Below, piece by piece: positions 1-64,000 of a DNA stretch of 64,000 bases. The position numbers and the translations under genes were made by a program. This DNA comes from a virus. Taxonomy: Duplodnaviria > Caudoviricetes. Where the stretch lies: the IMG/VR virus record IMGVR_UViG_3300031992_000028. The stretch is one strand, 5' to 3'. Each line of letters begins with the position of its first letter. Within the stretch, counting starts at the first letter, position 1. The notes beneath the pieces are model-generated. The model was not told where the DNA came from, made no database searches, and saw only the letters and a list, made by a program, of their open reading frames with translations.

Positions 1-1673
1 ATAGCGACGAATTCAAAACACCAGTTTCTGAAGAAGAAATTGATGCTGCAAGAAAAGAAGCTGCAGAAGAAAGTTTAGAAGAATGTAATAAACCAGAGTT
101 ATCTGAAGGTGTCACTGATCCTGAAATTGATGCCATTATTAATTCTTGGGGAGATGTTTCTGAAGCTTGTGAAGGACATGACTGCGAAGAAGGTTATACT
201 GGCAACCCAGCTGAACGCACAACTCATTTAGAATACACAGATGATGACCCAACTGATGGTAAAGCTGTCCTTCCAGATAATATTGAAAAACAATTAACTG
301 AAGGCGAAGAATGTGCAGATGGCGAATGTGAAAAGCCGTTAGAGGAATGCGGTGAAAAACCTCTTAAAGAAGAAGACGAAGTTCCAGCTGAAGAAGCTCC
401 AGCAGAAGAACCTACTGAAGAAGAATCGAAAGAAGAGCTTCCAGAAGTAGAATTTACAACCTCAGAAGTTAAAGAAGTTGCTGATAATGTCGCTGAAAAA
501 ATGATTGACAATATTGGAACCAAAGGTTTAACTATTGATACAGAAGAGTGAAAAGCTGATGCTGAAGAAGTTGTTGCTGATGCTGTTGAAGAAAAAATTG
601 AAGCTGAAGAAGAAGTTGAAGCTGAAGAAGAGCCAGCTGAAACTGAAGAAGATGTGGTTGAAGAATCACTTACAGAAGAAGTTTTAGAGGAAGGCCCAAT
701 TAATGCAATTAAAAATGCACTTGCAAATAAAACATTAAATAAATCATTCAGTAAATTTATTGTTAAATGCTATACAAAAGCTGCCCCAAATAAACCAGAA
801 ACAAAAGAATTTGGTAAATTACAAGATGCAGAAGACTATGCAAAAGCTTTTACTCAAAACCCAAGTAACAAAGAAGCTTGGATTTGGGGTGATGAAGTTA
901 AAAAAGAAAATGTGCTTACTGGTTGGGCCAATGGTAAAAGATCAGCTGATTTAAGACAAGGAACTGCAAAAGAATTTGATGCTATTGCTAAATCAGAAAA
1001 AGGTCTTGAAAAAGCTGGTAAAAAAGCTTTAGACGCTGAACCAGAAAAACCTATTACACCTCCAGAAGAAACAGAAGAAGCTCCAGTTAAAGAAGCACCA
1101 GTTGAGGAAACTCCAAAACCTGAAGAAGAAAAACCAGAGGAAACTTCCACAGATGCTTCAAAAAAATTAAAAGTTGCAGATATACTTGCTGCATTAGAAG
1201 CTAAATACCCTGGCAAGAAAAATAATAAGATTGTTGCAGCTATGCTAAAAAATGCTGGTCTTGCAGAAAGTTTAGATTCTACAGAAGCTGTTTCACTTTG
1301 TGAAGCTGTTGATAACCTAGATAGTATTGAGGACTTAAATGAAGAAGCTTTTAATACTAAAATAAGTGAATTCTTAACAGAAGTTTATTCTAATGTTAAA
1401 TCATTTACTGCTACTGAATGCCAACTAATTGAAGAAAAATTAGTTATTACTGGAAAAATTGGTTTTAATAGCGGTAATGAAAAATTAACAGTATTTGAAT
1501 TTTTACCAAATTATGGAGATGGACATTTATTCTTTGAAGGCTATAATAAAGACTTCTCAGAAGATAATGCATTTACATTAAATTATTCAATTAATGAATC
1601 AAAAGAGCTTATTACTGAAAGTTTTGGTTATAAGTATAAAATTAATGAAACATTAGTTGAAGGCTTAAAATAA
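1..1673 (+). CDS. 5'-partial, very acidic virion/head-associated protein (code 4)
   Basis: Frame of ORF 654..1673 is open back to base 3 if TGA at 549 is Trp. Glu-rich with many (S/L)xE motifs (EESLEE, QLTEG, EESLTEE, LITES). Confidence 0.7.
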
Positions 1674-1687
1674 ATATTAAACCAAAT

Positions 1688-1720
1688 GGGCTGGTTAAAT
1701 AGATAGCCAGCCCTTGTTTT
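1688..1720 (+). terminator. Intrinsic terminator
   Basis: gggctgg...ccagccc stem followed by ttgtttt. Confidence 0.6.
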
Positions 1721-1739
1721 CAAAGAAAGGAGTATAAAT

Positions 1740-2249
1740 ATGGCTGAAAATAGAAAAGACTATGGTGTCTTAATAACGCCTGAAATAAAACTACATCGCC
1801 AATATTTCAAAGAAATGGTAAAACTTCTTGGAATTAATTGTATTTATAAAGCTCCTTTACCTGGAAAACACTTTGATACTCATGGCGATTTAGACGCTGA
1901 CTACACACCAGGAGAAGTTGTAGGCGTAATTTTTCAAGAGCACCCAGATCAAAAAACATTAAAGAAGATGGGCTGAGTTGCTGAGCTTCAAGAAGGCTCA
2001 TCAATTATTCATGTCCCATATGACTTACCACATATTCAAGTTGGTGCATTATTTATCATTCCAAGCGGCCTTGATCAAGCACAGGGTCGTGTATTTCGTG
2101 TTATTTCTATGCAAAATATTATGGTTTACCCAGCTTCTATTGCTTGTGAAATTGCTCCTGAATACTTTGATACTGTAGAGCCAGTATTAACAAGAGACTT
2201 TGAAAATAATAATTTTACCATGCTTATAGATCATGAGGAGGATGACTAA
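1740..2249 (+). CDS. Putative neck/head-closure protein (T4 gp14-like), 169 aa
   Basis: AAGGAG RBS; TGA 1974 read as Trp (KKMGWVAE) extends the ORF to TAA 2247-2249, overlapping the next ATG (TAATG); lies upstream of tail genes. Confidence 0.55.
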
Positions 2250-4039
2250 TGACTAAATTTAAGTTAAAAGAATACTCCAGATTTATGCTATCAGAAAAAT
2301 TTATTTTAAATGAAGCTAAATATACTAAAGCAGACATACAAAATATTATCTCAGAATATACAAAAGCAAATCAAGACTTTAAAAATATTTATTCTAGCAT
2401 AGAAGAAAAAATAAAGTCTGAGCTTGCAAAAGCGGAAGAGGCGACTGCAACTGATAAAGATGTAGAAGAATTAAATGAGTTAGCTGATAATATTACAAGT
2501 GGAAATATTACTAATATTACAGATGTTAAAGCAAAAACAAATCAATATCTTACAAAACTTGATGCACGACTCAAAGCTACTCCTGGTTATGATGAAGAAA
2601 AGACACCAAACATTGCTAAAGTAATAAATAAATTAAATAGCTATGCAAATGAAGCAAGTAGAGGTGCTAAAGAAGATGAGGAGACAGAAGATCGCATCAT
2701 TAATCTTATAAAAGAGCTTACTCCATTACTTAACAATATCTTTGCAAAAGATACATCAAAAAATACTCTTTTACAACAAATTATTGATAATCTTACTGTT
2801 TTAAATAATACTAACTTAGATGGTTTTATTAAACAGCTAAAAAGTGATGCTGTTGAAGAATTTATAAAAATAAAAGATGCTTTTACAGGCATTACACAAT
2901 ATTTAACAGAGCTTAATGCAAAAGAAACTATTACTGATGAAGATATTACTGCTCTAAATACTGCAGCAGCTGATGCAGCTAAAACTGTAACTGATAATAT
3001 TGAAAGAATAAAATCAATATTAGAATTAAGAGACGATGCCAAAGCAGCAAAACAAGACGCAGATGAAAATCATCTTGTAGATTTATTAAGAGATACTCAA
3101 AGTGACCCTGCTGCATTTAAAGAAGCTTTAATATCAATTCTTAATATTGCATTTAAAGATGACCAAGCTTTAGTTGAAGCAGCTTTAAAACTAAATGGCG
3201 ATGGCGCCATTGCAGAAGAAATTTTACACTTAGGTGCACTTCCAACAAAAAACCCATTTTTATATTTTATTTATACTAATAAGCAACTAATTACAGGTGG
3301 CAGCATAGATGCTAAAAAATATGCAGTTTTGCATAATAGATATATACAATCTAACGCCAACGATATTTTTGCAGCAGCAGACCTTAGGGGCACTGGACAA
3401 TTAAAAAATAGTGACGTAATTTTTAGTGAATCATTTTATCAATCTGGCACTTCAAACATGGAAAAATATCTTGATATAAGAGAGCAAGTTATGAAGTTAT
3501 TTGATAATAATACTCCATTTAAAAATCAAATTGTGGGTAAAAAATATGCAGGTAAAATTGAAAACTTTTTTAGTGATTTAGTTTATACCAGTGGCAAGTT
3601 ATTTGATAAAGCACAAGGCAGCACTGGAAGCTCTCTTACAAAAACAGTTAAAGATATTGCTCAAATTTCAAATGACCTTAAACGCTGTTTTGATGAAGAC
3701 GCTCTAAAGAGCACAGCAGCAACTGCAGTTATTTCTGTAGATAAAAAGATTGTTACACAGTGAGCTTCACAACTTGGTAACAATAAAGATAGACTTGCAA
3801 AATTAATCTTATTTATCGCTACTAAATACTTAAGCGCTAATGGCGATGCAAAAGCAGTTCAAGACACAATTAATAAATATGAAGAGATTAAAGGAAAATC
3901 TCTTGAAGCAGGTGATATTGTACCATTTACTAACCTAGTTGGTAAAGCTGATATTACTGACAAAAATATTGTAAATATTATTGAGTTAATTGCATCTGCT
4001 GGTGAATTTGTAGGAAGTAAATCAGAAGAGGAAAAATAA
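2249..4039 (+). CDS. Large helical virion protein, 596 aa, possible internal head protein
   Basis: One internal TGA (3761); ends TAA 4037. N-terminus MTKFKLKE...KFILNEA resembles T4-type capsid-targeting/cleavage leaders. Confidence 0.55.
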
Positions 4040-4045
4040 TTAATT

Positions 4046-4375
4046 ATGCTAATTACTGTTACAAGTGATAAATATACTCCTGCTGGTTTAGTTAGTATAA
4101 GAGTTAAAAGATTTGCAAAATATCGCTTATATAGATGAGAATTATCTGAAGCTGATATTATAATTGACAATTATTGTAAAAAAACATATAATTGTTCGTT
4201 AAAAGAAGCTTGCTTACAGATAATTAAAAAAATTAAAATATTTCCAGAAAATACTGATAATACATATATTATTATTTTGCCAGATAAAAGGCTTGATAAA
4301 CTGGCTCATATAATTACTTATGGAAATGGTGAATTTCTTGGAAGTAAGATTTTACAAGAAGCATTAAAATTTTAA
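4046..4375 (+). CDS. Hypothetical protein, 109 aa
   Basis: ATG 4046 to TAA 4373 with one TGA; fills a gap in the ORF track. Confidence 0.6.
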
Positions 4376-4393
4376 GAAAGGAAGTAGCTAACA

Positions 4394-5074
4394 ATGGCAT
4401 TAAGATACTATGATGACGCTGTTATTAAAAAGTTATTACGCTGAATTCCTGAAAATCAGGGGTTACGTGTTTTAAAACCAGACGAATCAAAAAGACTTTT
4501 TGAAATAATTGCAGATGATACTGGCGATAAACCATTTAAACTTCCTTTTATTGCGCTTTCTAGAAATACAGATATTGAACTTTTATCAAATATTAAACAA
4601 AATAGATCTTTTGATGGTTTACGTTTAAATAATAATACTTATGACCCACAAACAGGCGGTTATAAGCTAGAAGATGGCTCGACAATATTATTTAATATTA
4701 TTCCAGTACTACCACAATATCAATTAGATATTTATACAAAAACAGAAGAAGAAGCTGATGAATTATTAAGAAATATCTTATTTAAATTAATTAATAACCC
4801 AGCTATTTATATTTCAATTCCGTACAATGGTAATAATATTATGCATATTGCAAATATAAGAGTATTACCAAATGTTTCAGATAATAGTGGAATAAATGAA
4901 CGAATTTTTTCTGGCCAATTTTATAGATGAACTTTACAACTTGAGATCCACGATGCATTTTTCTTCAGTGTTCCATATAAGCCTAACTGAAGAATTGGTG
5001 AAACAGCCCTCGAAGTATCTAGTAAAATTGATGCAGATGGCGAGATAGAGGAAGTATATAAGTTTGAAAAATAG
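4394..5074 (+). CDS. Tail terminator / sheath stabiliser (T4 gp15-like), 226 aa
   Basis: Open with 3 TGA=Trp; KLPFIALSR and IPVLPQYQLDIY motifs; immediately upstream of the sheath; absent from the code-11 track. Confidence 0.65.
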
Positions 5075-5085
5075 TCAAATAAATA

Positions 5086-5095
5086 TGCTAAATTA
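5086..5095 (+). promoter_or_regulatory. Putative late promoter TGCTAAATTA
   Basis: Recurrent intergenic 10-mer; here upstream of the sheath gene. Confidence 0.7.
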
Positions 5096-5157
5096 ATTGA
5101 GTTATGATTAAAATATAACTTAAACTTGCGAAAGAATAATAATAAGGAGAGATAGAC

Positions 5158-6822
5158 ATGCCAAAAATTGTTATTAAAGAAATCGACAAAACAAAAGCTG
5201 GCTTAGGTGAATATTCTAATTTTACTGTTTTTGTTCCTGGTTTTGTTAGTAGTAATAAGATTAAACCAACTACTGGCACCATAGACAGAACAAAAACATA
5301 TTTTGATGATATTGCTGATGAGAATGGCGTTGCTGAACTTTCTGATCAAGCTGACTTTATCAAATATGTTGGTAAAGTTGCTCAAACAGTTGAACCTATT
5401 GCTGCTAAAGCTCCAGTATTAGCAAAACTTACTCCAGATGCTTCAGAAGCTGCAGCTCGTTATGCAGCAAGAACAGTTTCTGCATCTGAATTCTATATTA
5501 CATATAGGGGCCAATTATATACACTTGATACTAGTGAAACTCCTTCACAAAATGGTCATTTAAAAGCAGCAAGCAATATTGTAGTAAGAGACGGAGAAAC
5601 AGACATTGAGATTACTGGTACAGTTGGTGTTTATAATTTTGCAGACCCAGATAAAGCAAATACATGAGATGCAAACACTGAGTATTTTAGAATTTTACCT
5701 GGTGATGAAGGTACTGACTATGTTGAAGTAAACCCACAAGTCGGAAATCAAATTGCTTATGAACTTTTAGGAATAGGCTACAAAGTCTTATTCAAACAAA
5801 TTACACAAAATGAAATTGATGGCCTCGGTGATGATGATATGAAAGATGATTCATTCTGGGCACCATTTGCTGATAAAGCTACTTATGACTTTAGATATCT
5901 TATTAGTGGCTTTATGCAAACTGATAACACAGCTGCTACTACATATACAAGTATTCATAATGCTATTTGTAAATTAGCTACTGAACGTGGTGACTGTGTT
6001 GCTCTTATTGACATTCCAGAATATTGTTATAATACAGCAGCAACTGATTATAAAGTAGAAGTTGCAAAATATACTGCTGGTATTAGTGCTTCTGATAAAT
6101 ATACAGCATTCTTCATGCCGACTGTTGAATATAACATGACTGAAGATTCAGTATATAATAATTCTAAATTCCCAGGATATTTCCATTATTTACTTTGCGC
6201 AAGTGATGCATTTGTTAATTACCCAGAATGGTTTGCTGTTGCAGGCTATACTCGTGGTGTTTCACATGTATATTCTGTTAAAGCTACTACTAAAAAACTT
6301 GGTGATGCAGCTGTTAACTTATTTGAACCTAGAACTAAAGTTAAAGTTGGCAAAGATGGAAATGATGATTTATTTATTACAAAAGCTATTAATATTATTT
6401 CCACAATTAAAGGTGCCCATTATTTATGGGGCAATAGGACTGCTTTCTTACTAGGTGATGCAGATGATCCAGTTAATGATGATTTAGTTGCAAGCCATTT
6501 CTTAAATATTAGACAACTTTGTACTACTATTAAAAAAGAATTATATGTCACATGCCGTAGATTTACATTTGACCCAAATAGTGATATCTTATGGATCAAC
6601 TTCTGTAATGCTATTTCACCTCTATTAGATAGAATGAAAGCAAATCAAGGTATTGAAGACTATAAGATTGTTAAAGTGCCTGTAGATACAAAAGGCTTAT
6701 TAAAAGCAAAAATTAGAATCGTTCCTATTGAAGCAGTTGAAGACTTTGAACTTGAGCTATTCTTGGAAGATTCAATTACTGGCACCAGTGTTGAAATTGA
6801 TGAAAGCAACGGAACAAACTAA
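5158..6822 (+). CDS. Tail sheath protein (T4 gp18-like), 554 aa
   Basis: ORFs 5158 and 5839 fuse over TGA 5665. Motifs RGDCVALID, WFAVAGYTRG, LWGNRT, FLNIRQL, FDPN, IVPIEAVE are typical of the sheath C-terminal domain. Confidence 0.9.
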
Positions 6823-6842
6823 CTTAAAGGAGACTAAGAATT

Positions 6843-7442
6843 ATGTATAATGATACTGAAGGATTATCTGGTCAACACATTAGCACAAACCTTGCTAACT
6901 ATGAAGCTGCTCGTACTGGTTTCTTCTCATTTATCGTAAATGATATTGATGGAATTATTAGAGCAACTTATTCTGGCGACAGATCAAAAGAAATTCCAGA
7001 GAGCGATAGAATTGCTAATGCTCAACAATATTTAAAGCTTAATGTTGTTAAAGCTGATGTTCCACACTTCACACTTGAAACATTACAATACAAACGTGGT
7101 AATGACACAATTAAGTTTGCTGGAACTCCTACTTTTGAGGCTGGCACACTTGTTGTTGATGACGTCGTTGGAATTGATACAAAGTCAATCTTAATGGCTT
7201 GGCAAGCACTTGCATATGATGTTCATTCACGTCGTGGTGGAAGAATGAAAGACTATAAGAAAGACTGCACATTAGTTGAATATACTCAAGACTTTGAAGA
7301 AGTCAGAAGTTGGAAACTATATGGTTGCTGGATTTCTGGTCTATCAGAAGACTCATTCGATAAAGAAAATGATGGTAAACGTCAAATCTCTGCTACCATT
7401 GAATATGATAGAGCCGAAATGATTATGCCACAACGTGGATAA
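6843..7442 (+). CDS. Tail tube protein (T4 gp19-like), 199 aa
   Basis: KFAG, DYKKD, WKLYGCWIS, TIEYD motifs; follows the sheath. Confidence 0.9.
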   Translation: MYNDTEGLSGQHISTNLANYEAARTGFFSFIVNDIDGIIRATYSGDRSKEIPESDRIANAQQYLKLNVVKADVPHFTLETLQYKRGNDTIKFAGTPTFEAGTLVVDDVVGIDTKSILMAWQALAYDVHSRRGGRMKDYKKDCTLVEYTQDFEEVRSWKLYGCWISGLSEDSFDKENDGKRQISATIEYDRAEMIMPQRG

Positions 7443-7460
7443 TCTCAACTAAAAATTTAT

Positions 7461-7497
7461 AAAAAAGACTATTAAAAACAATAGTCTTTTTATTTTT
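7461..7497 (+). terminator. Intrinsic terminator
   Basis: aaaagactatt/aatagtctttt stem plus T-tract. Confidence 0.75.
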
Positions 7498-7536
7498 ATA
7501 TAAATAGATTTAATAAATATTTAATAAATATAAATC

Positions 7537-7546
7537 TGCTAAATTA
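7537..7546 (+). promoter_or_regulatory. Putative late promoter TGCTAAATTA
   Basis: Motif copy after a terminator. Confidence 0.7.
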
Positions 7547-7569
7547 TATGATCGAAAGGAAATAAAAAT

Positions 7570-7731
7570 ATGGGTAGGATCAAACTAGATAGAAGCAACA
7601 AAGTAATGCAAACATTTGAATCTACAAAGCCGTTAAAAGCACGACTTGAAAAGATTGCACAAAGAAAAAACATTACCGTTTCAGCTTTAATTAGAGAAAT
7701 CTTAGAAACTTATATTGAAGAAAGGAACTAA
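7570..7731 (+). CDS. Ribbon-helix-helix (CopG/Arc-like) DNA-binding protein, 53 aa
   Basis: GAAAGGA RBS; LKARLEKIAQRKNITVSALIREILETYI fits the RHH pattern. Confidence 0.7.
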   Translation: MGRIKLDRSNKVMQTFESTKPLKARLEKIAQRKNITVSALIREILETYIEERN

Positions 7732-7735
7732 AAAT

Positions 7736-8506
7736 ATGGGAGAAGAAAGACAAACTAACTATACTGTTATGGAAGGCTACGAGCTTCCATCAAAAGGACT
7801 TATTTATGATAAGCCAGTTAATTCGCATGTCGAATTAAGAAGCATGAGTGCAAGAGATGAAATGAAACGTTTATCTCCAAGTACAACTCCATTTAAAACA
7901 CTCGCAGACATCATTGAAGGCTGTATGATTGAAAAACCAGCTGTTCATGTATATGATATGGCAATAGGTGATTATGAATATTTACTTCATAAGTTAAGAA
8001 TTGTTACTTATGGTGATGAATATAAAGTAGAATTACGCTGCCCATTCTGTGGTGAATTATTTGACTCAGTAACTCATCTTGATGAAATTACAGTTAAAGA
8101 ATTTGATAAAGAAAAATTTGAGACCCTTAGAAATTTACATTTACCAAAAAGTAATCATGATGTGGTTTTAAAATTTCAAACTCCACATATTTTAGACGAA
8201 ATTGATAGCAAAACTAGAGAATATAAGCGTCGTTATAAAGATGCCACAATTAGTTTTGACTTATTAGCAATTTTAATAAATTCTATTGAATCTGTTGATG
8301 GCATTGAAATGAATCAGCTTGACTTAGAAAACTTTATTAACAAGCTTCCAGCTTATGATATGACAAAGATTATCAATACTTTAGATGAATTAAATGCAAG
8401 TGTTGGTATTAATAATGAGCTACAAGTCGTCTGTCCACATTGTGGGGCTGACGTAGAAACCTTTTTTCGCTTCGGGACCGAGTTTTTTAGACCCTCAAAC
8501 ATCTAA
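7736..8506 (+). CDS. Baseplate hub / tail assembly chaperone (T4 gp26-like), 256 aa
   Basis: YELPSKG, CPFC/CPHC pairs, C-terminal GTEFFRP; lies between tube and tape measure. Confidence 0.75.
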   Translation: MGEERQTNYTVMEGYELPSKGLIYDKPVNSHVELRSMSARDEMKRLSPSTTPFKTLADIIEGCMIEKPAVHVYDMAIGDYEYLLHKLRIVTYGDEYKVELRCPFCGELFDSVTHLDEITVKEFDKEKFETLRNLHLPKSNHDVVLKFQTPHILDEIDSKTREYKRRYKDATISFDLLAILINSIESVDGIEMNQLDLENFINKLPAYDMTKIINTLDELNASVGINNELQVVCPHCGADVETFFRFGTEFFRPSNI

Positions 8507-8714
8507 AGATGGGAAACCTTACGGTCCTAAAAGATTTAAGGAAATCGTAAAAGAATGCTGATATATTAGCGATAACTTGCATACTAGTTATACTGATATA
8601 TTAGACTTAAGCTTTCAAGAAAGAGTATATCTAATTGAGCTTATAAATGAAAAACAAACCGCTACTAAGAAAGCAATGGAAGAAATACAAACAAAAAACA
8701 AACTTAAAAAATAA
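8487..8714 (+). CDS. Frameshift extension of the tail chaperone (G/GT-type; gp51-like)
   Basis: Startless +1-frame ORF (LDPQTSK...ECWYISDNLHTSYTDILDLSFQERVYLIELINEK) overlapping TTT TTT runs at the chaperone 3' end; contains TGA 8559. Confidence 0.6.
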
Positions 8715-8739
8715 TTAAATTATTAGGTGGGATTAGCTT

Positions 8740-10863
8740 ATGGCAATGACAAAAAAAGACTCGCACAACTATGAACAAGAATTCTTAGAAGCTAATGTTA
8801 AGTTAGCAAGCTATGAATTTGATCTTGAAAATAAGCTTTTTGAGCTTCGTCTTTCTAATGCTCAAAAATTAATTCAAGCAAAAGAAAATTATGAAAAAGC
8901 CGGCCTTGACAAAATTGCTAAGCTAAATCTTTTATATACCGATAAAGACGTAGAAGCAGCTAAAAAAGCTGCTAAAGCAAAAATAGAGCTTCAAATAAGA
9001 GAAGAAAGAAAAGCACAAGGTAAAAAGCCTACTGGTAAGCTAACAAAAGCTGAAAAAGATATAATTAAAGCGAAACAAGAAGCAGAAGAAAAAGCTATTG
9101 ATGCTCGTTATGAAAAAGAAAAGAAAATTGCTGCTAAAATTCATAAACAAGCACAAAAAGACATTGCAGCTGAGAATGCTGCTCGTGCTTCGAGTGAATT
9201 AAAATCTGGACTTTTTGGTAAGGGCAAATCATTAGCAGACAGAAAGCAAGCACTATATAATGCTTTTCATCAAAATAGTGATGGTTCAAAAAATACACTT
9301 GCTGGTCTTGCTACCTTGACAAATGCATTATCTGATTTAACTAAACAATTAGATAGTAAAATTGAATATATTGCTGGTAAAAAGAGTGCTATTGATACAA
9401 GATTACATGGCTGAGGTGGTAAGAGAAAACTTGGTTCATACTGAGATGCTATTAGCACTGATATTATTGGCGTTGCTGGCGCTTCTCCGTTTATTAAACA
9501 AACTGCTGTTATCTCAAATGTTGAGTCAATGGTTGATGCAGGTATTGCATATAATGTCGAACAACGTGCTTTTTTACAAACAATTAAAGATAAAATTGCA
9601 ACAACATTTGATGCCAATAATGGAACTCTTTTAAGATTGGTCCGTATTCAACAAGCTGATTCTACAGCTGCTCGTTTAGGTATGGAGTCAACAATGAACT
9701 CATTCTTAAATAATATGTATGAAAATACTGAGTATTTAAAAAATGTTGCAACATCAGTAAAAAGTAGCTTAGAAGAAGCTATGTCACTTATGAGTGCAAC
9801 TGAAGCTGTAAGTTTTGAATACCAAGTCCAAAAATGAATGGGCTCATTATATTCTGTTGGTATGTCTCAAGGTGCAGTAAATAATATTGCTGGCACTCTT
9901 GGTAAATTAGCAGCAGGCGATATTTCTGGTATTACTGGTGGTGGTGCTGGAAACTTGCTCGTTATGGCAGCAAATAAAGCAAACTTATCTTTAGCTGATA
10001 TGCTTGCAAATGGCTTAGATGATAGTGATACTAATAAATTATTAAATGCTATGACGGACTACCTTGCACAGATTGCAAATGATTCTAAAAATAGCCGTGT
10101 TGTTCAGCAACAAATTGCAAATGTTTATGGTTTAACCGCATCTGATTTAAGAGCTGCTCAAAACTTATCAAAGACAAGAGGAATTGTTGCTGGGTCTTCA
10201 CTTAGTTATAATGATGCATTAGCACAGCTAACAAGTATGGCAAGCACAATGTGGCTGAGAACAAGTATGGGTGAGATGATGACCAATGCTTGAGATAATC
10301 TACAATATACCATGGCTGGCGGTATTGCTAATAACCCACTTTTATACGGTATTTATAAAGCTGCTGGTTTATTAAATTCAGTTGCTGGTGGTATTGCTTT
10401 ACCTGATATTAAGGTTATGGGTTCAGGTGTTAACTTACAAACAACAGTAGCTGATTTAATGAATGTTGCGGCTTTGTCTGGCAGTATTCTACAGGGCCTT
10501 GGAACTATGATTGCTGCTGGTGGTGGCGGTGGTTTTTCTGGTGTTGGAATGCTAAAAGCTATGGGTATTTCAACAGTTTCTAAAGGTGGTTATACAACTA
10601 GACAAGGTGGAGGTGTATCAGAATCTGGCCTTGTTGGAAACTCTTCTAAAGATGATGCTTATAATCAAACTATGGCAGACGCCAATGATACACAAAAATC
10701 TACTATGGCAAATGCTAAGGAAGAGGAAGACCAAGACGTTCAAAATAAAGTTATAAATGAAAATGTTGTAAACATTTATAGATTATTACAAAGCCTTACT
10801 AATGGTACTGCATCTATTAATGTTAATACTGGTGCAGACCGACATAATGGTCTAGCATATTAG
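8740..10863 (+). CDS. Tape measure protein, 707 aa
   Basis: Four ORF fragments in one frame fuse via TGA; Ala/Gly/Lys-rich helical sequence; canonical position. Confidence 0.75.
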
Positions 10864-10875
10864 GAGGAATAGCTA

Positions 10876-12396
10876 ATGATAGAATTTAATAGTGATCATA
10901 TTGTTGTTGGTCAAATAAAACAGCTATTAGCTACTTTTAACTTACCTACTTATAGAGTATATACAAAAGAAAATCAAATCTACTACGATATGTATGGTGA
11001 AGAAAGAAATATTGTTGAGTCAGTACCAATAACAGACGCTGCAAATAAAACACACATTAGATATATTGAATATATAAAAAATAATAAAATTCAGCGTTTT
11101 TACGATAATGAATGACACGATACTAATAGAGTATACTTTTATAATAAAAAAGAGCTTAATCACACAAAAAATTTAAAAATACAAAATAATTTGTATGATA
11201 CTTATACTCATGAATATCTCGGTAATTATTTACGTTTCCAAAGAGACTATAATAATATAAATATGATGCCATTCTATAACTGCTTCAGTAATAGACTTGT
11301 TCAACATTTGTCTTATAATTTTATACTTGCTGGAGAAACACCTACTGAAAATAAACAAATTATTTTTGATAGCGAAGACACCAAATATAAGATTTATATG
11401 GTGCCAGTAAAAATGTTCAATAAATATACTATTGCAATTGACAGCTCAGAAGGACTTGAACTTTGTTGTGGTATTTATGGCCAATATCAAGACACACGAG
11501 AAAAATTAAAAAATATTCCAGCTCTAACTTATTTAAAAGTAAATAGCTGTAATTTTAGTGCTCCTTTCTTATATTCTGGGCTAGATAATATTATAGATTT
11601 TATGCAGCCTGATTCTGCAGCAGAGCTTGCTACAGTAGAAAAAGACTTAAAGTTATTTATAAAATTACCGGCAAATAATAAGTCTTCAATTGTAATTTTA
11701 GAGGGAAATTACTTAAATTGAAATGATAAATATGTTGTAAGTGCAACTATCCAATACCTAGACCCTGAAGATCCTAAATATGATCCAACCAAATCTTTGG
11801 ATAACCCAATTAATTTTAGTCAAGCTAATATTGAAAAAAATCATTCTATAAATAATTATGATGAAACTAACATTATTCGTGGTTTAATACGTAGTGATAG
11901 TAACTTCATACAATATTTACCAGATATTAATGCAAATATAGACTATAGGAACTTAAACTTAATTACTACTTTGCAACTACTATTGTTAAATACTGGTATT
12001 CAATACCCATTTTCTAATATATTAATTGAATTTCTTACCGGCAATATGGTTACTCCAATTGATGAGATAGACGCTAATATAAAGCGTGCCCAACAAATTG
12101 CAGTTGAAAATGGAAATACAAATGTCTTAGTAGATGGTATTTGGTCACAAAAATTACAAATGCTGCTTTATGATTTTGTTAATGCAGCATATTCTAGAAA
12201 TAAATTAATTTCTTCAGAAAAACTTGATACTACTGGCTTTATAGATAAAGAAGTTGAATCACATTATAATAGTATTGTAGCACATACAGACCCTAATAAA
12301 GGAACACTTGTAATTGACAATGTAATTAATACTTTACGTGATATCAATTTATATGAAAATACTTTTAGAAACACATATAAAGGGAGGAAAAAATAA
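10876..12396 (+). CDS. Tail/baseplate structural protein, 506 aa
   Basis: Three in-frame fragments joined by TGA 11113 and 11719; AGGAGG RBS. Confidence 0.6.
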
Positions 12397-13022
12397 TGCC
12401 AGAAAATGAACAATACCCAACAGATTTATACCCATTTCCTGATAACTATATCTATATTTCACATTTAGATGAAGGACTAAAATTTTGGCGTATTCCATGT
12501 TGGCCAGATGCTATCTCTGATTCTATGGCATCAAATTTTACATCTACTAATGCACTTGGTCGTTCAGCCCCAGTTTATACTTTTAGTAATGCTGGTCCAC
12601 GCTCTGTTCAAATAAGCATTAACTTGCACAGAGATATTATGGACGATATAAATACCGGCGTTAGTAATTCTCCTTTAAATCTTGGGGAAGACTATATTGA
12701 TAACTTAGTTAATGCACTAAGAGCTATCGCTGTTCCAAAATATAATTTAAACAATAAGTCAGTTGAACCTCCTTTAGTTGCTCTTAGACTTGGTAGAGAA
12801 GTCTTTGTTAAAGGAGTTGTTACAGGCGGCATCGGTCTTGATTTCCAAAAACCAATTCTAACTAATGATAGATACTCACAAGTAAAGCTATCTCTAACTA
12901 TTTCTGAAGTTGACCCATATGATGCAACCACTGTTTATCAAAATGGCGGTTTTAGAGGTGTTGTTAATACATTTAAGGGCACACACCCAACTAAAAATGG
13001 TGTTGATGGTATGGGTTTATAG
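12396..13022 (+). CDS. Tail tube initiator (gp48/gp54-like), 208 aa
   Basis: LGRSAPVYTFSNAGPRSV and PPLVALRLG motifs of tube-initiator proteins. Confidence 0.65.
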   Translation: MPENEQYPTDLYPFPDNYIYISHLDEGLKFWRIPCWPDAISDSMASNFTSTNALGRSAPVYTFSNAGPRSVQISINLHRDIMDDINTGVSNSPLNLGEDYIDNLVNALRAIAVPKYNLNNKSVEPPLVALRLGREVFVKGVVTGGIGLDFQKPILTNDRYSQVKLSLTISEVDPYDATTVYQNGGFRGVVNTFKGTHPTKNGVDGMGL

Positions 13023-13034
13023 GAGGGCTAATCT

Positions 13035-13364
13035 ATGGACGATCTAAGAAAAAAACAATATTATCAATATGATTATACTTGTCGTTATACTGATGTTCCT
13101 TATTATTATAATATAAAAGACCAACGTCAAATATATGGTATTGGAAGTAATTTAAATAAAAATACACCTTGAGTAGCCCACAAAGTTGATAAAACAGACA
13201 CATTAGACTACTTAGCATTAAAATATTATAATAACCCAACATTTTGGTGAATCATTGCTTATTTTAATGACATTCAAGATGCATTTATCAGACTAAGCGA
13301 TAAATATGATATAATAAAAATTCCTAGTATTTCTAGTATTGAATTTGGAGCTGAAAGAAAGTAA
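13035..13364 (+). CDS. LysM-like baseplate wedge protein (gp53-like), 109 aa
   Basis: DTLDYLALKYYNNPTFWWIIAYFN; the conserved WW is encoded TGG TGA (13245-13250). Confidence 0.85.
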
Positions 13365-13367
13365 TAT

Positions 13368-14690
13368 ATGGCAGAGCCTTTACAATTTTCTCAACAACGT
13401 AGATCTTTATTATCAAGCCAAGCAAGAGTGCAGGCACCATGAATTAAAGTAACAATTGGCGACTATACTTTTGGCGTTTTTTCACGTTGACTTACAAAAG
13501 AAAAAGATTCTCAAGGTTTCTATACTGCTTTTAATGTTACTTACCCAAATTATGTTCAATCTTTAAATATAGTAAAAATTAATGGTCAAGTTAATCAATA
13601 CACATTAAATATCTCTTACCCAATAAGACAAACTGATGACCCAAACTTTTTTGAAAAAGTATTTAGTAGTGTATCTAAAACACGTAAAATTATATTTAGT
13701 TATGGCGATGCTACTATGCCTACTTATATATACAAAGATGAAGAGGCTATTATTACCAATGTTTCACAATCTTTTGAATTAAAAAGCTCTGTAATAAATT
13801 ATACTATAAGCGCTGTTTCAGGTGCTGCCCTTGGAGCTTCTAGTTGTTTTACATTCATGGGCGGTGTTAAAAAACCAAGTGATGAAATAAAAAGAATTAT
13901 TATGAACCCACAATATGGTCTTCGTGATTTATTTACAGGTATTACAAGTAGTAATATCAATACTCTTATTGAAGGTGGAGACCAAATGGTTAGACTAAAG
14001 TCAAAAGTTAATATTTCTGCCTTAGACTACATTACTTATTTAGTAAGCTGTATGATACCAGCTGGTGCTGAAGTAGATAATCGTAGTAAAGATATTTATG
14101 TATTAACAATCTACGATGATACAACATATGATAGAATATATGCTGATAGAGAAGTTATTGAGGGAAAAGAAATTATTGGCCCATACTGCAGAGTAAAAAG
14201 AATGTCTTACGTGACAAAACAAAGTGATGCATATGAGCTAGATATTGGGTATAATAGTTCAACAATAGTAACAAACTTTCAGCTACAAAATAATGAAAAC
14301 TATTCTTTATTTTATGACTATAATAGAAAACTTAGCCCAGAAGCTTATGTAAGACGTCTTAATGATCAAGGTAAATGAGAAGATGTCTATGCTCCAACAA
14401 ATACGTCTAAAAACAATTCATTTGAAACCAACCCAGATGATATTACTTGGTGAACTAAAATTACAAAATACCCTGTAAGTGCTACAGTAACAATTCAGGG
14501 GCTACTTAGACCAGCAATGTTAATGACATATTTAAGATTAAATGTTATTTTCCCAGGCGGTCATAGACATATTAGCTCAGGACTATATTTAATTACAAAA
14601 CAAGTTGATACTATTGATGGTAGCGGCTACAGGACTCAATTATCTTTAACTAAAATTTCTGGCGATGAATCTGATTTAGGAGTTAAATAA
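13368..14690 (+). CDS. Baseplate hub protein (gp27/Mu gp44-like), 440 aa
   Basis: Open with 4 TGA; C-terminal SGLYLITKQVDTIDGSGYRTQLSL is typical of hub proteins. Confidence 0.7.
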
Positions 14691-15838
14691 TGTTAACAAA
14701 AGGTGAAATTCAAAATATAGATTTTAATACAAATTCTTGTAATATAAGATTACCACTTTTTGAAACTGTTGGAGACAGCACAAAAGCTTTTGCAACAGCC
14801 TATTTTGCAATTACTCCAGGCTGCTATAATAGCTATAAAATTGGTGATGTTGTAATTGTTGGCTTTGATCGAGATTTAGTAGATAAACCTTATATTATAG
14901 GAAAATTATATACTGGACTTAATGATGAGCAAGCTGTTAATGATGGGTTCAGAGGAGCCATTAATTGTGAAAGCTTAGCAGTAAAAAATACTGTAATATT
15001 ACCAGAAACTACTCAAATTGTTAAAAATGTTTTAGTATTGGACTCAACTGATGATAAAAATAATATTACTACATTAGCCAATCTTATTAATACTGCTAAA
15101 GATAACTCAAATAAAATTGTTGATATTAATAATAAACTAGATACTTATCAACCAATAAATGATAATATCTCAGCAATTTCAGCTTTAAACACTGAAGGCT
15201 ATCTAAAACGAGCTACAGATGGAACCTGGTCTCTCATTCCTGGGTCTAGTGCATCTGATTATATTTCTAAATTTGGTGACACCATGCTTGGCACATTAAA
15301 ATTAGCCAATACAGACAATGCCCTAGAGCTGCCAAATAATGCAATGATTAAAACATCTATCAATGATGGGCTACGCACTGTTTATGGGTATGATGCTAAT
15401 ACTAATACTTTTATTATCAGCTCACAATACGCAAAAACAAATATTAGAGGCATTGATACAAGACCTACTTATAATGGAGCAGAGCTTGCTCTTAAGTCTG
15501 ATACTGGAATATCCCCAAATCTAATTACTACAGGCACCTTTAATTCCGATGGTTATTTTAATTTAGATTTGTCACAAATACAATTATCTGATGGCCTTTA
15601 CTTTTTTACATATGGCAATGTTCAAACATTTGTTTGGCTTACAGCACAAATGATTGCTGCATCTGGACGATACCCAATTCGTGCCCCAATCGCAGTTATT
15701 TATAATGAGAATGGCTCTGCACAACCAGGCTTTCTAAGAATGAGCTTAACAGCCTCAACTAGTTTACAAATTAAAGTAGCAAATGAAGCACATACAGTTT
15801 TTCCTGACTATGAAATGAAAATTTACAGGGCTTTATAA
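14690..15838 (+). CDS. Baseplate central spike (gp5/gpV-type N-terminal OB fold) with extended C-terminus
   Basis: KIGDVVIVGFDRDLVDKPYIIGKL motif; sits between hub and gp25. Confidence 0.7.
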   Translation: MLTKGEIQNIDFNTNSCNIRLPLFETVGDSTKAFATAYFAITPGCYNSYKIGDVVIVGFDRDLVDKPYIIGKLYTGLNDEQAVNDGFRGAINCESLAVKNTVILPETTQIVKNVLVLDSTDDKNNITTLANLINTAKDNSNKIVDINNKLDTYQPINDNISAISALNTEGYLKRATDGTWSLIPGSSASDYISKFGDTMLGTLKLANTDNALELPNNAMIKTSINDGLRTVYGYDANTNTFIISSQYAKTNIRGIDTRPTYNGAELALKSDTGISPNLITTGTFNSDGYFNLDLSQIQLSDGLYFFTYGNVQTFVWLTAQMIAASGRYPIRAPIAVIYNENGSAQPGFLRMSLTASTSLQIKVANEAHTVFPDYEMKIYRAL

Positions 15839-15882
15839 TATAAAATAAATTTAATAAATATTTAATAAAAAAAGATAAAAAT

Positions 15883-15892
15883 TGCTAAATTA
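15883..15892 (+). promoter_or_regulatory. Putative late promoter TGCTAAATTA
   Basis: Motif copy upstream of the gp25-like gene. Confidence 0.7.
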
Positions 15893-15912
15893 TATGATTG
15901 TGAGGTTAAATA

Positions 15913-16305
15913 ATGCGCTCAATTAAATTCCCTAATATGTTTAATACAAACAGCACAAATGTTTGGAAAGAAAATGAGTATAATGAAGCTACCACTCAAA
16001 ATACTATTTTAGTTTTGCATAGTGAACGTGGTGAGCTTTTTTCTGATCCATATTTTGGTTTATTAATTAAGCATTATATGTTTGACCAAAATAATTATGT
16101 GCTTCGTGACGCTATTGCTGATATGGTTTATAACCAGCTAGCAATATTTATTCCACAAGTTCATGTTGAGCGCAAAGATATTAAAATTGTTCAAAACAAA
16201 CAAAAAGGTTTATTATACTGCGCTTTCCACGGCACCAATCAAATTGACTTTCAAACTAACGTATATAATTTAATCTTATTTGAAAATACTGAAGCAATAC
16301 AATAA
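15913..16305 (+). CDS. Baseplate wedge / sheath initiator (gp25-like), 130 aa
   Basis: SERGELFSDPYFG...YMFDQN motif. Confidence 0.85.
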   Translation: MRSIKFPNMFNTNSTNVWKENEYNEATTQNTILVLHSERGELFSDPYFGLLIKHYMFDQNNYVLRDAIADMVYNQLAIFIPQVHVERKDIKIVQNKQKGLLYCAFHGTNQIDFQTNVYNLILFENTEAIQ

Positions 16306-16319
16306 GGAGACTTTGATAA

Positions 16320-19300
16320 ATGATTACAGAAAAAGATTTAGAAATAGCAAGACTCTCTCCAACTAAGAAAGATTTTTATCAACTTTGGAATGAGCTTTTA
16401 GATACAGCTGGAAAAATCAGCGACCGCTGGGACCCAACATCTACAAATGAAAGTGATCCTGGTATTGTTTTACTCAAAGTTTTAACTGGTATTGCCGATA
16501 AATTAAATTATAATATTGATAAAAATATTCTTGAAGCATTTATGCCAAGTGCTACACAACAGGAGTCAATGAGAAAACTCTGCGAGCTTGTTGGCTATAA
16601 TATTAAATACTATCAATCAGCTGAAACTCAAGTTACTATTGGCTGGACTGGAAAAATAGATAATAGTAATTTTAAAGTAGAAGATGAGACTTTACCTATT
16701 ATTTATATTCCAATGTTTTCTAAAATTAAAGATAATGATGAAGAAATTATATATACAACTACAGAAGAGTGTCAAATTACCGGTAATATTCCAACAACCA
16801 AAGTTGCTTGCATTGAGGGCCAAGTTGTTCAATGTTCCCCAGATACTGATTATATTATCTCTCTTGACAATTTAGATGACAATAATAGATATTATTTGCC
16901 AGAAGCTCAAATTGCTGAAAATGGTCTTTTTATCTATACTGTTAATGATGGTAGTTATCTTAAAAATAAATGAACAAAAGTTGATAATTTAAATGCACAA
17001 GCTACAGGAAGCTTAGTCTATAAGTTTGGCTTCGATTCTCAAAATGGTTTACCGTATGTTCAATTCCCAGCAGATATTAGTGCTTTAATTGAAGACGGCC
17101 TTTATATTTGATATACACGTACTCTTGGGGTTAATGGAAATGTTTCAGCTAGAACTTTAGTTAATTTAGAAATTGCTGATTATGATGGTGCTCCAGAAAA
17201 TCTAGCAAGCTTTAAACCATATGTCAGTGTTAATAATGAAAATGCTGCTATGAATGGCACAAACATTGAGACTATTACACAAGCATATAATAACTTTAAA
17301 AAAACAGTTGGTACTTTTGATACATTAGTTACTTGTAGAGACTATATGAATAAAATATATCAATTATATGACGATATGAATATTCCATTAGTTTCTAATA
17401 TTATTGTTAGTGATATTCGTGATGATATTAACAAAGCCGTTACTCTTTGCACTTTTGACCAATATGGAATTAAGTATGCTGATACTAAGCTAACTACAGG
17501 AACTGGAACTGACAAAAAGGATCGAATTACAAACTTTGACCTTATTTTATACCCATTTACAACTGTATATGGCTTAAACAATAAAACAGAATATACTAAT
17601 TCATTTAAGTATTCGTCAGCTAATTTTGACGCTATTAAACGTGGTATTGCCACACTTAAAACTATTTCACACAACTTAGTGCTACCTGGTACAGACAGTA
17701 CTTCTATAGATGAAATTGTTTGCGTTAAAAATTATTTTAAAATTAATGCCAAAATTACTACTACAACAAAAGTAAATGCAATTGAAGAGGCGTATATTTT
17801 AGACAATATCTATAAAAATCTTTATAAAACTTTTAATATGCGTGAGCTTGATTTTGGTGAAAATATTCCATTTGATTCAATTCTAGAGTGTATAGAAGAG
17901 GCTGATACCAGAATTAAAAACGTATCTATGGAAGAGCCAGAGATAGAAACAAGAATTTGTCTAGCTAATAGTATTAATGATGAAATTAAAGTTACCGATA
18001 ATCGTTGAACTACATACTATTCAAAACTTATTGCAAGAAATATTTTAGCAGGAAAAATTGCATTATTAGACTATAATGAATCATTTAAACCTGAAATAAC
18101 TGAAGAAAACTATGGTGAAGGTTTAAACCCACAATATAATACAATAACTAAAATATCTCCAAAATGTGAAATTATATCTAGCGCAGCTGGTAAAATAAAT
18201 AGCACGCAGCTTTACAAAAATGAAATTGTTCAATTCAGAGCTCCTAATTTTAAGACAACTGTAACATACCCTGCCTATGTCAATTATTTTGCACATTTTA
18301 ACTCTTCTGATGACCAGACTAGTGGTGGACAAAATACACAAGATGCAGTAGCCGCCACAATGATGACATTAAAAACATTTATGGCATCACACTGGAGTGA
18401 ATTAGTTGGAGACCTTAGTGGCAAGGCTAATGCTGAGAAAAAAGCTTTAGTAAGCAAAGCTGTTACTTTAACTAATGTTACAAGTGACAATTTTAATGAG
18501 CTTAAAACTGCCTATGGCTGCTTATTTAATGGCTCCGGCACAGGTGATAATTTTAAATTTGATAGTATTGCTAGTGGCTATACACAAGGAGCAACTTACT
18601 ATTGTTTACCAGTTACTGAAAATAGTTTTATGCAATGGCATAATTATATAAAAAGTAGCCCACATTATAATGGTTTATATTGGCGTCTTAATATGGACTT
18701 ATCTAGACCTATAGGAAAACTTGTTGATGAAAGCCATTGAAAATATAGACTATCTCTACAACCACAAACTGTATTAGAAACACAGTCTTTAGATAAATAT
18801 TATATTCAAGATGTTACTGCTGACCCTGCTGGTACACCTGAGGCTGATAAGACATATGGTGTTGGCAGAGATGCATCTAATGTAAATGTAAAAAGTGGTG
18901 TAGAATATAAACTTCAAGATGGTGAATATATTTTAATTAATTATACCCAAGCTGCAGATGAAGCAAGTGGTAAAGCCGAAAAGATTATAAATGAAGTTTT
19001 AAAAGCAGGCGATATAATTAAGCCAAATTTTGACTTAGTTGATTCTGACAAGTGGGCTGAAACTCATACATATGCTAAAACAACTCAAGGAAGCTTTGGT
19101 CCATGACCAAACTATAATACTCCAGCTGGCATGTTTACACTTGGTCCTAATGAACAAATTGAGCAAAGAAAGCCTGTAAAAGTAGAGTTAAAGTCTGATT
19201 CTCTTAAAAATATTTATGTCTATTGGAATTTAAATAATGTAGAACAAAATCAAAAATTCCCAACAACTGGTAGTAATGGTTATACACTGCAAGATGGTGA

Positions 19301-20966
19301 ATATTTTTACTACACAGATGAGAATAAATTAGAAATGTCTTATTTTGGTAGCGGCACAAATATTAAAGTTTCTGGTATTACCTTAGTTAAATCAGATAAT
19401 AGTGTTGGAGTAACTGCTGAAGATATTTTAGATAACGGTATTACTGCAATACCTTGGGTAACTGCACCAATTGATAAAGATACTAGAACAATTATTATTG
19501 CTGAATATCAATATATTACAATTGCAGAAGGTGATGCTATTATTGAAGCTAGCTTAGCAGTTTCAGGAGAAACTGATATTGGAGATAGCTGAGTTAAAGT
19601 TTCCTCTGCAAGATATCGATTAGCTGGTGAAGATCACGATTTACCACAAATTGCTGCTGGTGATGATGCAAAATGAGAAATTCATAGTAAATTATTAATA
19701 AATGCTGGGCCAGCTCAAACACAGACTCTTAAGCAGCCACGTGATCAAATTGATATTACATACAATAACGGAAGCACTGAAACACTTGCACCTACAAGTG
19801 CTGACAAACCGCTATCATTTAAGACAAACCTACCTTGCCAAATTGTAAATGATACTATAGATATTAATAGTAATTTAAACTTATCTATTAAGCTTTTTGC
19901 TGAAAAGTTACCACAAATTCATTATTATGATAAAACAAGTCAGTCATGAAAAGATGCACTTATTCCGTTAAATAATTTTGGTAAAAAATGAACAAAAATA
20001 AATTATAATAGTATTGATGCAATTAAAGCGCAAACAAAGGAATATGATGCTACAATTGACCTTGCTACAACTATTGATACAAATCAATTTGGCATACTTA
20101 TGTTTTATTATATAAAAAATATGGACAGCCAAGAAAAAGAAGGAACAACCACTGATAAAAATGGCTACCTTGAGTTTGAAAGTGCTGAAACAGGTAATAA
20201 TAGCCCTGCTATTTATAACTATCGTGGCAATAGTGGAGGAAGCAATGCAGACAAGTGGTGAGACAATTTAGCAGAAGATCCTACTGCATGTGAAGCCTCT
20301 CCAACTGAGGACACTACTGTTGATGAAGAAAAAACTTATTATACTAAATCTGAAACGAGCGGTGGAACTCCTGGCTATCTTGTAGATGCTAATGGCTATA
20401 GCTATACTGCTGTTGAAAGTCCAACTGGAAATCCAACAGAAGCAGGTTATTATGAGGTTACAAAGGTTGGTCATAATAATACCCAATACTTCTTAAAGCC
20501 TGGTATTAACTGTGTTAGAATTCCAAGTAATTATACAAAAATTATTATTCACAAAAATACCAATCAAACCACTGCTGGTGATGTTGTAGTAGTAAGTCAG
20601 CTAGATGTTGTAAATTGCTCTACAAATAACCCTGATGGTGTTAATTATGAGCTACTTGGCTTACGCTGTGATAAAGCAGCTGGTAGCGACCCTACTGTAG
20701 ACCCTGCAATAACTGATGTAGCAGATTTATTAGAGCTTTTAAGAAATTTAGATGAAGAGCATATATTCTACTATAACTGCCAAATTGACAATAGTAGTGC
20801 TATTGATCTTAATACAACTAAACGAGATGGAAAATATATTGAAACATTAAAATCACCAATTGCATGATTTGATTATAATAATGTTAATAATAAATTTGTC
20901 ATTTCTGAAATAGATGCAGATTATCTTGAACACGGTATTACATTAACAAGGTCATCAAGACTATAA
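16320..20966 (+). CDS. Baseplate wedge protein (gp6/baseplate J-like) with long C-terminal extension, 1548 aa
   Basis: ESDPGIVLL, EAFMPSATQQES, LVGY, WTKVDNL, LVTCRDY motifs; single frame interrupted only by TGA up to TAA 20964. Confidence 0.85.
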
Positions 20967-20980
20967 TTAAGGGGAAAAGT

Positions 20981-21793
20981 ATGATTAAATTAACTGAACT
21001 AACTCCTAATATTTATAATGATGCCTCAAGAGACTTCCAATTTATTGGGCATCTTTATGATACTGTTTTGAACTATATAAAAACAAACAGTGATTTAATT
21101 TACAATATTCCATTATCTGACAATAGTGACACTAGATTAGTTGAATTAATGGCAACTACTCTTGGGTTTAAATCTAGACATAAATACAATGTTAAACAAT
21201 TGGTTGCTCTTTGTAGTGTATTCTCAACTATTATTAGACAAAAAGGAACCCTAAATGCAATTGATACTGCAGGCAAAGCATTATTGACCGCTGAAGGTAT
21301 TACTGAAGATATTTTCGTAGAGCTCGACCCAGAAGATAGGTCTAACTTAACTATTAGCATCTTTGTTCCACAAGAGTTAACTGATCTTAATTTATTAAAA
21401 GATTTACTTCTTTATGTTTTACCTGCCGGCTGTAGTTGTAATATTGTTAGAGAATTAAGACAAGCTACTACTGCAGAAGTAAAAATTGGCATTACACAAA
21501 AAGCAAATATTTATCAAAGTGATAATAGCATTTGAAGAGAAGGAGACGATTTCAATGCTATTTATGCTGGAGATATTTCAATTGTGCCAGAAATGAATCC
21601 TAATCTTACTGATGCATATGCAAAAGGCACACCAGGTATCTTTATTAATAGTACAATAGTTAGACCAGGTGAACGTGTAACATCACAAGCTGGCACATTA
21701 TCACTACAAAATACAGATAATCAAAATACAGACAATCAAAATACTGAAGAAGATATCACTGAACCTACAGATGAAAATAATGGAGGCAATTAA
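20981..21793 (+). CDS. Baseplate wedge protein (P2 gpI/gp7-like), 270 aa
   Basis: LMATTLGF...IRQKGTLNAI...VLPAG; fragments joined by TGA 21533. Confidence 0.7.
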
Positions 21794-21794
21794 A

Positions 21795-22490
21795 ATGAGT
21801 AAAAAAGTCACCAAAAAAGTTGAAGAAGAAATAACTGAAACTACTACAGAGCAAGAAAAAAAGCCTAAAAATAATATAAATATTGGGTATGCTGGTACAG
21901 TTAGTATTTCAGTAGTAGATGGTAATAATAATACAATTATAACTAAAAAGCACCATAATGAAGGCAGCAAACGCTTATTTAAATATATTTGTGAGTGCCT
22001 TGCTGCTAATACCTCTGTTATTGCCACAAATCAGCCAACCAAAGTATGTTTAATTGATATTTTAAATAATACTCCTGTTGGAGACATTAAAAATAGTTTT
22101 AATGAGGGTAATGCAGGATATTCTAGCCAATTTAGAGCTATCACTAACCCAATTGCTATCTATGGCCCAATTATACCAGATAAAGTAGAATGTAACGCTG
22201 CTTCCCAGCTAACTCCGCATAAAGCTACTCTACATTTTAGAATTCCTTATACCTATATTACTGGCACCGAATTCTGCGGTCTTGTTTTATTACCTGCCAG
22301 CAAAGAAGATACTAATAACTTAACTACTGACTGATATGCATACTATCTTTTAACACAAATAGAGCTTGACAGCGAGGTCTGAACGCCAATTCCTATTTCT
22401 GGTCAACAAAATTATAACTTGATTATTGACTGGGAGCTTTCTGTTGCAAATAATACTAGCAGCAATATAGATAGTAATATCAATAATTAA
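21795..22490 (+). CDS. Baseplate/tail-fibre attachment protein, 231 aa
   Basis: Two TGA; C-terminal LIIDWELSV strand; position before the fibres. Confidence 0.55.
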
Positions 22491-22503
22491 TGGAGGATAG
22501 TTT

Positions 22504-23862
22504 ATGGCTGCTGTAACATGATTAACAAAAAATAATAGAAATTATATATCAAGTAGTAATATTTTCATTTACCCAAGTGCCTACAGGGACCCAACAATTG
22601 ACTTTAAGGCAAGAGTAAGTCTTGAAGAAAATTTTGTTGTACAAAGCCGTCAATTAAATAGAGACTACATTATAAAATGGGCTGGCACTGACCTTACCTG
22701 TATTCTTGGTGGCTACTTAATTAAAATAAATGGTGTTTCAGCTGCTGATGTCCAAGATAAACGTTGATTAAACATTAAAGTTAATTTGACTGGGCTGGCT
22801 GGTGTTGAAAATACTTATGTAATTAAAAACTGAGACTGAGAGCTCCCTGACGGCGTTATTTTAGACCGAACAGAAACTCCTAAATCTACTCCATCTTATT
22901 TTATTGGAGCTGTTTTTACAGCAACCAGAGAAAAAGGCGCATCTTTTGCAATAGATTTACTTAATGACCAATCTTATTACCCAGTTGGTCATGGACAAGT
23001 TTTAAACGCTAAAGCAAATACACCAACTAATATACTATCTAATCTAATTGATCATAATGAATATTCTATTAGTAATTTGTATCAAAATAGCTCTAACTTA
23101 TGGGTTCCAAATAATCTAAATACTAGCCCAGGTTACTTATTTGCTTTTGGTAAAGAAAATATAATCAATAGCACAGCAGGCGAATCTGATACAACTGCTA
23201 ACTACACATTTATTTTTGGAGCCAATAATAGCACAACTAAAAAATATACTACTTTAATTGGCAATAATTTAAAAAATGAAACTGCTGATTATAAAGTAGC
23301 ACTTGGTAAGTTTAATAATGATACTACTAACAATATTTTTGAAATTGGCTATGGTGGAGATGATGAAACTCGAAATAATTTATTTGAAGTAAGTAATTCT
23401 GGTGATATAGCTATTTATAATACAGCTGTTATTAATGGAGAGGGTTTAACTGACGTTGTCTCTGAAAATGGCCTAGAAATTACATATGGCAGGCTATATG
23501 TAAAAAATGGCCAAGGTTATTTTGGTGCAGCACTTACTGTTAATGAGGGAGGCCTCATAGTTAATGCTGGTGGTGCAGATATTACCGGCACAACTACTAT
23601 TGATGCTACTGGTGAAAATCAGGTAGTCTCTATTTCTGGCACAACTGGAATTACTGGTAATACTACAGTAACAGGCAATTTAACTATAGAGAGTGATAGT
23701 GACAATACTGGCTTTTTATCAGTTGCAAAAACTGCACACATCAAAGGTATAGTCTCTATTGATGCAAATAGATTAAAATTATATAAATCTGATTCTGCTA
23801 CATATCAGACTACTTTTGAATATGATACAGACCATCATTGCTTAAAAATTAAAGTTAGCTAA
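22504..23862 (+). CDS. Tail fibre 1 (proximal), 452 aa
   Basis: GGAGG RBS; 4 TGA; N-terminal domain (IYPSAYR...ILGGY) paralogous to 28363; FEIGYG...RNNLFEV and Gly/Thr beta-helix repeats. Confidence 0.7.
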
Positions 23863-23876
23863 AAGGCAAATAAATA

Positions 23877-26800
23877 ATGAGTTTAATATTTTGATTTCCA
23901 TTAAATAATAATATAAATAATCAGGCAACTGGTAATTTTTCTGTTGTAACAAAATCAGCCCCAGAATATGCCAATGGTAAGGTCACCTACAATGCATTTA
24001 ATGGAAAAGGAAATAACTATATTAGAATAAATAATCCACTTATTGGATTAGACTCTTGAACAATTGCATTTTGGTTTAATAAAAATAGTTCTGCAACTTG
24101 AAGCGACCTTATTTCATTTACAGGTGATGCACAAAGACTTGAATATACTATAGCCGGGCTATATTGATATAATGGGGCAGCTGGTGTAAGTGCAGACCAC
24201 CCATTTAGAGCACCAAGAGAGACATTTGGTAAATTTTGGCCAAGTGCTAGTATTATTACTAATATTACTAATAATAAATGGTACCATATTACACTAGTTT
24301 TTAATAATAATACAAGTAAAATTTATCTTCATAATGAAAATGGTGAATTAATTACTGCGCAAACAAAAGAAAATACTAAAAAATTTATTCATGAAACAGA
24401 AACTACTGATCCTAACTTTGTTGATAAAATTTATTTTAATTGTAGAGTTATTCCAAGCGCCTCTTATACATGAAGCACCGGTAATTATACAGCTTCTATA
24501 TTAAATGATATTCGTATTTATGATGAAGCATTAAGTGAATATGAAATTAAAGAATTAAGTAAAGGTTTGTGTGTTCATTATTCTTTTGATGAATATTTAA
24601 CCACAACAACATTGCTCCCAAAATATATTAATGTTAATACATATCTAGGTAATGATTTTACAATTGATTCAAATGGAGACCTTATCAATCAAAATACTGA
24701 TACAGCTAGCACATTTGCGATTCAATTTCAAGCACTTAATAGTGCTGGTGATCATCGTAACTTATCTGGTGGGTTAGCACTAACAGAAACAGATGAAGAT
24801 TACAGCTTTAAATTTACTATTCCAACAGACTGCATTAAAATGAGAATAAAGCATAATGGGGAAAATAGTGACTTAAACATTATTAGTCCAAATATGCCAG
24901 TAACTGGAAATAAAAGCTATGCAGTTTCATTCAAGCTTATAAATAATAATCCACAAAGCGTAAATGGAATTCGTATAAGAAATTTTAAAATAGTAGAATT
25001 ACCAGATATTTATGATGCAAGTGGTTATAAACATAATGCCATTGTAAAATTAAATACAAATGCTGAGACTGCTATCTACACACATGCACGCCCTGAGCTT
25101 GATTCTATAACAAATGCACCTGTTTGTGTTGAAGATATCTCTCCTTATATTTTTAAAAATACTTTAAAACTAGCAGATTTTAAGACAGACACTTTTTGTT
25201 ACTTAAAATTATCAATTGTTCCATCTTTTATTAATTCTGGTACTGTAAGTATTTGATATAAGGCTACGACTCCTAATCAATCATTTATTTTAACAGACTG
25301 TAATAATAATGCCGGCTGGCTCTTTGCAAGCTCAAATCTTGGCAGTAGTAGAAATAGTGGAGCTACATATACAAAATTATATATTGATGGTAAATTAATT
25401 GAAAATGATACTAGTACTGACCAAACTCCAACAGATACAAATTGGCATCACTATTGTGTAACTGGTGTAGATTTAACTAGCTGCACATCTTTACAACTTT
25501 CAGCACGAGACAGCGCTTGAACCTATAAAGGAAATATTGCAGACTATAGAATTTATAGTACGGCATTGTCTACAGATGATGTTTTAGATTTATATAATAA
25601 TTCTATTATAATAGATAATAATCAACAAGTATTTTTAACTAATATTACTGAAACATCAGATTTATCTACTCAACTTCAAATCAGTAAAAAACACATAAAA
25701 ACACCGGAAATTATTGAAGGTAGACCAGAGAATTATGATAATCTATATAGACCGGCTGAATATATAGAAGCTACCGGAACACAATATATAAAAACAGATG
25801 TTATTGGTCAAGCTATTTGAGAATATGATATAGAATATGATCCAAATCATATTACACAAAGACAATTAATGGGACACGGTGGGTCAGGCGGTGAGTACTG
25901 AGGAATCACAAATGGAAAATGGGGTAAAGCTACTTGACAAACTTCTGATGTTCCAGTTAATAGAGAAAGAGTTATTTATAGAGTTAATAACTATTCTACT
26001 GCTATTCAAAATGGTGGGAATGTATATGTAAATGATACATATATTTATAATAATGGCTATGATGCTGTATCAGAACAAAAACAAGCAAATATTTTTAATA
26101 TAGGTAATAGCTTTTATAATTATTGTAAATTATATGGCTGTAAAGTTTATACTATAGACAATACATTAATAAGAAACTTTATCCCAGTAATTAGAATATT
26201 TGATAATAAACCAGGACTATATGATTTAATTGGACATAAATTTTATTTTAATCAAGGCACTGGTGAATTTCTAGCTGATGGCATTCCGACTGAATATAGC
26301 CATGTTGAATGCATTGAAAGCGATGGAAATCAATATATTGATACTGGCTATGGCAATGGCAATGGTTTTTATGCTGAAATAGATTTTAAACTAAAAGTAC
26401 TCCCACCTGAAATTACCGGTGGATCTTATGGTTATGTTATAGGCTGTCACAATCTCACAGACCCATATGGAAGAAATGGGTTCCAACCATATTACCTAGA
26501 CAGTGAGGGTTTTACTTGGCAGCTTGGACACGGCGATAGCTATAATCGTGCTGGTGTTCCACAAGCTAATGTCAGATATTTAGCAAAGGTTAATACTAAA
26601 AATACTGATGGTTATTTAAAAATAAATGATGCGCTTATTTTAACTGATTCTGACTCAGCAACACTATCATCAAGTAATATTTGGTTATTCACAGACCAAT
26701 ATGACTGACAATCTCGTGTTGCACAACGTATGTTTCTATATGGCTGTAAAATTTATAATATCGATGAAACAACATTAGTAAGAGACCTTGTGCCTGTTGT

Positions 26801-27551
26801 TAGACTTTATGATAATAAGCCTGGTTTATATGATAGAGTATATAATGTATTTTATACAAATCAAGGAACAGGTGACTTTACTTATTTAGATAATAGACTA
26901 AATTATATAACTGCAGAATATATTGAAAGCGACGGAAATCAATATATTGATACTGGTATTACCTGAGAAGCAAATAAAGCATTAGCATATGAGCTAACTC
27001 AACAATTTACTATAGCAACTGAAGATGTAGGATCTGGGCACCACAGATGCTTATTTGGAGAAACTGCTTCAGGAAACTTTAAAGTTGGAACAGCAGAAAC
27101 ATCTACTAAGGGAACTGAGACAGGCCACATATGTAAGGCAGTTTGGCCGGCAGCTGCAACAGTGACATCTCCAGCAACAGTTTCATATTATTTTGATAAT
27201 ATCTTAATTGGCGAAAATTATTATGAAGATGGCCATTATGATACTAGACCATATTTTCTATTTGCATGTCCAAGTTGGTCTGGAGATAATACTGGAAGAC
27301 CGCCTGCTTATTTTAGTACCACTAGAGTTTATGGGGCAAAGTTTTATAGAGACAGTACATTAGTTAGAGACTTTGTTCCAGTAATTAGAAAAATAGATAA
27401 TAAACCTGGCCTTTACGATAATATAGAGCACAAATTTTATGTTAATCAAGGCACGGGCAACTTTACTGCAATACCTAAAAAAGCATTGCCACTGGAAGAA
27501 ATACAAATATATGAAAATAAAACTTTAGTAAATAAGATTGGAGAAATGTAA
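23877..27551 (+). CDS. Receptor-binding protein with LamG/ConA-like domains and three ~190-aa repeats, 1224 aa
   Basis: MSLIFWFPLN, WYHITLVF, LNDIRIYDEALS, ADYRIYSTALS; repeats EYIESDGNQYIDTG...RDFVPV.R..DNKPGLYD...FY.NQGTG.F; many TGA=Trp. Confidence 0.8.
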
Positions 27552-27552
27552 T

Positions 27553-28224
27553 ATGGCACAACTAAATTCAACAATTATTAATGGAAATCTAGCAGTTGCT
27601 GAAGATGTAGCTATTGGTGGAAATCTTGTACTTGATAACAACTTAAGAGTCCCAGGAACAACAACAGTAACTGATTCTATTTTAATTTCTAAGACACTTG
27701 ATGCAGCAATCAATATTGGAATTGCTGTTAACCAAGATAATGACAATTACTTTTTACGTTGTAAAAATGGCGGGGTTGGAAAATTTTCAGTTGGAACTAC
27801 TGGGAATTTTTGAGCTGCTGGTACTGGCTCAATAAGTGGTAATATTGTAGTTACTGGAAATGCCAAAATTGGTGGAAGTAGTGGTGCAACTTTAAGCTAT
27901 GACTCATCAAAATCAAATCTTGAATCAAATAAGCAAATTAAGGCTCCATCATTTTATGCCACATCAGATATGCGCTTAAAAGAAAATATCATTGTGTATA
28001 AGCCAGAAAAATCAATCTTAGACTTGCCTATTTATAAATTTGATTTTATTGATGGACCTAAAAATAAAATTGGCTGTCTAGCTCAAGACTTACAAGAAAT
28101 ATGCCCAGAAATTGTGCAGGAAAGCAGTGATGGGTATCTAAGTATTGAAGAAAGCAAAATTGTATATTTACTGTTAGATGAAGTCAAAAAATTAAAAGCT
28201 GAGGTTGAAGCACTTAAAAAATAA
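27553..28224 (+). CDS. Short fibre with C-terminal peptidase S74-type intramolecular chaperone, 223 aa
   Basis: SDMRLKENI, IGCLAQDLQEICPEIV and a terminal coiled coil; joined over TGA 27811. Confidence 0.8.
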
Positions 28225-28240
28225 TTAAAAATAAATATAA

Positions 28241-28275
28241 AAAAGCTGTTTAAAATTAGACAGCTTTTTATTTTT
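28241..28275 (+). terminator. Intrinsic terminator
   Basis: aaaagctgtt/gacagctttt stem plus T-tract. Confidence 0.75.
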
Positions 28276-28300
28276 AACTTTTTGTTTTATAATAGTTATT

Positions 28301-28310
28301 TGCTAAATTA
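28301..28310 (+). promoter_or_regulatory. Putative late promoter TGCTAAATTA
   Basis: Motif copy upstream of the second fibre cassette. Confidence 0.7.
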
Positions 28311-28362
28311 TATGAGTTTTGAATTTCATCTCACCAATAATCTATAAAGGAGAGTAGTATAT

Positions 28363-30780
28363 ATGGCTATTACAGACTTTTATCAAAAACCAGGAACTAA
28401 CTATTATTTTATAAAAAGTGAGCTAGTTTCTGTTTTTCCTTGTGCTTATAGAGGCTCATTTAGTCAAGCTGGCACATCTACAACAACATTAAAAATATTT
28501 GATCCAGAAAGTAAGTTAAACACAGAAAAAAGCTTTTTAAAACTTTCAAATCTTAAACATAAAAGCTCTTATGTACTTAGTTGGCCAAAAAATGGTACTA
28601 CTGTTGGTGAGCTAGAATTTGTTATTGGTGGCTATTATTTTACTATTAAAAATCTTACAGAGATTCCAGAAGTCAGTGGAAACCCAATTAAATATATTGG
28701 AATTAGAGTTAAATCAGAAACACTTGTAGATACAACTCAAACAGAAGTGCTATCTAATCTTTTGAATGATGCTCAGCTTGCTGCTGGTTTAGATATTAGC
28801 CCAAATAATAATAACAATTATTTTTTCTCAGGCTTAGCTTTTAGTACTGCGCCTTTTGACGATACATATATTTCACTTGAACTTCCAGCAACCCCAGACG
28901 ACTTAAAAAATCACCAAGGAAGATTTGGCTTAAAATATAGTGATATTCAATCTAAAAAGAAAACTGAATGTATTTCTGGAAGCCTTGTTAATGGTGAAGA
29001 TAATGAGAATAATGAAGATATTCATACTATTGCCAGCTTATATAAAGATACAAATAATATAATTCAAAAAAATATAGCAAGCACTGAAAATGCTATTGCT
29101 CTTGGTATAAACACAACAGCTTCTGGTAAAGCATCTTATGCTGAAGGCATTGAGACTACTGCTGTAAGTGAAGCTTCACATGCTGAGGGCAAAGAAACAT
29201 GAGCAGGTAATAGTGCTGATTTAAATAATAGCAAATATGCTCATGCTGAAGGCTCATTAACCATTGCATCTGGAGCTGGGTCACATGCTGAAGGTGTTGG
29301 CGGAGCAATGTTTGATAATACAACTGTTAGTGGAGCTTATGGTATTGCTGCCCACTCAGAAGGGGCTCAAACACGTGCAGAAGGTAAAGCTGCTCATTCA
29401 GAGGGTCAAGAAACTGTTGCACACGGTAACTATTCTCATGCTGAAGGTCATCTAAATAGAGCAAATGGAGACTCTTCTCATAGTGAAGGAGAAAGTACCT
29501 TAGCTGATGGCAACAATGCCCACTCTGAGGGCCAATATACAAAAGCAAATGGTAAAGCAAGTCATGCTGAAGGTGGTGCAGAGGCTGTCTCATCTGGCGA
29601 CCAAACATATACAATAGCTAACTCTGATTTCTCACACGCTGAAGGTAAAGAAACAAGTGCAACTGGAGTTGGTTCACATACAGAAGGTATTTCTACGACT
29701 ACTAACGCACAAGCTGCACATGCTGAAGGTTACTGAACAACTGCTTCTAATGGAGCAGCTCATGCTGAAGGCGGCAGTACAATTGCTTCTGGCAGCGAGT
29801 CTCACGCTGAAGGAAGTGCCACAACTGCTGTTGGAGACCTTGGAGCACATGCTGAAGGTTTTATGACGATTGCCTTGGGGCAAGCTTCACATGCTGAAGG
29901 CTCTGGTCTAAGTACTACTAATGCTGTTACTTTTGGCACTATAGTTGGGACAATTGATGACGGAAATTCGCCTTATACATATAACTATACTGGAAATTTA
30001 GATACTAATGTTAAGGTTGGTTGTATCTTAGTTGTTACTATTGATAATAAAAAATATTATTTAAAAGTTACTAATATTGATTCTAGTAATTCACAAATTA
30101 GCTTTATTTCTTTAACCTCGCATTTTCCGGCAGGCACATTACAAAATGCTGCTCTAATGCGTGGAATCGCAGCAGGTAATAATTCACATGCAGAGGGCAA
30201 AAATGTAACTGCTTCTGGTGACGAGTCTCACGCTGAAGGTAAAAGCACTAAAGCTTCTGGTGAAGCTTCTCATGCTGAGGGCAATGAAACAACTGCTTCT
30301 GGCCAATATTCTCATACCGAAGGTTGAAGAACAACTGCCTCTGGCGGATATGGTTCTCATGCTGAAGGTGATACTACAACTGCTTCTGGAGGGGCTTCAC
30401 ATACTGAAGGTGATCACACGACAGCTTCTGGTGAAAGCTCTCATGCTGAAGGCTTCAATACAACTGCTTCTGGCTGGTATTCTCATGCTGAAGGCTATGG
30501 AACTACTGCTGAGAGCGCTTACCAACATGTTTTTGGACGACATAATATTGTAGACAATACTGGCGGTGGTCCAAGCTCTGGTAGCTATGTTGAAATTGTT
30601 GGTAATGGTTCATCTAGCAATGCTCCATCAAATGCACGTACTTTAGATTGGTCTGGTAATGAAACATTAGCCGGAGACTTATCTTTTAGAAAAGGTAATA
30701 CAAACGATACCACTAAATCAAAAGCTACTATTCACTATGACGATACTTATAAAATAATGCAATTTATTTTTGAAGACTAA
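28363..30780 (+). CDS. Tail fibre 2 with 14-aa SHAEG (YadA-head-like beta-roll) repeats, 805 aa
   Basis: Fragments fuse via three TGA; more than 20 TxASGxxSHAEG repeats; EIVGNG...SNARTLDWSGN neck motif. Confidence 0.8.
29113..30510 (+). repeat. Degenerate 42-bp coding tandem repeat (SHAEG units), interrupted at about 29905-30160
   Basis: Recurrent tctcatgctgaagg-like unit at 42-nt spacing. Confidence 0.85.
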
Positions 30781-30807
30781 TTATATAAAAAAGGAAAGGC
30801 AATTTTA

Positions 30808-33800
30808 ATGGCTTTATTACATAGATGAACATTAGATAATACGCTAAAAGACAGCGCTGGAAAGCTTAATCTAAAAAATTGGCACTCTGCTAATTTTGAT
30901 ACTGGTAAAACAACTCGTTATGCCGGTAAGACCACTAAAGGAACTACTGATAATACAGAAAAGAATTTCTACGCTTCTGTTGATTTTACCACTGTTACAA
31001 CTAGTTTATCAGTAAGTCTTTGAGCCTATATTGATAATACCGATACTACTAATATTTATAGTAGTCCATTTTTAATTGGCGGTTGAAATGCATGAAGCTG
31101 AACAGATGTTAATTTTGGCATAGTATATAAACACTCCGAAAATAAATTAATCTTTAATATTGGGAATGGTTCACAGTATACTTGTACTGAGCTATCTACT
31201 ACGCTAAAAAGACGCTGCTGATATCATATTGCTGCTGTCTATAATTATGGTAAAAGTATTGCCTTATATGTAAATGGACAAAAAGCTGAAGAAAAACCAA
31301 CTACAGTTATTCCTAGTTTAACTGGATATTATTGTGTAGGCGGTAATAATGCAACACAATATGCTTTTAGTGGGCTAATAAATGATGTTAGATTTTATAA
31401 TCATGCATTAACTGATAATGAAATTAAAGAATTAGCACAGGGGTCAGTTTTACATTATAATTTTAATTTCGAGGAACTATATCAGCCAATAGAATATATT
31501 GAAAGCACTGGAACACAGTGAATTGATACAAACTACTACCCTAAGCTTAATAAAACAAAAGTAATTGCTGATGCTGAAAAAGCTATTAGTTTTTCTATTT
31601 TTGGGTCTGGCCAAGCAGATTTTACATTTACTGGTGGTGGCCAAGACGGTGAACACTATGAACACTATGCATATTATAACAATAAGGCTGCTTTATTTAC
31701 AGGAACAACCTTTACTGATCGTCACTTATATATATTAGACAAAAACAAAGTATATATTGATGATGCTAATTATGGAGAAAGGACGTTAGCTACTGGAACC
31801 TGTAAAAATACTCTTGCTATTTTTGGTAGAAAAAATAATGGATCAGCTAATGATCTTGGACCACATAAGCTTTATGGTTTAAAAATTTATGAAGATGATA
31901 TACTTATTAAAGATTTTATCCCAGTTATTAGAAAATCAGACTTAAAACCTGGACTCTTTGATTTAGTTAATTATGAATTCTATACTAATAGGGGTTCAGG
32001 GGAATTTTTATGCCCATCAAATATAAATAAACTTCTTAATACTGAATATAAATTTTTAGATTATGTAGAAAGTGTTGGTTATTTAGGTGGTTTTATAAAC
32101 ACTGGTTTTAAACCAAATCAAAATAGTGGCATTGAAATTCAATTTGCTAATACATCAAACTCAAATAATCATTCAAAAATTTGTGGCGGTGGTGGTGAGT
32201 CATACCAAGACAGAGCATTTGAAATCTATACATGAAATGAACAATTACAATTTAATTATGGCAACAGTGCCTTATATTTAGGAAGTATGCCAGAGCCTGG
32301 AACAATTATTACGGCTTGACAAAAGAAGACCGAAGCTGGTTATTCTTATTCTAATGGCTCACAAACATATACAGGAACTCATACAGCTAATTCTTTTACA
32401 GCACCAAGAGAGCTATGCATTGGAACATTAAATCGTACTGCCTCTGGCTCTTGGGCCAATTTTACTACAACGAATACTGGGTCTACAAAGTTTTATTATT
32501 GTAAAATTTGGGACAATGATAAATTAATTAGACATTATTTACCAGCAAAAAGAGTTTGTGATGATAAAGTTGGCTTCTTTGATTTAGTAAATAATATATT
32601 TGTTGATGTAGTTGGCACTTTTATAGAGCCTGGAATTCCAGATGAGTACAAAGAAGTTGAATATTTGCAGTCTTCTGGAACACAATATATTAATACTCTT
32701 ATTACTTCATCAGAAAAAATTGGGCTTGTAGTTGAAGCTGCAGTAACAGCTAATAGTACTGGTGAATTACAAAATTATATTTTTGGATCACAGCAAGCAG
32801 ACGCAAATATAAATTGATATTCTTACTGCACTGTAAAACTAACTACTAATGGCGTGGTTGGTTGTGAATGAAGCGATGATGGACGAGCTACTTCTGACCA
32901 TAATATTAGTTATCAGGTCTCTACAAATACTAAATATAAAATTAGTTTTAATTTTATTGCTGGCGAATTTTGAATTGGAAATAATAAACTAAAAACTGGT
33001 ATCACCCTATGTGATTGTAAATTTCCACTTTATTTATTTGGAGATAATTTACTCGGTAATTTCGCTCGCAGTGGCTCAATTAGAATATATCAAGCTAAAA
33101 TTTATAATGATATGGCCTTAGTACGTGATTTTGTTCCATGCATTAGAAAATCAGATAATAAGCCGGGAATGTATGACCGAATAACACAAGCATTTTTTAC
33201 TAATAGTGGCACAGGTGAATTTACTTTTCCAGCATCAAATAATAATGATTATGTCTCAAAAAATATAAAAATTAATTTTAGACCAATTCCTTATATTGAA
33301 AGTACTAGAATACAATATATTGATACTGGTATTGAAATAACTGACAAACTTGAGACACAGCTAGACTTTGCCTTTAGCTCATATGATAATAATGAAAGAT
33401 ATGTTTTTGGATTTGATAGCCCTACAGTAATTGGAATGATTAATGGAGCTGGCCGTATCTATGAATTTGGAGAAGAAAGGTATAGTTGGCCGCTTGATAC
33501 TAATAGACATACTGCAATAGTTGGTAAAAATATAGTTTTTGATGGTAGTGTTATTGATGAAAATATTGAAGGCTGAGCAACAGGAAAAAATGGCTTTTTG
33601 TTTTGTGCTAACACAGTTAATGGGGTCAACTATTTTTCAAATACAAAATTATATAGTTGTAAAATTTGAAATGATGGCACATTAGTAAGAGACTTTATTC
33701 CTGTAATCAATACACAAACAAATAGACCAGGTCTTTATGATCTTGTAAATCATAACTTCTATGCTAATCAAGGTACAGGTGAATTTAATGCTCCAGAATT

Positions 33801-36360
33801 ATATTTGCCAATAGAATATATTGAATCTTGCAAAAACTATCGAGTTAAACCATATATAGACACTGGTATTTCAGCAGCTGATACAATTACAAGGATAGAA
33901 GCGCACATAAATAAAACTAATAATGGTGGATCAACTACTGATAATGGTATTTTATTTGGGCTATTTGATGCCCCTGCATTATTTTACTTAGACCAAGATA
34001 TTAATACAACAACACATAGAATGAATATTGATTATACCAATAGTAGTGCCTTACAATTAACTTCTTCTATAGCTAATGCCTCTGGAGATAAAGTCTTTGT
34101 TTATACACGCTCTGGTAACACACATAGCTTTTCTGTAAATAATGAAACACCAAGTACTGGTAGTAGAGCAACAAATTGAAGCTCAACTAAACATCATTAT
34201 CTATTTGCTTATAACAATAACGGCACGGCCGGCTGCTTTTATAACTGCAAATTATATAGTTTTAAAATTTGAGTAAATAATATAATTGCGCGAGACTTTG
34301 TTCCAGTTTTAAGAATTTATGATGGTAAACCTGGATTATTTGATAAAGTCGAGAATAAATTTTATACTAATGCTGGAACCGGTGAATTTAGATATGCTAA
34401 TTCTTTTGGGGGTGGAAGAAATAGCTGAGATAATTACTCTGGCTCATATTCATCTGACTCAGATGATTGAACATTTTCTAAGTATGAACCTGGCGGCTGA
34501 GAATGAGATGAATGTAGTGAAGACTTCCCATTAGCAGGAACAGGCATACTAAGTACAACTGCATACTCCAAATGTGCTGTAAGTATTTCAGCAGGTTGCT
34601 CACGAATGATGGTTGGGGTTGCTCCAATTGGCTACTCCTTCAGATATGAGCAAGGCTATTTCTTATACCCAGATAGGAATAATCGACTATGCTTATACTT
34701 ACGAGGCACAAATTCTACACAATTATTGCCAGAAGATCACAAAACATGAACTTCTGGCGATAGACTTAGAGTTTCGTATGATGGTGAAGCTATTTACTTC
34801 TATCATAATGATGTACAGGTTTATAAATTATCATCTGGAATAATAAAAGGTCCAGATAATAAAATGTTTATTAATATTACTGACTGGAATGAGTCTGACC
34901 CACCTGGCGGATGTTTTAATATTGCTTTTAATGCCTTACCTGATTTATCAAATAAAAAAGTAATTTATTGAGATGCTAGTGGTTATGAAAATCCTATTTA
35001 TGAAAATGATGCCGATGAACTAACTGAATGCGAAACTTTATCTGTTACTACAAGTGGAGATACTGCACTTGGAAATCAAAGCTTAATATTTGATGGAATG
35101 AATCACCTTAAAAGTAGCTTAGATAGCTCATTTATTACAGATAAACTTACAACAAATATTTGAGTTTATAAAAATGATTGAAGCAATACTGTTAGTGAAC
35201 AAATTATAGCTTGCTCAAAAGATAATACAACTGGAGCAACCCATAATGGTTGAAACTTTGCTATTGGTTCCAATTCAGCAAGCGAAACAGGAACTGGCAC
35301 ATATTTAAAATTTGTGGTTGATGCAGGAGCCGCTCATGCACGAGCAGCAAAACTAAACGTATCTAGCTTAACATCAGGTTGACATATGTTTACAGGAACA
35401 TATGATTCTTTTATGGGCACAGGTCATACAACAGGAAATTCATATGTTAAATTATATATTGATGGAAATCTTGCCGATACTGATGTAATATCAAGCGCTC
35501 CAGCAATGCCAATTAACTATGTTTCATCACATAATGTAACTATTGGTGCTAGATATAATAGAACTAATGATACAGTTGCTGATTACTTTAATGGAAAAAT
35601 TGCAGATATTAAAATTTGGGCAACAACATTAAGTGATGAAGATATTGAAAACTTATATAAAGTAAAAGCAGCTATAGATGAAAATTACACTTTAACTTGT
35701 AATACATATATAGATGCAATAGAAAATACTTTTACACCAACTAATATAACCTTTAACAGTCTTAATACTAATGAAGCTATTCCAGGAATATACTATGATG
35801 TGCAACGAACTTCTAATTATCAATATAGTGGAATAAGTATTGATAATAGCAGTAACTTTATAATTAATCATTGATATAAACTTAGTTTTAATATTAAAAG
35901 TGCAACAGATAACAAAGCTGCCGATTATGTTAGAGGACACTGCATGTACGGGTTTGATAATGATAATTCTGAAATCTTCATTGATGGACATTATATTGGG
36001 AAAAAATGACACATTGGTAGCGCATTGATTCCAGATCAACGAACTGAATGGGATGCTGTCGGTGCTTCTTGACGCCATTATGATGTATATCTAAAATGTA
36101 CCAAAAATACTGACCCAAATGGTGCAAACCTTTATATTCAGCCAGACAGGTCAGTTAGTGGTACAGGAAGACATGTAATAATAACAAATATTACACTTAC
36201 TGACTATGGACTAAATAAACCAGAAGTGCTAAATACACATGCAATAGATTTTGTTAATAAGGCATCAGTAATAAAAGGTAATAATATATTAGAAAATTCT
36301 AGCTTAGTTGGTGTCAGTAAAAATAATACAATCTTAGTAAATAACATTCATGAAGATTAA
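30808..36360 (+). CDS. Receptor-binding protein 2 with LamG domains and five ~190-aa repeats, 1850 aa
   Basis: MALLHRWTLD, WYHIAAVYN (W=TGA), INDVRFYNHALT, ADIKIWATTLS; same repeat as in 23877; largely invisible in code 11. Confidence 0.8.
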
Positions 36361-36367
36361 TCACTAT

Positions 36368-36402
36368 AAAAGACTTAGCTATTTAAAAAGCTAAGTCTTT
36401 TT
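36368..36402 (+). terminator. Intrinsic terminator
   Basis: aaaagacttagct/agctaagtctttt stem. Confidence 0.8.
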
Positions 36403-36436
36403 ATCTAGCTATTATATTCTTTTAATTATGAACTTT

Positions 36437-36446
36437 TGCTAAATTA
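36437..36446 (+). promoter_or_regulatory. Putative late promoter TGCTAAATTA
   Basis: Motif copy after a terminator. Confidence 0.7.
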
Positions 36447-36491
36447 TACGAGACTTAAAATAAAAATTATAAATTAAGGAGAATAAACTTT

Positions 36492-36914
36492 ATGGCAACA
36501 TTAAATTCTACACTTGTTAATGGAGACCTTACAGTCACTGGAACAATAGCTGCAGCTGGCTATAGCACAATTTCTGACCGCACTTTAAAGGAAAATATTA
36601 GAGCTTTTAAACCAGAAGCAACTATTTTAGATTTGCCAATTTATAAGTTTGATTATATAGCAGATAATAGACCTAAAAATCAAATTGGCTGTATTGCTCA
36701 AGATTTATTAGAGTTGTTTCCTGAACTTGTTGTTACAAATCAAGATGGAACCCTTGCTATTAAAGAAGCTAAATTAGTTTATCCGATATTAATTGAACTT
36801 AAAAAAACTAAAATAGAGCTTGATAACTTAAATAGTGAATTTTCAATTTTAAAGAAAGAATTTGAAGATTTAAAGAGACAAGTTAATGGTGAACCAAAAG
36901 AAATTTTAGAATAA
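36492..36914 (+). CDS. Minimal peptidase S74-type chaperone domain protein, 140 aa
   Basis: MATLNSTLVNGDL...SDRTLKENI...IGCIAQDL; paralogue of 27553. Confidence 0.8.
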   Translation: MATLNSTLVNGDLTVTGTIAAAGYSTISDRTLKENIRAFKPEATILDLPIYKFDYIADNRPKNQIGCIAQDLLELFPELVVTNQDGTLAIKEAKLVYPILIELKKTKIELDNLNSEFSILKKEFEDLKRQVNGEPKEILE

Positions 36915-36928
36915 TTATATTAAATATT

Positions 36929-36957
36929 AAGAGGTGCTTAAAATAAGCATCTTTTTT
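36929..36957 (+). terminator. Intrinsic terminator
   Basis: aagaggtgctta/taagcatctt stem plus T-tract. Confidence 0.7.
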
Positions 36958-36975
36958 ATTGTATAATAATTATAT

Positions 36976-37341
36976 ATGAAATGGGAACAATTTTTTACTA
37001 AATTTGCTGATGCTTTCAAAATTCCAGAGACATTAGATGAAGCGACTGAGTATATCAATCAAAATCCTGGTATACAGACATTTATTGAAGAAATGTCATT
37101 TAGACAGGTAGTTATTAATATTTTAGTTGCTGCAAATATTATTACAGAAAAAGATTTTAATAAATCTGTTGAGCATTTTAAAAAAGTATTTACAAAACAA
37201 TATGCTCAAGAATTACTTTCAAAAATTGAGGAATTCAAAGAAAGCTATGATTCAGACGAAGACTTATCTGATTTATTTGATGACCTTGATGAGGAAGACG
37301 ATACAGACGACCCAGATACCCCTCCTCACTATGATGCTTAA
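36976..37341 (+). CDS. Hypothetical protein with acidic tail, 121 aa (probably leaderless mRNA)
   Basis: TATAAT at 36962-36967, ATG 8 nt later, no SD. Confidence 0.7.
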   Translation: MKWEQFFTKFADAFKIPETLDEATEYINQNPGIQTFIEEMSFRQVVINILVAANIITEKDFNKSVEHFKKVFTKQYAQELLSKIEEFKESYDSDEDLSDLFDDLDEEDDTDDPDTPPHYDA

Positions 37342-37357
37342 TAATAAATAAAACTCT

Positions 37358-37384
37358 AAAGGAACTTAAATAAGTTCTTTTTTT
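37358..37384 (+). terminator. Intrinsic terminator
   Basis: aaaggaactta/taagttcttt stem plus T-tract. Confidence 0.7.
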
Positions 37385-37399
37385 ATTCTTTTTTAAATT

Positions 37400-37409
37400 T
37401 GCTAAATTA
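37400..37409 (+). promoter_or_regulatory. Putative late promoter TGCTAAATTA
   Basis: Motif copy after a terminator. Confidence 0.7.
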
Positions 37410-37443
37410 TTTGATGATTTGATTTAAAGGAGAATAAATCGAA

Positions 37444-40400
37444 ATGACAGAATTTAAATATTGTATTTACTGTGGAACTGACCCTGAGCCAGTTTGTTTT
37501 GGCGCAGAAGCAGATGCTATGAAATTTGCTCGTGAAGAAACAAACACATGCAGTTCAGTTCGTGTTGAAAAAACAGAAATAGATGAAGATGGTAGTATTC
37601 TTAATAGCGAAGTTATTTGAGAAGCTAGTAATACTAACCCAGAAAACTTTGTAGCAGAAGACAACCCTTTTAAAACAGAATTTCCTAAATCTGATATTGA
37701 AGAAGTTGAAATCTCTGATGATGCTATGTATGATGAGATTGCTAAACAATATGAAGAAGGTTCAGAATGGCCAGCTGACGCAGATGAACCTGGTAGAGCA
37801 AGACCTGATTGGAAAAAGATTAAAGAAGCTATGGAAGATAATGAATCTGAAGTAGAATGTAAATGCTGTTTTGATTTATTCCCAAAAGAAACTTGTATTA
37901 AAACTGAAGATGGTTATATTTGTAAAAAATGTAATCAAGAGCTTCATTCACATCAAGGAACTAATTTAGATTTAATTGATGCAGACCCATTTGATTTATC
38001 TTATGATGATCCAAGAGACCCTGAAGAAGAGGAAGAGCCTGAAATTAAAGATGAACCTTTAGATGCTAATGAAGTTAGAAAACATGAAGCTGGTATTGAA
38101 GAAACACTTGAAGAGCATATCAATGATAGACCAGCTGATATTGAAAGTGAACAAGAATATCAAGGCGTTGACAATGCAGTTGTTGATTGCCCAGTTGCTA
38201 CAATAATTGCTCATAGTGAAGATGAAAAACCTCTTGACTGCGAAATGAAAAAACCAGCTCTTGAAGAGCCTTTAGCTGGTAAAGATGTTGATATTAAAGT
38301 TAATGAAGATTTGTCTGAAGAAGAGACAAAAGAATTAGATAAAGAAATTGAAACTTTAGAAGAAGAATTAAAAGTTATTGTTGACTTTAGTGATTATAAA
38401 CCATGGTCTGGTGCAGTTGATACCTATGACTTAATTAGAGATGCAGATAAATTAGATGACCTTGAAGCATATCTTGAAGAATGTTACCCAGATGGAATTA
38501 CTGCTACACAAATTAATGATATTCTTTGGTTTGATGGCGACCAAGTTTTAAGTTATCTTGGACTTGGCGATGCTGAAGATGAAGATGAAATTGATGAAAG
38601 CTTAAAAGAAGAAGCTAAAGATAATAAGATTAAACTTTATGGCTGTGATTTACCAAATACTTTATTAGACGATGATGAATGAATTATCATTGATGAAAAA
38701 GATAGAGACTTAGCCATTGAATTAGATAATAAAGTTGGTGAAATATTACAAGCGCAAGTTGATGAAAAAGGTGAACTAGACCCTGATTTCTATAACGTAG
38801 AAGAATTTGAAAAACTAGCAGATGAAGCCGGGCTAGAGTGGGAATTTGGTGCCACAAATCTTCAAACAGAAAATTTAGAAGAAGCCAAAAAAGATGATGA
38901 ATTACCAGTTGATCCAGAAGCTGCTAAACTCGAAGTTCATACTATGTTAAATGATTTAGTGGCCGATGAGATTGAAGCTATTAATGGTTATGAAGAAGCA
39001 AAGAAAGAAATTCTTGATGCACCAATTAATCACAAAGATGCTATTCTTGATACTGTTGATCATATTGAAGATGAAGAAAAAGAGCATGTTGATGAATTAA
39101 TTGATGCTACTACTGAAATTCCTTTTGATAAAGAAGAAGCTCCAGCTCCAGTAGTTGAAGAGCCAGTTGTTGAAGAGCCAGTTGTTGAAGAGCCTGTGGT
39201 TGAAGAGCCGGTTGTTGAAGAGGGCTTTGAAGACCAAAGAGCAAAAACTAAAAAATTTGCCGATGAGGTTAATGCAAAGAAATCGTGGAAAGTTTCAGAA
39301 CTTAAAGAATTAGCTGCTAAATATACTGTTCCACAAGTTGACTATGATTATATTACACTACACTATAATGGTGCAATCATCAATGAAAATTTAAATGAAG
39401 ACCCATTTGATCAAAGCTTCCCAGAAGTTGAAGAAAAGCTAGAAGAAAGAGCAATGGCTGACACCCCATTTGATAGTGATGTTAAAGTTGGTGACAAAAT
39501 TAGAATTGTTCATTTAGAAGGTGAAGATAATTCTTATGACGGTAAAGAAGGCGAAGTTGAACATATCGATTCTATTGGACAACTTCACGGAACTTGAGGC
39601 GGACTTGCTATTATTCCAGGCGTTGATGATTTTGATATTATTACAGAAGGCTTGACTGAACCTAAATATGACATATTTGATGACGGTCAACAAATTGGTC
39701 AAATAGAAGCTGCAGATGAAGAAGATGCTGTTAACCAATGTTATAATGGCGCTTTTGGAAGAAGCTCATCTGATAATTTATTTACAGCAGAATTAGCTGA
39801 AGAAAGTTTAACAGAAGCTAAAGCTAAACCAGAAGCTGATAAAGTTCAATGTTATAATGATGGCTTAAAGTTAGCAAAAGCATATAATAAGCCTGTTATT
39901 TATGGTTATACAAATAGTTCCTATGATGGTAAATTCTTCAAACTAGATGACCCAATTATTTGTGACAATGTTAGTGATGAAACTAAGAAATTTAAACAAC
40001 AATATAAGAGCTGTAATGTTGCTTATGTTGCATACCCAAGTGGTCAATTAGTTGAAAGCTTACTTGAAGATACTAATTCAAATGAGCATGAAACTTTTAC
40101 TGCTGAAGAGCAAGAAGAGTATAACTGTGATGAAGATGGTAACTGCTTAGATAGCTATGATACATTACACCACTGTGGCTGGTGTGGTGATGTCTTTACT
40201 GAATATGAAATGAGACATGAAGCTGACTTTGGTTGGATTTGTTCTAGATGCGAAGACGAATTAAAATCACATGGTGGCCCATTAACATTTATTGAAAATG
40301 AAGGGCTTAGTGAATTAACTGAAGCTAAACGTAAAGCTACTCCAAAACTAGATATTGTTTCAGTTGACGAATCTGTACAAGAGTCAGATGATCATGATCC

Positions 40401-40695
40401 TAAAAGACATATTCTTCGTGCAAGATTTTATGATCCACAGGAACCTACATTAATACCAAGAGTTAGCATGGAATTTGACTTTGTAAGGGACCTCGATAGT
40501 GAAGACCCTGATGCAAGAAAAGCAAATCCACACTATAAAAAATGGTTTGAATATAATTATAGAGCATATGATTATGACGGAAACTTATTACCTGATATAA
40601 ATCCTGATAGTGAAAGAACTGAGACTGAAAAGAGAATGCTTGGTAATATTCATAAAAAATTAGTAGATGATGGAATTATTGATAATAATAATTAA
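37444..40695 (+). CDS. Acidic multi-module protein, 1083 aa (two Zn-finger modules, ferritin-like ExxH module, DUF4314-like module)
   Basis: AAGGAGA RBS; three TGA=Trp fuse the fragments; CKCC..CKKC, CGWC..CSRC, DEIEAINGYE...EEKEH, EHIDSIGQLHGTWGGLAIIPGVD. Confidence 0.75.
39148..39222 (+). repeat. 5 x 15-bp coding repeat (PVVEE)
   Basis: ccNgtNgttgaagag x5. Confidence 0.9.
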
Positions 40696-40719
40696 ATAAA
40701 TTATATCGTATATTATAAC

Positions 40720-40823
40720 GAGTGAACAAAAAGCATTAAGGAGATAAGCCCCAGCTTAGTACTTGATGCGAACTCATTTTAATAGAAGTGCTCAAGAGCC
40801 TGATAGAACTGGTGGAGAGCACT
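40720..40823 (+). ncRNA. Candidate structured 5' leader RNA
   Basis: Nested stems gagt/actc, gcattaag/cttgatgc, taagc/gctta, then agtgctc/gagcact; GC-richer than the flanks. Confidence 0.4.
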
Positions 40824-40855
40824 GAGTAACTAAATAGAATTAGGAGATATTAAAA

Positions 40856-41332
40856 ATGAAGTATTACTCAGAAATTTTAAACAAAAACTTTGATTCAGTC
40901 GAAGATTTAGAAAAGGCTGAAGAAGAACACAAAGCTGAACAAGCTAAAAAAGAAGAAGCTAAAGCTTTAGTTAAGAAAGAATCCTCAGAAGTTGAAGACT
41001 CTTTTAAAGCAAGAAACGCTGCAAGAAAAGCTTATAACGAAAAACTCGTTGAAGCAAGAAAAATTTACAATGAAGCTTTAAGAAAAGCTAAAGATGAATT
41101 TGAGGCTAGCTTGAAAGAATCAACAGAAACTTTAGAAAAAGCTGAAGCTGATTATGACACTAGACTTAAAGCTTTCCAAAAAGCCCATCCAGAAGGTTAT
41201 CACATTACACTTAAAGATGGTGATAATGTTGTAACTTACACAAGTAATCAAATTGATTACCCAGTTAAAAGTATTAGTAAAGAATTTGATGATATATTAG
41301 ACTTATTCTCTAACTTACTTAGACGCTGGTAA
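40856..41332 (+). CDS. Coiled-coil hypothetical protein, 158 aa
   Basis: AGGAGA RBS; E/K/A-rich heptads. Confidence 0.75.
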   Translation: MKYYSEILNKNFDSVEDLEKAEEEHKAEQAKKEEAKALVKKESSEVEDSFKARNAARKAYNEKLVEARKIYNEALRKAKDEFEASLKESTETLEKAEADYDTRLKAFQKAHPEGYHITLKDGDNVVTYTSNQIDYPVKSISKEFDDILDLFSNLLRRW

Positions 41333-41397
41333 TTAGCTTCTAAATTCTGGGGCTTAATAAAATAATAAAATATTAAAATATATTGTATAATATTATG

Positions 41398-41507
41398 TGA
41401 GTTGAAGAGCTCACAAGTTCATAGTAGCGCTAAGGTAAAACTTAGCAATCCTCCCTTCAACAGCAGCTTATCACAATTCCTCCTGGTATGTTGCTGTTTT
41501 TCTTTTT
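41398..41507 (+). ncRNA. Candidate small RNA with anti-SD (CCUCC) motifs
   Basis: TATAAT 41386-41391; stems tgtgag/ctcaca, gctaag/cttagc and terminator aacagcagc/gttgctgtt plus T-tract; no ORF. Confidence 0.55.
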
Positions 41508-41520
41508 GCTAAATTTAATG

Positions 41521-41572
41521 GTCGGTCAAATAGCGCCATCACCTTCGCCACAGCTAAGTTGACCGGCTTTTT
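41521..41572 (+). ncRNA. Candidate short hairpin RNA / terminator behind a late-promoter variant
   Basis: TGCTAAATTT at 41507; stem gtcggtcaa/ttgaccggc plus T-tract; loop CCATCACCTT. Confidence 0.4.
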
Positions 41573-41608
41573 TATTTTAACTGAGAAGCTACTGAGAAGT
41601 GTTTCATT

Positions 41609-41618
41609 TGCTAAATTA
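41609..41618 (+). promoter_or_regulatory. Putative late promoter TGCTAAATTA
   Basis: Motif copy heading the 41635-44345 operon. Confidence 0.7.
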
Positions 41619-41634
41619 TTTGAGGTTTGCAAAA

Positions 41635-42057
41635 ATGCAGTGAAATAATGTTGATATAACTACCAAAGTAGCTATTACACGCTTTCTAAAAGTTAAAAAT
41701 AATTTACCAATTAAATTTATTTCAAGTAATTTTGCTGCAAGTGGCGAAAAACTTTATTACGCTTACTTTGAAGATACTAAATTATCTACATGATATAAAA
41801 GCATTAATTCGACACGAGAAGGTGTTTTTAGAGTAATTATTAACGAAGAATTTTTAAACTCTCAAACAAACGGCATTGATTTAGTTGCTAAGATACCAAG
41901 CAATATATCAGATGAAAAAAGAATCATTTTAAGAATCGCTTACTCTATTTTGGTAAATTGACAAAGAGCTGTTATTGAAGCTTATAAAACGGCAGAAAAA
42001 GATAGTAATAAAATTACTTATGCTAATGCTATGAATTGATATGAAGATTTAAAATAA
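41635..42057 (+). CDS. LRIAY-family paralogue 1, 140 aa
   Basis: GAGG RBS; 4 TGA; KRIILRIAYSIL. Confidence 0.7.
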
Positions 42058-42058
42058 T

Positions 42059-42400
42059 ATGGCAAGATATAGTTTACAAGATGCACGTAGATATATAGTT
42101 CAAGCATTCATGAGACTTAATAAAGCTCGTGGTTTAAATTTAGCTTTACTTGATTTAGAGTATGCAGATTTAATGGGCTGAGATTTTATTAAAGCTCATA
42201 TGTATGATAAAACAACTCACACTAAGTTTGATAGTATGCTTAATGAGTTTATTTTTACCAGAGAAGATACTATGACAAATTTAGACACACAAGCTAAAAT
42301 ACTTGGAAAAAATCTAAATGAAAGAGAAAAAATTATTTTAAGAGTTGCTTATACTATTTGAAGAGACTGGAAGGAAACTAGAAATGTTGACGTGGACTAA
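42059..42400 (+). CDS. LRIAY-family paralogue 2, 113 aa
   Basis: QAFMRLNKARGLNL...KIILRVAYTIW; 2 TGA. Confidence 0.75.
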
Positions 42401-42713
42401 TCAAGACTTAGATGATTTCTGTGAACAAGCAGTCGAGCTTTTAAATAAGAAAAAGCAATTACAATTAGAATTAAGAAATTGTTGGCTTTATTCAAATAGC
42501 TCTGGCAGTAATTTTCATATTATCTATCATAATAACTTTTTAGATAAAGATTTTCATTTATGTAGAAATGGTAGGATTTTGCAAGAAGGAACTATTGGTG
42601 TTGATAAAGTGGCCGAGCTAGAAAAAGTAGACGACATTAAATTAAAAATAGTTTTACGCATTGCATATTTTATTTATAAAGACTGTCAAAGAGAGATGAA
42701 GGAAGATAAATAA
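42384..42713 (+). CDS. LRIAY-family paralogue 3, 109 aa
   Basis: QAVELLNKKKQLQL...KIVLRIAYFIY. Confidence 0.75.
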   Translation: MLTWTNQDLDDFCEQAVELLNKKKQLQLELRNCWLYSNSSGSNFHIIYHNNFLDKDFHLCRNGRILQEGTIGVDKVAELEKVDDIKLKIVLRIAYFIYKDCQREMKEDK

Positions 42714-43240
42714 TGGCTAGAGAAGTCTCATTTATGTTTAAAGACCTTGAAGAGCTTGCTCAAATTAAAGCAGGTGTTTTAGGTTATCTTCAAAGAGATA
42801 TTAACAAGCTATTAAAAACAAAAGACTTAGATGCTGAATTTATAAATATTGCAACACCTGGAAAAGCTTATGGAAGGACTTGACTACTCTTTAAAGTTTA
42901 TTACACTTGCTATGATGACCAAGATGATATGTTAGGAAATTATACGCATGTTTTCTTTGCTTACCCTATTCAACAAAACTTATTTACAAGAGACCCAGAC
43001 ATGATGGACATTGTAGATGGACAAGCTAGAATTAAAGGAAGACAAGATAGATTAAGTGATATTGATTTAGTTAAGGTTAGAATTCTTTATCATATATTTT
43101 ATATTATTAAGTGTATTCAAGAAGATAATTTACCTGCAACCATTAAACTTCCTACTAAAAAATACATTGTAGTTGAATATGCCGATGCTGGAAACTTATT
43201 CTACGAGTTAAAAGATCATTTACCTGGGGGCTTTAATTAA
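42713..43240 (+). CDS. Divergent LRIAY-family paralogue 4, 175 aa
   Basis: TAATG coupling; 1 TGA; INKLLKTKDLD...VKVRILYHIFY. Confidence 0.6.
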
Positions 43241-43241
43241 T

Positions 43242-43991
43242 ATGGGATTACAACTTGGAATGAATGAATCATCAAACATTATTAGTCTAGCCATTAAAGC
43301 TACTGGAGAAAACTTGGATAGAGATTTTTATCATATTCATTCTGCACCAGGACATCAGGGCTTCTTTGTTGAAATTGCTGACCAGACACTTGAAGGCAAG
43401 CTCTCTGCAGTATCTAACGACTATGATAATGGTGATTTTGTTTTTACTTTAAATATACCATATGAGTATTTTAATGATGATCAATTGCCTGAAGATACTA
43501 AGCTTGGAATAAAACTTACAGACCACACTGAGGTAAAAGCTGAAATTAGATGTATGGGATTAATTGCTAAGACACACGAAGCATGACTTAAAGACCATGA
43601 AGTTTTTACCACAGAAGATTTAAGAAAAGTTATTAATGATGCTCTAGATAGATTAAGAAAAATTAAAAAATTAGATTTAATGGTCCATGGAAATAAAGGC
43701 GAAAAAGCTGAAAAATATGTTTCATTGTGGCTTACTGAAGGACATATTCCTGCGACTGGTGGAAGTTTTCTTGATAGATTTTTCCCAGTTGAGCTACATG
43801 TCTATGACTATTATATTGATGTGGGAAATCATGTAGTCGATGAATTAATTGGTGAAACTAACCTCCGTGGTAAAAGCAGACGAGAAGTTTGTCTATTAAG
43901 AGTAGCATATACTATTTATTCTGAATGTACTGGTTGGCTTCATAATAAATGACCAAAAGTTTTTAATGATTATGTAAACGGAGAGTTTTAG
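43242..43991 (+). CDS. LRIAY-family paralogue 5 (probably two tandem domains), 249 aa
   Basis: 2 TGA fuse ORFs 43242 and 43680; DALDRLRKIKKLDL...CLLRVAYTIY. Confidence 0.7.
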
Positions 43992-44006
43992 TTAGGAGTT
44001 ATATGT

Positions 44007-44345
44007 ATGGATCAAGCACAAAAAGATTTACTAATTAAAGATGCTGAGAAATATAAAGCAGATGACTATTTAGCTAAAGCTGTTCAGCTTCTATTTAAGA
44101 ATAAAAAAATAAAAATAGAAATAGTTGCTCATGAATGAGATATTAGTAATGTCAGTGATAAGCTAATTTTTAAGCTATGATATTCTGCAGATGGTCATGA
44201 AGTAGTATTAAATATATTAGAAAGTGTTTTTAAAGATTATAATAGAGATGCAGATAAAGATATTGGAATTAAAAATGATTTGCCAATAAGCACTAAAATT
44301 ATTTTGAGACTTGCATATCTATTATACAAACATAGAAATGATTAA
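44007..44345 (+). CDS. LRIAY-family paralogue 6, 112 aa
   Basis: AGGAG RBS; 2 TGA; KAVQLLFKNKKIKI...KIILRLAYLLY. Confidence 0.75.
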
Positions 44346-44346
44346 C

Positions 44347-44409
44347 TGCTAAATTAAGTAACATAAATCATTTGCATGGTTTGAAAGGTGTCGAAAGGCA
44401 TCTTTTTTT
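44347..44409 (+). promoter_or_regulatory. Late promoter motif followed within about 30 nt by a terminator
   Basis: TGCTAAATTA 44347-44356; aaggtgtc-gaaa-ggcatctt plus T-tract. Confidence 0.55.
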
Positions 44410-44438
44410 ATCTCCGGCTATTGTATAATATAATAAGT

Positions 44439-44969
44439 ATGTCCACAGAAGAATTAATTGAAAAGGCAGTAGAAAATTTAAATAGGGTTAAGCAATTAAA
44501 CCTAAAGATAACAGGCATATTATTACAGCTTGGCAATGATAATAATTTTTCTGTATCAATATTAGATAATGAAAGTGACTGCACATTTGACACTATTATT
44601 GATGAACAGGTTACTACTAAACAGCTGTTACCAGATGACCCTGTAAGTCTATCACCAGATACTATTATAATGCTGAGAATAGCTAAGCGTATATTTGAAG
44701 CTTATAAAAAATTTAAATCTAAACTTGTTGATGATAGCTTAACACTTAATGCTAACCAAACAATTAGTTCAATACAATGGGGTAATACTACTTATGATAT
44801 TGGAGTTAATGGTAGAAGCTTAACTGCAACATTTGATGAAGTAGATGAGCTAAAAAATAAGCTTAATAATTTACAAACTGAAAAAGATCACTTGGAACAA
44901 GAATTACAAAGCACAAAAGCAATAGTTGATTTACTCCTTCAACGATGCCAAGATAAAGGAATTCTATAA
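44439..44969 (+). CDS. LRIAY-family paralogue 7 with C-terminal coiled coil, 176 aa
   Basis: KAVENLNRVKQLNL...IMLRIAKRIF; TATAAT 44424-44429, no SD. Confidence 0.7.
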   Translation: MSTEELIEKAVENLNRVKQLNLKITGILLQLGNDNNFSVSILDNESDCTFDTIIDEQVTTKQLLPDDPVSLSPDTIIMLRIAKRIFEAYKKFKSKLVDDSLTLNANQTISSIQWGNTTYDIGVNGRSLTATFDEVDELKNKLNNLQTEKDHLEQELQSTKAIVDLLLQRCQDKGIL

Positions 44970-44992
44970 ATTAGAAATTTGTAAAAAAACTA

Positions 44993-45021
44993 TTTACAAG
45001 TTTCTTTTTTTATAGTATAAT
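44993..45021 (+). promoter_or_regulatory. Sigma70/SigA-type early promoter overlapping a terminator hairpin
   Basis: TTTACA-17-TATAAT. Confidence 0.75.
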
Positions 45022-45034
45022 ATAAATAGAGGTA

Positions 45035-45436
45035 ATGAATATGTTTAGAAAAGCTACTAAGACAGAATTTAGAAATAAACAAGGCAAGTTAGCCAAAGAT
45101 ATTATTGACTGGCTTTTAAAGAAAGAAATCTTTGATGATACTTTTATTTATGTAAATGGCAAACGTTATGGAACCTATGATGGTGAAGGCCATTATAATT
45201 ATGGAACTAACTCTTGGGACAAAGTTTATGTAGAAGATAATAAAGACCCTAAAGACTACTTTGAATATGCAGGAAAGATTTTATCTATGTCTTTTGAGGG
45301 ACCACTTTATGATTTATTAAACTATGGCTTTGAGTGGAATAGCCATGCTGAAGATGAACTTAGAAATATCTTTCATAAATATGGCTATTACTTTGAACTT
45401 GGAAATGCTTGGAACTTAACAGCAGTGGAGGAATAA
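45035..45436 (+). CDS. Hypothetical protein, 133 aa
   Basis: Intact ORF with AGAGGT RBS. Confidence 0.75.
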   Translation: MNMFRKATKTEFRNKQGKLAKDIIDWLLKKEIFDDTFIYVNGKRYGTYDGEGHYNYGTNSWDKVYVEDNKDPKDYFEYAGKILSMSFEGPLYDLLNYGFEWNSHAEDELRNIFHKYGYYFELGNAWNLTAVEE

Positions 45437-45438
45437 TT

Positions 45439-45927
45439 ATGTTTCCAGATTTATTAGAAGCTCTTGGGGCTTATACTGATTACTATATGGACGACACAGA
45501 CCCAGAGGTTAAAGACGCATTTAAAAAAATACTTAAAGATATGTGGCATGAGAAAGCTATAAAGTATGTAGATGATACCGGTGAGATTACTGGTGAAGCT
45601 CGTGCTATTTTAGAAAAGGCTTTACAATTACTTCATAAAAATAAAAACATTCATCTCAGATTTGATTTGAATTCTGAAAATTGCAGCATGCGTCATATGC
45701 AAGACCCAAGAAGTTTAAGTTCACAAATAACTTTACAATTTGAAGTAAAAGAAGGCTTAGCTAAACAATCTATTAAAGCTACCTTTAATAAAGAAGTTTT
45801 TACTGCTAATTGGTTACCAACTGATGATTATGCTAGTATCTCAAATAAAATTAAAGCCTTAGATACTACAACCTATCGTGGTATTAGACTTGCTTATATT
45901 ATCTATCAAGCAATTAAAAATAATTAA
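45439..45927 (+). CDS. LRIAY-family paralogue 8, 162 aa
   Basis: GGAGG RBS; KALQLLHKNKNIHL...GIRLAYIIY. Confidence 0.75.
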   Translation: MFPDLLEALGAYTDYYMDDTDPEVKDAFKKILKDMWHEKAIKYVDDTGEITGEARAILEKALQLLHKNKNIHLRFDLNSENCSMRHMQDPRSLSSQITLQFEVKEGLAKQSIKATFNKEVFTANWLPTDDYASISNKIKALDTTTYRGIRLAYIIYQAIKNN

Positions 45928-45935
45928 TTTTATTA

Positions 45936-45964
45936 TTTACATACACATTTATTTGTGATATAAT
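45936..45964 (+). promoter_or_regulatory. Sigma70-type early promoter
   Basis: TTTACA-17-TATAAT with extended TG. Confidence 0.75.
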
Positions 45965-45991
45965 ATTAATAGAAAGTTGAGGTTAACAACT

Positions 45992-46657
45992 ATGGAAAAA
46001 GAATATCAGAAAATTGGAAATGTATTTAAGTTCGATGAAAAGTTTAGAACTATTGTTGGTTTAAATGAACCTTATGAAACTTTAAAGAACATTATTTGGC
46101 AAGGCACTGAAAAGATTGACGGAACTAACATTCGTATTCATTGGGATGGCCATGACATCGAATTCGCTGGTCACACAGATAAAGCACAAATTCCACCAAA
46201 ACTTCAAGCTTACTTAGAGTCTGTGTTCAAAGTTCCAGAAATGGAATATATTTTTGAACAAGTCTTTGGTGAATCTGAAGCTTATATCTTTGGTGAAGGT
46301 TTTGGTGCTGGAATTCAAAAGTCTGGCGGAGACTATGTAGAAAACGGAACTGATGTTTCTTTCATTGTCTTTGATGTTCAAATCGATGGTTGGGACCTTG
46401 ATAGAAAAAATACTACAGATGTCGCTACTAAACTTGGCTTACCTTCTGTCCCTGTTTGCTTTGAAGGAACTTTAGACGAAGCTAAAGCTTATGTTGCTGA
46501 ACATCATATGTCTACACTTAATGGCGGAAAACATGAAATGGAGGGCTTAGTCTTAGTGCCTCGCGATATTCAATTATATGACAAGAAGCATCACCTCATC
46601 AAGTGCAAATGCAAGTATAGAGATATGGTTCGTGCTGGCTTAGTTGAGGAGAAATAA
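45992..46657 (+). CDS. RNA ligase (Rnl2-like nucleotidyltransferase domain), 221 aa
   Basis: Motif I EKIDGTN, FGEGFG..IQK, FIVFDV, EGLVL, KCK. Confidence 0.85.
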   Translation: MEKEYQKIGNVFKFDEKFRTIVGLNEPYETLKNIIWQGTEKIDGTNIRIHWDGHDIEFAGHTDKAQIPPKLQAYLESVFKVPEMEYIFEQVFGESEAYIFGEGFGAGIQKSGGDYVENGTDVSFIVFDVQIDGWDLDRKNTTDVATKLGLPSVPVCFEGTLDEAKAYVAEHHMSTLNGGKHEMEGLVLVPRDIQLYDKKHHLIKCKCKYRDMVRAGLVEEK

Positions 46658-46659
46658 TT

Positions 46660-46995
46660 ATGAGCTTAGATGCAAAAGTTTATATTGGCTATGGCATTGA
46701 TATTGGCTATGACAGATTTACCGAATATGAAGAGCGAGTAGACTATATGTATGACTTTGAAAGAAACGATGGTACTGAACTTGTTATTGATGGAATGAGC
46801 GGAAATTACGCACTTATCATGAGTGTCATTGATGTAGTTGAAGACCTTTATGGCGGTAGCGATGAAGTGCTAGCGCTTGAAATTACAGATAAAGCTGAAG
46901 TAGTTGAGAAGCTTAAAGCTGCTTATAAAGAAATTACTGGTGAAGATGCTAGTGATGAAAACGTCAAACTTTATAGAGTTGTTTGGGTTGGTTAA
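46660..46995 (+). CDS. Hypothetical protein, 111 aa
   Basis: Intact ORF with GAGGAG RBS. Confidence 0.7.
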   Translation: MSLDAKVYIGYGIDIGYDRFTEYEERVDYMYDFERNDGTELVIDGMSGNYALIMSVIDVVEDLYGGSDEVLALEITDKAEVVEKLKAAYKEITGEDASDENVKLYRVVWVG

Positions 46996-46996
46996 T

Positions 46997-47470
46997 ATGA
47001 AGATTTATATTGCTGCAAGTTTCGCATATGAAGATAAGGCTAAGACCAGCCAAAAGAAAGACTTAATTGAGAAGACAGTCAAAAGAATTAAGAAATTTCT
47101 AAAAGGCGATTACTATTTGCCACATCAACTAAAGATTCCAAATGCTTGGGACATTAGTTTAGAAGAATGGTCAAGAGCTGTATATGAGCATGATATGAAA
47201 GCACTTGAAGAGTCTGAAGTAGTAATCTTCTTAAGTTTTGGCAAAGAGAATAATGCTGGCTCAGCTTGGGAAATGGGGTATGTTCATGGGTTTAATTTAC
47301 ATGAGCAAGTTCATTTTCCAAAAACAGTTGTTGTAGTAAAGATGACTGATGAGCCTGAAAGTCTTATGATTAGTAATTCAGTAGATAGAATTATTATGAG
47401 TAATGAAATTGAAACCTATGATTGGAAGACACTTCCAAAATATAAAACAGCTTTAGAAAAATTAAGTTAA
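46997..47470 (+). CDS. Nucleoside 2-deoxyribosyltransferase-family protein, 157 aa
   Basis: MKIYIAASF, D..ALEESEVV, GSAWEMGY motifs. Confidence 0.8.
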   Translation: MKIYIAASFAYEDKAKTSQKKDLIEKTVKRIKKFLKGDYYLPHQLKIPNAWDISLEEWSRAVYEHDMKALEESEVVIFLSFGKENNAGSAWEMGYVHGFNLHEQVHFPKTVVVVKMTDEPESLMISNSVDRIIMSNEIETYDWKTLPKYKTALEKLS

Positions 47471-47474
47471 TAAT

Positions 47475-47642
47475 ATGAGACAGTGGAAGATAGAAAGAAT
47501 AGCAACTTTTGATGATGAAGAGCTCGCTAATTTTATTACTGAGATAGACAATAGACCTGGCTGTGAAGTTAAAGAAGTAATATTTATTGGTAATAACACA
47601 GTAAAAGTTAGACTCTATCAAATCTTATATATAGAGGACTAG
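47475..47642 (+). CDS. Hypothetical protein, 55 aa
   Basis: ATG to TAG filling the gap between neighbours. Confidence 0.55.
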   Translation: MRQWKIERIATFDDEELANFITEIDNRPGCEVKEVIFIGNNTVKVRLYQILYIED

Positions 47643-47644
47643 AA

Positions 47645-47914
47645 ATGAAAGTGAGTGAATTAATTCATCTACTACAAAAATACCCAGATAAAGAAGTTAT
47701 AGTAAGAATTGGTAATGGCTTATTTTGTCCAGTAGAGCTAGTAAAACTCTTTGATGGAAACATTATTATAGTAGGGAAAGACCTAAAAGTCTCTGACAAA
47801 TGTGTTGATTTTGAGCCTTTGAAGTTCGAGACTTCTGTCGAAAAGCTCTATATTATAGATAATAAGAAATATGACTTCCGCCAAAATACACTCATAGTAG
47901 TATGAAGATTTTAA
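47645..47914 (+). CDS. Hypothetical protein, 86-89 aa
   Basis: MKVSELIHLLQKYPDKEV start typical of small phage proteins; TGA 47903 then TAA 47912. Confidence 0.5.
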
Positions 47915-47969
47915 GACTTCTGTCAAAAGCAGAAGTTTTTTCTTTATTTAAAACTGAATCTCCGTCAGT
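47788..47969 (+). repeat. Five degenerate ~13-bp direct repeats at 42-43 bp spacing
   Basis: agtctctgacaaa, gacttctgtcgaa, gacttccgccaaa, gacttctgtcaaa, aatctccgtcagt at 47788, 47830, 47873, 47915, 47957. Confidence 0.5.
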
Positions 47970-48041
47970 CTGGCCCCAAGTAATTAAGAAATTGGGCGAA
48001 GCCCTTTTGAGGTGAAAAAATTGCCTTTGAGTCAATTTATT

Positions 48042-48051
48042 TGCTAAATTA
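48042..48051 (+). promoter_or_regulatory. Putative late promoter TGCTAAATTA
   Basis: Motif copy heading the 48070-49292 operon. Confidence 0.7.
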
Positions 48052-48069
48052 TACAAAGAGTAAAGCTTT

Positions 48070-48510
48070 ATGGATAAGATTTCAGAACTTCAACAACATA
48101 GAAACAAACTACTTGAGGGAAACAATTTAAGTACTTCAATTGCCAAGATGATCAGAGTCAAAGACCTTCCAGCTACCTTTCACTCAGCTACCACAATTGC
48201 TGGCCGAGATGGTAAGACCGAGATAGTGTTGGAGCTCTTCATTGATGTATTGAACACAGAGAAAATTGCAAGAGTTTATTTATACCTTACTGAGGACCTT
48301 TTTGACCCAGATAGCTTTAGTTATATAGATGGTGAAATAGGCCTTGGAGATAAGAAAATAGACATAGACGATTTCATTAAACTTAGAGCTCTTCGAACAG
48401 TATATAATGTAATAAGAAATATAAGCACTGGTTATGCAAATGCAGTCGACCCAAATAAAATAATATATGTCAGAACTCGATGAACAGGTATGTGTGATTA
48501 TAGTAATTAA
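48070..48510 (+). CDS. Hypothetical protein, possible divergent LRIAY paralogue 9, 146 aa
   Basis: 1 TGA; FIKLRALRTVYNVI. Confidence 0.6.
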
Positions 48511-48522
48511 GGCGGTAATAAT

Positions 48523-48909
48523 ATGACAGACAGTGAATTTAGAACAAGAAAAATGATAGTCTTGAGGGCAATAGCAGCCTTACAAAAACGCTTAGTTATT
48601 AAGGTAGAAGCCTCAGATATTTATATAAAACATGATAATATAATGGTTGATTTTATATATACAGATAGTATTAATTTTAATCCACCAGTAGATAAAAAGA
48701 TAACTTTAGGCTTCAGTAATAAATGATTTAATACAGAAGATTGGCTTACACAAGGTCAATTTGGAGATAGTTGAATGAAACAAAATTTTGAAGACACAGA
48801 AGCCCATATATCATCTAGTGCTGCTATGTCAGAAGAAGATAAAGCAGTCTTACGTATTGCTTACCAATTCTTTAGATATCTTAAGCCATATAAAGAATTT
48901 CTTAAATAG
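48523..48909 (+). CDS. LRIAY-family paralogue 10, 128 aa
   Basis: 2 TGA; RAIAALQKR...EDKAVLRIAYQFF. Confidence 0.75.
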
Positions 48910-48911
48910 TT

Positions 48912-49292
48912 ATGAATTACCCATATAGACCCCAAAAAGAATGAGACATAATAAATATAGTTAAGAAAGCTATTAGGACCTTAAATAAGAAAAAAGGTGC
49001 TAATTTTAAGATGCGTAATATTAGCTTTGGTTTAGGTGTAGATGATAAGTATGGCTCAGGACAATTAGATACTACAGTAAGCTTAACAGTGCAAGATACA
49101 GTAAGTAAAAAGACAATAAAATTATTCTGGTATGAAAGCTTCTTTAATGCTGAATTACCAGACGATAAAGATGAAGTAGCAGGAGTAAATAAAGTAAGCA
49201 AACCAGAAGACAAAGTATTACTTAGAATTGCTTATAGCATTTGGTTCTGCAGACACTGAATGAGCTCACCACAAAAGAAAAATATAAAATAG
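48912..49292 (+). CDS. LRIAY-family paralogue 11, 126 aa
   Basis: 2 TGA; KAIRTLNKKKGANF...EDKVLLRIAYSIW. Confidence 0.75.
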
Positions 49293-49402
49293 TTTTAAAA
49301 TAATCTGCTATAATTAATTGAAGGTTGTTAAAAAGGGTGAAATAGGTTTCACTCAAAATATCCTTCTTTTTTTATACTCTTTTGCGCCGTATAATATAAT
49401 GT

Positions 49403-49834
49403 ATGAACTTTAATGTTATAGACCAAGCGGTGAAGTTAGTAAGAGATAAATTCAAGATAGATTTTATCGTTAACAATTATACACTAGAGACAGACCCAGA
49501 AGAAGTAATGATGTTTGGTGATGGTAATAAGCTTAGACTTCATAGAGAGCCAGAGCTTAAGATGACAATCACTGTAGTAGAAGACTATACTTCTTGGACC
49601 GAGCATACAGATTTAGATTATGTAATATTCGGTAGTGATATACAAGACGGAAGCTTAGTAGACGAAGTCATTGGTGGAAACATCAAAGGTTATGACTTAG
49701 CTATGAGGCAAGCTCTGAGACTCGCCTTCATCATATATAATGGAATCCAATATGGTGTAAAGAGAGAGCAACGAAAAGATTATATAGACAAAGGTTGGCA
49801 CCCAAGAGTGGTAAGTGTAAGAATGAGATACTAA
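49403..49834 (+). CDS. LRIAY-family paralogue 12, 143 aa
   Basis: DQAVKLVRDK...QALRLAFIIY; TATAAT 49390-49395, no SD. Confidence 0.7.
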   Translation: MNFNVIDQAVKLVRDKFKIDFIVNNYTLETDPEEVMMFGDGNKLRLHREPELKMTITVVEDYTSWTEHTDLDYVIFGSDIQDGSLVDEVIGGNIKGYDLAMRQALRLAFIIYNGIQYGVKREQRKDYIDKGWHPRVVSVRMRY

Positions 49835-49853
49835 AAAATATCTCATTTTTTTA

Positions 49854-49882
49854 TTTACTTTTAAAGGCAACTATGGTATAAT
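49854..49882 (+). promoter_or_regulatory. Sigma70-type promoter
   Basis: TTTACT-17-TATAAT with TG. Confidence 0.75.
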
Positions 49883-49890
49883 ATAAATGT

Positions 49891-50955
49891 ATGAGTAAGA
49901 TTATCGGAACTTGTTTAGGAGAATATGTAAAAGAAGAAGATGTTTTTTATGATCCTCTAACTGACATATATAAGATAAAGGCTGGAGATAGACTAGTGGA
50001 AATTGATGGCCACGCTTTGCAGTCTGAGAGTCTAAGAACTTTACAGGAAGCCTTAAGTAATGTAGACGACGAAAACATTAAGATAGATATGTTAGGCAGT
50101 TGGGCTAAGGCGAGAAGTAATCCGACATATATAGATTCAAACTCTACATTCATCGATACTCAGGTTCCTTATACAGCGAAAGAGATAACTGACAAACTAC
50201 AAGAAGCGGTGAGCAACTTGAGTAGCAAAACATCGGCTGCGGGGCTGGCTGCAGGAGCGCCTTTTGACAGTCAGAGCCAAGACCCCTTGCGTGCGCGCGT
50301 TGAAGCAGCCGGAGCTTATGTCAGACCAGCAGACCCAGGAAGCTGGAGCGTCCGCTTCACCGACAAAGCCGCCGAGAAGCTTAGGGCGAACAGCGTTTAT
50401 GGCCTCGGAAGCGCACAAGCCCACACCTCGGCGCCCTGGGACGATCCGCTAGCTGCCGACTTGACGAAAGCTCAGAATACTGTAGCTTGTATAGATATGC
50501 CAGACTATAGACCAGACTATAACCCTAATGCGAGAGTTGATATATATTATCATGATAGATTTCCTTCTATACCATTTAAGTCTATTATAGAGGACGCGAT
50601 TGAATTACTAAATAAAAATAAAAATTTACATATATCTAAAATTTCTTTACATAATGAAAAATTTAGTAACTATGATATATCTCTTACATTCTCGGCCGAT
50701 CATCCGACATCCCCAGGACTTAGAAAAGTTTTAGAAGTATTATTTACACATACGGCGTTCGACCGAGCTTACAAAACAGACTTAGATAAGAATGCAGGAC
50801 TTAGAGCAAAGCTTGATACAAATACTTATATGAAACTTAGAATTGCTTTCTTACTATATGAGGCTCTGAAACTTAATGATGCAGACGCCAAAAAGATACA
50901 CTTAGACATCTTTAGAATATTTGCAAGCGACACAAGACCAAATTTCCATATTTAA
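49891..50955 (+). CDS. 354-aa protein with a C-terminal LRIAY-family domain (paralogue 13)
   Basis: EDAIELLNKNKNLHI...MKLRIAFLLY; GC-rich central segment. Confidence 0.7.
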   Translation: MSKIIGTCLGEYVKEEDVFYDPLTDIYKIKAGDRLVEIDGHALQSESLRTLQEALSNVDDENIKIDMLGSWAKARSNPTYIDSNSTFIDTQVPYTAKEITDKLQEAVSNLSSKTSAAGLAAGAPFDSQSQDPLRARVEAAGAYVRPADPGSWSVRFTDKAAEKLRANSVYGLGSAQAHTSAPWDDPLAADLTKAQNTVACIDMPDYRPDYNPNARVDIYYHDRFPSIPFKSIIEDAIELLNKNKNLHISKISLHNEKFSNYDISLTFSADHPTSPGLRKVLEVLFTHTAFDRAYKTDLDKNAGLRAKLDTNTYMKLRIAFLLYEALKLNDADAKKIHLDIFRIFASDTRPNFHI

Positions 50956-50992
50956 AACTTATTTAAGGCCGTCACAACAAACAAAACAGCAT

Positions 50993-51024
50993 AAGCCAGG
51001 ATAAAATTATATCTTGGCTTTTTT
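50993..51024 (+). terminator. Intrinsic terminator
   Basis: aagccaggat/atcttggctt plus T-tract. Confidence 0.75.
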
Positions 51025-51056
51025 CGTGCCCCAAAACGCCCCGTTTTGCTTTTTGC

Positions 51057-51206
51057 CCGAAATTGGTACGTTTTCGTTTTTTAGCTTTTCTGAATTTGCC
51101 CCGTTTTCGTTACTGGCCAGATCCGCGATCCAGGGCGTCCGAAATTAGTACGTTTTCAAAAACCGAAATCACCCCAGTTTCAAAAAGCCGAAATCAGTAC
51201 GTTTTC
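51057..51206. repeat. Three 19-bp direct repeats CCGAAATYRGTACGTTTTC plus a partial copy
   Basis: Copies at 51057, 51139, 51188; partial at 51163. Confidence 0.8.
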
Positions 51207-51327
51207 AAAATAGCCAATTTGGGGCGATTTCGTTTTGGGGCAGATAAAATACCTACTTAATATAAAAAGTGTCACAGAATGCGTTTGTGACATGTCTGTG
51301 ACTATTCTAAGCTTTTGCCATATAACT

Positions 51328-51616
51328 AAAAGAAAAGCGACGACTCAGAGCCTGGATTTAAGAGAGAGGTGATGGCTCGTTGTGTGTCGTCGCCGGCTAA
51401 GAGGACATTGTGGGTGACCGGTTAGCCTTGAAAGGAGGTAATTGTCATAAGGGGATTTGACTCGCTAAACTGCCCGAAACCTAATGACTTGATTCTGTTT
51501 GTGATTCTGTTTAAATTACGTATCGTTAGTTTTTTTGACACTCTATTGATTACCTATCGTTATACGTATCGTCTGAGGCATTCCTTTTCATTATTGGCAG
51601 TTTTTCGGTTGCCTCA
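51328..51616 (-). ncRNA. Candidate ~290-nt minus-strand sRNA with several anti-SD loops
   Basis: Minus-strand TTGTATAAT (-10 at 51628-51623); stems ggctaa/ttagcc, gagcc/ggctc and terminator gcgacgac/gtcgtcgc with U-tract on the minus strand; only tiny ORFs. Confidence 0.6.
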
Positions 51617-51914
51617 TACTATATTATACAACTAAAAATTATTTTTTAACAACTTTTTTCAAATTTAGGCAATTTCAGCTTCACATGTGTGCGTGTGTGG
51701 CGGCGCGCCAGTATTCTTAAACGTTAGAAGAATACCGCGCGTGGCCATGTGCGTGCGTATACACCAAAGCTTTCAAACTAAGGCAATTTCAAATTGAGCT
51801 GATTTCAAACGCAGGTCGACTTTAGCTTATATATTTTTTTATTTAAATAAAATAAATATATAAGTTAAAAAGTGCTCAAAGTGGGTTAATTTGTAAAAAA
51901 AGTTAAAAAAACTA

Positions 51915-51954
51915 TTTACAGCTATTTACTTTTGTGCTATAATATTGTTATAAT
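51915..51954 (+). promoter_or_regulatory. Tandem sigma70-type promoters
   Basis: TTTACA-17-TATAAT and TTTACT-18-TATAAT. Confidence 0.6.
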
Positions 51955-52116
51955 GGGGAGTGTTTTTTTATAAAAAAATAAAAAAGCCCTTAAATTAGCA
52001 TAGTTCAGGCTGTATAATATAATAGGGAATAAAATGAAATTGTTCCAATTTCATTTATGTGTGCGCAAGCACACACGTGTAATACTAAAAAAATTCATTA
52101 CTAAATCAGGGTGTTT

Positions 52117-52171
52117 TTAATAATTTAATAAATTAATAATTTAATGATTTAATGTTTTAATAAATTATTAA
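52117..52171. repeat. AT-rich 8-bp-period repeat (inverse of 54463-54533)
   Basis: ttaataat/ttaatgat units. Confidence 0.65.
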
Positions 52172-52347
52172 CACATAAATATATGTACATGAATTATCTA
52201 TATTAATTCTTAGCTAATATCATATAGCTATAGTAGCATAGCTTATAATAATAGCTTATATATAAGCTTTTGGCGCCCGCACACATATGTACATGCGTAC
52301 AGTAAGTACGGAATTAAAGTAGTTTCAAATTGAGGAGATTTCAAAAC

Positions 52348-52653
52348 ATGGCGAATCCAGAACAAAAGAAGTGACCAGTCATCACTTGTCCACATTGCGG
52401 TTATCAATATGCCCCAGCAGAGATATTCATGCCAGGAGATCTGATTGGCAATCCAGAACAAGTTGTTAGAGATGCACTTGGCAAAATCATCTACCAAGAG
52501 TATGATGAAGATAGTGAACCAGCACAAGTTGGGCACTACATCTGCGACGAGTGTGGAAAACCATTCATCGTAGAGCCAGTAATTACATATAAAGTTAAGA
52601 AAGAAGATGAGGCTAAAGATTTCAGTGACCTTTCAGCCAGCTTACTAGACTAA
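52348..52653 (+). CDS. Zn-ribbon protein, 101 aa
   Basis: GAGGAG RBS; TGA at codon 9; read-through supplies CPHC to pair with CDEC. Confidence 0.75.
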
Positions 52654-52679
52654 TTCCAAGTCAGGGAGATTTCAGATAA

Positions 52680-54395
52680 GTGATCTACATCAGAGAGATC
52701 GTTCCAAGAAAATTTTCCGGGCTAAGTTCATTCTTAGTCTCTTTTCAGTATGACCCAAAGATAGTGGAGGCAATCAAAACAGTTCCAGCTTACTACTATC
52801 ACAAGAAAGATTTGTGCTGAGAAATTCCAAGTGACTATCTTGCCACTCTTTTAGACACACTTACTTTCTTAGATAATATACAACTGATAATGCTTCCTGA
52901 AACTGAGGTAATTCCAAATCCAGGCGATTTCAGTTTGACCCAGGCGGAAATAGACCAACTTCACTTCAAGCCATTTCCACATCAAGTAGATGCGATCAAC
53001 TACGGCTTAAATCCGAAACACACTAAGTGGCTCTTATTAGACAGCATGGGTCTCGGCAAGACTTTAGAGATCATCGGATATGCGGAAACTCTAAAATCCA
53101 GGGGTCTTATCGATCATGCACTAATTATCTGCGGAGTAGATTCACTAAGACAGAACTGGAAATCCGAAATTGAGAAGTTTTCAAACTATGGTGTTAGAGT
53201 CTTAGGCGAATACATCACTAAGAATGGAACTATCAGATACAGAACTATTCCAGAAAGAGCTGCGGAGTTAAAAGAACCGATTTCAGAATTTTTCGTAGTA
53301 ATTAACGCTGCCACATTAAGACACGATGAAGTGATCGATGCTTTTAAGAAATCTAAGAACAAGTTTGGGTTGATTGCAGTAGATGAAGTGCATCGCTTTG
53401 CATCGTCAACATCGCAACAAGGTGACAATCTACTAAAACTAAAATCCGACTACAAGGTTGCAGCTACAGGTACACTTTTACTAAATTCACCAATCAGCTG
53501 TTATGTACCTCTAGTGTGGACTGAGAACGATCACAGCATCTTGACGAACTTCAAAGCTCAGTACTGTAAATTCGGCGGTTTTGGTGATAAACAGATCGTT
53601 GGATATAAGAATTTAGAGACACTAAGAGAAGAAATTAACTCATGTATGATCCGAAGAACGCTGGATCAAGTGCGAGACGACATGCCACTAAAGAACATTA
53701 CTTACCAGATAGTAGAAATGTCTGATCAACATCGTAAGTTTTATGATGCTATAGTGGACGGTGTAAAATCAGAAGCTGATAAGATCAAGCTCAACACATC
53801 GAACTTACTTGCGTTAACTACCAGACTTCGCCAGGCTACAGCATGTCCTAGTGTGCTTACCACTCAGAACATCGTAAGCTCTAAGGTCGAAAGAGCTGCG
53901 GAAATAGCTACAGATCTACTAGAGTCAGGCGAGAAAGTTGTAGTGTTTAGCATGTTCAAGGAATCTGTACAGGCTTTAGCTACGATGCTAGCACAGTACA
54001 AGCCGCTAATCTGTACAGGTGATTATACTGAACAGCAGATCAAGTCTAGTGTGGAAGCTTTCCAAAATGATCCGAATTCGAAATTACTGATCGGCACACA
54101 TCAGAAGATGGGCACTGGATTCACACTAAATTCCGCATCGTACTTGATCTGCATCGACACACCGTGGACTGATGCTTCACTGAGTCAGTCTACAGATCGT
54201 ATCTGGCGAATCACTAACAAGTATCCAGCATATGTTACCGTACTTACTTGCGCTGATACTATTGATGAACGTGTTAGAGAGATTGTTGAAACTAAGAAGG
54301 ATCTATCTGACTACATGATCGACGGCGTAGAAAATGAGCTCGCAGTTAGTGAACAGCTTTCGAATGAGATGCGCAGAATCATTCAGAACCTTTAG
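52680..54395 (+). CDS. SNF2-family helicase with N-terminal HARP-like domain, 571 aa
   Basis: DSMGLGKT, VDEVH, ATGT, GTGFTL, QSTDRIWR; GTG start with GGGAG RBS; FQYDPKIVEAIK...WEIP (W=TGA). Confidence 0.85.
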
Positions 54396-54462
54396 TGAAT
54401 CTATGTGCGCGATGGAGAGAAACGTACGTGCGTACGTATACATGCATATGCGCGTTTCTTTT

Positions 54463-54533
54463 TAATAAATTATTAAATCATTAAATTATTAAATTAATAA
54501 ATCATTAAATTATTAAATTAATAAATTATTAAA
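54463..54533. repeat. AT-rich 8-bp-period repeat
   Basis: ttaaatta/ttaaatca/ataaatta units. Confidence 0.75.
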
Positions 54534-54588
54534 AATATTGTTTACTTGTCATGCAAATCGCGTTATAATATTATAGAGAGGTAAAGTT

Positions 54589-55167
54589 ATGGGAAGAGAT
54601 ACATTAAAAGTTATGGGTGCTTCAAACCACTGTGATGAAGAACGTTCTAAGTTAGATTACTATGGAACTGACCCTCGTTCAACTAAAGCTTTATTAGCAG
54701 TAGAACAATTCGACCACGAAATTTGGGAACCATGTGCTGGACACCACTTAATGGTTAATACACTTATCGAAGCAGGATATCATGTGTTAGCTACTGACAT
54801 CGCAGAATATGATGGTGTTCAACATGCTAAGATGAATTTCCTAGACGTTGAAGGAAGTTGGGATGGAGATATCATTACTAACCCACCATATGGACTATCA
54901 ACTGAATTTGCAGTTAAAGCATTAGAGTTGGTAAAACCTGGACATAAAGTTGCGATGTTCCTACGAACCTTATTCTTAGAAGGAACAAAGAGATATGAGA
55001 AACTCTTTAAGGAAAACCCACCAAAAACTGTTTATGTCTTCACAAATCGTCAGGTGTCTGATAAGAATGATGACTTCAACAAAGGTTCAGCAGTTAGTTA
55101 TTCCTGGTTTGTCTGGGAAAAAGGTTATACTGGACCAACACAAATAAAGTGGATAAGTTCTAAGTAA
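54589..55167 (+). CDS. Amino (N6-adenine-type) DNA methyltransferase, 192 aa
   Basis: WEPCAG (motif I) and IITNPPY (motif IV). Confidence 0.85.
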   Translation: MGRDTLKVMGASNHCDEERSKLDYYGTDPRSTKALLAVEQFDHEIWEPCAGHHLMVNTLIEAGYHVLATDIAEYDGVQHAKMNFLDVEGSWDGDIITNPPYGLSTEFAVKALELVKPGHKVAMFLRTLFLEGTKRYEKLFKENPPKTVYVFTNRQVSDKNDDFNKGSAVSYSWFVWEKGYTGPTQIKWISSK

Positions 55168-55218
55168 AATTAGAACTTTTTTATTTACTTTATCTATATT
55201 GTATGTTATAATATAGTT

Positions 55219-55392
55219 ATGAAACAGAAGATTAAGATTATTGACAAAGTTACTGGAAAGACTCTTGAAAAAGAAGTAGAAATTCGAAATCAAGATCATT
55301 TCAATGTGCAATTAAAAACTCGTGCACATATTTTTCGTAATCGTAAAAAATATAATCGTAAAATTAAACATAGACAGAAAGAAGAGGAATAA
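55219..55392 (+). CDS. Small basic protein resembling ArfA/BrfA-type ribosome rescue factors, 57 aa
   Basis: C-terminal RAHIFRNRKKYNRKIKH; ATG 6 nt after TATAAT (leaderless). Confidence 0.5.
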   Translation: MKQKIKIIDKVTGKTLEKEVEIRNQDHFNVQLKTRAHIFRNRKKYNRKIKHRQKEEE

Positions 55393-55395
55393 AAA

Positions 55396-55824
55396 ATGGA
55401 AATGGAACAAATTGATTTATCAGATCCAAAGAAATTTTTTGAAGAGCTTGTAAAGAAAGCATTAGAAGGTAAACAATCTAATTTCGAATTTATCAGAAGC
55501 TATGGTATGCTTTCTGTTGCAAGACTTTATAGAAAAGGAACCAAGAGGGTTGCAAAAGTATTTAAAAATTTATGTAAAGAAATTCTTGACAATTATTCTA
55601 AGTTAATTATTACAGATGAACAAAAAATTGATATGCTATTAGCCTATAAACAATTTGAGTCCTGTAGAGATTATTATTTAAAGGAATATGCAATCGCGAA
55701 AGATATGATTTCAGAATATCGAACATATGTATTTAGTGGTCATATACTTGAAATGCTCTCTGGTGGTTATAGGTCTGATTATGAGTGTGTAGATTATAGA
55801 AAACTACCTTGGAAACTATTTTAA
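55396..55824 (+). CDS. Hypothetical protein, 142 aa
   Basis: Intact ORF with GAGG RBS. Confidence 0.7.
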   Translation: MEMEQIDLSDPKKFFEELVKKALEGKQSNFEFIRSYGMLSVARLYRKGTKRVAKVFKNLCKEILDNYSKLIITDEQKIDMLLAYKQFESCRDYYLKEYAIAKDMISEYRTYVFSGHILEMLSGGYRSDYECVDYRKLPWKLF

Positions 55825-55836
55825 AGAGGAGGCTAT

Positions 55837-55989
55837 ATGGAAACAAAAATTTTAGAGCTTACTAAAGATGAAGCTGAGATGCTAGAATCTTATTTATTTA
55901 GAAAACAGATAAATTTAGAGAATGCAAATTTAACTGATTCGAAATGCTACCCACTAATTTGTAGTATCAGAGAAAAGTTAAAAAAGTAG
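55837..55989 (+). CDS. Hypothetical protein, 50 aa
   Basis: GAGGAGG RBS, ATG to TAG. Confidence 0.65.
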   Translation: METKILELTKDEAEMLESYLFRKQINLENANLTDSKCYPLICSIREKLKK

Positions 55990-56040
55990 TTTACATTTAC
56001 GCACTAATGTGTTATAATATTATTAGAGGAGAATAATAAT

Positions 56041-56250
56041 ATGAAAGTTCAAAGTTCAACAATTTCAGACATTGATAGAGAAGTAATTAAAGGCGAGTTA
56101 TTCTTAAAAGTTACATTTACAAATGGTAGAGAATATCTTTACGAAGGTGTGCCAGCAAATGTATATGAAGAATTCTTAACTTCAGAAAGTAAAGGCAAAT
56201 TCTTACACGAGAATATCGTTGGCCGATATAATTATTCAAGAATTAAATAA
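56041..56250 (+). CDS. KTSC-domain protein, 69 aa
   Basis: SSTI...LKVTFTNGREYLYEGVPANVYEEFLTSESKGKFLHENI. Confidence 0.9.
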   Translation: MKVQSSTISDIDREVIKGELFLKVTFTNGREYLYEGVPANVYEEFLTSESKGKFLHENIVGRYNYSRIK

Positions 56251-56337
56251 AAAAACTATTTACAAATAACCGAATTTGTGTTATAATAATAGTGTAAGGT
56301 GGAATGGCGACCACCTAAAAAAACGGAGGTAAACAAA

Positions 56338-56694
56338 ATGGCTAAAACTTACATGACTGGTTGGGGTATGCGTGGAGAGCGCACCGCAAGAGGCGGACGT
56401 GACGGAGTTCACTGTTCAGCACAATCTTATGACGGTTCAGTAATCGTCAGCAATCGCTATGTCAAAGATGACAATGGCAATGAACACTTAGAGATCAGAG
56501 TTGGAACAAACGACGGATCAAGTTGTTATTCTGATTGGAATTCACCAGATTTCATTGGAACTCTTGATGAATTCAAGGCACTCTTACAACTTCGTAAAGA
56601 CATTAAAGAAGGTAAAGTGTCTGTTGTTAGACATCGTGATCCTGATGGTTCAAAGAAACTTAAGAAACAAATGGCCTATTTAGGCATTAAATAA
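56338..56694 (+). CDS. Hypothetical early protein, 118 aa
   Basis: GGAGGT RBS and own promoter. Confidence 0.7.
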   Translation: MAKTYMTGWGMRGERTARGGRDGVHCSAQSYDGSVIVSNRYVKDDNGNEHLEIRVGTNDGSSCYSDWNSPDFIGTLDEFKALLQLRKDIKEGKVSVVRHRDPDGSKKLKKQMAYLGIK

Positions 56695-56712
56695 TGACAT
56701 CCTCTCTTTCTG

Positions 56713-56743
56713 AAAAGTTGGTCTGTAAAAAGATCAACTTTTT
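56713..56743 (+). terminator. Intrinsic terminator
   Basis: aaaagttggtct/agatcaactttt. Confidence 0.75.
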
Positions 56744-56794
56744 ATTTACTTTTTTTCAAAAACATGTTATAATAATAGTAGAGAGGTGAGAGAT

Positions 56795-57211
56795 ATGAAA
56801 GATAAAGAATTAGCAAAACAAGAATATCTTGAAATGATCAAGCAGTCCTGGACTTGGGCTAAACTTACAGAAGAGGAAAGAGAAAAGTTTTCTGAGCTAT
56901 TGGAACATCCTTGTTCAGCAGTAGTCATTAAAGGAAACTACGAACAACGTTGGGAAGCATGCGAAGCTTTATACCACACTTACTTAGAAGGGCTTGGATA
57001 TGACCCACTTGAGTGGAGAGAAGCTCAACCAACTGTTTCTACATTCTATGAGTTAAACTATAAGACTCATGGCGAACCAGTGCCACCACTTCAAATAACA
57101 AATGAAGTTCAAGCAAAGCGTTTGGCAAAAGCAGCAACCATTATGAATGGAAATACAAATGTTTCATTAACTAAAGTTGATTTAGTTACTACAAAAGTGA
57201 GGTTAGACTAA
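56795..57211 (+). CDS. Hypothetical early protein, 138 aa
   Basis: AGAGAGGTG RBS. Confidence 0.7.
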   Translation: MKDKELAKQEYLEMIKQSWTWAKLTEEEREKFSELLEHPCSAVVIKGNYEQRWEACEALYHTYLEGLGYDPLEWREAQPTVSTFYELNYKTHGEPVPPLQITNEVQAKRLAKAATIMNGNTNVSLTKVDLVTTKVRLD

Positions 57212-57213
57212 TT

Positions 57214-57744
57214 ATGTTAAAAGAATATAAAATTAAAGTAACTTCAGTAGATTACAGCATTACTTACGAAGACCTTAACTTCGACCCATTTGATTCTGTT
57301 TTCAATAGCGATGATGATATGGACGAAGCAGAGAGACAAGCTGATGAAGAAATTGCTAAGATTAAAGCAGAATTGCCACAAGAATTAGAATTGGAAATTA
57401 CTTGTGAACCAGAAGACCTTGAGGACGAAATAGCTGATGCCATTAGTGATGAGACTGGTTGGCTTAACAACTCATTTACTTATGAAATTATCAGTGAAGA
57501 AGATGCAGGAGGCCACTATAATGAAGATGGCTACTGGGTGGCTGATGATGATGACTATGAAGAAGATGAAGAAAGTGCATCAGACTTCTTTGAAAATATC
57601 GAAATTGAAGTGAAAGGTCATACAGTGTATTTGGCGCACGACGGTAGTAGTGGTTGTGAGTATGAGTTCAAGAGCAAAGATGAACTAAAACAAATCATTG
57701 CTGACTATGTTGCTGACGTAATTGACTACGATTACGAAGACTAA
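57214..57744 (+). CDS. Acidic hypothetical early protein, 176 aa
   Basis: Intact ORF; EIADAISDETGWL motif. Confidence 0.7.
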   Translation: MLKEYKIKVTSVDYSITYEDLNFDPFDSVFNSDDDMDEAERQADEEIAKIKAELPQELELEITCEPEDLEDEIADAISDETGWLNNSFTYEIISEEDAGGHYNEDGYWVADDDDYEEDEESASDFFENIEIEVKGHTVYLAHDGSSGCEYEFKSKDELKQIIADYVADVIDYDYED

Positions 57745-57829
57745 TAAAAAATTAAGTAAATTGTGTAAAAACAGTTTACTTTTTTTCATATTTGTGATAT
57801 AATAATAGTATAAGAGAGGTAATTAAAAT

Positions 57830-58345
57830 ATGGAATTAAATGGAAAAACATTAGAAGAAGTTCTAAACACTGAATTAGTTGGTAAGGATGTTGGTTATTC
57901 ACATTGGAACTTTACCGGCGCATTGATGAAAGTTATTCGTATCTTAGCAAAAGATGCTGGCTTAAATGAGTTAGACTTTAGTTATAAAACACAAGGCACT
58001 AATTCAGTGTATCTCACATACAAAGGTGTAAGTTTTGGCGATGCTACATTTCAAAAGCAAAAAGGTAAATATCATTATGGAAGTTATGAATGGACTTTCA
58101 AAAAAATATTTGTTAACTTATGGAATGAAGACGGTTATTCAAGTTACAAAGGTTTAACTTTCTTAGAAATGATTGCTAAGATCAATGAGGAGTTAGATGT
58201 TAAGAAAACTAGAGAGCAAGCCAAACTTGAACAAGCAAAACAAATTTTTCAACTGATTAAAGAAAAAATTGGTGCTAAAGACGATTACGAAGTTAGTTAT
58301 TTCATTGAGTATATGAATAAAAACAGATATTCACTTCGTCAATAA
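57830..58345 (+). CDS. Hypothetical early protein, 171 aa
   Basis: AGAGAGGT RBS and own promoter. Confidence 0.75.
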   Translation: MELNGKTLEEVLNTELVGKDVGYSHWNFTGALMKVIRILAKDAGLNELDFSYKTQGTNSVYLTYKGVSFGDATFQKQKGKYHYGSYEWTFKKIFVNLWNEDGYSSYKGLTFLEMIAKINEELDVKKTREQAKLEQAKQIFQLIKEKIGAKDDYEVSYFIEYMNKNRYSLRQ

Positions 58346-58437
58346 TTCTTATAAAAATTTAAGTAAATTCTTCAAAAAAGGGTTTACTTTTTTATTAAAA
58401 TATGTTATAATTATAATAGAGAGAGGTTAAGAGAACT

Positions 58438-58767
58438 ATGAAAAAATACTTAATTCATTTTATGAGTGTTGATACCCCAAGCGTTGAAGACGATGGTATT
58501 GATGCAGGAACTGGTTTTGGAATTTTAGACAAAACCTTTGACACAAAAGAAGATGCTGAAAAGTATCTTGAAGAAACTTTGATTCCAGAAGACCAAGCCA
58601 ATTTGGAAGATTGCTACGGAATTACTGATGATCCTGAACTTGCTGACAGTTATGAGTTTTCTGTTGAAGACGGTAGTTATGATAGAAAGCAATTAGTTGT
58701 TTACGATAAGTTTGACGGAAATGAACTTAATACAACTATCTACGAAGTTGTGGAGGTTGAATTTTAA
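58438..58767 (+). CDS. Acidic hypothetical early protein, 109 aa
   Basis: AGAGAGGT RBS and own promoter. Confidence 0.75.
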   Translation: MKKYLIHFMSVDTPSVEDDGIDAGTGFGILDKTFDTKEDAEKYLEETLIPEDQANLEDCYGITDDPELADSYEFSVEDGSYDRKQLVVYDKFDGNELNTTIYEVVEVEF

Positions 58768-58940
58768 TGAGAACAGTTTATATTGTCGTTAAAGACGGAA
58801 TTATTCAAGATGCTTATGCAGACCATCTCACTGATTTAGTGGTATTAGATTATGATACCCAAGATGAAGAAATGATTAAGCAACTTGATAAAGAACTTGC
58901 TAAGATTAAAGAAAGCAATGATTGTATTGAAATTCTATAA
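58767..58940 (+). CDS. Hypothetical protein, 57 aa
   Basis: GGAGGT RBS, TAATG coupling. Confidence 0.65.
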   Translation: MRTVYIVVKDGIIQDAYADHLTDLVVLDYDTQDEEMIKQLDKELAKIKESNDCIEIL

Positions 58941-58953
58941 AGAGGAAATACAT

Positions 58954-59205
58954 ATGGAATTCGGAAAATTAGAACAAGAAGAATTTGAAAAAAGATGTGA
59001 AGAAGTATTTGACACTCAAGAAGATGAAGAATACTATGGAATTCGCATTGAAGACGACGGTCAAGTTTACATTGAGATGGGCGAGACTGGAAGCAAGGCA
59101 GAAGGTTTTAAGTGGGTTTACTTTGATTACAAACCTGATATGACAGAAAGACCAGAAGCATTAGATTACTTAATGGGAAAGAGAGACGATTTCAATGATT
59201 GATAA
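58954..59205 (+). CDS. Hypothetical protein, 82-83 aa
   Basis: AGAGG RBS; ends TGA TAA. Confidence 0.65.
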
Positions 59206-59461
59206 TGTTGTTTATGTTATTGTAGATTGTTGCAGTGGTGAAGATTACAGCACTGACGATCCAACAGTATTATTTGTTACTAATGATTTAGAAACTGGAA
59301 TTCAATTCTTTGAAAATGAAATTGAAAACTGGGAAGATGGAATGACTGATTTCGACAGCCACAGAGAAATTCATGAAGATGGAAAGATCATTTATGAATG
59401 CACTGACTTTGAAGGTGATTCACATAGAATCTTAAAGTTAGTTAAAACAATAGTTGAATAA
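59195..59461 (+). CDS. Acidic hypothetical protein, 88 aa
   Basis: Intact ORF overlapping the previous stop. Confidence 0.65.
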   Translation: MIDNVVYVIVDCCSGEDYSTDDPTVLFVTNDLETGIQFFENEIENWEDGMTDFDSHREIHEDGKIIYECTDFEGDSHRILKLVKTIVE

Positions 59462-59531
59462 AAATTAAAAAAGCCGTTTACAAATGCGGCTTTTTATGTT
59501 ATAATATTAATAGAGAGTTGAGGTAATTACT

Positions 59532-59981
59532 ATGAATAAAAAGAATATTGTTACAAAAGAAAACATTGCTAAAGTTGCTGGTTGGTTAAAGACAGCTTGT
59601 GATGACTTTGCAAATAATGATGCAAGCGGTTGCTATAATTTCCCACTATCTGATGACTTAGTATTGGCAGTTGGCTGGTCTGATGGTTATGACATGGCTG
59701 ATACTGATATTATCAAATCTAAAGAAGGTCAAAGACAACATGGTTCTTGGGTTTGTGGTTGGGCAGTAAATGCGGCAGTTAAAGTTAGAAATGACTTCGA
59801 TTGTGCTGACTTCGATATGTTAAACTATCCTTGCTATAATGATGGTGAATGCTGGGACAGTGGAATTTCCATGAAACCAAATCAAACTCGTAGAGAGTAT
59901 CGTAGAGACGCTCGTTGGTTCTTAGAAACATTTGTGTCTATGACAAATGCTCACAAGAGAGGTGAAATTAGTTATGAGTAA
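59532..59981 (+). CDS. Hypothetical early protein, 149 aa
   Basis: GAGGT RBS and own promoter. Confidence 0.75.
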   Translation: MNKKNIVTKENIAKVAGWLKTACDDFANNDASGCYNFPLSDDLVLAVGWSDGYDMADTDIIKSKEGQRQHGSWVCGWAVNAAVKVRNDFDCADFDMLNYPCYNDGECWDSGISMKPNQTRREYRRDARWFLETFVSMTNAHKRGEISYE

Positions 59982-60144
59982 AGAAGAGACATATACAATT
60001 ATTGTTCATTTTTCTGGACATGAAGATCAAGTTCGACATGGTGTTGATAAATTAAATGCTAGTATAATTCCCGCTGAATTCGAAATAGCATTCCCAAAAG
60101 AATTCAAGAGTGGAAAGATGAGTATTGAAGTAATTAAAGAATAA
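59974..60144 (+). CDS. Hypothetical protein, 56 aa
   Basis: GAGGTG RBS. Confidence 0.6.
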   Translation: MSKEETYTIIVHFSGHEDQVRHGVDKLNASIIPAEFEIAFPKEFKSGKMSIEVIKE

Positions 60145-60204
60145 ATTAAATAACCCGTTTACAGAAGCGGGTTTTTGTGTTATAATAATAATGAGGAAAA
60201 TAAT

Positions 60205-60741
60205 ATGATTAAATTAAAACAAGTTAGTCCTGAAAATGTTTGGTATGAATTCGAAGACGAAGTTGACTTTGATCAATACAAAGATAAAATGGTTATCACT
60301 GGGAATAGAGACTTCAAGTCTATCGGTGATGATACTTTAATCAGTGTTGTTAAAGGCGATTACTATGATGAAGATCAAACTTTAGTCGAGAATCCTGATG
60401 GTAGTTGCTACGAAGATACTATCGGATATGACTACGAAACAGCAGAAGAATTAGCAAAGCTTTCTGGTAAGAAAAACTGGGTGGAAGGCGACTTCCGCGG
60501 ATACTCACAAGGCGATTGGCAAACTATCTGGTTCGTTAAAGATGAAGTTACTCAAGATGAAATTAAATACATGGAAAACTTCTACATGGGCAAGATGAGT
60601 GAATTTCATGATGAAGATATGTGTTGCTACTATGTGCCCGATGATGTAGTATGGAAAGGCAAGAAAGAAATTTGTGACTACCTTGGGCTCAACCCCGATG
60701 ACACAGAGATTTATGATGAAAATGAAAATTTAGTTGAATAA
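60205..60741 (+). CDS. Acidic hypothetical early protein, 178 aa
   Basis: GAGG RBS; RGYSQGDW motif. Confidence 0.75.
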   Translation: MIKLKQVSPENVWYEFEDEVDFDQYKDKMVITGNRDFKSIGDDTLISVVKGDYYDEDQTLVENPDGSCYEDTIGYDYETAEELAKLSGKKNWVEGDFRGYSQGDWQTIWFVKDEVTQDEIKYMENFYMGKMSEFHDEDMCCYYVPDDVVWKGKKEICDYLGLNPDDTEIYDENENLVE

Positions 60742-60797
60742 ACTATTTACATTTTCTATTTTTCGTGTTATAATATATTTGAAGAGAGGTAAGAAGT

Positions 60798-61202
60798 ATG
60801 GGCTTTAATAAAATTAGAACCATTAGAGTTAGCGAAAGAGTATTTGATATTGTCTGTGAGGCTTTAGATAATGAGGCAACAGAAAATTATGTTAAAATTT
60901 CCGGATACTTAGAATGCTTTAACAATTGCAGAGAACAAGGTTATGTCCTTCATGTTGATTCAGTTGATTGGGACAATCCTAATAAAACTAAAAAAGATTT
61001 ATGTGTTTGGGCTTTTGAAGCAAGAAGTTCAGATGAGATCGTCGTAAGTTGGCAAACTGAATATCCACACAACGGAATGTTCAGCGAAGAAACTTATAAA
61101 GAACGCAGAAAATATTTCCATTATGATGAACTTCAAAAAGCAGCAGACTTTATTATCGATTTAGTTAAAGAACATTTTGCCAATGAATTCAGAGGTGAAT
61201 AA
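60798..61202 (+). CDS. Hypothetical early protein, 134 aa
   Basis: AGAGAGGT RBS; NCREQGY motif. Confidence 0.75.
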   Translation: MGFNKIRTIRVSERVFDIVCEALDNEATENYVKISGYLECFNNCREQGYVLHVDSVDWDNPNKTKKDLCVWAFEARSSDEIVVSWQTEYPHNGMFSEETYKERRKYFHYDELQKAADFIIDLVKEHFANEFRGE

Positions 61203-61203
61203 T

Positions 61204-61539
61204 ATGAAAGACGAATTTGACGAATTATTAGAAGAATTAAATTTAGAAAACTTTGGTGAAGACTTCGATGTTAAGCCAGCTATATATCAAGTGTGGATGT
61301 TAGGCTACAATGAAGATGAAGCTATTACTGATTATGAAGTAATGGTTAATGAATCTAAAGACGCCGAATATGCAGTGGAATATGCTAAGAAATTCGTAGA
61401 AGAAAAACGTTATGAGTCTTCAGCGCCATTCCCAGAAGATGTTGCTTACATCGAAATATTAGTCGAGACTGTTGTGGATTTTGAAGATCACACAGAAAAT
61501 GTCGGAACTTTATTTACAACAACTGTAAAAGTGAAATAA
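61204..61539 (+). CDS. Acidic hypothetical protein, 111 aa
   Basis: GAGGTG RBS. Confidence 0.7.
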   Translation: MKDEFDELLEELNLENFGEDFDVKPAIYQVWMLGYNEDEAITDYEVMVNESKDAEYAVEYAKKFVEEKRYESSAPFPEDVAYIEILVETVVDFEDHTENVGTLFTTTVKVK

Positions 61540-61597
61540 ACTATTTACAAATTAATTTTTACATGTTATAATATAAATGACAATGGAGGACTGATTT

Positions 61598-61882
61598 ATG
61601 GTAAAGTCAAAACATTTAGGAAAGAAATTTGGTCGCTGGACTGTTACAAGAATTAGCAGAGAACGTGATGGACACTATCGTTTCTATTTAACTAGAAAGA
61701 CAAGCGATGGCGCAATTAAGACTGTTGGTTTAACAAATGTTACAATGGCAAGATTAGCTCGTGGTGAAACTAGCATCACAACTTTGTTAAAGAACAAACA
61801 ATTCCAAAGAAACAAATTCCCAAGCAGATCTTATAGAAACTCTGTTTGGTATACTTACAACACAAACGGTAGCTTAGAATAA
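61598..61882 (+). CDS. Basic hypothetical protein, 94 aa
   Basis: GGAGG RBS; LGKKFGRWTV N-terminus. Confidence 0.7.
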   Translation: MVKSKHLGKKFGRWTVTRISRERDGHYRFYLTRKTSDGAIKTVGLTNVTMARLARGETSITTLLKNKQFQRNKFPSRSYRNSVWYTYNTNGSLE

Positions 61883-61910
61883 CTATCGGTATCGAAAGGA
61901 GGAAGTTGCT

Positions 61911-62828
61911 GTGGCAAGTCAAACATTTAACAACTTCAAGAATTACGCAAATCAATTAGAGAAAGAACTTGGTATTAAATATGATGCTAAGCCTTATAAA
62001 GATACTATCAGGGTTATGCTTGATGGTTTTTGCAAAGCAATGGATGAAGGCGATGAACATCTTAAGAACTTATATATCAGTGGTTTAATCTTACGTCATT
62101 GGGATAAAGTAAAGAAACTTGCAGATAGTTGCCCTGGCATCGATCTTAAAGGCGAAGAGTTCGTCGACTGGGTTTACGAAGCAATTATGCTTGCTTGTGA
62201 ATATCGTAAATGGCAAAAAGACGAAAGTGTCAATGCTCAACAATGTATCAATCAATGTATTGAAACTATCAGGGTTAGACACTACTATGAATATAACTTA
62301 GACAAACACAAAGCGAACTACAATACTGTCTCTTTAGAAACCCCTGTTGGCGATGGAGACGATAATGGTGTTCAAAAAACTTTGATGGATACTATGCATG
62401 ATGAGAATGCGGAAGAAGCTGCTAGAGTAGCAGAAAGTAATAACGCTGCTCGACACATCGTTCAGATGTTTATCAACAAAAACAGAATTGTCGAAGCAAT
62501 TATCATGGACATCATTGCTTTTGGTGATACTGAAAAAATTACTAAACACATTAAACGTGGCATTGACGAAAATGGTGAGGCTTACAAGTATATAACTTAC
62601 ACACGTGAGTTCTGGAAGTTCAAAGCAGTCCAACTTCTTTCAAACTTGCCAGAAGACTACCAACAATACTTCCTTGAAAACTATTTAGTTAATACAGCAG
62701 CATTAGATGCAGCTTTAAACGTGCTTAGAAAGGCCAATAACAACAAATTATACCGTGAGTTAGATAAAAGCCTATCTGCAGCAAAAGTAATCCTACAAGC
62801 GTCTATGTGAGCTGAAAATAATAATTAA
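61911..62828 (+). CDS. Sigma-factor-like transcription regulator, 299 aa (305 aa if TGA 62808 is Trp)
   Basis: GAAAGGAGG RBS with GTG; region-2-like LILRHW...EEFVDWVYEAIMLA and region-3.2-like VSLETPVGDGDD..TLMD. Confidence 0.55.
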
Positions 62829-62889
62829 AATAAAACAACCTTCCAAATTGGGAGGTTTTCATGTTGTATAATAAAGTGAGGATTTGATT

Positions 62890-63618
62890 ATGTGGTTAGA
62901 TATAATGAGCCAGTATAATACACTTCAAGTAAATATCAAATTGGCAAATTTACTTGGGTTAGAAGTTGCTACTTATTGGGCGGCATTGATGGATGTGTAT
63001 GCGAGAGTAGTGAATAAATATAAAGATGAGTTAGAAGCGAATTCAGGATATTTTGAACTCGACAGAGACTATATTACTAAGAGAACGACATTACAGTTAG
63101 ACAAACAGTTAGAGATCGATGCAGGACTCGGTAAACTTGGTGTGCTACAACATCGTAGCGAAAACGAACTGAATTGGATCACACTAGATGTAGAAAAGCT
63201 TTGTGCGATCTTAGTAGATGACAGTATCGATGCAATCAGAGATGTTCAACGCGTTTCTAAACTTAGACGAGAAGATACCGCTCGTGCCAAGAAAGCATCG
63301 GTTAGAATTAACTTAGTCGCAGCACTAAAAGAAACTGATCCAGATGTGCTTACTGCTTACAATAACTGGATCGATGCACTGTTAGAAGCTAAGAAGCCGA
63401 TTACTAGACAAGCTTTGGATATATACCAGAATAACTTAAACAATTATACTGATAATAAACAAGCGAAAATTAAAATTCTTGAGATTGCGACAACAAATGC
63501 TTACACTGAATTTGCATGGTCTATGAAGATTTACGAAAAAGATTATCGTGGCAATGGAACATTTATTGGTGTAAAGCAAAATAGAACTAGCGGAATTGAT
63601 CCGAATTCAGGTTTTTAG
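62890..63618 (+). CDS. Replication initiator / replisome organiser-like protein, 242 aa
   Basis: N-terminal wHTH-like VNIKLANLLGLEVATY...GYFEL...TTL...LGKLGVL; C-terminal KKPITRQA. Confidence 0.55.
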   Translation: MWLDIMSQYNTLQVNIKLANLLGLEVATYWAALMDVYARVVNKYKDELEANSGYFELDRDYITKRTTLQLDKQLEIDAGLGKLGVLQHRSENELNWITLDVEKLCAILVDDSIDAIRDVQRVSKLRREDTARAKKASVRINLVAALKETDPDVLTAYNNWIDALLEAKKPITRQALDIYQNNLNNYTDNKQAKIKILEIATTNAYTEFAWSMKIYEKDYRGNGTFIGVKQNRTSGIDPNSGF

Positions 63619-63630
63619 GAGAAATTTAGT

Positions 63631-63924
63631 ATGAATGAATTTATAGCAAGACGATCATTAGAAGAAGATGCACTTCTAGAATATATTTCGAAAGCAAGAG
63701 TGCTAGATGATCTGTATCATCGAACAGGTGAGTTAGAAGAAACTATTGAAGCGATGGATAAAAACATCGACGATGTTGAGGAAACTGGTTTAGATGAAAT
63801 TGTAGAAGCGATGTGCAAAGCTCGCAATGCACTAAATTTAGAAAGACTTGACCTCGAAATTCAAATTCACAAGTTAGAACTTTGGTTGGCAGAATTTGAA
63901 AGGATAAGACAAATAACCCGATAA
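63631..63924 (+). CDS. Coiled-coil hypothetical protein, 97 aa
   Basis: AGGAG RBS. Confidence 0.7.
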   Translation: MNEFIARRSLEEDALLEYISKARVLDDLYHRTGELEETIEAMDKNIDDVEETGLDEIVEAMCKARNALNLERLDLEIQIHKLELWLAEFERIRQITR

Positions 63925-63940
63925 ATTCGGGTTTTTATTT
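63914..63940 (+). terminator. Intrinsic terminator
   Basis: aacccga/tcgggtt stem plus T-tract. Confidence 0.65.
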
Positions 63941-64000
63941 ACGAATTTAGTGTGGTTAGCGGAGCAGTCTAGCGTGATGATCAGGTAACTGATCTGTAAC

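Follow-up and report, generated by a model that had tools for sequence, protein, structure and literature searches.

Results

A T4-like rumen phage that reads TGA as tryptophan

The window analysed here is a 64,000-nt stretch of phage DNA in which all called genes lie on the plus strand. It holds a tail and baseplate module whose sheath (5158), tube (6843) and baseplate hub (7736) genes match T4-like PHROGs, a family of paralogous genes (LRIAY), a SNF2 helicase gene and a long region of early genes. Coding density is 90% under code 4, in which TGA is a sense codon, versus 58% under code 11, and when in-frame TGAs were aligned with standard-code relatives, 63 of 147 pairs placed Trp opposite the TGA and 1 placed Gly. 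Codes 15 and 25 were rejected for the window. The best-matching public runs are sheep gut samples, and the relatives form a family of rumen phages whose complete members measure 220-237 kb. A close cultured phage was not found, the best sheath matches being 22-27%. The window is part of a T4-like rumen myophage, probably of about 220-237 kb, in which TGA is read as Trp.

Three promoter classes (early, middle and late) were distinguished. The late motif, that of the TGCTAAATTA promoters, is a 10-mer with nine copies in the window, all intergenic and all on the plus strand, against 0.98 expected. The initial annotation, which had two classes, treated the TATAAT promoters as a single sigma70 class; their genes are indeed free of internal TGA, but the promoters split into an early type (TTTACW, 17 nt, then TATAAT; 15 intergenic copies) and a middle type consisting of a -10 box only. 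The main features outside the clusters of LRIAY genes are as follows.

501-36914 (+): T4-like tail and baseplate module, from PHROG matches and codon counts; TGA used as Trp except in tube, hub and a few other genes
5086, 7537, 15883, 28301 and 36437 (+): late motifs of the tail module
36959-37341 (+): middle-type promoter (-10 box only) and gene 36976; TGG only; looks leaderless
37400-40695 (+): late motif (37400-37409) and gene for an acidic protein of 1083 aa; 3 TGA, 9 TGG
44993-47914 (+): two early units (promoters 44993 and 45936) with LRIAY gene 45439, RNA ligase 45992 and nucleoside deoxyribosyltransferase 46997; 15 TGG and one near-terminal TGA at 47903
52348-52653 (+): conserved gene encoding a double zinc-ribbon protein; its codon 9 (52372) is an internal TGA, the one exception to the rule
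52890-54395 (+): SNF2 helicase gene; 5 TGG, no TGA
54541-62828 (+): early region without internal TGA; its 11 promoters are of host type (TTTACW, 17 nt, TGnTATAAT) and lie at 54541, 55184, 55990, 56259, 56745, 57775, 58383, 59477, 60158, 60746 and 61544
61911-62810 (+): early gene for a putative sigma70-family factor of 299 aa, probably the middle sigma; TGG only; ends at TGA 62808
62864-63924 (+): middle-type promoter and genes 62890 and 63631; TGG only

Genes 36976, 49403 and 49891 lack a ribosome-binding site and start 7-8 nt downstream of TATAAT; their mRNAs are probably leaderless. Between 50956 and 52347 there is a gene-free stretch of 1.4 kb with flat GC skew and divergent promoters, a possible origin or genome end. 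A gene-free unit of about 290 nt (51322-51616, minus strand) runs from a middle-type promoter at 51631 to a terminator and contains a copy of the 16S anti-Shine-Dalgarno tail; its folding z is -2.0, homologs occur in L356, L358 and L359, and there is no Rfam match. In RNA runs X3 and X4, which come from one sample and are represented by contigs only, depth in the 51322-51616 bin is 230 and 139, versus mostly 1-13 elsewhere. A second candidate small RNA (41397-41580, plus strand; folding z -4.6; homolog in G001) lies behind a middle promoter and displays CCUCC-type motifs in loops.

TGA usage follows promoter class

Internal TGA and TGG codons were counted in curated genes of each class, giving TGA/TGG of 0/58 for early (28 genes), 0/10 for middle (5 genes) and 95/67 for late (31 genes). 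The early-late difference is highly significant (Fisher p = 3e-18; per gene 1/28 versus 22/28, p = 7e-9). The initial annotation had reported 46 TGG in genes 54589-63924, where TGA occurs only at 59200 and 62808, and 15 TGG without TGA in genes 45035-47642; both counts are exact, and its statement that TGA is common behind the late motif also holds, with 19/18 in the late genes of the part that it covered. Its rule that TGA tracks promoter class stands for early versus late genes, but it had skipped gene 52348, in which an internal TGA occurs in the absence of a late motif; together with gene 52890 the TGA/TGG is 1/5. Apparent TGAs at 44382 and 61592 were not counted, being upstream of likely starts, nor was ORF 47902 (2 TGA), which has no ribosome-binding site.

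Because Lys, Glu and Gln codons are A-ending at similar rates in both classes (0.76 early versus 0.84 late), the TGG-only state is specific to Trp. The TGA share of late genes is 0.59 in the window and 0.20-0.77 in relatives, not above the neutral A-ending share of 0.84, and some late genes avoid TGA altogether: the tube and hub genes do so, and the capsid family has a TGA/TGG of 0/12.

A paralogous family as an internal control

The LRIAY family has 13 members in the window, supported by leave-one-out HMM E values of 1e-15 to 1e-3 for 12 and 0.055 for gene 49403. Those outside the early units listed above are arranged as follows.

41609-44345 (+): late motif and operon of six LRIAY genes (41635, 42059, 42384, 42713, 43242, 44007); truncating TGAs in five
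44347-44969 (+): late motif ending in a terminator-like hairpin; downstream, TGG-only LRIAY gene 44439 behind middle promoter 44421
48042-49292 (+): late motif and LRIAY genes 48070, 48523 and 48912; 5 TGA, 3 TGG
49387-50955 (+): two TGG-only LRIAY genes, 49403 behind a middle-type promoter and 49891 behind early promoter 49854

The late motif at 44347 lies upstream of gene 44439 and is cut off from it by the terminator-like hairpin; the segment 44347-44410 is a late motif without a gene of its own, with the hairpin within about 40 nt. The contrast that had been drawn within this family, with TGA in 8 of the 9 late members and none of the 4 TATAAT-driven ones, is real (p = 0.007; by codon, TGA/TGG of 16/8 versus 0/8, p = 0.002) but small. 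The nine late members make up just two operons, and only seven are truly truncated, because the sole TGA of gene 48070 lies 9 codons before the gene end. In the relative L006, TGA occurs in one of three late LRIAY genes, and two TATAAT members have a TGA/TGG of 0/8. The control fits the rule and carries little weight. The family has 168 relatives among cluster representatives, is absent from the distant complete genomes and found no match in the ESM Atlas.

TGA at early gene ends and the exceptional gene 52348

The TGAs of the TATAAT-driven units had been placed at extreme C-termini, which is where they lie. That at 47903 sits three codons before a TAA, at a position that no relative covered. 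Gene 58954 ends in TGA-TAA (59200-59205, plus strand), and four relatives (L007-L010) have TAA in place of the TGA. At codon 300 of gene 61911 the window (62808) shares TGA with G335, L442 and L445; L443 and L444 have TAA there, and the family of this protein is mostly 299 residues long, ending at this position. Because TGA and TAA interchange among relatives at 59200 and 62808, TGA acts as a stop at these early ends, and the TAA there would serve as a backup stop after the code has switched.

Gene 52348 has no late motif within 4.3 kb upstream; TATAAT boxes occur at 51938, 52013 and 52244, and its promoter is uncertain. Its TGA is kept in 6 of 7 sequences of its clade, three other recoded lineages carry TGA at three other positions, and most standard-code relatives lack Trp in this protein. 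The pattern suggests a gated middle gene, one picked after the fact and whose TGA is missing from some relatives, with TGG in L005 and no Trp codon in G014.

The pattern recurs in relatives and is not explained by expression level

The same comparison was made in six recoded relatives, with promoter classes assigned automatically and hence noisy; TGA/TGG counts (early, middle, late) were as follows.

G016: 1/40, 58/267, 308/93
G005: 0/55, 26/271, 346/103
G014: 1/202, 5/23, 55/62
G336: 1/115, 37/133, 374/232
G338: 0/173, 31/154, 64/259
G335: 2/81, 23/210, 73/168

The TGA share in these relatives is 0-2% in early and 9-22% in middle genes, and in the window and all six relatives recoding is found in structural genes and is absent, or nearly so, from early genes. 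The closest relative, G335, is 85% identical to the last 3.3 kb of the window and continues for 146 kb.

Expression level alone had been named as a possible cause of the TGG bias. A C-ending codon index was used as expression proxy (0.30 early versus 0.19 late), and the promoter-class effect remained significant after it was taken into account in seven of seven genomes (window p = 7e-7), which argues against that explanation. Expression-matched late genes have TGA/TGG of 67/27 in G016, 29/16 in G005 and 16/21 in G014; the late genes of the window with an early-like index (0/3) are too few to test alone. All three promoter types also occur in standard-code relatives, where TGA ends many genes. 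The transcription cascade is thus older than the recoding. In a hub-tube tree, recoded and standard-code members are interleaved, with nine code changes; this number is too high because of short loci whose genes are all TGA-avoiding.

Suppressor tRNAs and associated genes

A search for tRNA-Trp(UCA), TrpRS and RF1 had been proposed, and its outcome differed between the window and its relatives. No tRNA or Rfam family was found in the window, whereas tRNA(UCA) is present in five relatives (G335, G016, G005, G336 and G338), TrpRS in three (G016, G005 and G336) and RF1 in G336. Low-threshold ARAGORN hits were noise. Neither tRNA(UCA) nor TrpRS was found in the standard-code G012, G007 and G004, and RF1 was not found in G016, G005, G014, G335, G338 or G334. 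The full module occurs in G336, where tRNA(UCA), split by a 290-nt intron, is followed by TrpRS, RF1 and a late-motif cassette of TGA-rich and membrane-protein genes that looks lysis-like. In G016 and G005, tRNA(UCA) lies behind a middle-type box and is followed by Lon and TrpRS, without RF1. G335 and G338 have the tRNA only: that of G335 is split by a 217-nt intron, such that ARAGORN finds only the joined exons, and no TrpRS or RF1 was found in its 146 kb; that of G338 (positions 2900-2995, L425; 96 nt) has a long variable arm, and the amino acid with which it is charged is uncertain. The introns of G336 and G335 have a G as their last base and by eye resemble group I introns, with no Rfam match. 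Experiments have shown that phage TrpRS:tRNA(UCA) pairs of this kind place Trp at UGA while competing with RF2 (PMC12636597).

Other translation-related elements were seen in the family. An early gene of the window (55219-55392) encodes a 57-aa ArfA/BrfA-like peptide (DUF7230 E 4e-4, below the cut-off; relatives show a KKGKGS motif), which is probably not specific to recoding because a weaker homolog occurs in the standard-code G012. G335 carries 39 tRNAs at 44089-62212 (L419, L420), including A34 anticodons for Ser, Leu, Ala, Thr and Pro, and 2.3 kb without genes or Rfam match at 55912-58204. There are tmRNA genes in G014, G336 and G338, a ROOL RNA in G338 and a c-di-GMP-I riboswitch match in G336.

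Two candidate phage sigma factors

The top structure matches of protein 61911 are sigma domain 2 (SigB Z 8.1, rmsd 2.7, 90 residues aligned); its Foldseek rows are mostly sigma factors, with E above 0.04, and no Pfam or PHROG match was found. Gene 61911 is a candidate sigma gene, probably for the middle sigma. Its assignment as the late sigma was set aside, since a second, gp55-like sigma exists in the relatives. This protein of 274 aa follows the SbcC/D genes (gp46/47 type) in a middle operon outside the window, and its model matches sigma domain 2, with a top row of T4 gp55 (structure 7d7d; Z 8.4, rmsd 3.0, 98 aligned) tied with other sigma factors. From this fold and gene position, the 274-aa protein is a candidate gp55-like late sigma. 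All nine loci scored as recoded have 2-5 TGAs in its gene, against none in the remaining 19. Its TGA/TGG is 32/9 in the nine recoded loci versus roughly 52/232 in neighbouring genes, and 4/0 in G335 versus 1/28 for the rest of the block. Because this sigma carries 2-5 TGAs, late transcription probably waits for the suppressor.

Discussion

We propose, with a probability of roughly 0.78 for the model as a whole, that a lytic T4-like jumbo phage of a standard-code Bacillota host changes its genetic code in mid-infection. Host sigmaA would read the early promoters at a time when TGA is still a stop, such that early genes must avoid internal TGA. The early sigma 61911 would then turn on the -10-only middle promoters, leading to replication genes and tRNA-Trp(UCA), the latter charged by phage TrpRS where present and otherwise by host TrpRS. 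Judging from the relatives, the TGA-containing gp55-like sigma would be made only once the suppressor works, and the late promoters would come on. Late genes may then take up TGA by AT-biased drift, and very abundant late proteins may avoid it owing to competition between the tRNA and RF2.

The initial annotation had the late genes locked until the phage supplies a UGA suppressor or neutralizes RF2. What stands is that the standard code suffices to read the early genes, that TGA is Trp in late genes and that relatives encode a suppressor; neutralization of RF2 and an adaptive lock on the late genes are hypothetical. A lock as an adaptation of late genes at large finds no support in their TGA share, in the avoidance of TGA in capsid, tube and hub genes or in the middle genes, which already use some TGA. 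Because late TGA is not above the AT-driven level and the capsid family has none, the greater part of the pattern can be had from drift plus selection that removes TGA wherever it cannot be read or carries a cost. An adaptive lock is plausible at a few regulators only. We tentatively entertain the reading, with odds somewhat short of even, that the code switch is a selected checkpoint, in which the early sigma leads to the suppressor tRNA and TGAs kept by selection in a few regulators hold back late transcription. These regulators would be the gp55-like sigma and perhaps the zinc-ribbon gene 52348, waiting for Trp-tRNA(UCA) to be spliced, charged and able to out-compete RF2.

The same host and suppressor could also operate without any regulatory gate. 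TGA would be a neutral codon of slight cost, entering by drift any gene expressed once the tRNA is present; the TGA load of the late sigma would then merely reflect when this sigma is made. We regard this as a serious possibility that falls a little below an even chance. A late TGA share that never exceeds the A-ending share of other codons, the avoidance of TGA in capsid, tube and hub genes, the single TGA-containing gene among three late LRIAY genes of L006 and the existence of standard-code relatives that run the same cascade without a TGA gate are all in keeping with it. It accounts less well for a late sigma whose TGA usage is far above that of its own operon and is found in every locus scored as recoded, or for a zinc-ribbon gene that has gained TGA at four different positions. 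Moreover, even if neutral in origin, the TGAs of the sigma would make late transcription dependent on the suppressor.

A very different explanation is that code 4 is native to the host, a Mycoplasmatales-like bacterium without RF2, and that the TGG bias reflects expression level. The AT-rich genome, the higher C-ending index of early genes and the preference of abundant late genes for TGG fit this explanation. It is nevertheless very unlikely, as promoter class still matters in each of the seven genomes once the expression proxy is allowed for, TGA is nearly absent from early genes (0-2%) and interchanges with TAA at their ends, a single tree intersperses recoded with standard-code phages, and the nearest named bacterial TrpRS matches (Anaeroplasma, 62%; Bacilli bacterium, 59%) are in loci read in code 11. 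These TrpRS matches fit, indirectly, a host among standard-code Bacilli, which we regard as probable. In PMC13092985, the Bacillota lineage given for reassignment of UGA to Trp is Mycoplasmatales. A CRISPR spacer search of 307 Bacilli genomes returned only AT-rich look-alikes, at about two scored candidates per genome, and was uninformative; Lachnospiraceae, Bacteroidales and Bacillales assemblies with binned phage contigs were set aside as hosts, being mutually inconsistent, and all four have prfB. A recent move from a standard-code to a code-4 host, or infection of both, with early genes keeping the old usage for breadth, would agree with the several changes of code label on the tree but is less probable still, given that a code-4 host would make phage tRNA(UCA), TrpRS and RF1 needless, that late genes would fail in a standard-code host without them and that the same early-late split recurs in distant lineages.

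TGA recoding of phages has already been published, and what is added here is the promoter-level pattern and the mechanistic detail. Borges et al. (2021; 10.1101/2021.08.26.457843) proposed that early genes use the host code whereas late genes need the switch, and described the tRNA-TrpRS-RF1-lysis module, in two Jade genomes only; their text makes no mention of promoters or sigma factors, and a targeted literature search found nothing newer. Like our phages, the Jade clade reads TGA as Trp, has genomes above 200 kb and has recoded structural modules spread over the genome, and in G336 a TGA-rich, lysis-like cassette likewise follows immediately on suppressor tRNA, TrpRS and RF1. In contrast, the Jade analysis works by gene class, whereas here the split is seen promoter by promoter, and in G335, the closest relative of the window, the tRNA(UCA) is split by an intron and neither TrpRS nor RF1 was found. 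The complete relatives measure 220-237 kb; for Jade genomes about 200-210 kb is given, in a list of four sizes for five clades. The Agate clade of the same study also intermixes TGA-recoded and standard-code members and keeps replication genes in the standard code, but the recoded lineage analysed in that work is about 127 kb and no TrpRS is reported for the clade. The phage TrpRS:tRNA(UCA) pairs characterized elsewhere (PMC12636597) are of the same gene types as those of G016, G005 and G336, but were tested in E. coli and cell-free systems rather than in infection.

With regard to transcription, the T4 gp55 and SPO1 gp28/gp33-34 cascades proceed from host sigma to phage sigmas and use a single-box late promoter, in the standard code. 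The cascade proposed here is alike in this succession, in its single-box late promoter and in a gp55-like gene adjoining the gp46/47 nuclease genes; the difference is that its last step would also need stop-codon read-through.

The pattern published by gene class can now be followed by promoter. Intron-split suppressor tRNAs get missed, which may account for some of the TGA-recoded genomes (65%) in which none has been reported, and the family offers further natural TrpRS:tRNA(UCA) pairs. The late sigma is the gene in which TGA versus TGG could separate a timing device from tolerated drift.

Follow-up and report, generated by a model that had tools for sequence, protein, structure and literature searches.

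A predicted minus-strand RNA with open anti-Shine-Dalgarno motifs in a TGA-recoded phage and its candidate early targets

Does a tailed phage encode an RNA that distinguishes messenger RNAs by their ribosome-binding sites (RBSs)? The question is raised by a non-coding locus within a window of 64 kb, the whole stretch of DNA analysed here, which is taken from a 137.6-kb contig of an AT-rich tailed phage. The passage from early to late gene expression in phages is for the most part attributed to transcription factors and nucleases. In the window, reading TGA as tryptophan increased the coding cover of the plus strand from 0.74 to 0.92, and a reading of TAG as glutamine was dropped. TGA codons are concentrated in the structural genes of the window, a pattern also described for recoded gut phages (10.1101/2021.08.26.457843). 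Three promoter classes were recognized: early promoters (TTTACW-17-TATAAT), class II promoters (YGTATAAT, mostly without the early-type −35 TTTACW) and late promoters (TTGCTAAATT). Metagenome names suggest the rumen and the pig gut as the source of the relatives, while a Bacillota host is suggested by the phage's promoters, its Shine-Dalgarno (SD) sites and its best helicase matches. The helicase relatives among cultured phages are at most 37% identical, the best ones originating from Bacillota phages, and no DNA match to a cultured phage was found. Within the 64-kb window, no tRNA gene was detected and no terminase identified.

The locus is situated in a repeat-rich non-coding hub of 1.3 kb. 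It is bounded by a terminator (50993-51020) and by a Zn-ribbon/helicase gene pair, which opens the early island. A non-coding RNA of about 290 nt is predicted on the minus strand (51328..51617). Its promoter (51623..51652, minus strand) is of the class II type and comprises the −10 box TATAAT (51628-51623) preceded by YG, a weak −35 box TTGTTA, an 18-nt spacer and an upstream A-tract. The −10 box occupies the same place in all 11 homologs. The U-tract lies at 51328-51336. The coordinates given in the original prediction, among them those of the two motifs treated below (51430-51442 and 51359-51373), proved correct; the first of these motifs is placed here at 51430-51443. The likely start is at 51617, one base off the position proposed. 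The fold z-score against shuffled sequences was −2.4 for the minus strand, whereas the plus strand gave +0.4. Across the homologs, neither strand has a conserved ORF, which argues against a small protein-coding gene; a leaderless peptide at the RNA start was likewise rejected, as no frame is conserved. Searches for tRNA and tmRNA revealed neither a cloverleaf nor a tmRNA fold in the RNA, and a suppressor for the code switch was discarded accordingly. Rfam contained no family matching at gathering score, only chance-level matches to other families.

Several other elements of the hub and its borders were observed. At 52011-52060 (plus strand), a class II promoter precedes a palindrome that recurs in several relatives and has no ORF; it is possibly an operator or an origin element. 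The Zn-ribbon and helicase genes (52348 and 52680, plus strand) have TGA near the N-terminus in several relatives despite their place at the edge of the early island, and their RBSs have the hub repeat GATTTCA in common. In L002, a TGA-containing gene (3221-3934, plus strand), by eye similar to GIY-YIG homing endonucleases, forms an insertion at the hub's left edge. L007 harbors three tRNA genes directly downstream of the helicase (8504-8905, plus strand).

Homologous loci were collected via the neighbouring helicase. Ten relatives carry the RNA unit at this site and on this strand (L033, L030, L015, L002, L034, L043, L038, L040, L007 and, as a partial copy, L005). The homologs are 48-78% identical to the RNA, and the family ranges from about 230 to 300 nt. 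A stem and a U-tract terminate every full-length copy, and the U-tract is kept in 9/9 full-length relatives. The L007 homolog was missed by the covariance model and was assigned from position and architecture only. At this site, the RNA is not found in L008, L010, L012, L013, L014, L031/G011 and L044. Its presence follows the helicase tree, from which the out-of-frame L015 row was left out, with one change (weak support). Motif scans of IMG/VR returned only L002 besides ordinary RBSs, and a scan of 185,579 genomes for the pattern of the 5' end returned chance matches only; the RNA was found in phage contigs alone. The ten relatives with a same-site unit and the compensatory changes in the stems bear out the prediction of a structured RNA gene on the minus strand, and judged from the sequences this RNA is very probably real. 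We infer that it is transcribed. A scan of the window found no other minus-strand unit, as had been claimed, but the RNA is not the only one of its kind: a second anti-SD RNA is predicted on the plus strand (41397-41505). Further structured units were seen in relatives. L038 carries a second GC-rich minus-strand unit (4730-5003) with its own −10 box, a U-tract and an open UUUACCUCCCC, without a match in Rfam. L044, which lacks the main RNA, has three tandem structured units, each running from a class II promoter to a terminator, and a GC-rich element (16530-17300, plus strand, and 18450-18900); Rfam gave no match for these either.

The location in a repeat-rich hub would also suit a DNA element for replication or for the terminus, or a plus-strand leader with real SD sites, and no RNA would then be made from the minus strand. 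Read on the plus strand, the motifs are indeed perfect SD sequences, and in some relatives this strand also folds well. However, neither a start codon nor an ORF is kept 3' of these motifs, and the terminator at 50993-51020 ends the gene upstream of the hub. The strand is assigned to minus because the −10 box, the U-tract, the G.U pairs and the cUUCGg loops all indicate it. A reading without a minus-strand RNA is therefore regarded as very improbable.

The fold of the RNA begins with the 5' hairpin P1 (51574..51616, minus strand; arms 51610-51616 and 51574-51580), which is present in 11/11 homologs. It shows a double change in L038 and G.U pairs in L015, L034, L043 and L040. The P1 loop contains one arm of a further helix (51596..51603), and the other arm (51467-51474) is located in the loop of hairpin P4 (51444..51488, minus strand; arms 51480-51488 and 51444-51452). 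This helix, which was missing from the original prediction, comprises 6-9 bp in 10/11 homologs, with double changes in L030, L038, L043 and L007 and shuffle probabilities of 0.005-0.044 in 8/10 sequences tested. As one arm lies in the P1 loop and the other in the P4 loop, the helix represents either a loop-loop pseudoknot or alternative folds which are both under selection. A variable middle domain (51489..51573, minus strand) carries 1-4 GAUA repeats, which are found in this domain in 10/11 homologs. In total, 28 copies were counted in 10 RNAs versus 5.9 expected, a post hoc count on homologs that are not independent. No pairing partner of the repeats was found; pairing with the leader of a sigma-like gene was rejected, the matching letters occurring only in this genome.

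Directly after P4 follows a linker (51430..51443, minus strand), predicted to be single-stranded, which contains the anti-SD core, with the motif CCUCCUUU in 11/11 homologs. It is identical over 10 nt to the Bacillota 16S tail, as taken from a genome, and is the sole 10-nt match to this tail on both strands of the 64 kb. The linker reads UUACC where the 16S rRNA has UCACC. Part of the linker is paired in the nested minimum-energy fold (probability of being unpaired 0.59). The covarying pseudoknotted fold gives an openness of 0.69 here, 0.69-0.96 in nine relatives and 0.46 in L038. The pairing of the 5' end with the linker in the minimum-energy fold was ruled out, as it is impossible in L038 and L007 while P1 covaries.

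The terminator supplies the second motif. Its stem P6 and the U-tract (51328..51393, minus strand) show double changes in 7/13 pairs, a covariation reached in 0/500 shuffles and in none of the slid controls, which were 34-48% paired; the fold z-score is −4.7. The terminator loop (51353..51373, minus strand) is predicted to be open (P 1.0) and complementary to AGAGAGGT. Its motif ACCUCUCU is kept in 7/10 full-length RNAs, altered in L034 and L040, and absent in L007. Three unpaired anti-RBS loops had been proposed. The linker and the terminator loop are conserved, whereas the middle loop AUGUCCUCUU is partly stem and occurs in this genome only; its place is taken in most relatives by a UUCG hairpin or by a short loop. 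It belongs to hairpin P5 (51395..51427, minus strand), whose loop with AUGUCCUC is specific to this genome. In L033, L015, L034 and L043 the hairpin carries cUUCGg, and L038 and L040 lack it. The middle loop was thus rejected as a third functional site, being neither conserved nor biased towards early genes. Additional C-rich anti-SD copies occur in L005, L015, L030 and L040; two such regions are conserved.

The identity with the 16S tail, the compact pseudoknot and the unexplained GAUA repeats would fit a protein decoy as well. Such an RNA would mimic the 16S tail and bind a ribosomal or initiation protein (bS21, bS1), or serve as a sink for a host nuclease, and the repeats would offer additional protein sites. 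The anti-SD is contacted by bS21 (PMC9723584). Against a decoy, the motif is not preceded by a helix-45-like stem, the terminator loop runs on as CUCUCU unlike the 16S rRNA, and bS21 was not found in a relative of 64% completeness. The linker differs from the 16S rRNA towards the consensus of the early RBSs: GAGGT is followed by AA in 34/57 pooled early leaders and by GA in 6/57, to which AT bias could contribute, and the UUACC of the linker is able to pair with GGUAA as well as with GGUGA. This counts as one point for pairing over protein mimicry, and the decoy is considered quite improbable. Action of the RNA through SD pairing is, on these predictions, likely.

The candidate targets were sought among the RBSs of the phage. 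On the plus strand, AGAGAGGT occurs at the RNA locus and in six early RBSs, and nowhere else in the window. Five of these had been named before (54575, 56780, 57813, 58420 and 60783), with pairing over 8-10 nt to the terminator loop, and were confirmed as listed; a sixth at 59956 had been missed. Pairing is predicted with the RBSs of a DNA methyltransferase gene at 54589 (54575..54582) and of the genes at 56795 (56780..56789, best net pairing of −17.4), 57830 (57813..57820), 58438 (58418..58427), 59974 (59956..59965) and 60798 (60783..60790), all on the plus strand. The early RBS of gene 59532 (59520..59528, plus strand) is a candidate target of the linker.

For a comparison of early and late genes, 26 early and 30 late annotated starts (56 in total) were used, the choice of starts being made by hand. 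GAGGT occurs in 13/26 early versus 2/30 late RBSs (p = 0.0003), AGAGAGGT in 6/26 versus 0/30. A second phage has GAGGT in 1/24 late-region starts. Net pairing, calculated for the better motif of the RNA and including the cost of opening the target, has a median of −8.8 kcal/mol for early and −6.4 kcal/mol for late sites (p = 0.004). A value of −10 kcal/mol is reached by 35% of the early versus 10% of the late sites, and the six best net targets among the 56 starts are all early. The predicted preference for early RBSs was thus borne out. A clean sparing of late genes was not: the late RBSs 1740 and 4394 nonetheless reach pairing values of −11.5 to −11.8. Stronger SDs account for some of the early bias, since a plain 16S tail likewise favours early RBSs (p = 0.046). 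All predicted pairings between the RNA and RBSs span only 8-14 bp.

Across phages, the co-change of the loop with the own early RBSs is weak and depends on one phage, with p values of 0.017-0.25 when L040 was included and of 0.29-0.51 when it was left out; in L040 the phage shifted to GAGGA sites and the loop lost ACC, which represents a single event. AGAGAGG RBSs are also found in L031 and L096, two relatives in which this site lacks the RNA. Leaderless genes were observed at 36976, 49403, 49891 and 55219 (plus strand), behind class I and class II promoters alike; they would evade any anti-SD RNA.

The RNA might alternatively act as a broad SD blocker, in which a copy of the 16S tail occludes the canonical sites of the host and frees ribosomes, the match to early RBSs being secondary. 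The invariant part of the RNA is indeed a generic 16S-tail complement, and no annotated phage RBS in the window contains AGGAGGT. The companion RNA A, described below, would contribute motifs for GGAGGA sites. Host sites were represented by 40 starts from four proxy Bacillota genomes, not from the real host. The linker pairs with these proxy sites no better than with late phage sites (−9.4 versus −8.9, p = 0.18, n = 40), and a host shut-off exceeding the effect on late genes, as originally proposed, was not borne out with the proxies. The terminator loop favours early phage RBSs over those of the proxies (p = 0.005), and AGAGAGG, to which it fits, is found in 0/40 proxy starts. An RNA of a few hundred bases would moreover need great abundance for such a task. 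A general blocker is accordingly judged unlikely.

The companion RNA A (41384..41505, plus strand; RNA 41397-41505) is a predicted anti-SD RNA of about 110 nt behind a class II promoter, with UCCUCC-type motifs in a linker and in a terminator loop and a fold z-score of −4.4. Conserved copies occur in L034, L042 and L043, where compensatory changes affect the 5' hairpin. In L031/G011 the RNA has been relocated to the early region; its stems there are new and its motifs unchanged, which suggests an action in trans. Early and late genes are not distinguished by RNA A, which matches best to GGAGGA sites, among them those of the late genes 12396 and 10876 and of the sigma-like gene; its pairing with the RBSs of 12396 and 10876 is kept, and no double change was seen there. 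Downstream of RNA A, a late promoter precedes a 60-nt terminator hairpin (41506-41582, plus strand; RNA B, 41520-41575). RNA B was discarded as an anti-SD RNA, as its loop differs in L043, where the stem is kept, and as it is absent in L042.

The timing of the RNA may be linked to gene 61911-62828 (plus strand). The predicted fold of its product matches almost exclusively sigma factors, weakly (best E 0.014), and the product is conserved in hundreds of proteins, none with a Pfam or PHROG match. On the structure model, it is probably a divergent factor of the sigma-70 family, and class II promoters may depend on it. Genes behind class II promoters contain 0 TGA and 10 TGG codons, those behind late promoters 51 TGA and 30 TGG. 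Judged from this codon usage, synthesis of the RNA probably precedes the TGA code switch. Among the raw matches of the linker, the RBS of the sigma-like gene (61894..61908, plus strand) ranks first. Part of this site is folded, and target structure weakens the pairing. Beyond the SD, the extended match lacks significance (p = 0.057 here and 0.40 in L034), hence the gene is a lead only as a target and was rejected as the sole one.

The same match would suit a brake on superinfection or for a carrier state. The targets would be those given above, with the RNA made from the outset or continuously and delaying the lytic onset. The c4 RNA of P1, which holds back the ant mRNA, provides a precedent (PMC12197685). 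The RNA would be transcribed out of the non-coding hub, pointing away from the early island, and in L038 its promoter carries an early-type −35. Conversely, L038 and L039 show a weak match to the sigma RBS, c4-type RNAs pair with a single specific target rather than with an RBS class, and a tyrosine integrase was not found in three partial relatives, whose records are incomplete. Such a brake is considered rather improbable.

The reading preferred here is a phage-encoded RNA working in trans in the manner of LhrC from Listeria. A scaffold of P1, P4, the loop-loop pseudoknot and the terminator would display two CU-rich motifs in an open state. These would pair with AG-rich RBSs and block the loading of 30S subunits. 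Favoured targets would be early phage mRNAs whose short leaders fold weakly and carry GAGGU-type sites, and their translation would be damped as the infection goes on. Strong host sites would probably be affected, too. Against this explanation, conservation is highest in the linker, which is a generic copy of the 16S tail, and L007 lacks the motif in the terminator loop. Multi-site damping of early phage mRNAs before the code switch is given an even chance, and the odds are equally balanced that early phage mRNAs are the main targets during infection. Pairing and repression in vivo, a timing ahead of the TGA switch and a dependence on the sigma-like protein would all belong to this model. The complete switch of the original prediction, with early and host genes off and late genes spared, appears doubtful. 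An extended version seems equally unlikely: the sigma-like protein would turn on two anti-SD RNAs tuned to RBS classes (GAGGU, and GGAGGA for RNA A), which would silence early, sigma and host mRNAs while late sites mostly escape, forming a second translational switch beside the TGA switch.

Were the preferred reading true, a viral RNA that tells mRNAs apart by the class of their RBSs would add a new layer of control in a phage which already gates its late genes through stop-codon recoding. The fold has support from covariation, and the family allows exact and cheap reporter tests. It is an unnamed, phage-borne and covarying RNA family with predicted open anti-SD motifs, and a limited literature search yielded no description of a phage RNA of this kind. 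The phage itself resembles TGA-recoded gut phages of the Agate/Jade type in its code 4 and in the TGA codons of structural genes (10.1101/2021.08.26.457843); the 137.6-kb contig and the relatives from ruminant and pig gut add to the likeness. With membership of the Agate clade, only code 4 and size are consistent. The accessible part of that study mentions no such RNA. PreS (LPR1) of phage lambda, found via Hfq-based RIL-seq, enhances the translation of the host gene dnaN (10.1101/2024.10.31.621285). Like PreS, which acts in the lytic cycle, the present RNA would be a base-pairing small RNA encoded by a phage; in contrast to PreS, repression by SD occlusion in a probable Bacillota host is predicted here. 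The c4 antisense RNA of P1 and P7 belongs to an immunity region and has the ant mRNA as specific target (PMC12197685). It is a phage RNA which acts in trans by means of loop-displayed sequences near a phage RBS, as is also predicted here. Unlike c4 with its one target, the present RNA matches an RBS class, and c4 models gave no match to it.

RoxS/RsaE of Bacillota binds SDs with single-stranded C-rich regions and blocks initiation on many mRNAs (PMC5419742). Several such regions, two of them conserved, are predicted here as well. The present RNA differs in being viral, its best predicted targets being the early genes of the virus itself; sequence and covariance-model searches revealed no similarity to RsaE/RoxS, and no chromosomal locus was found besides the phage contigs. 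LhrC of Listeria monocytogenes binds AG-rich SDs with motifs in a loop, a linker and the terminator loop (PMC8079631). The covariance model of the LhrC family gave no match at gathering score, and by sequence the RNA is a member of neither the LhrC nor the RoxS family. In common with LhrC are several CU-rich motifs, predicted here to be open in the linker and the terminator loop, the proposed pairing with AG-rich SDs and the presence of sibling RNAs within one genome, here RNA A. In contrast to LhrC, the RNA is phage-encoded, has 230-300 nt and contains a covarying loop-loop pseudoknot, and in place of UCCC its motifs are the longer 16S-tail-like strings CCUCCUUU and ACCUCUCU.
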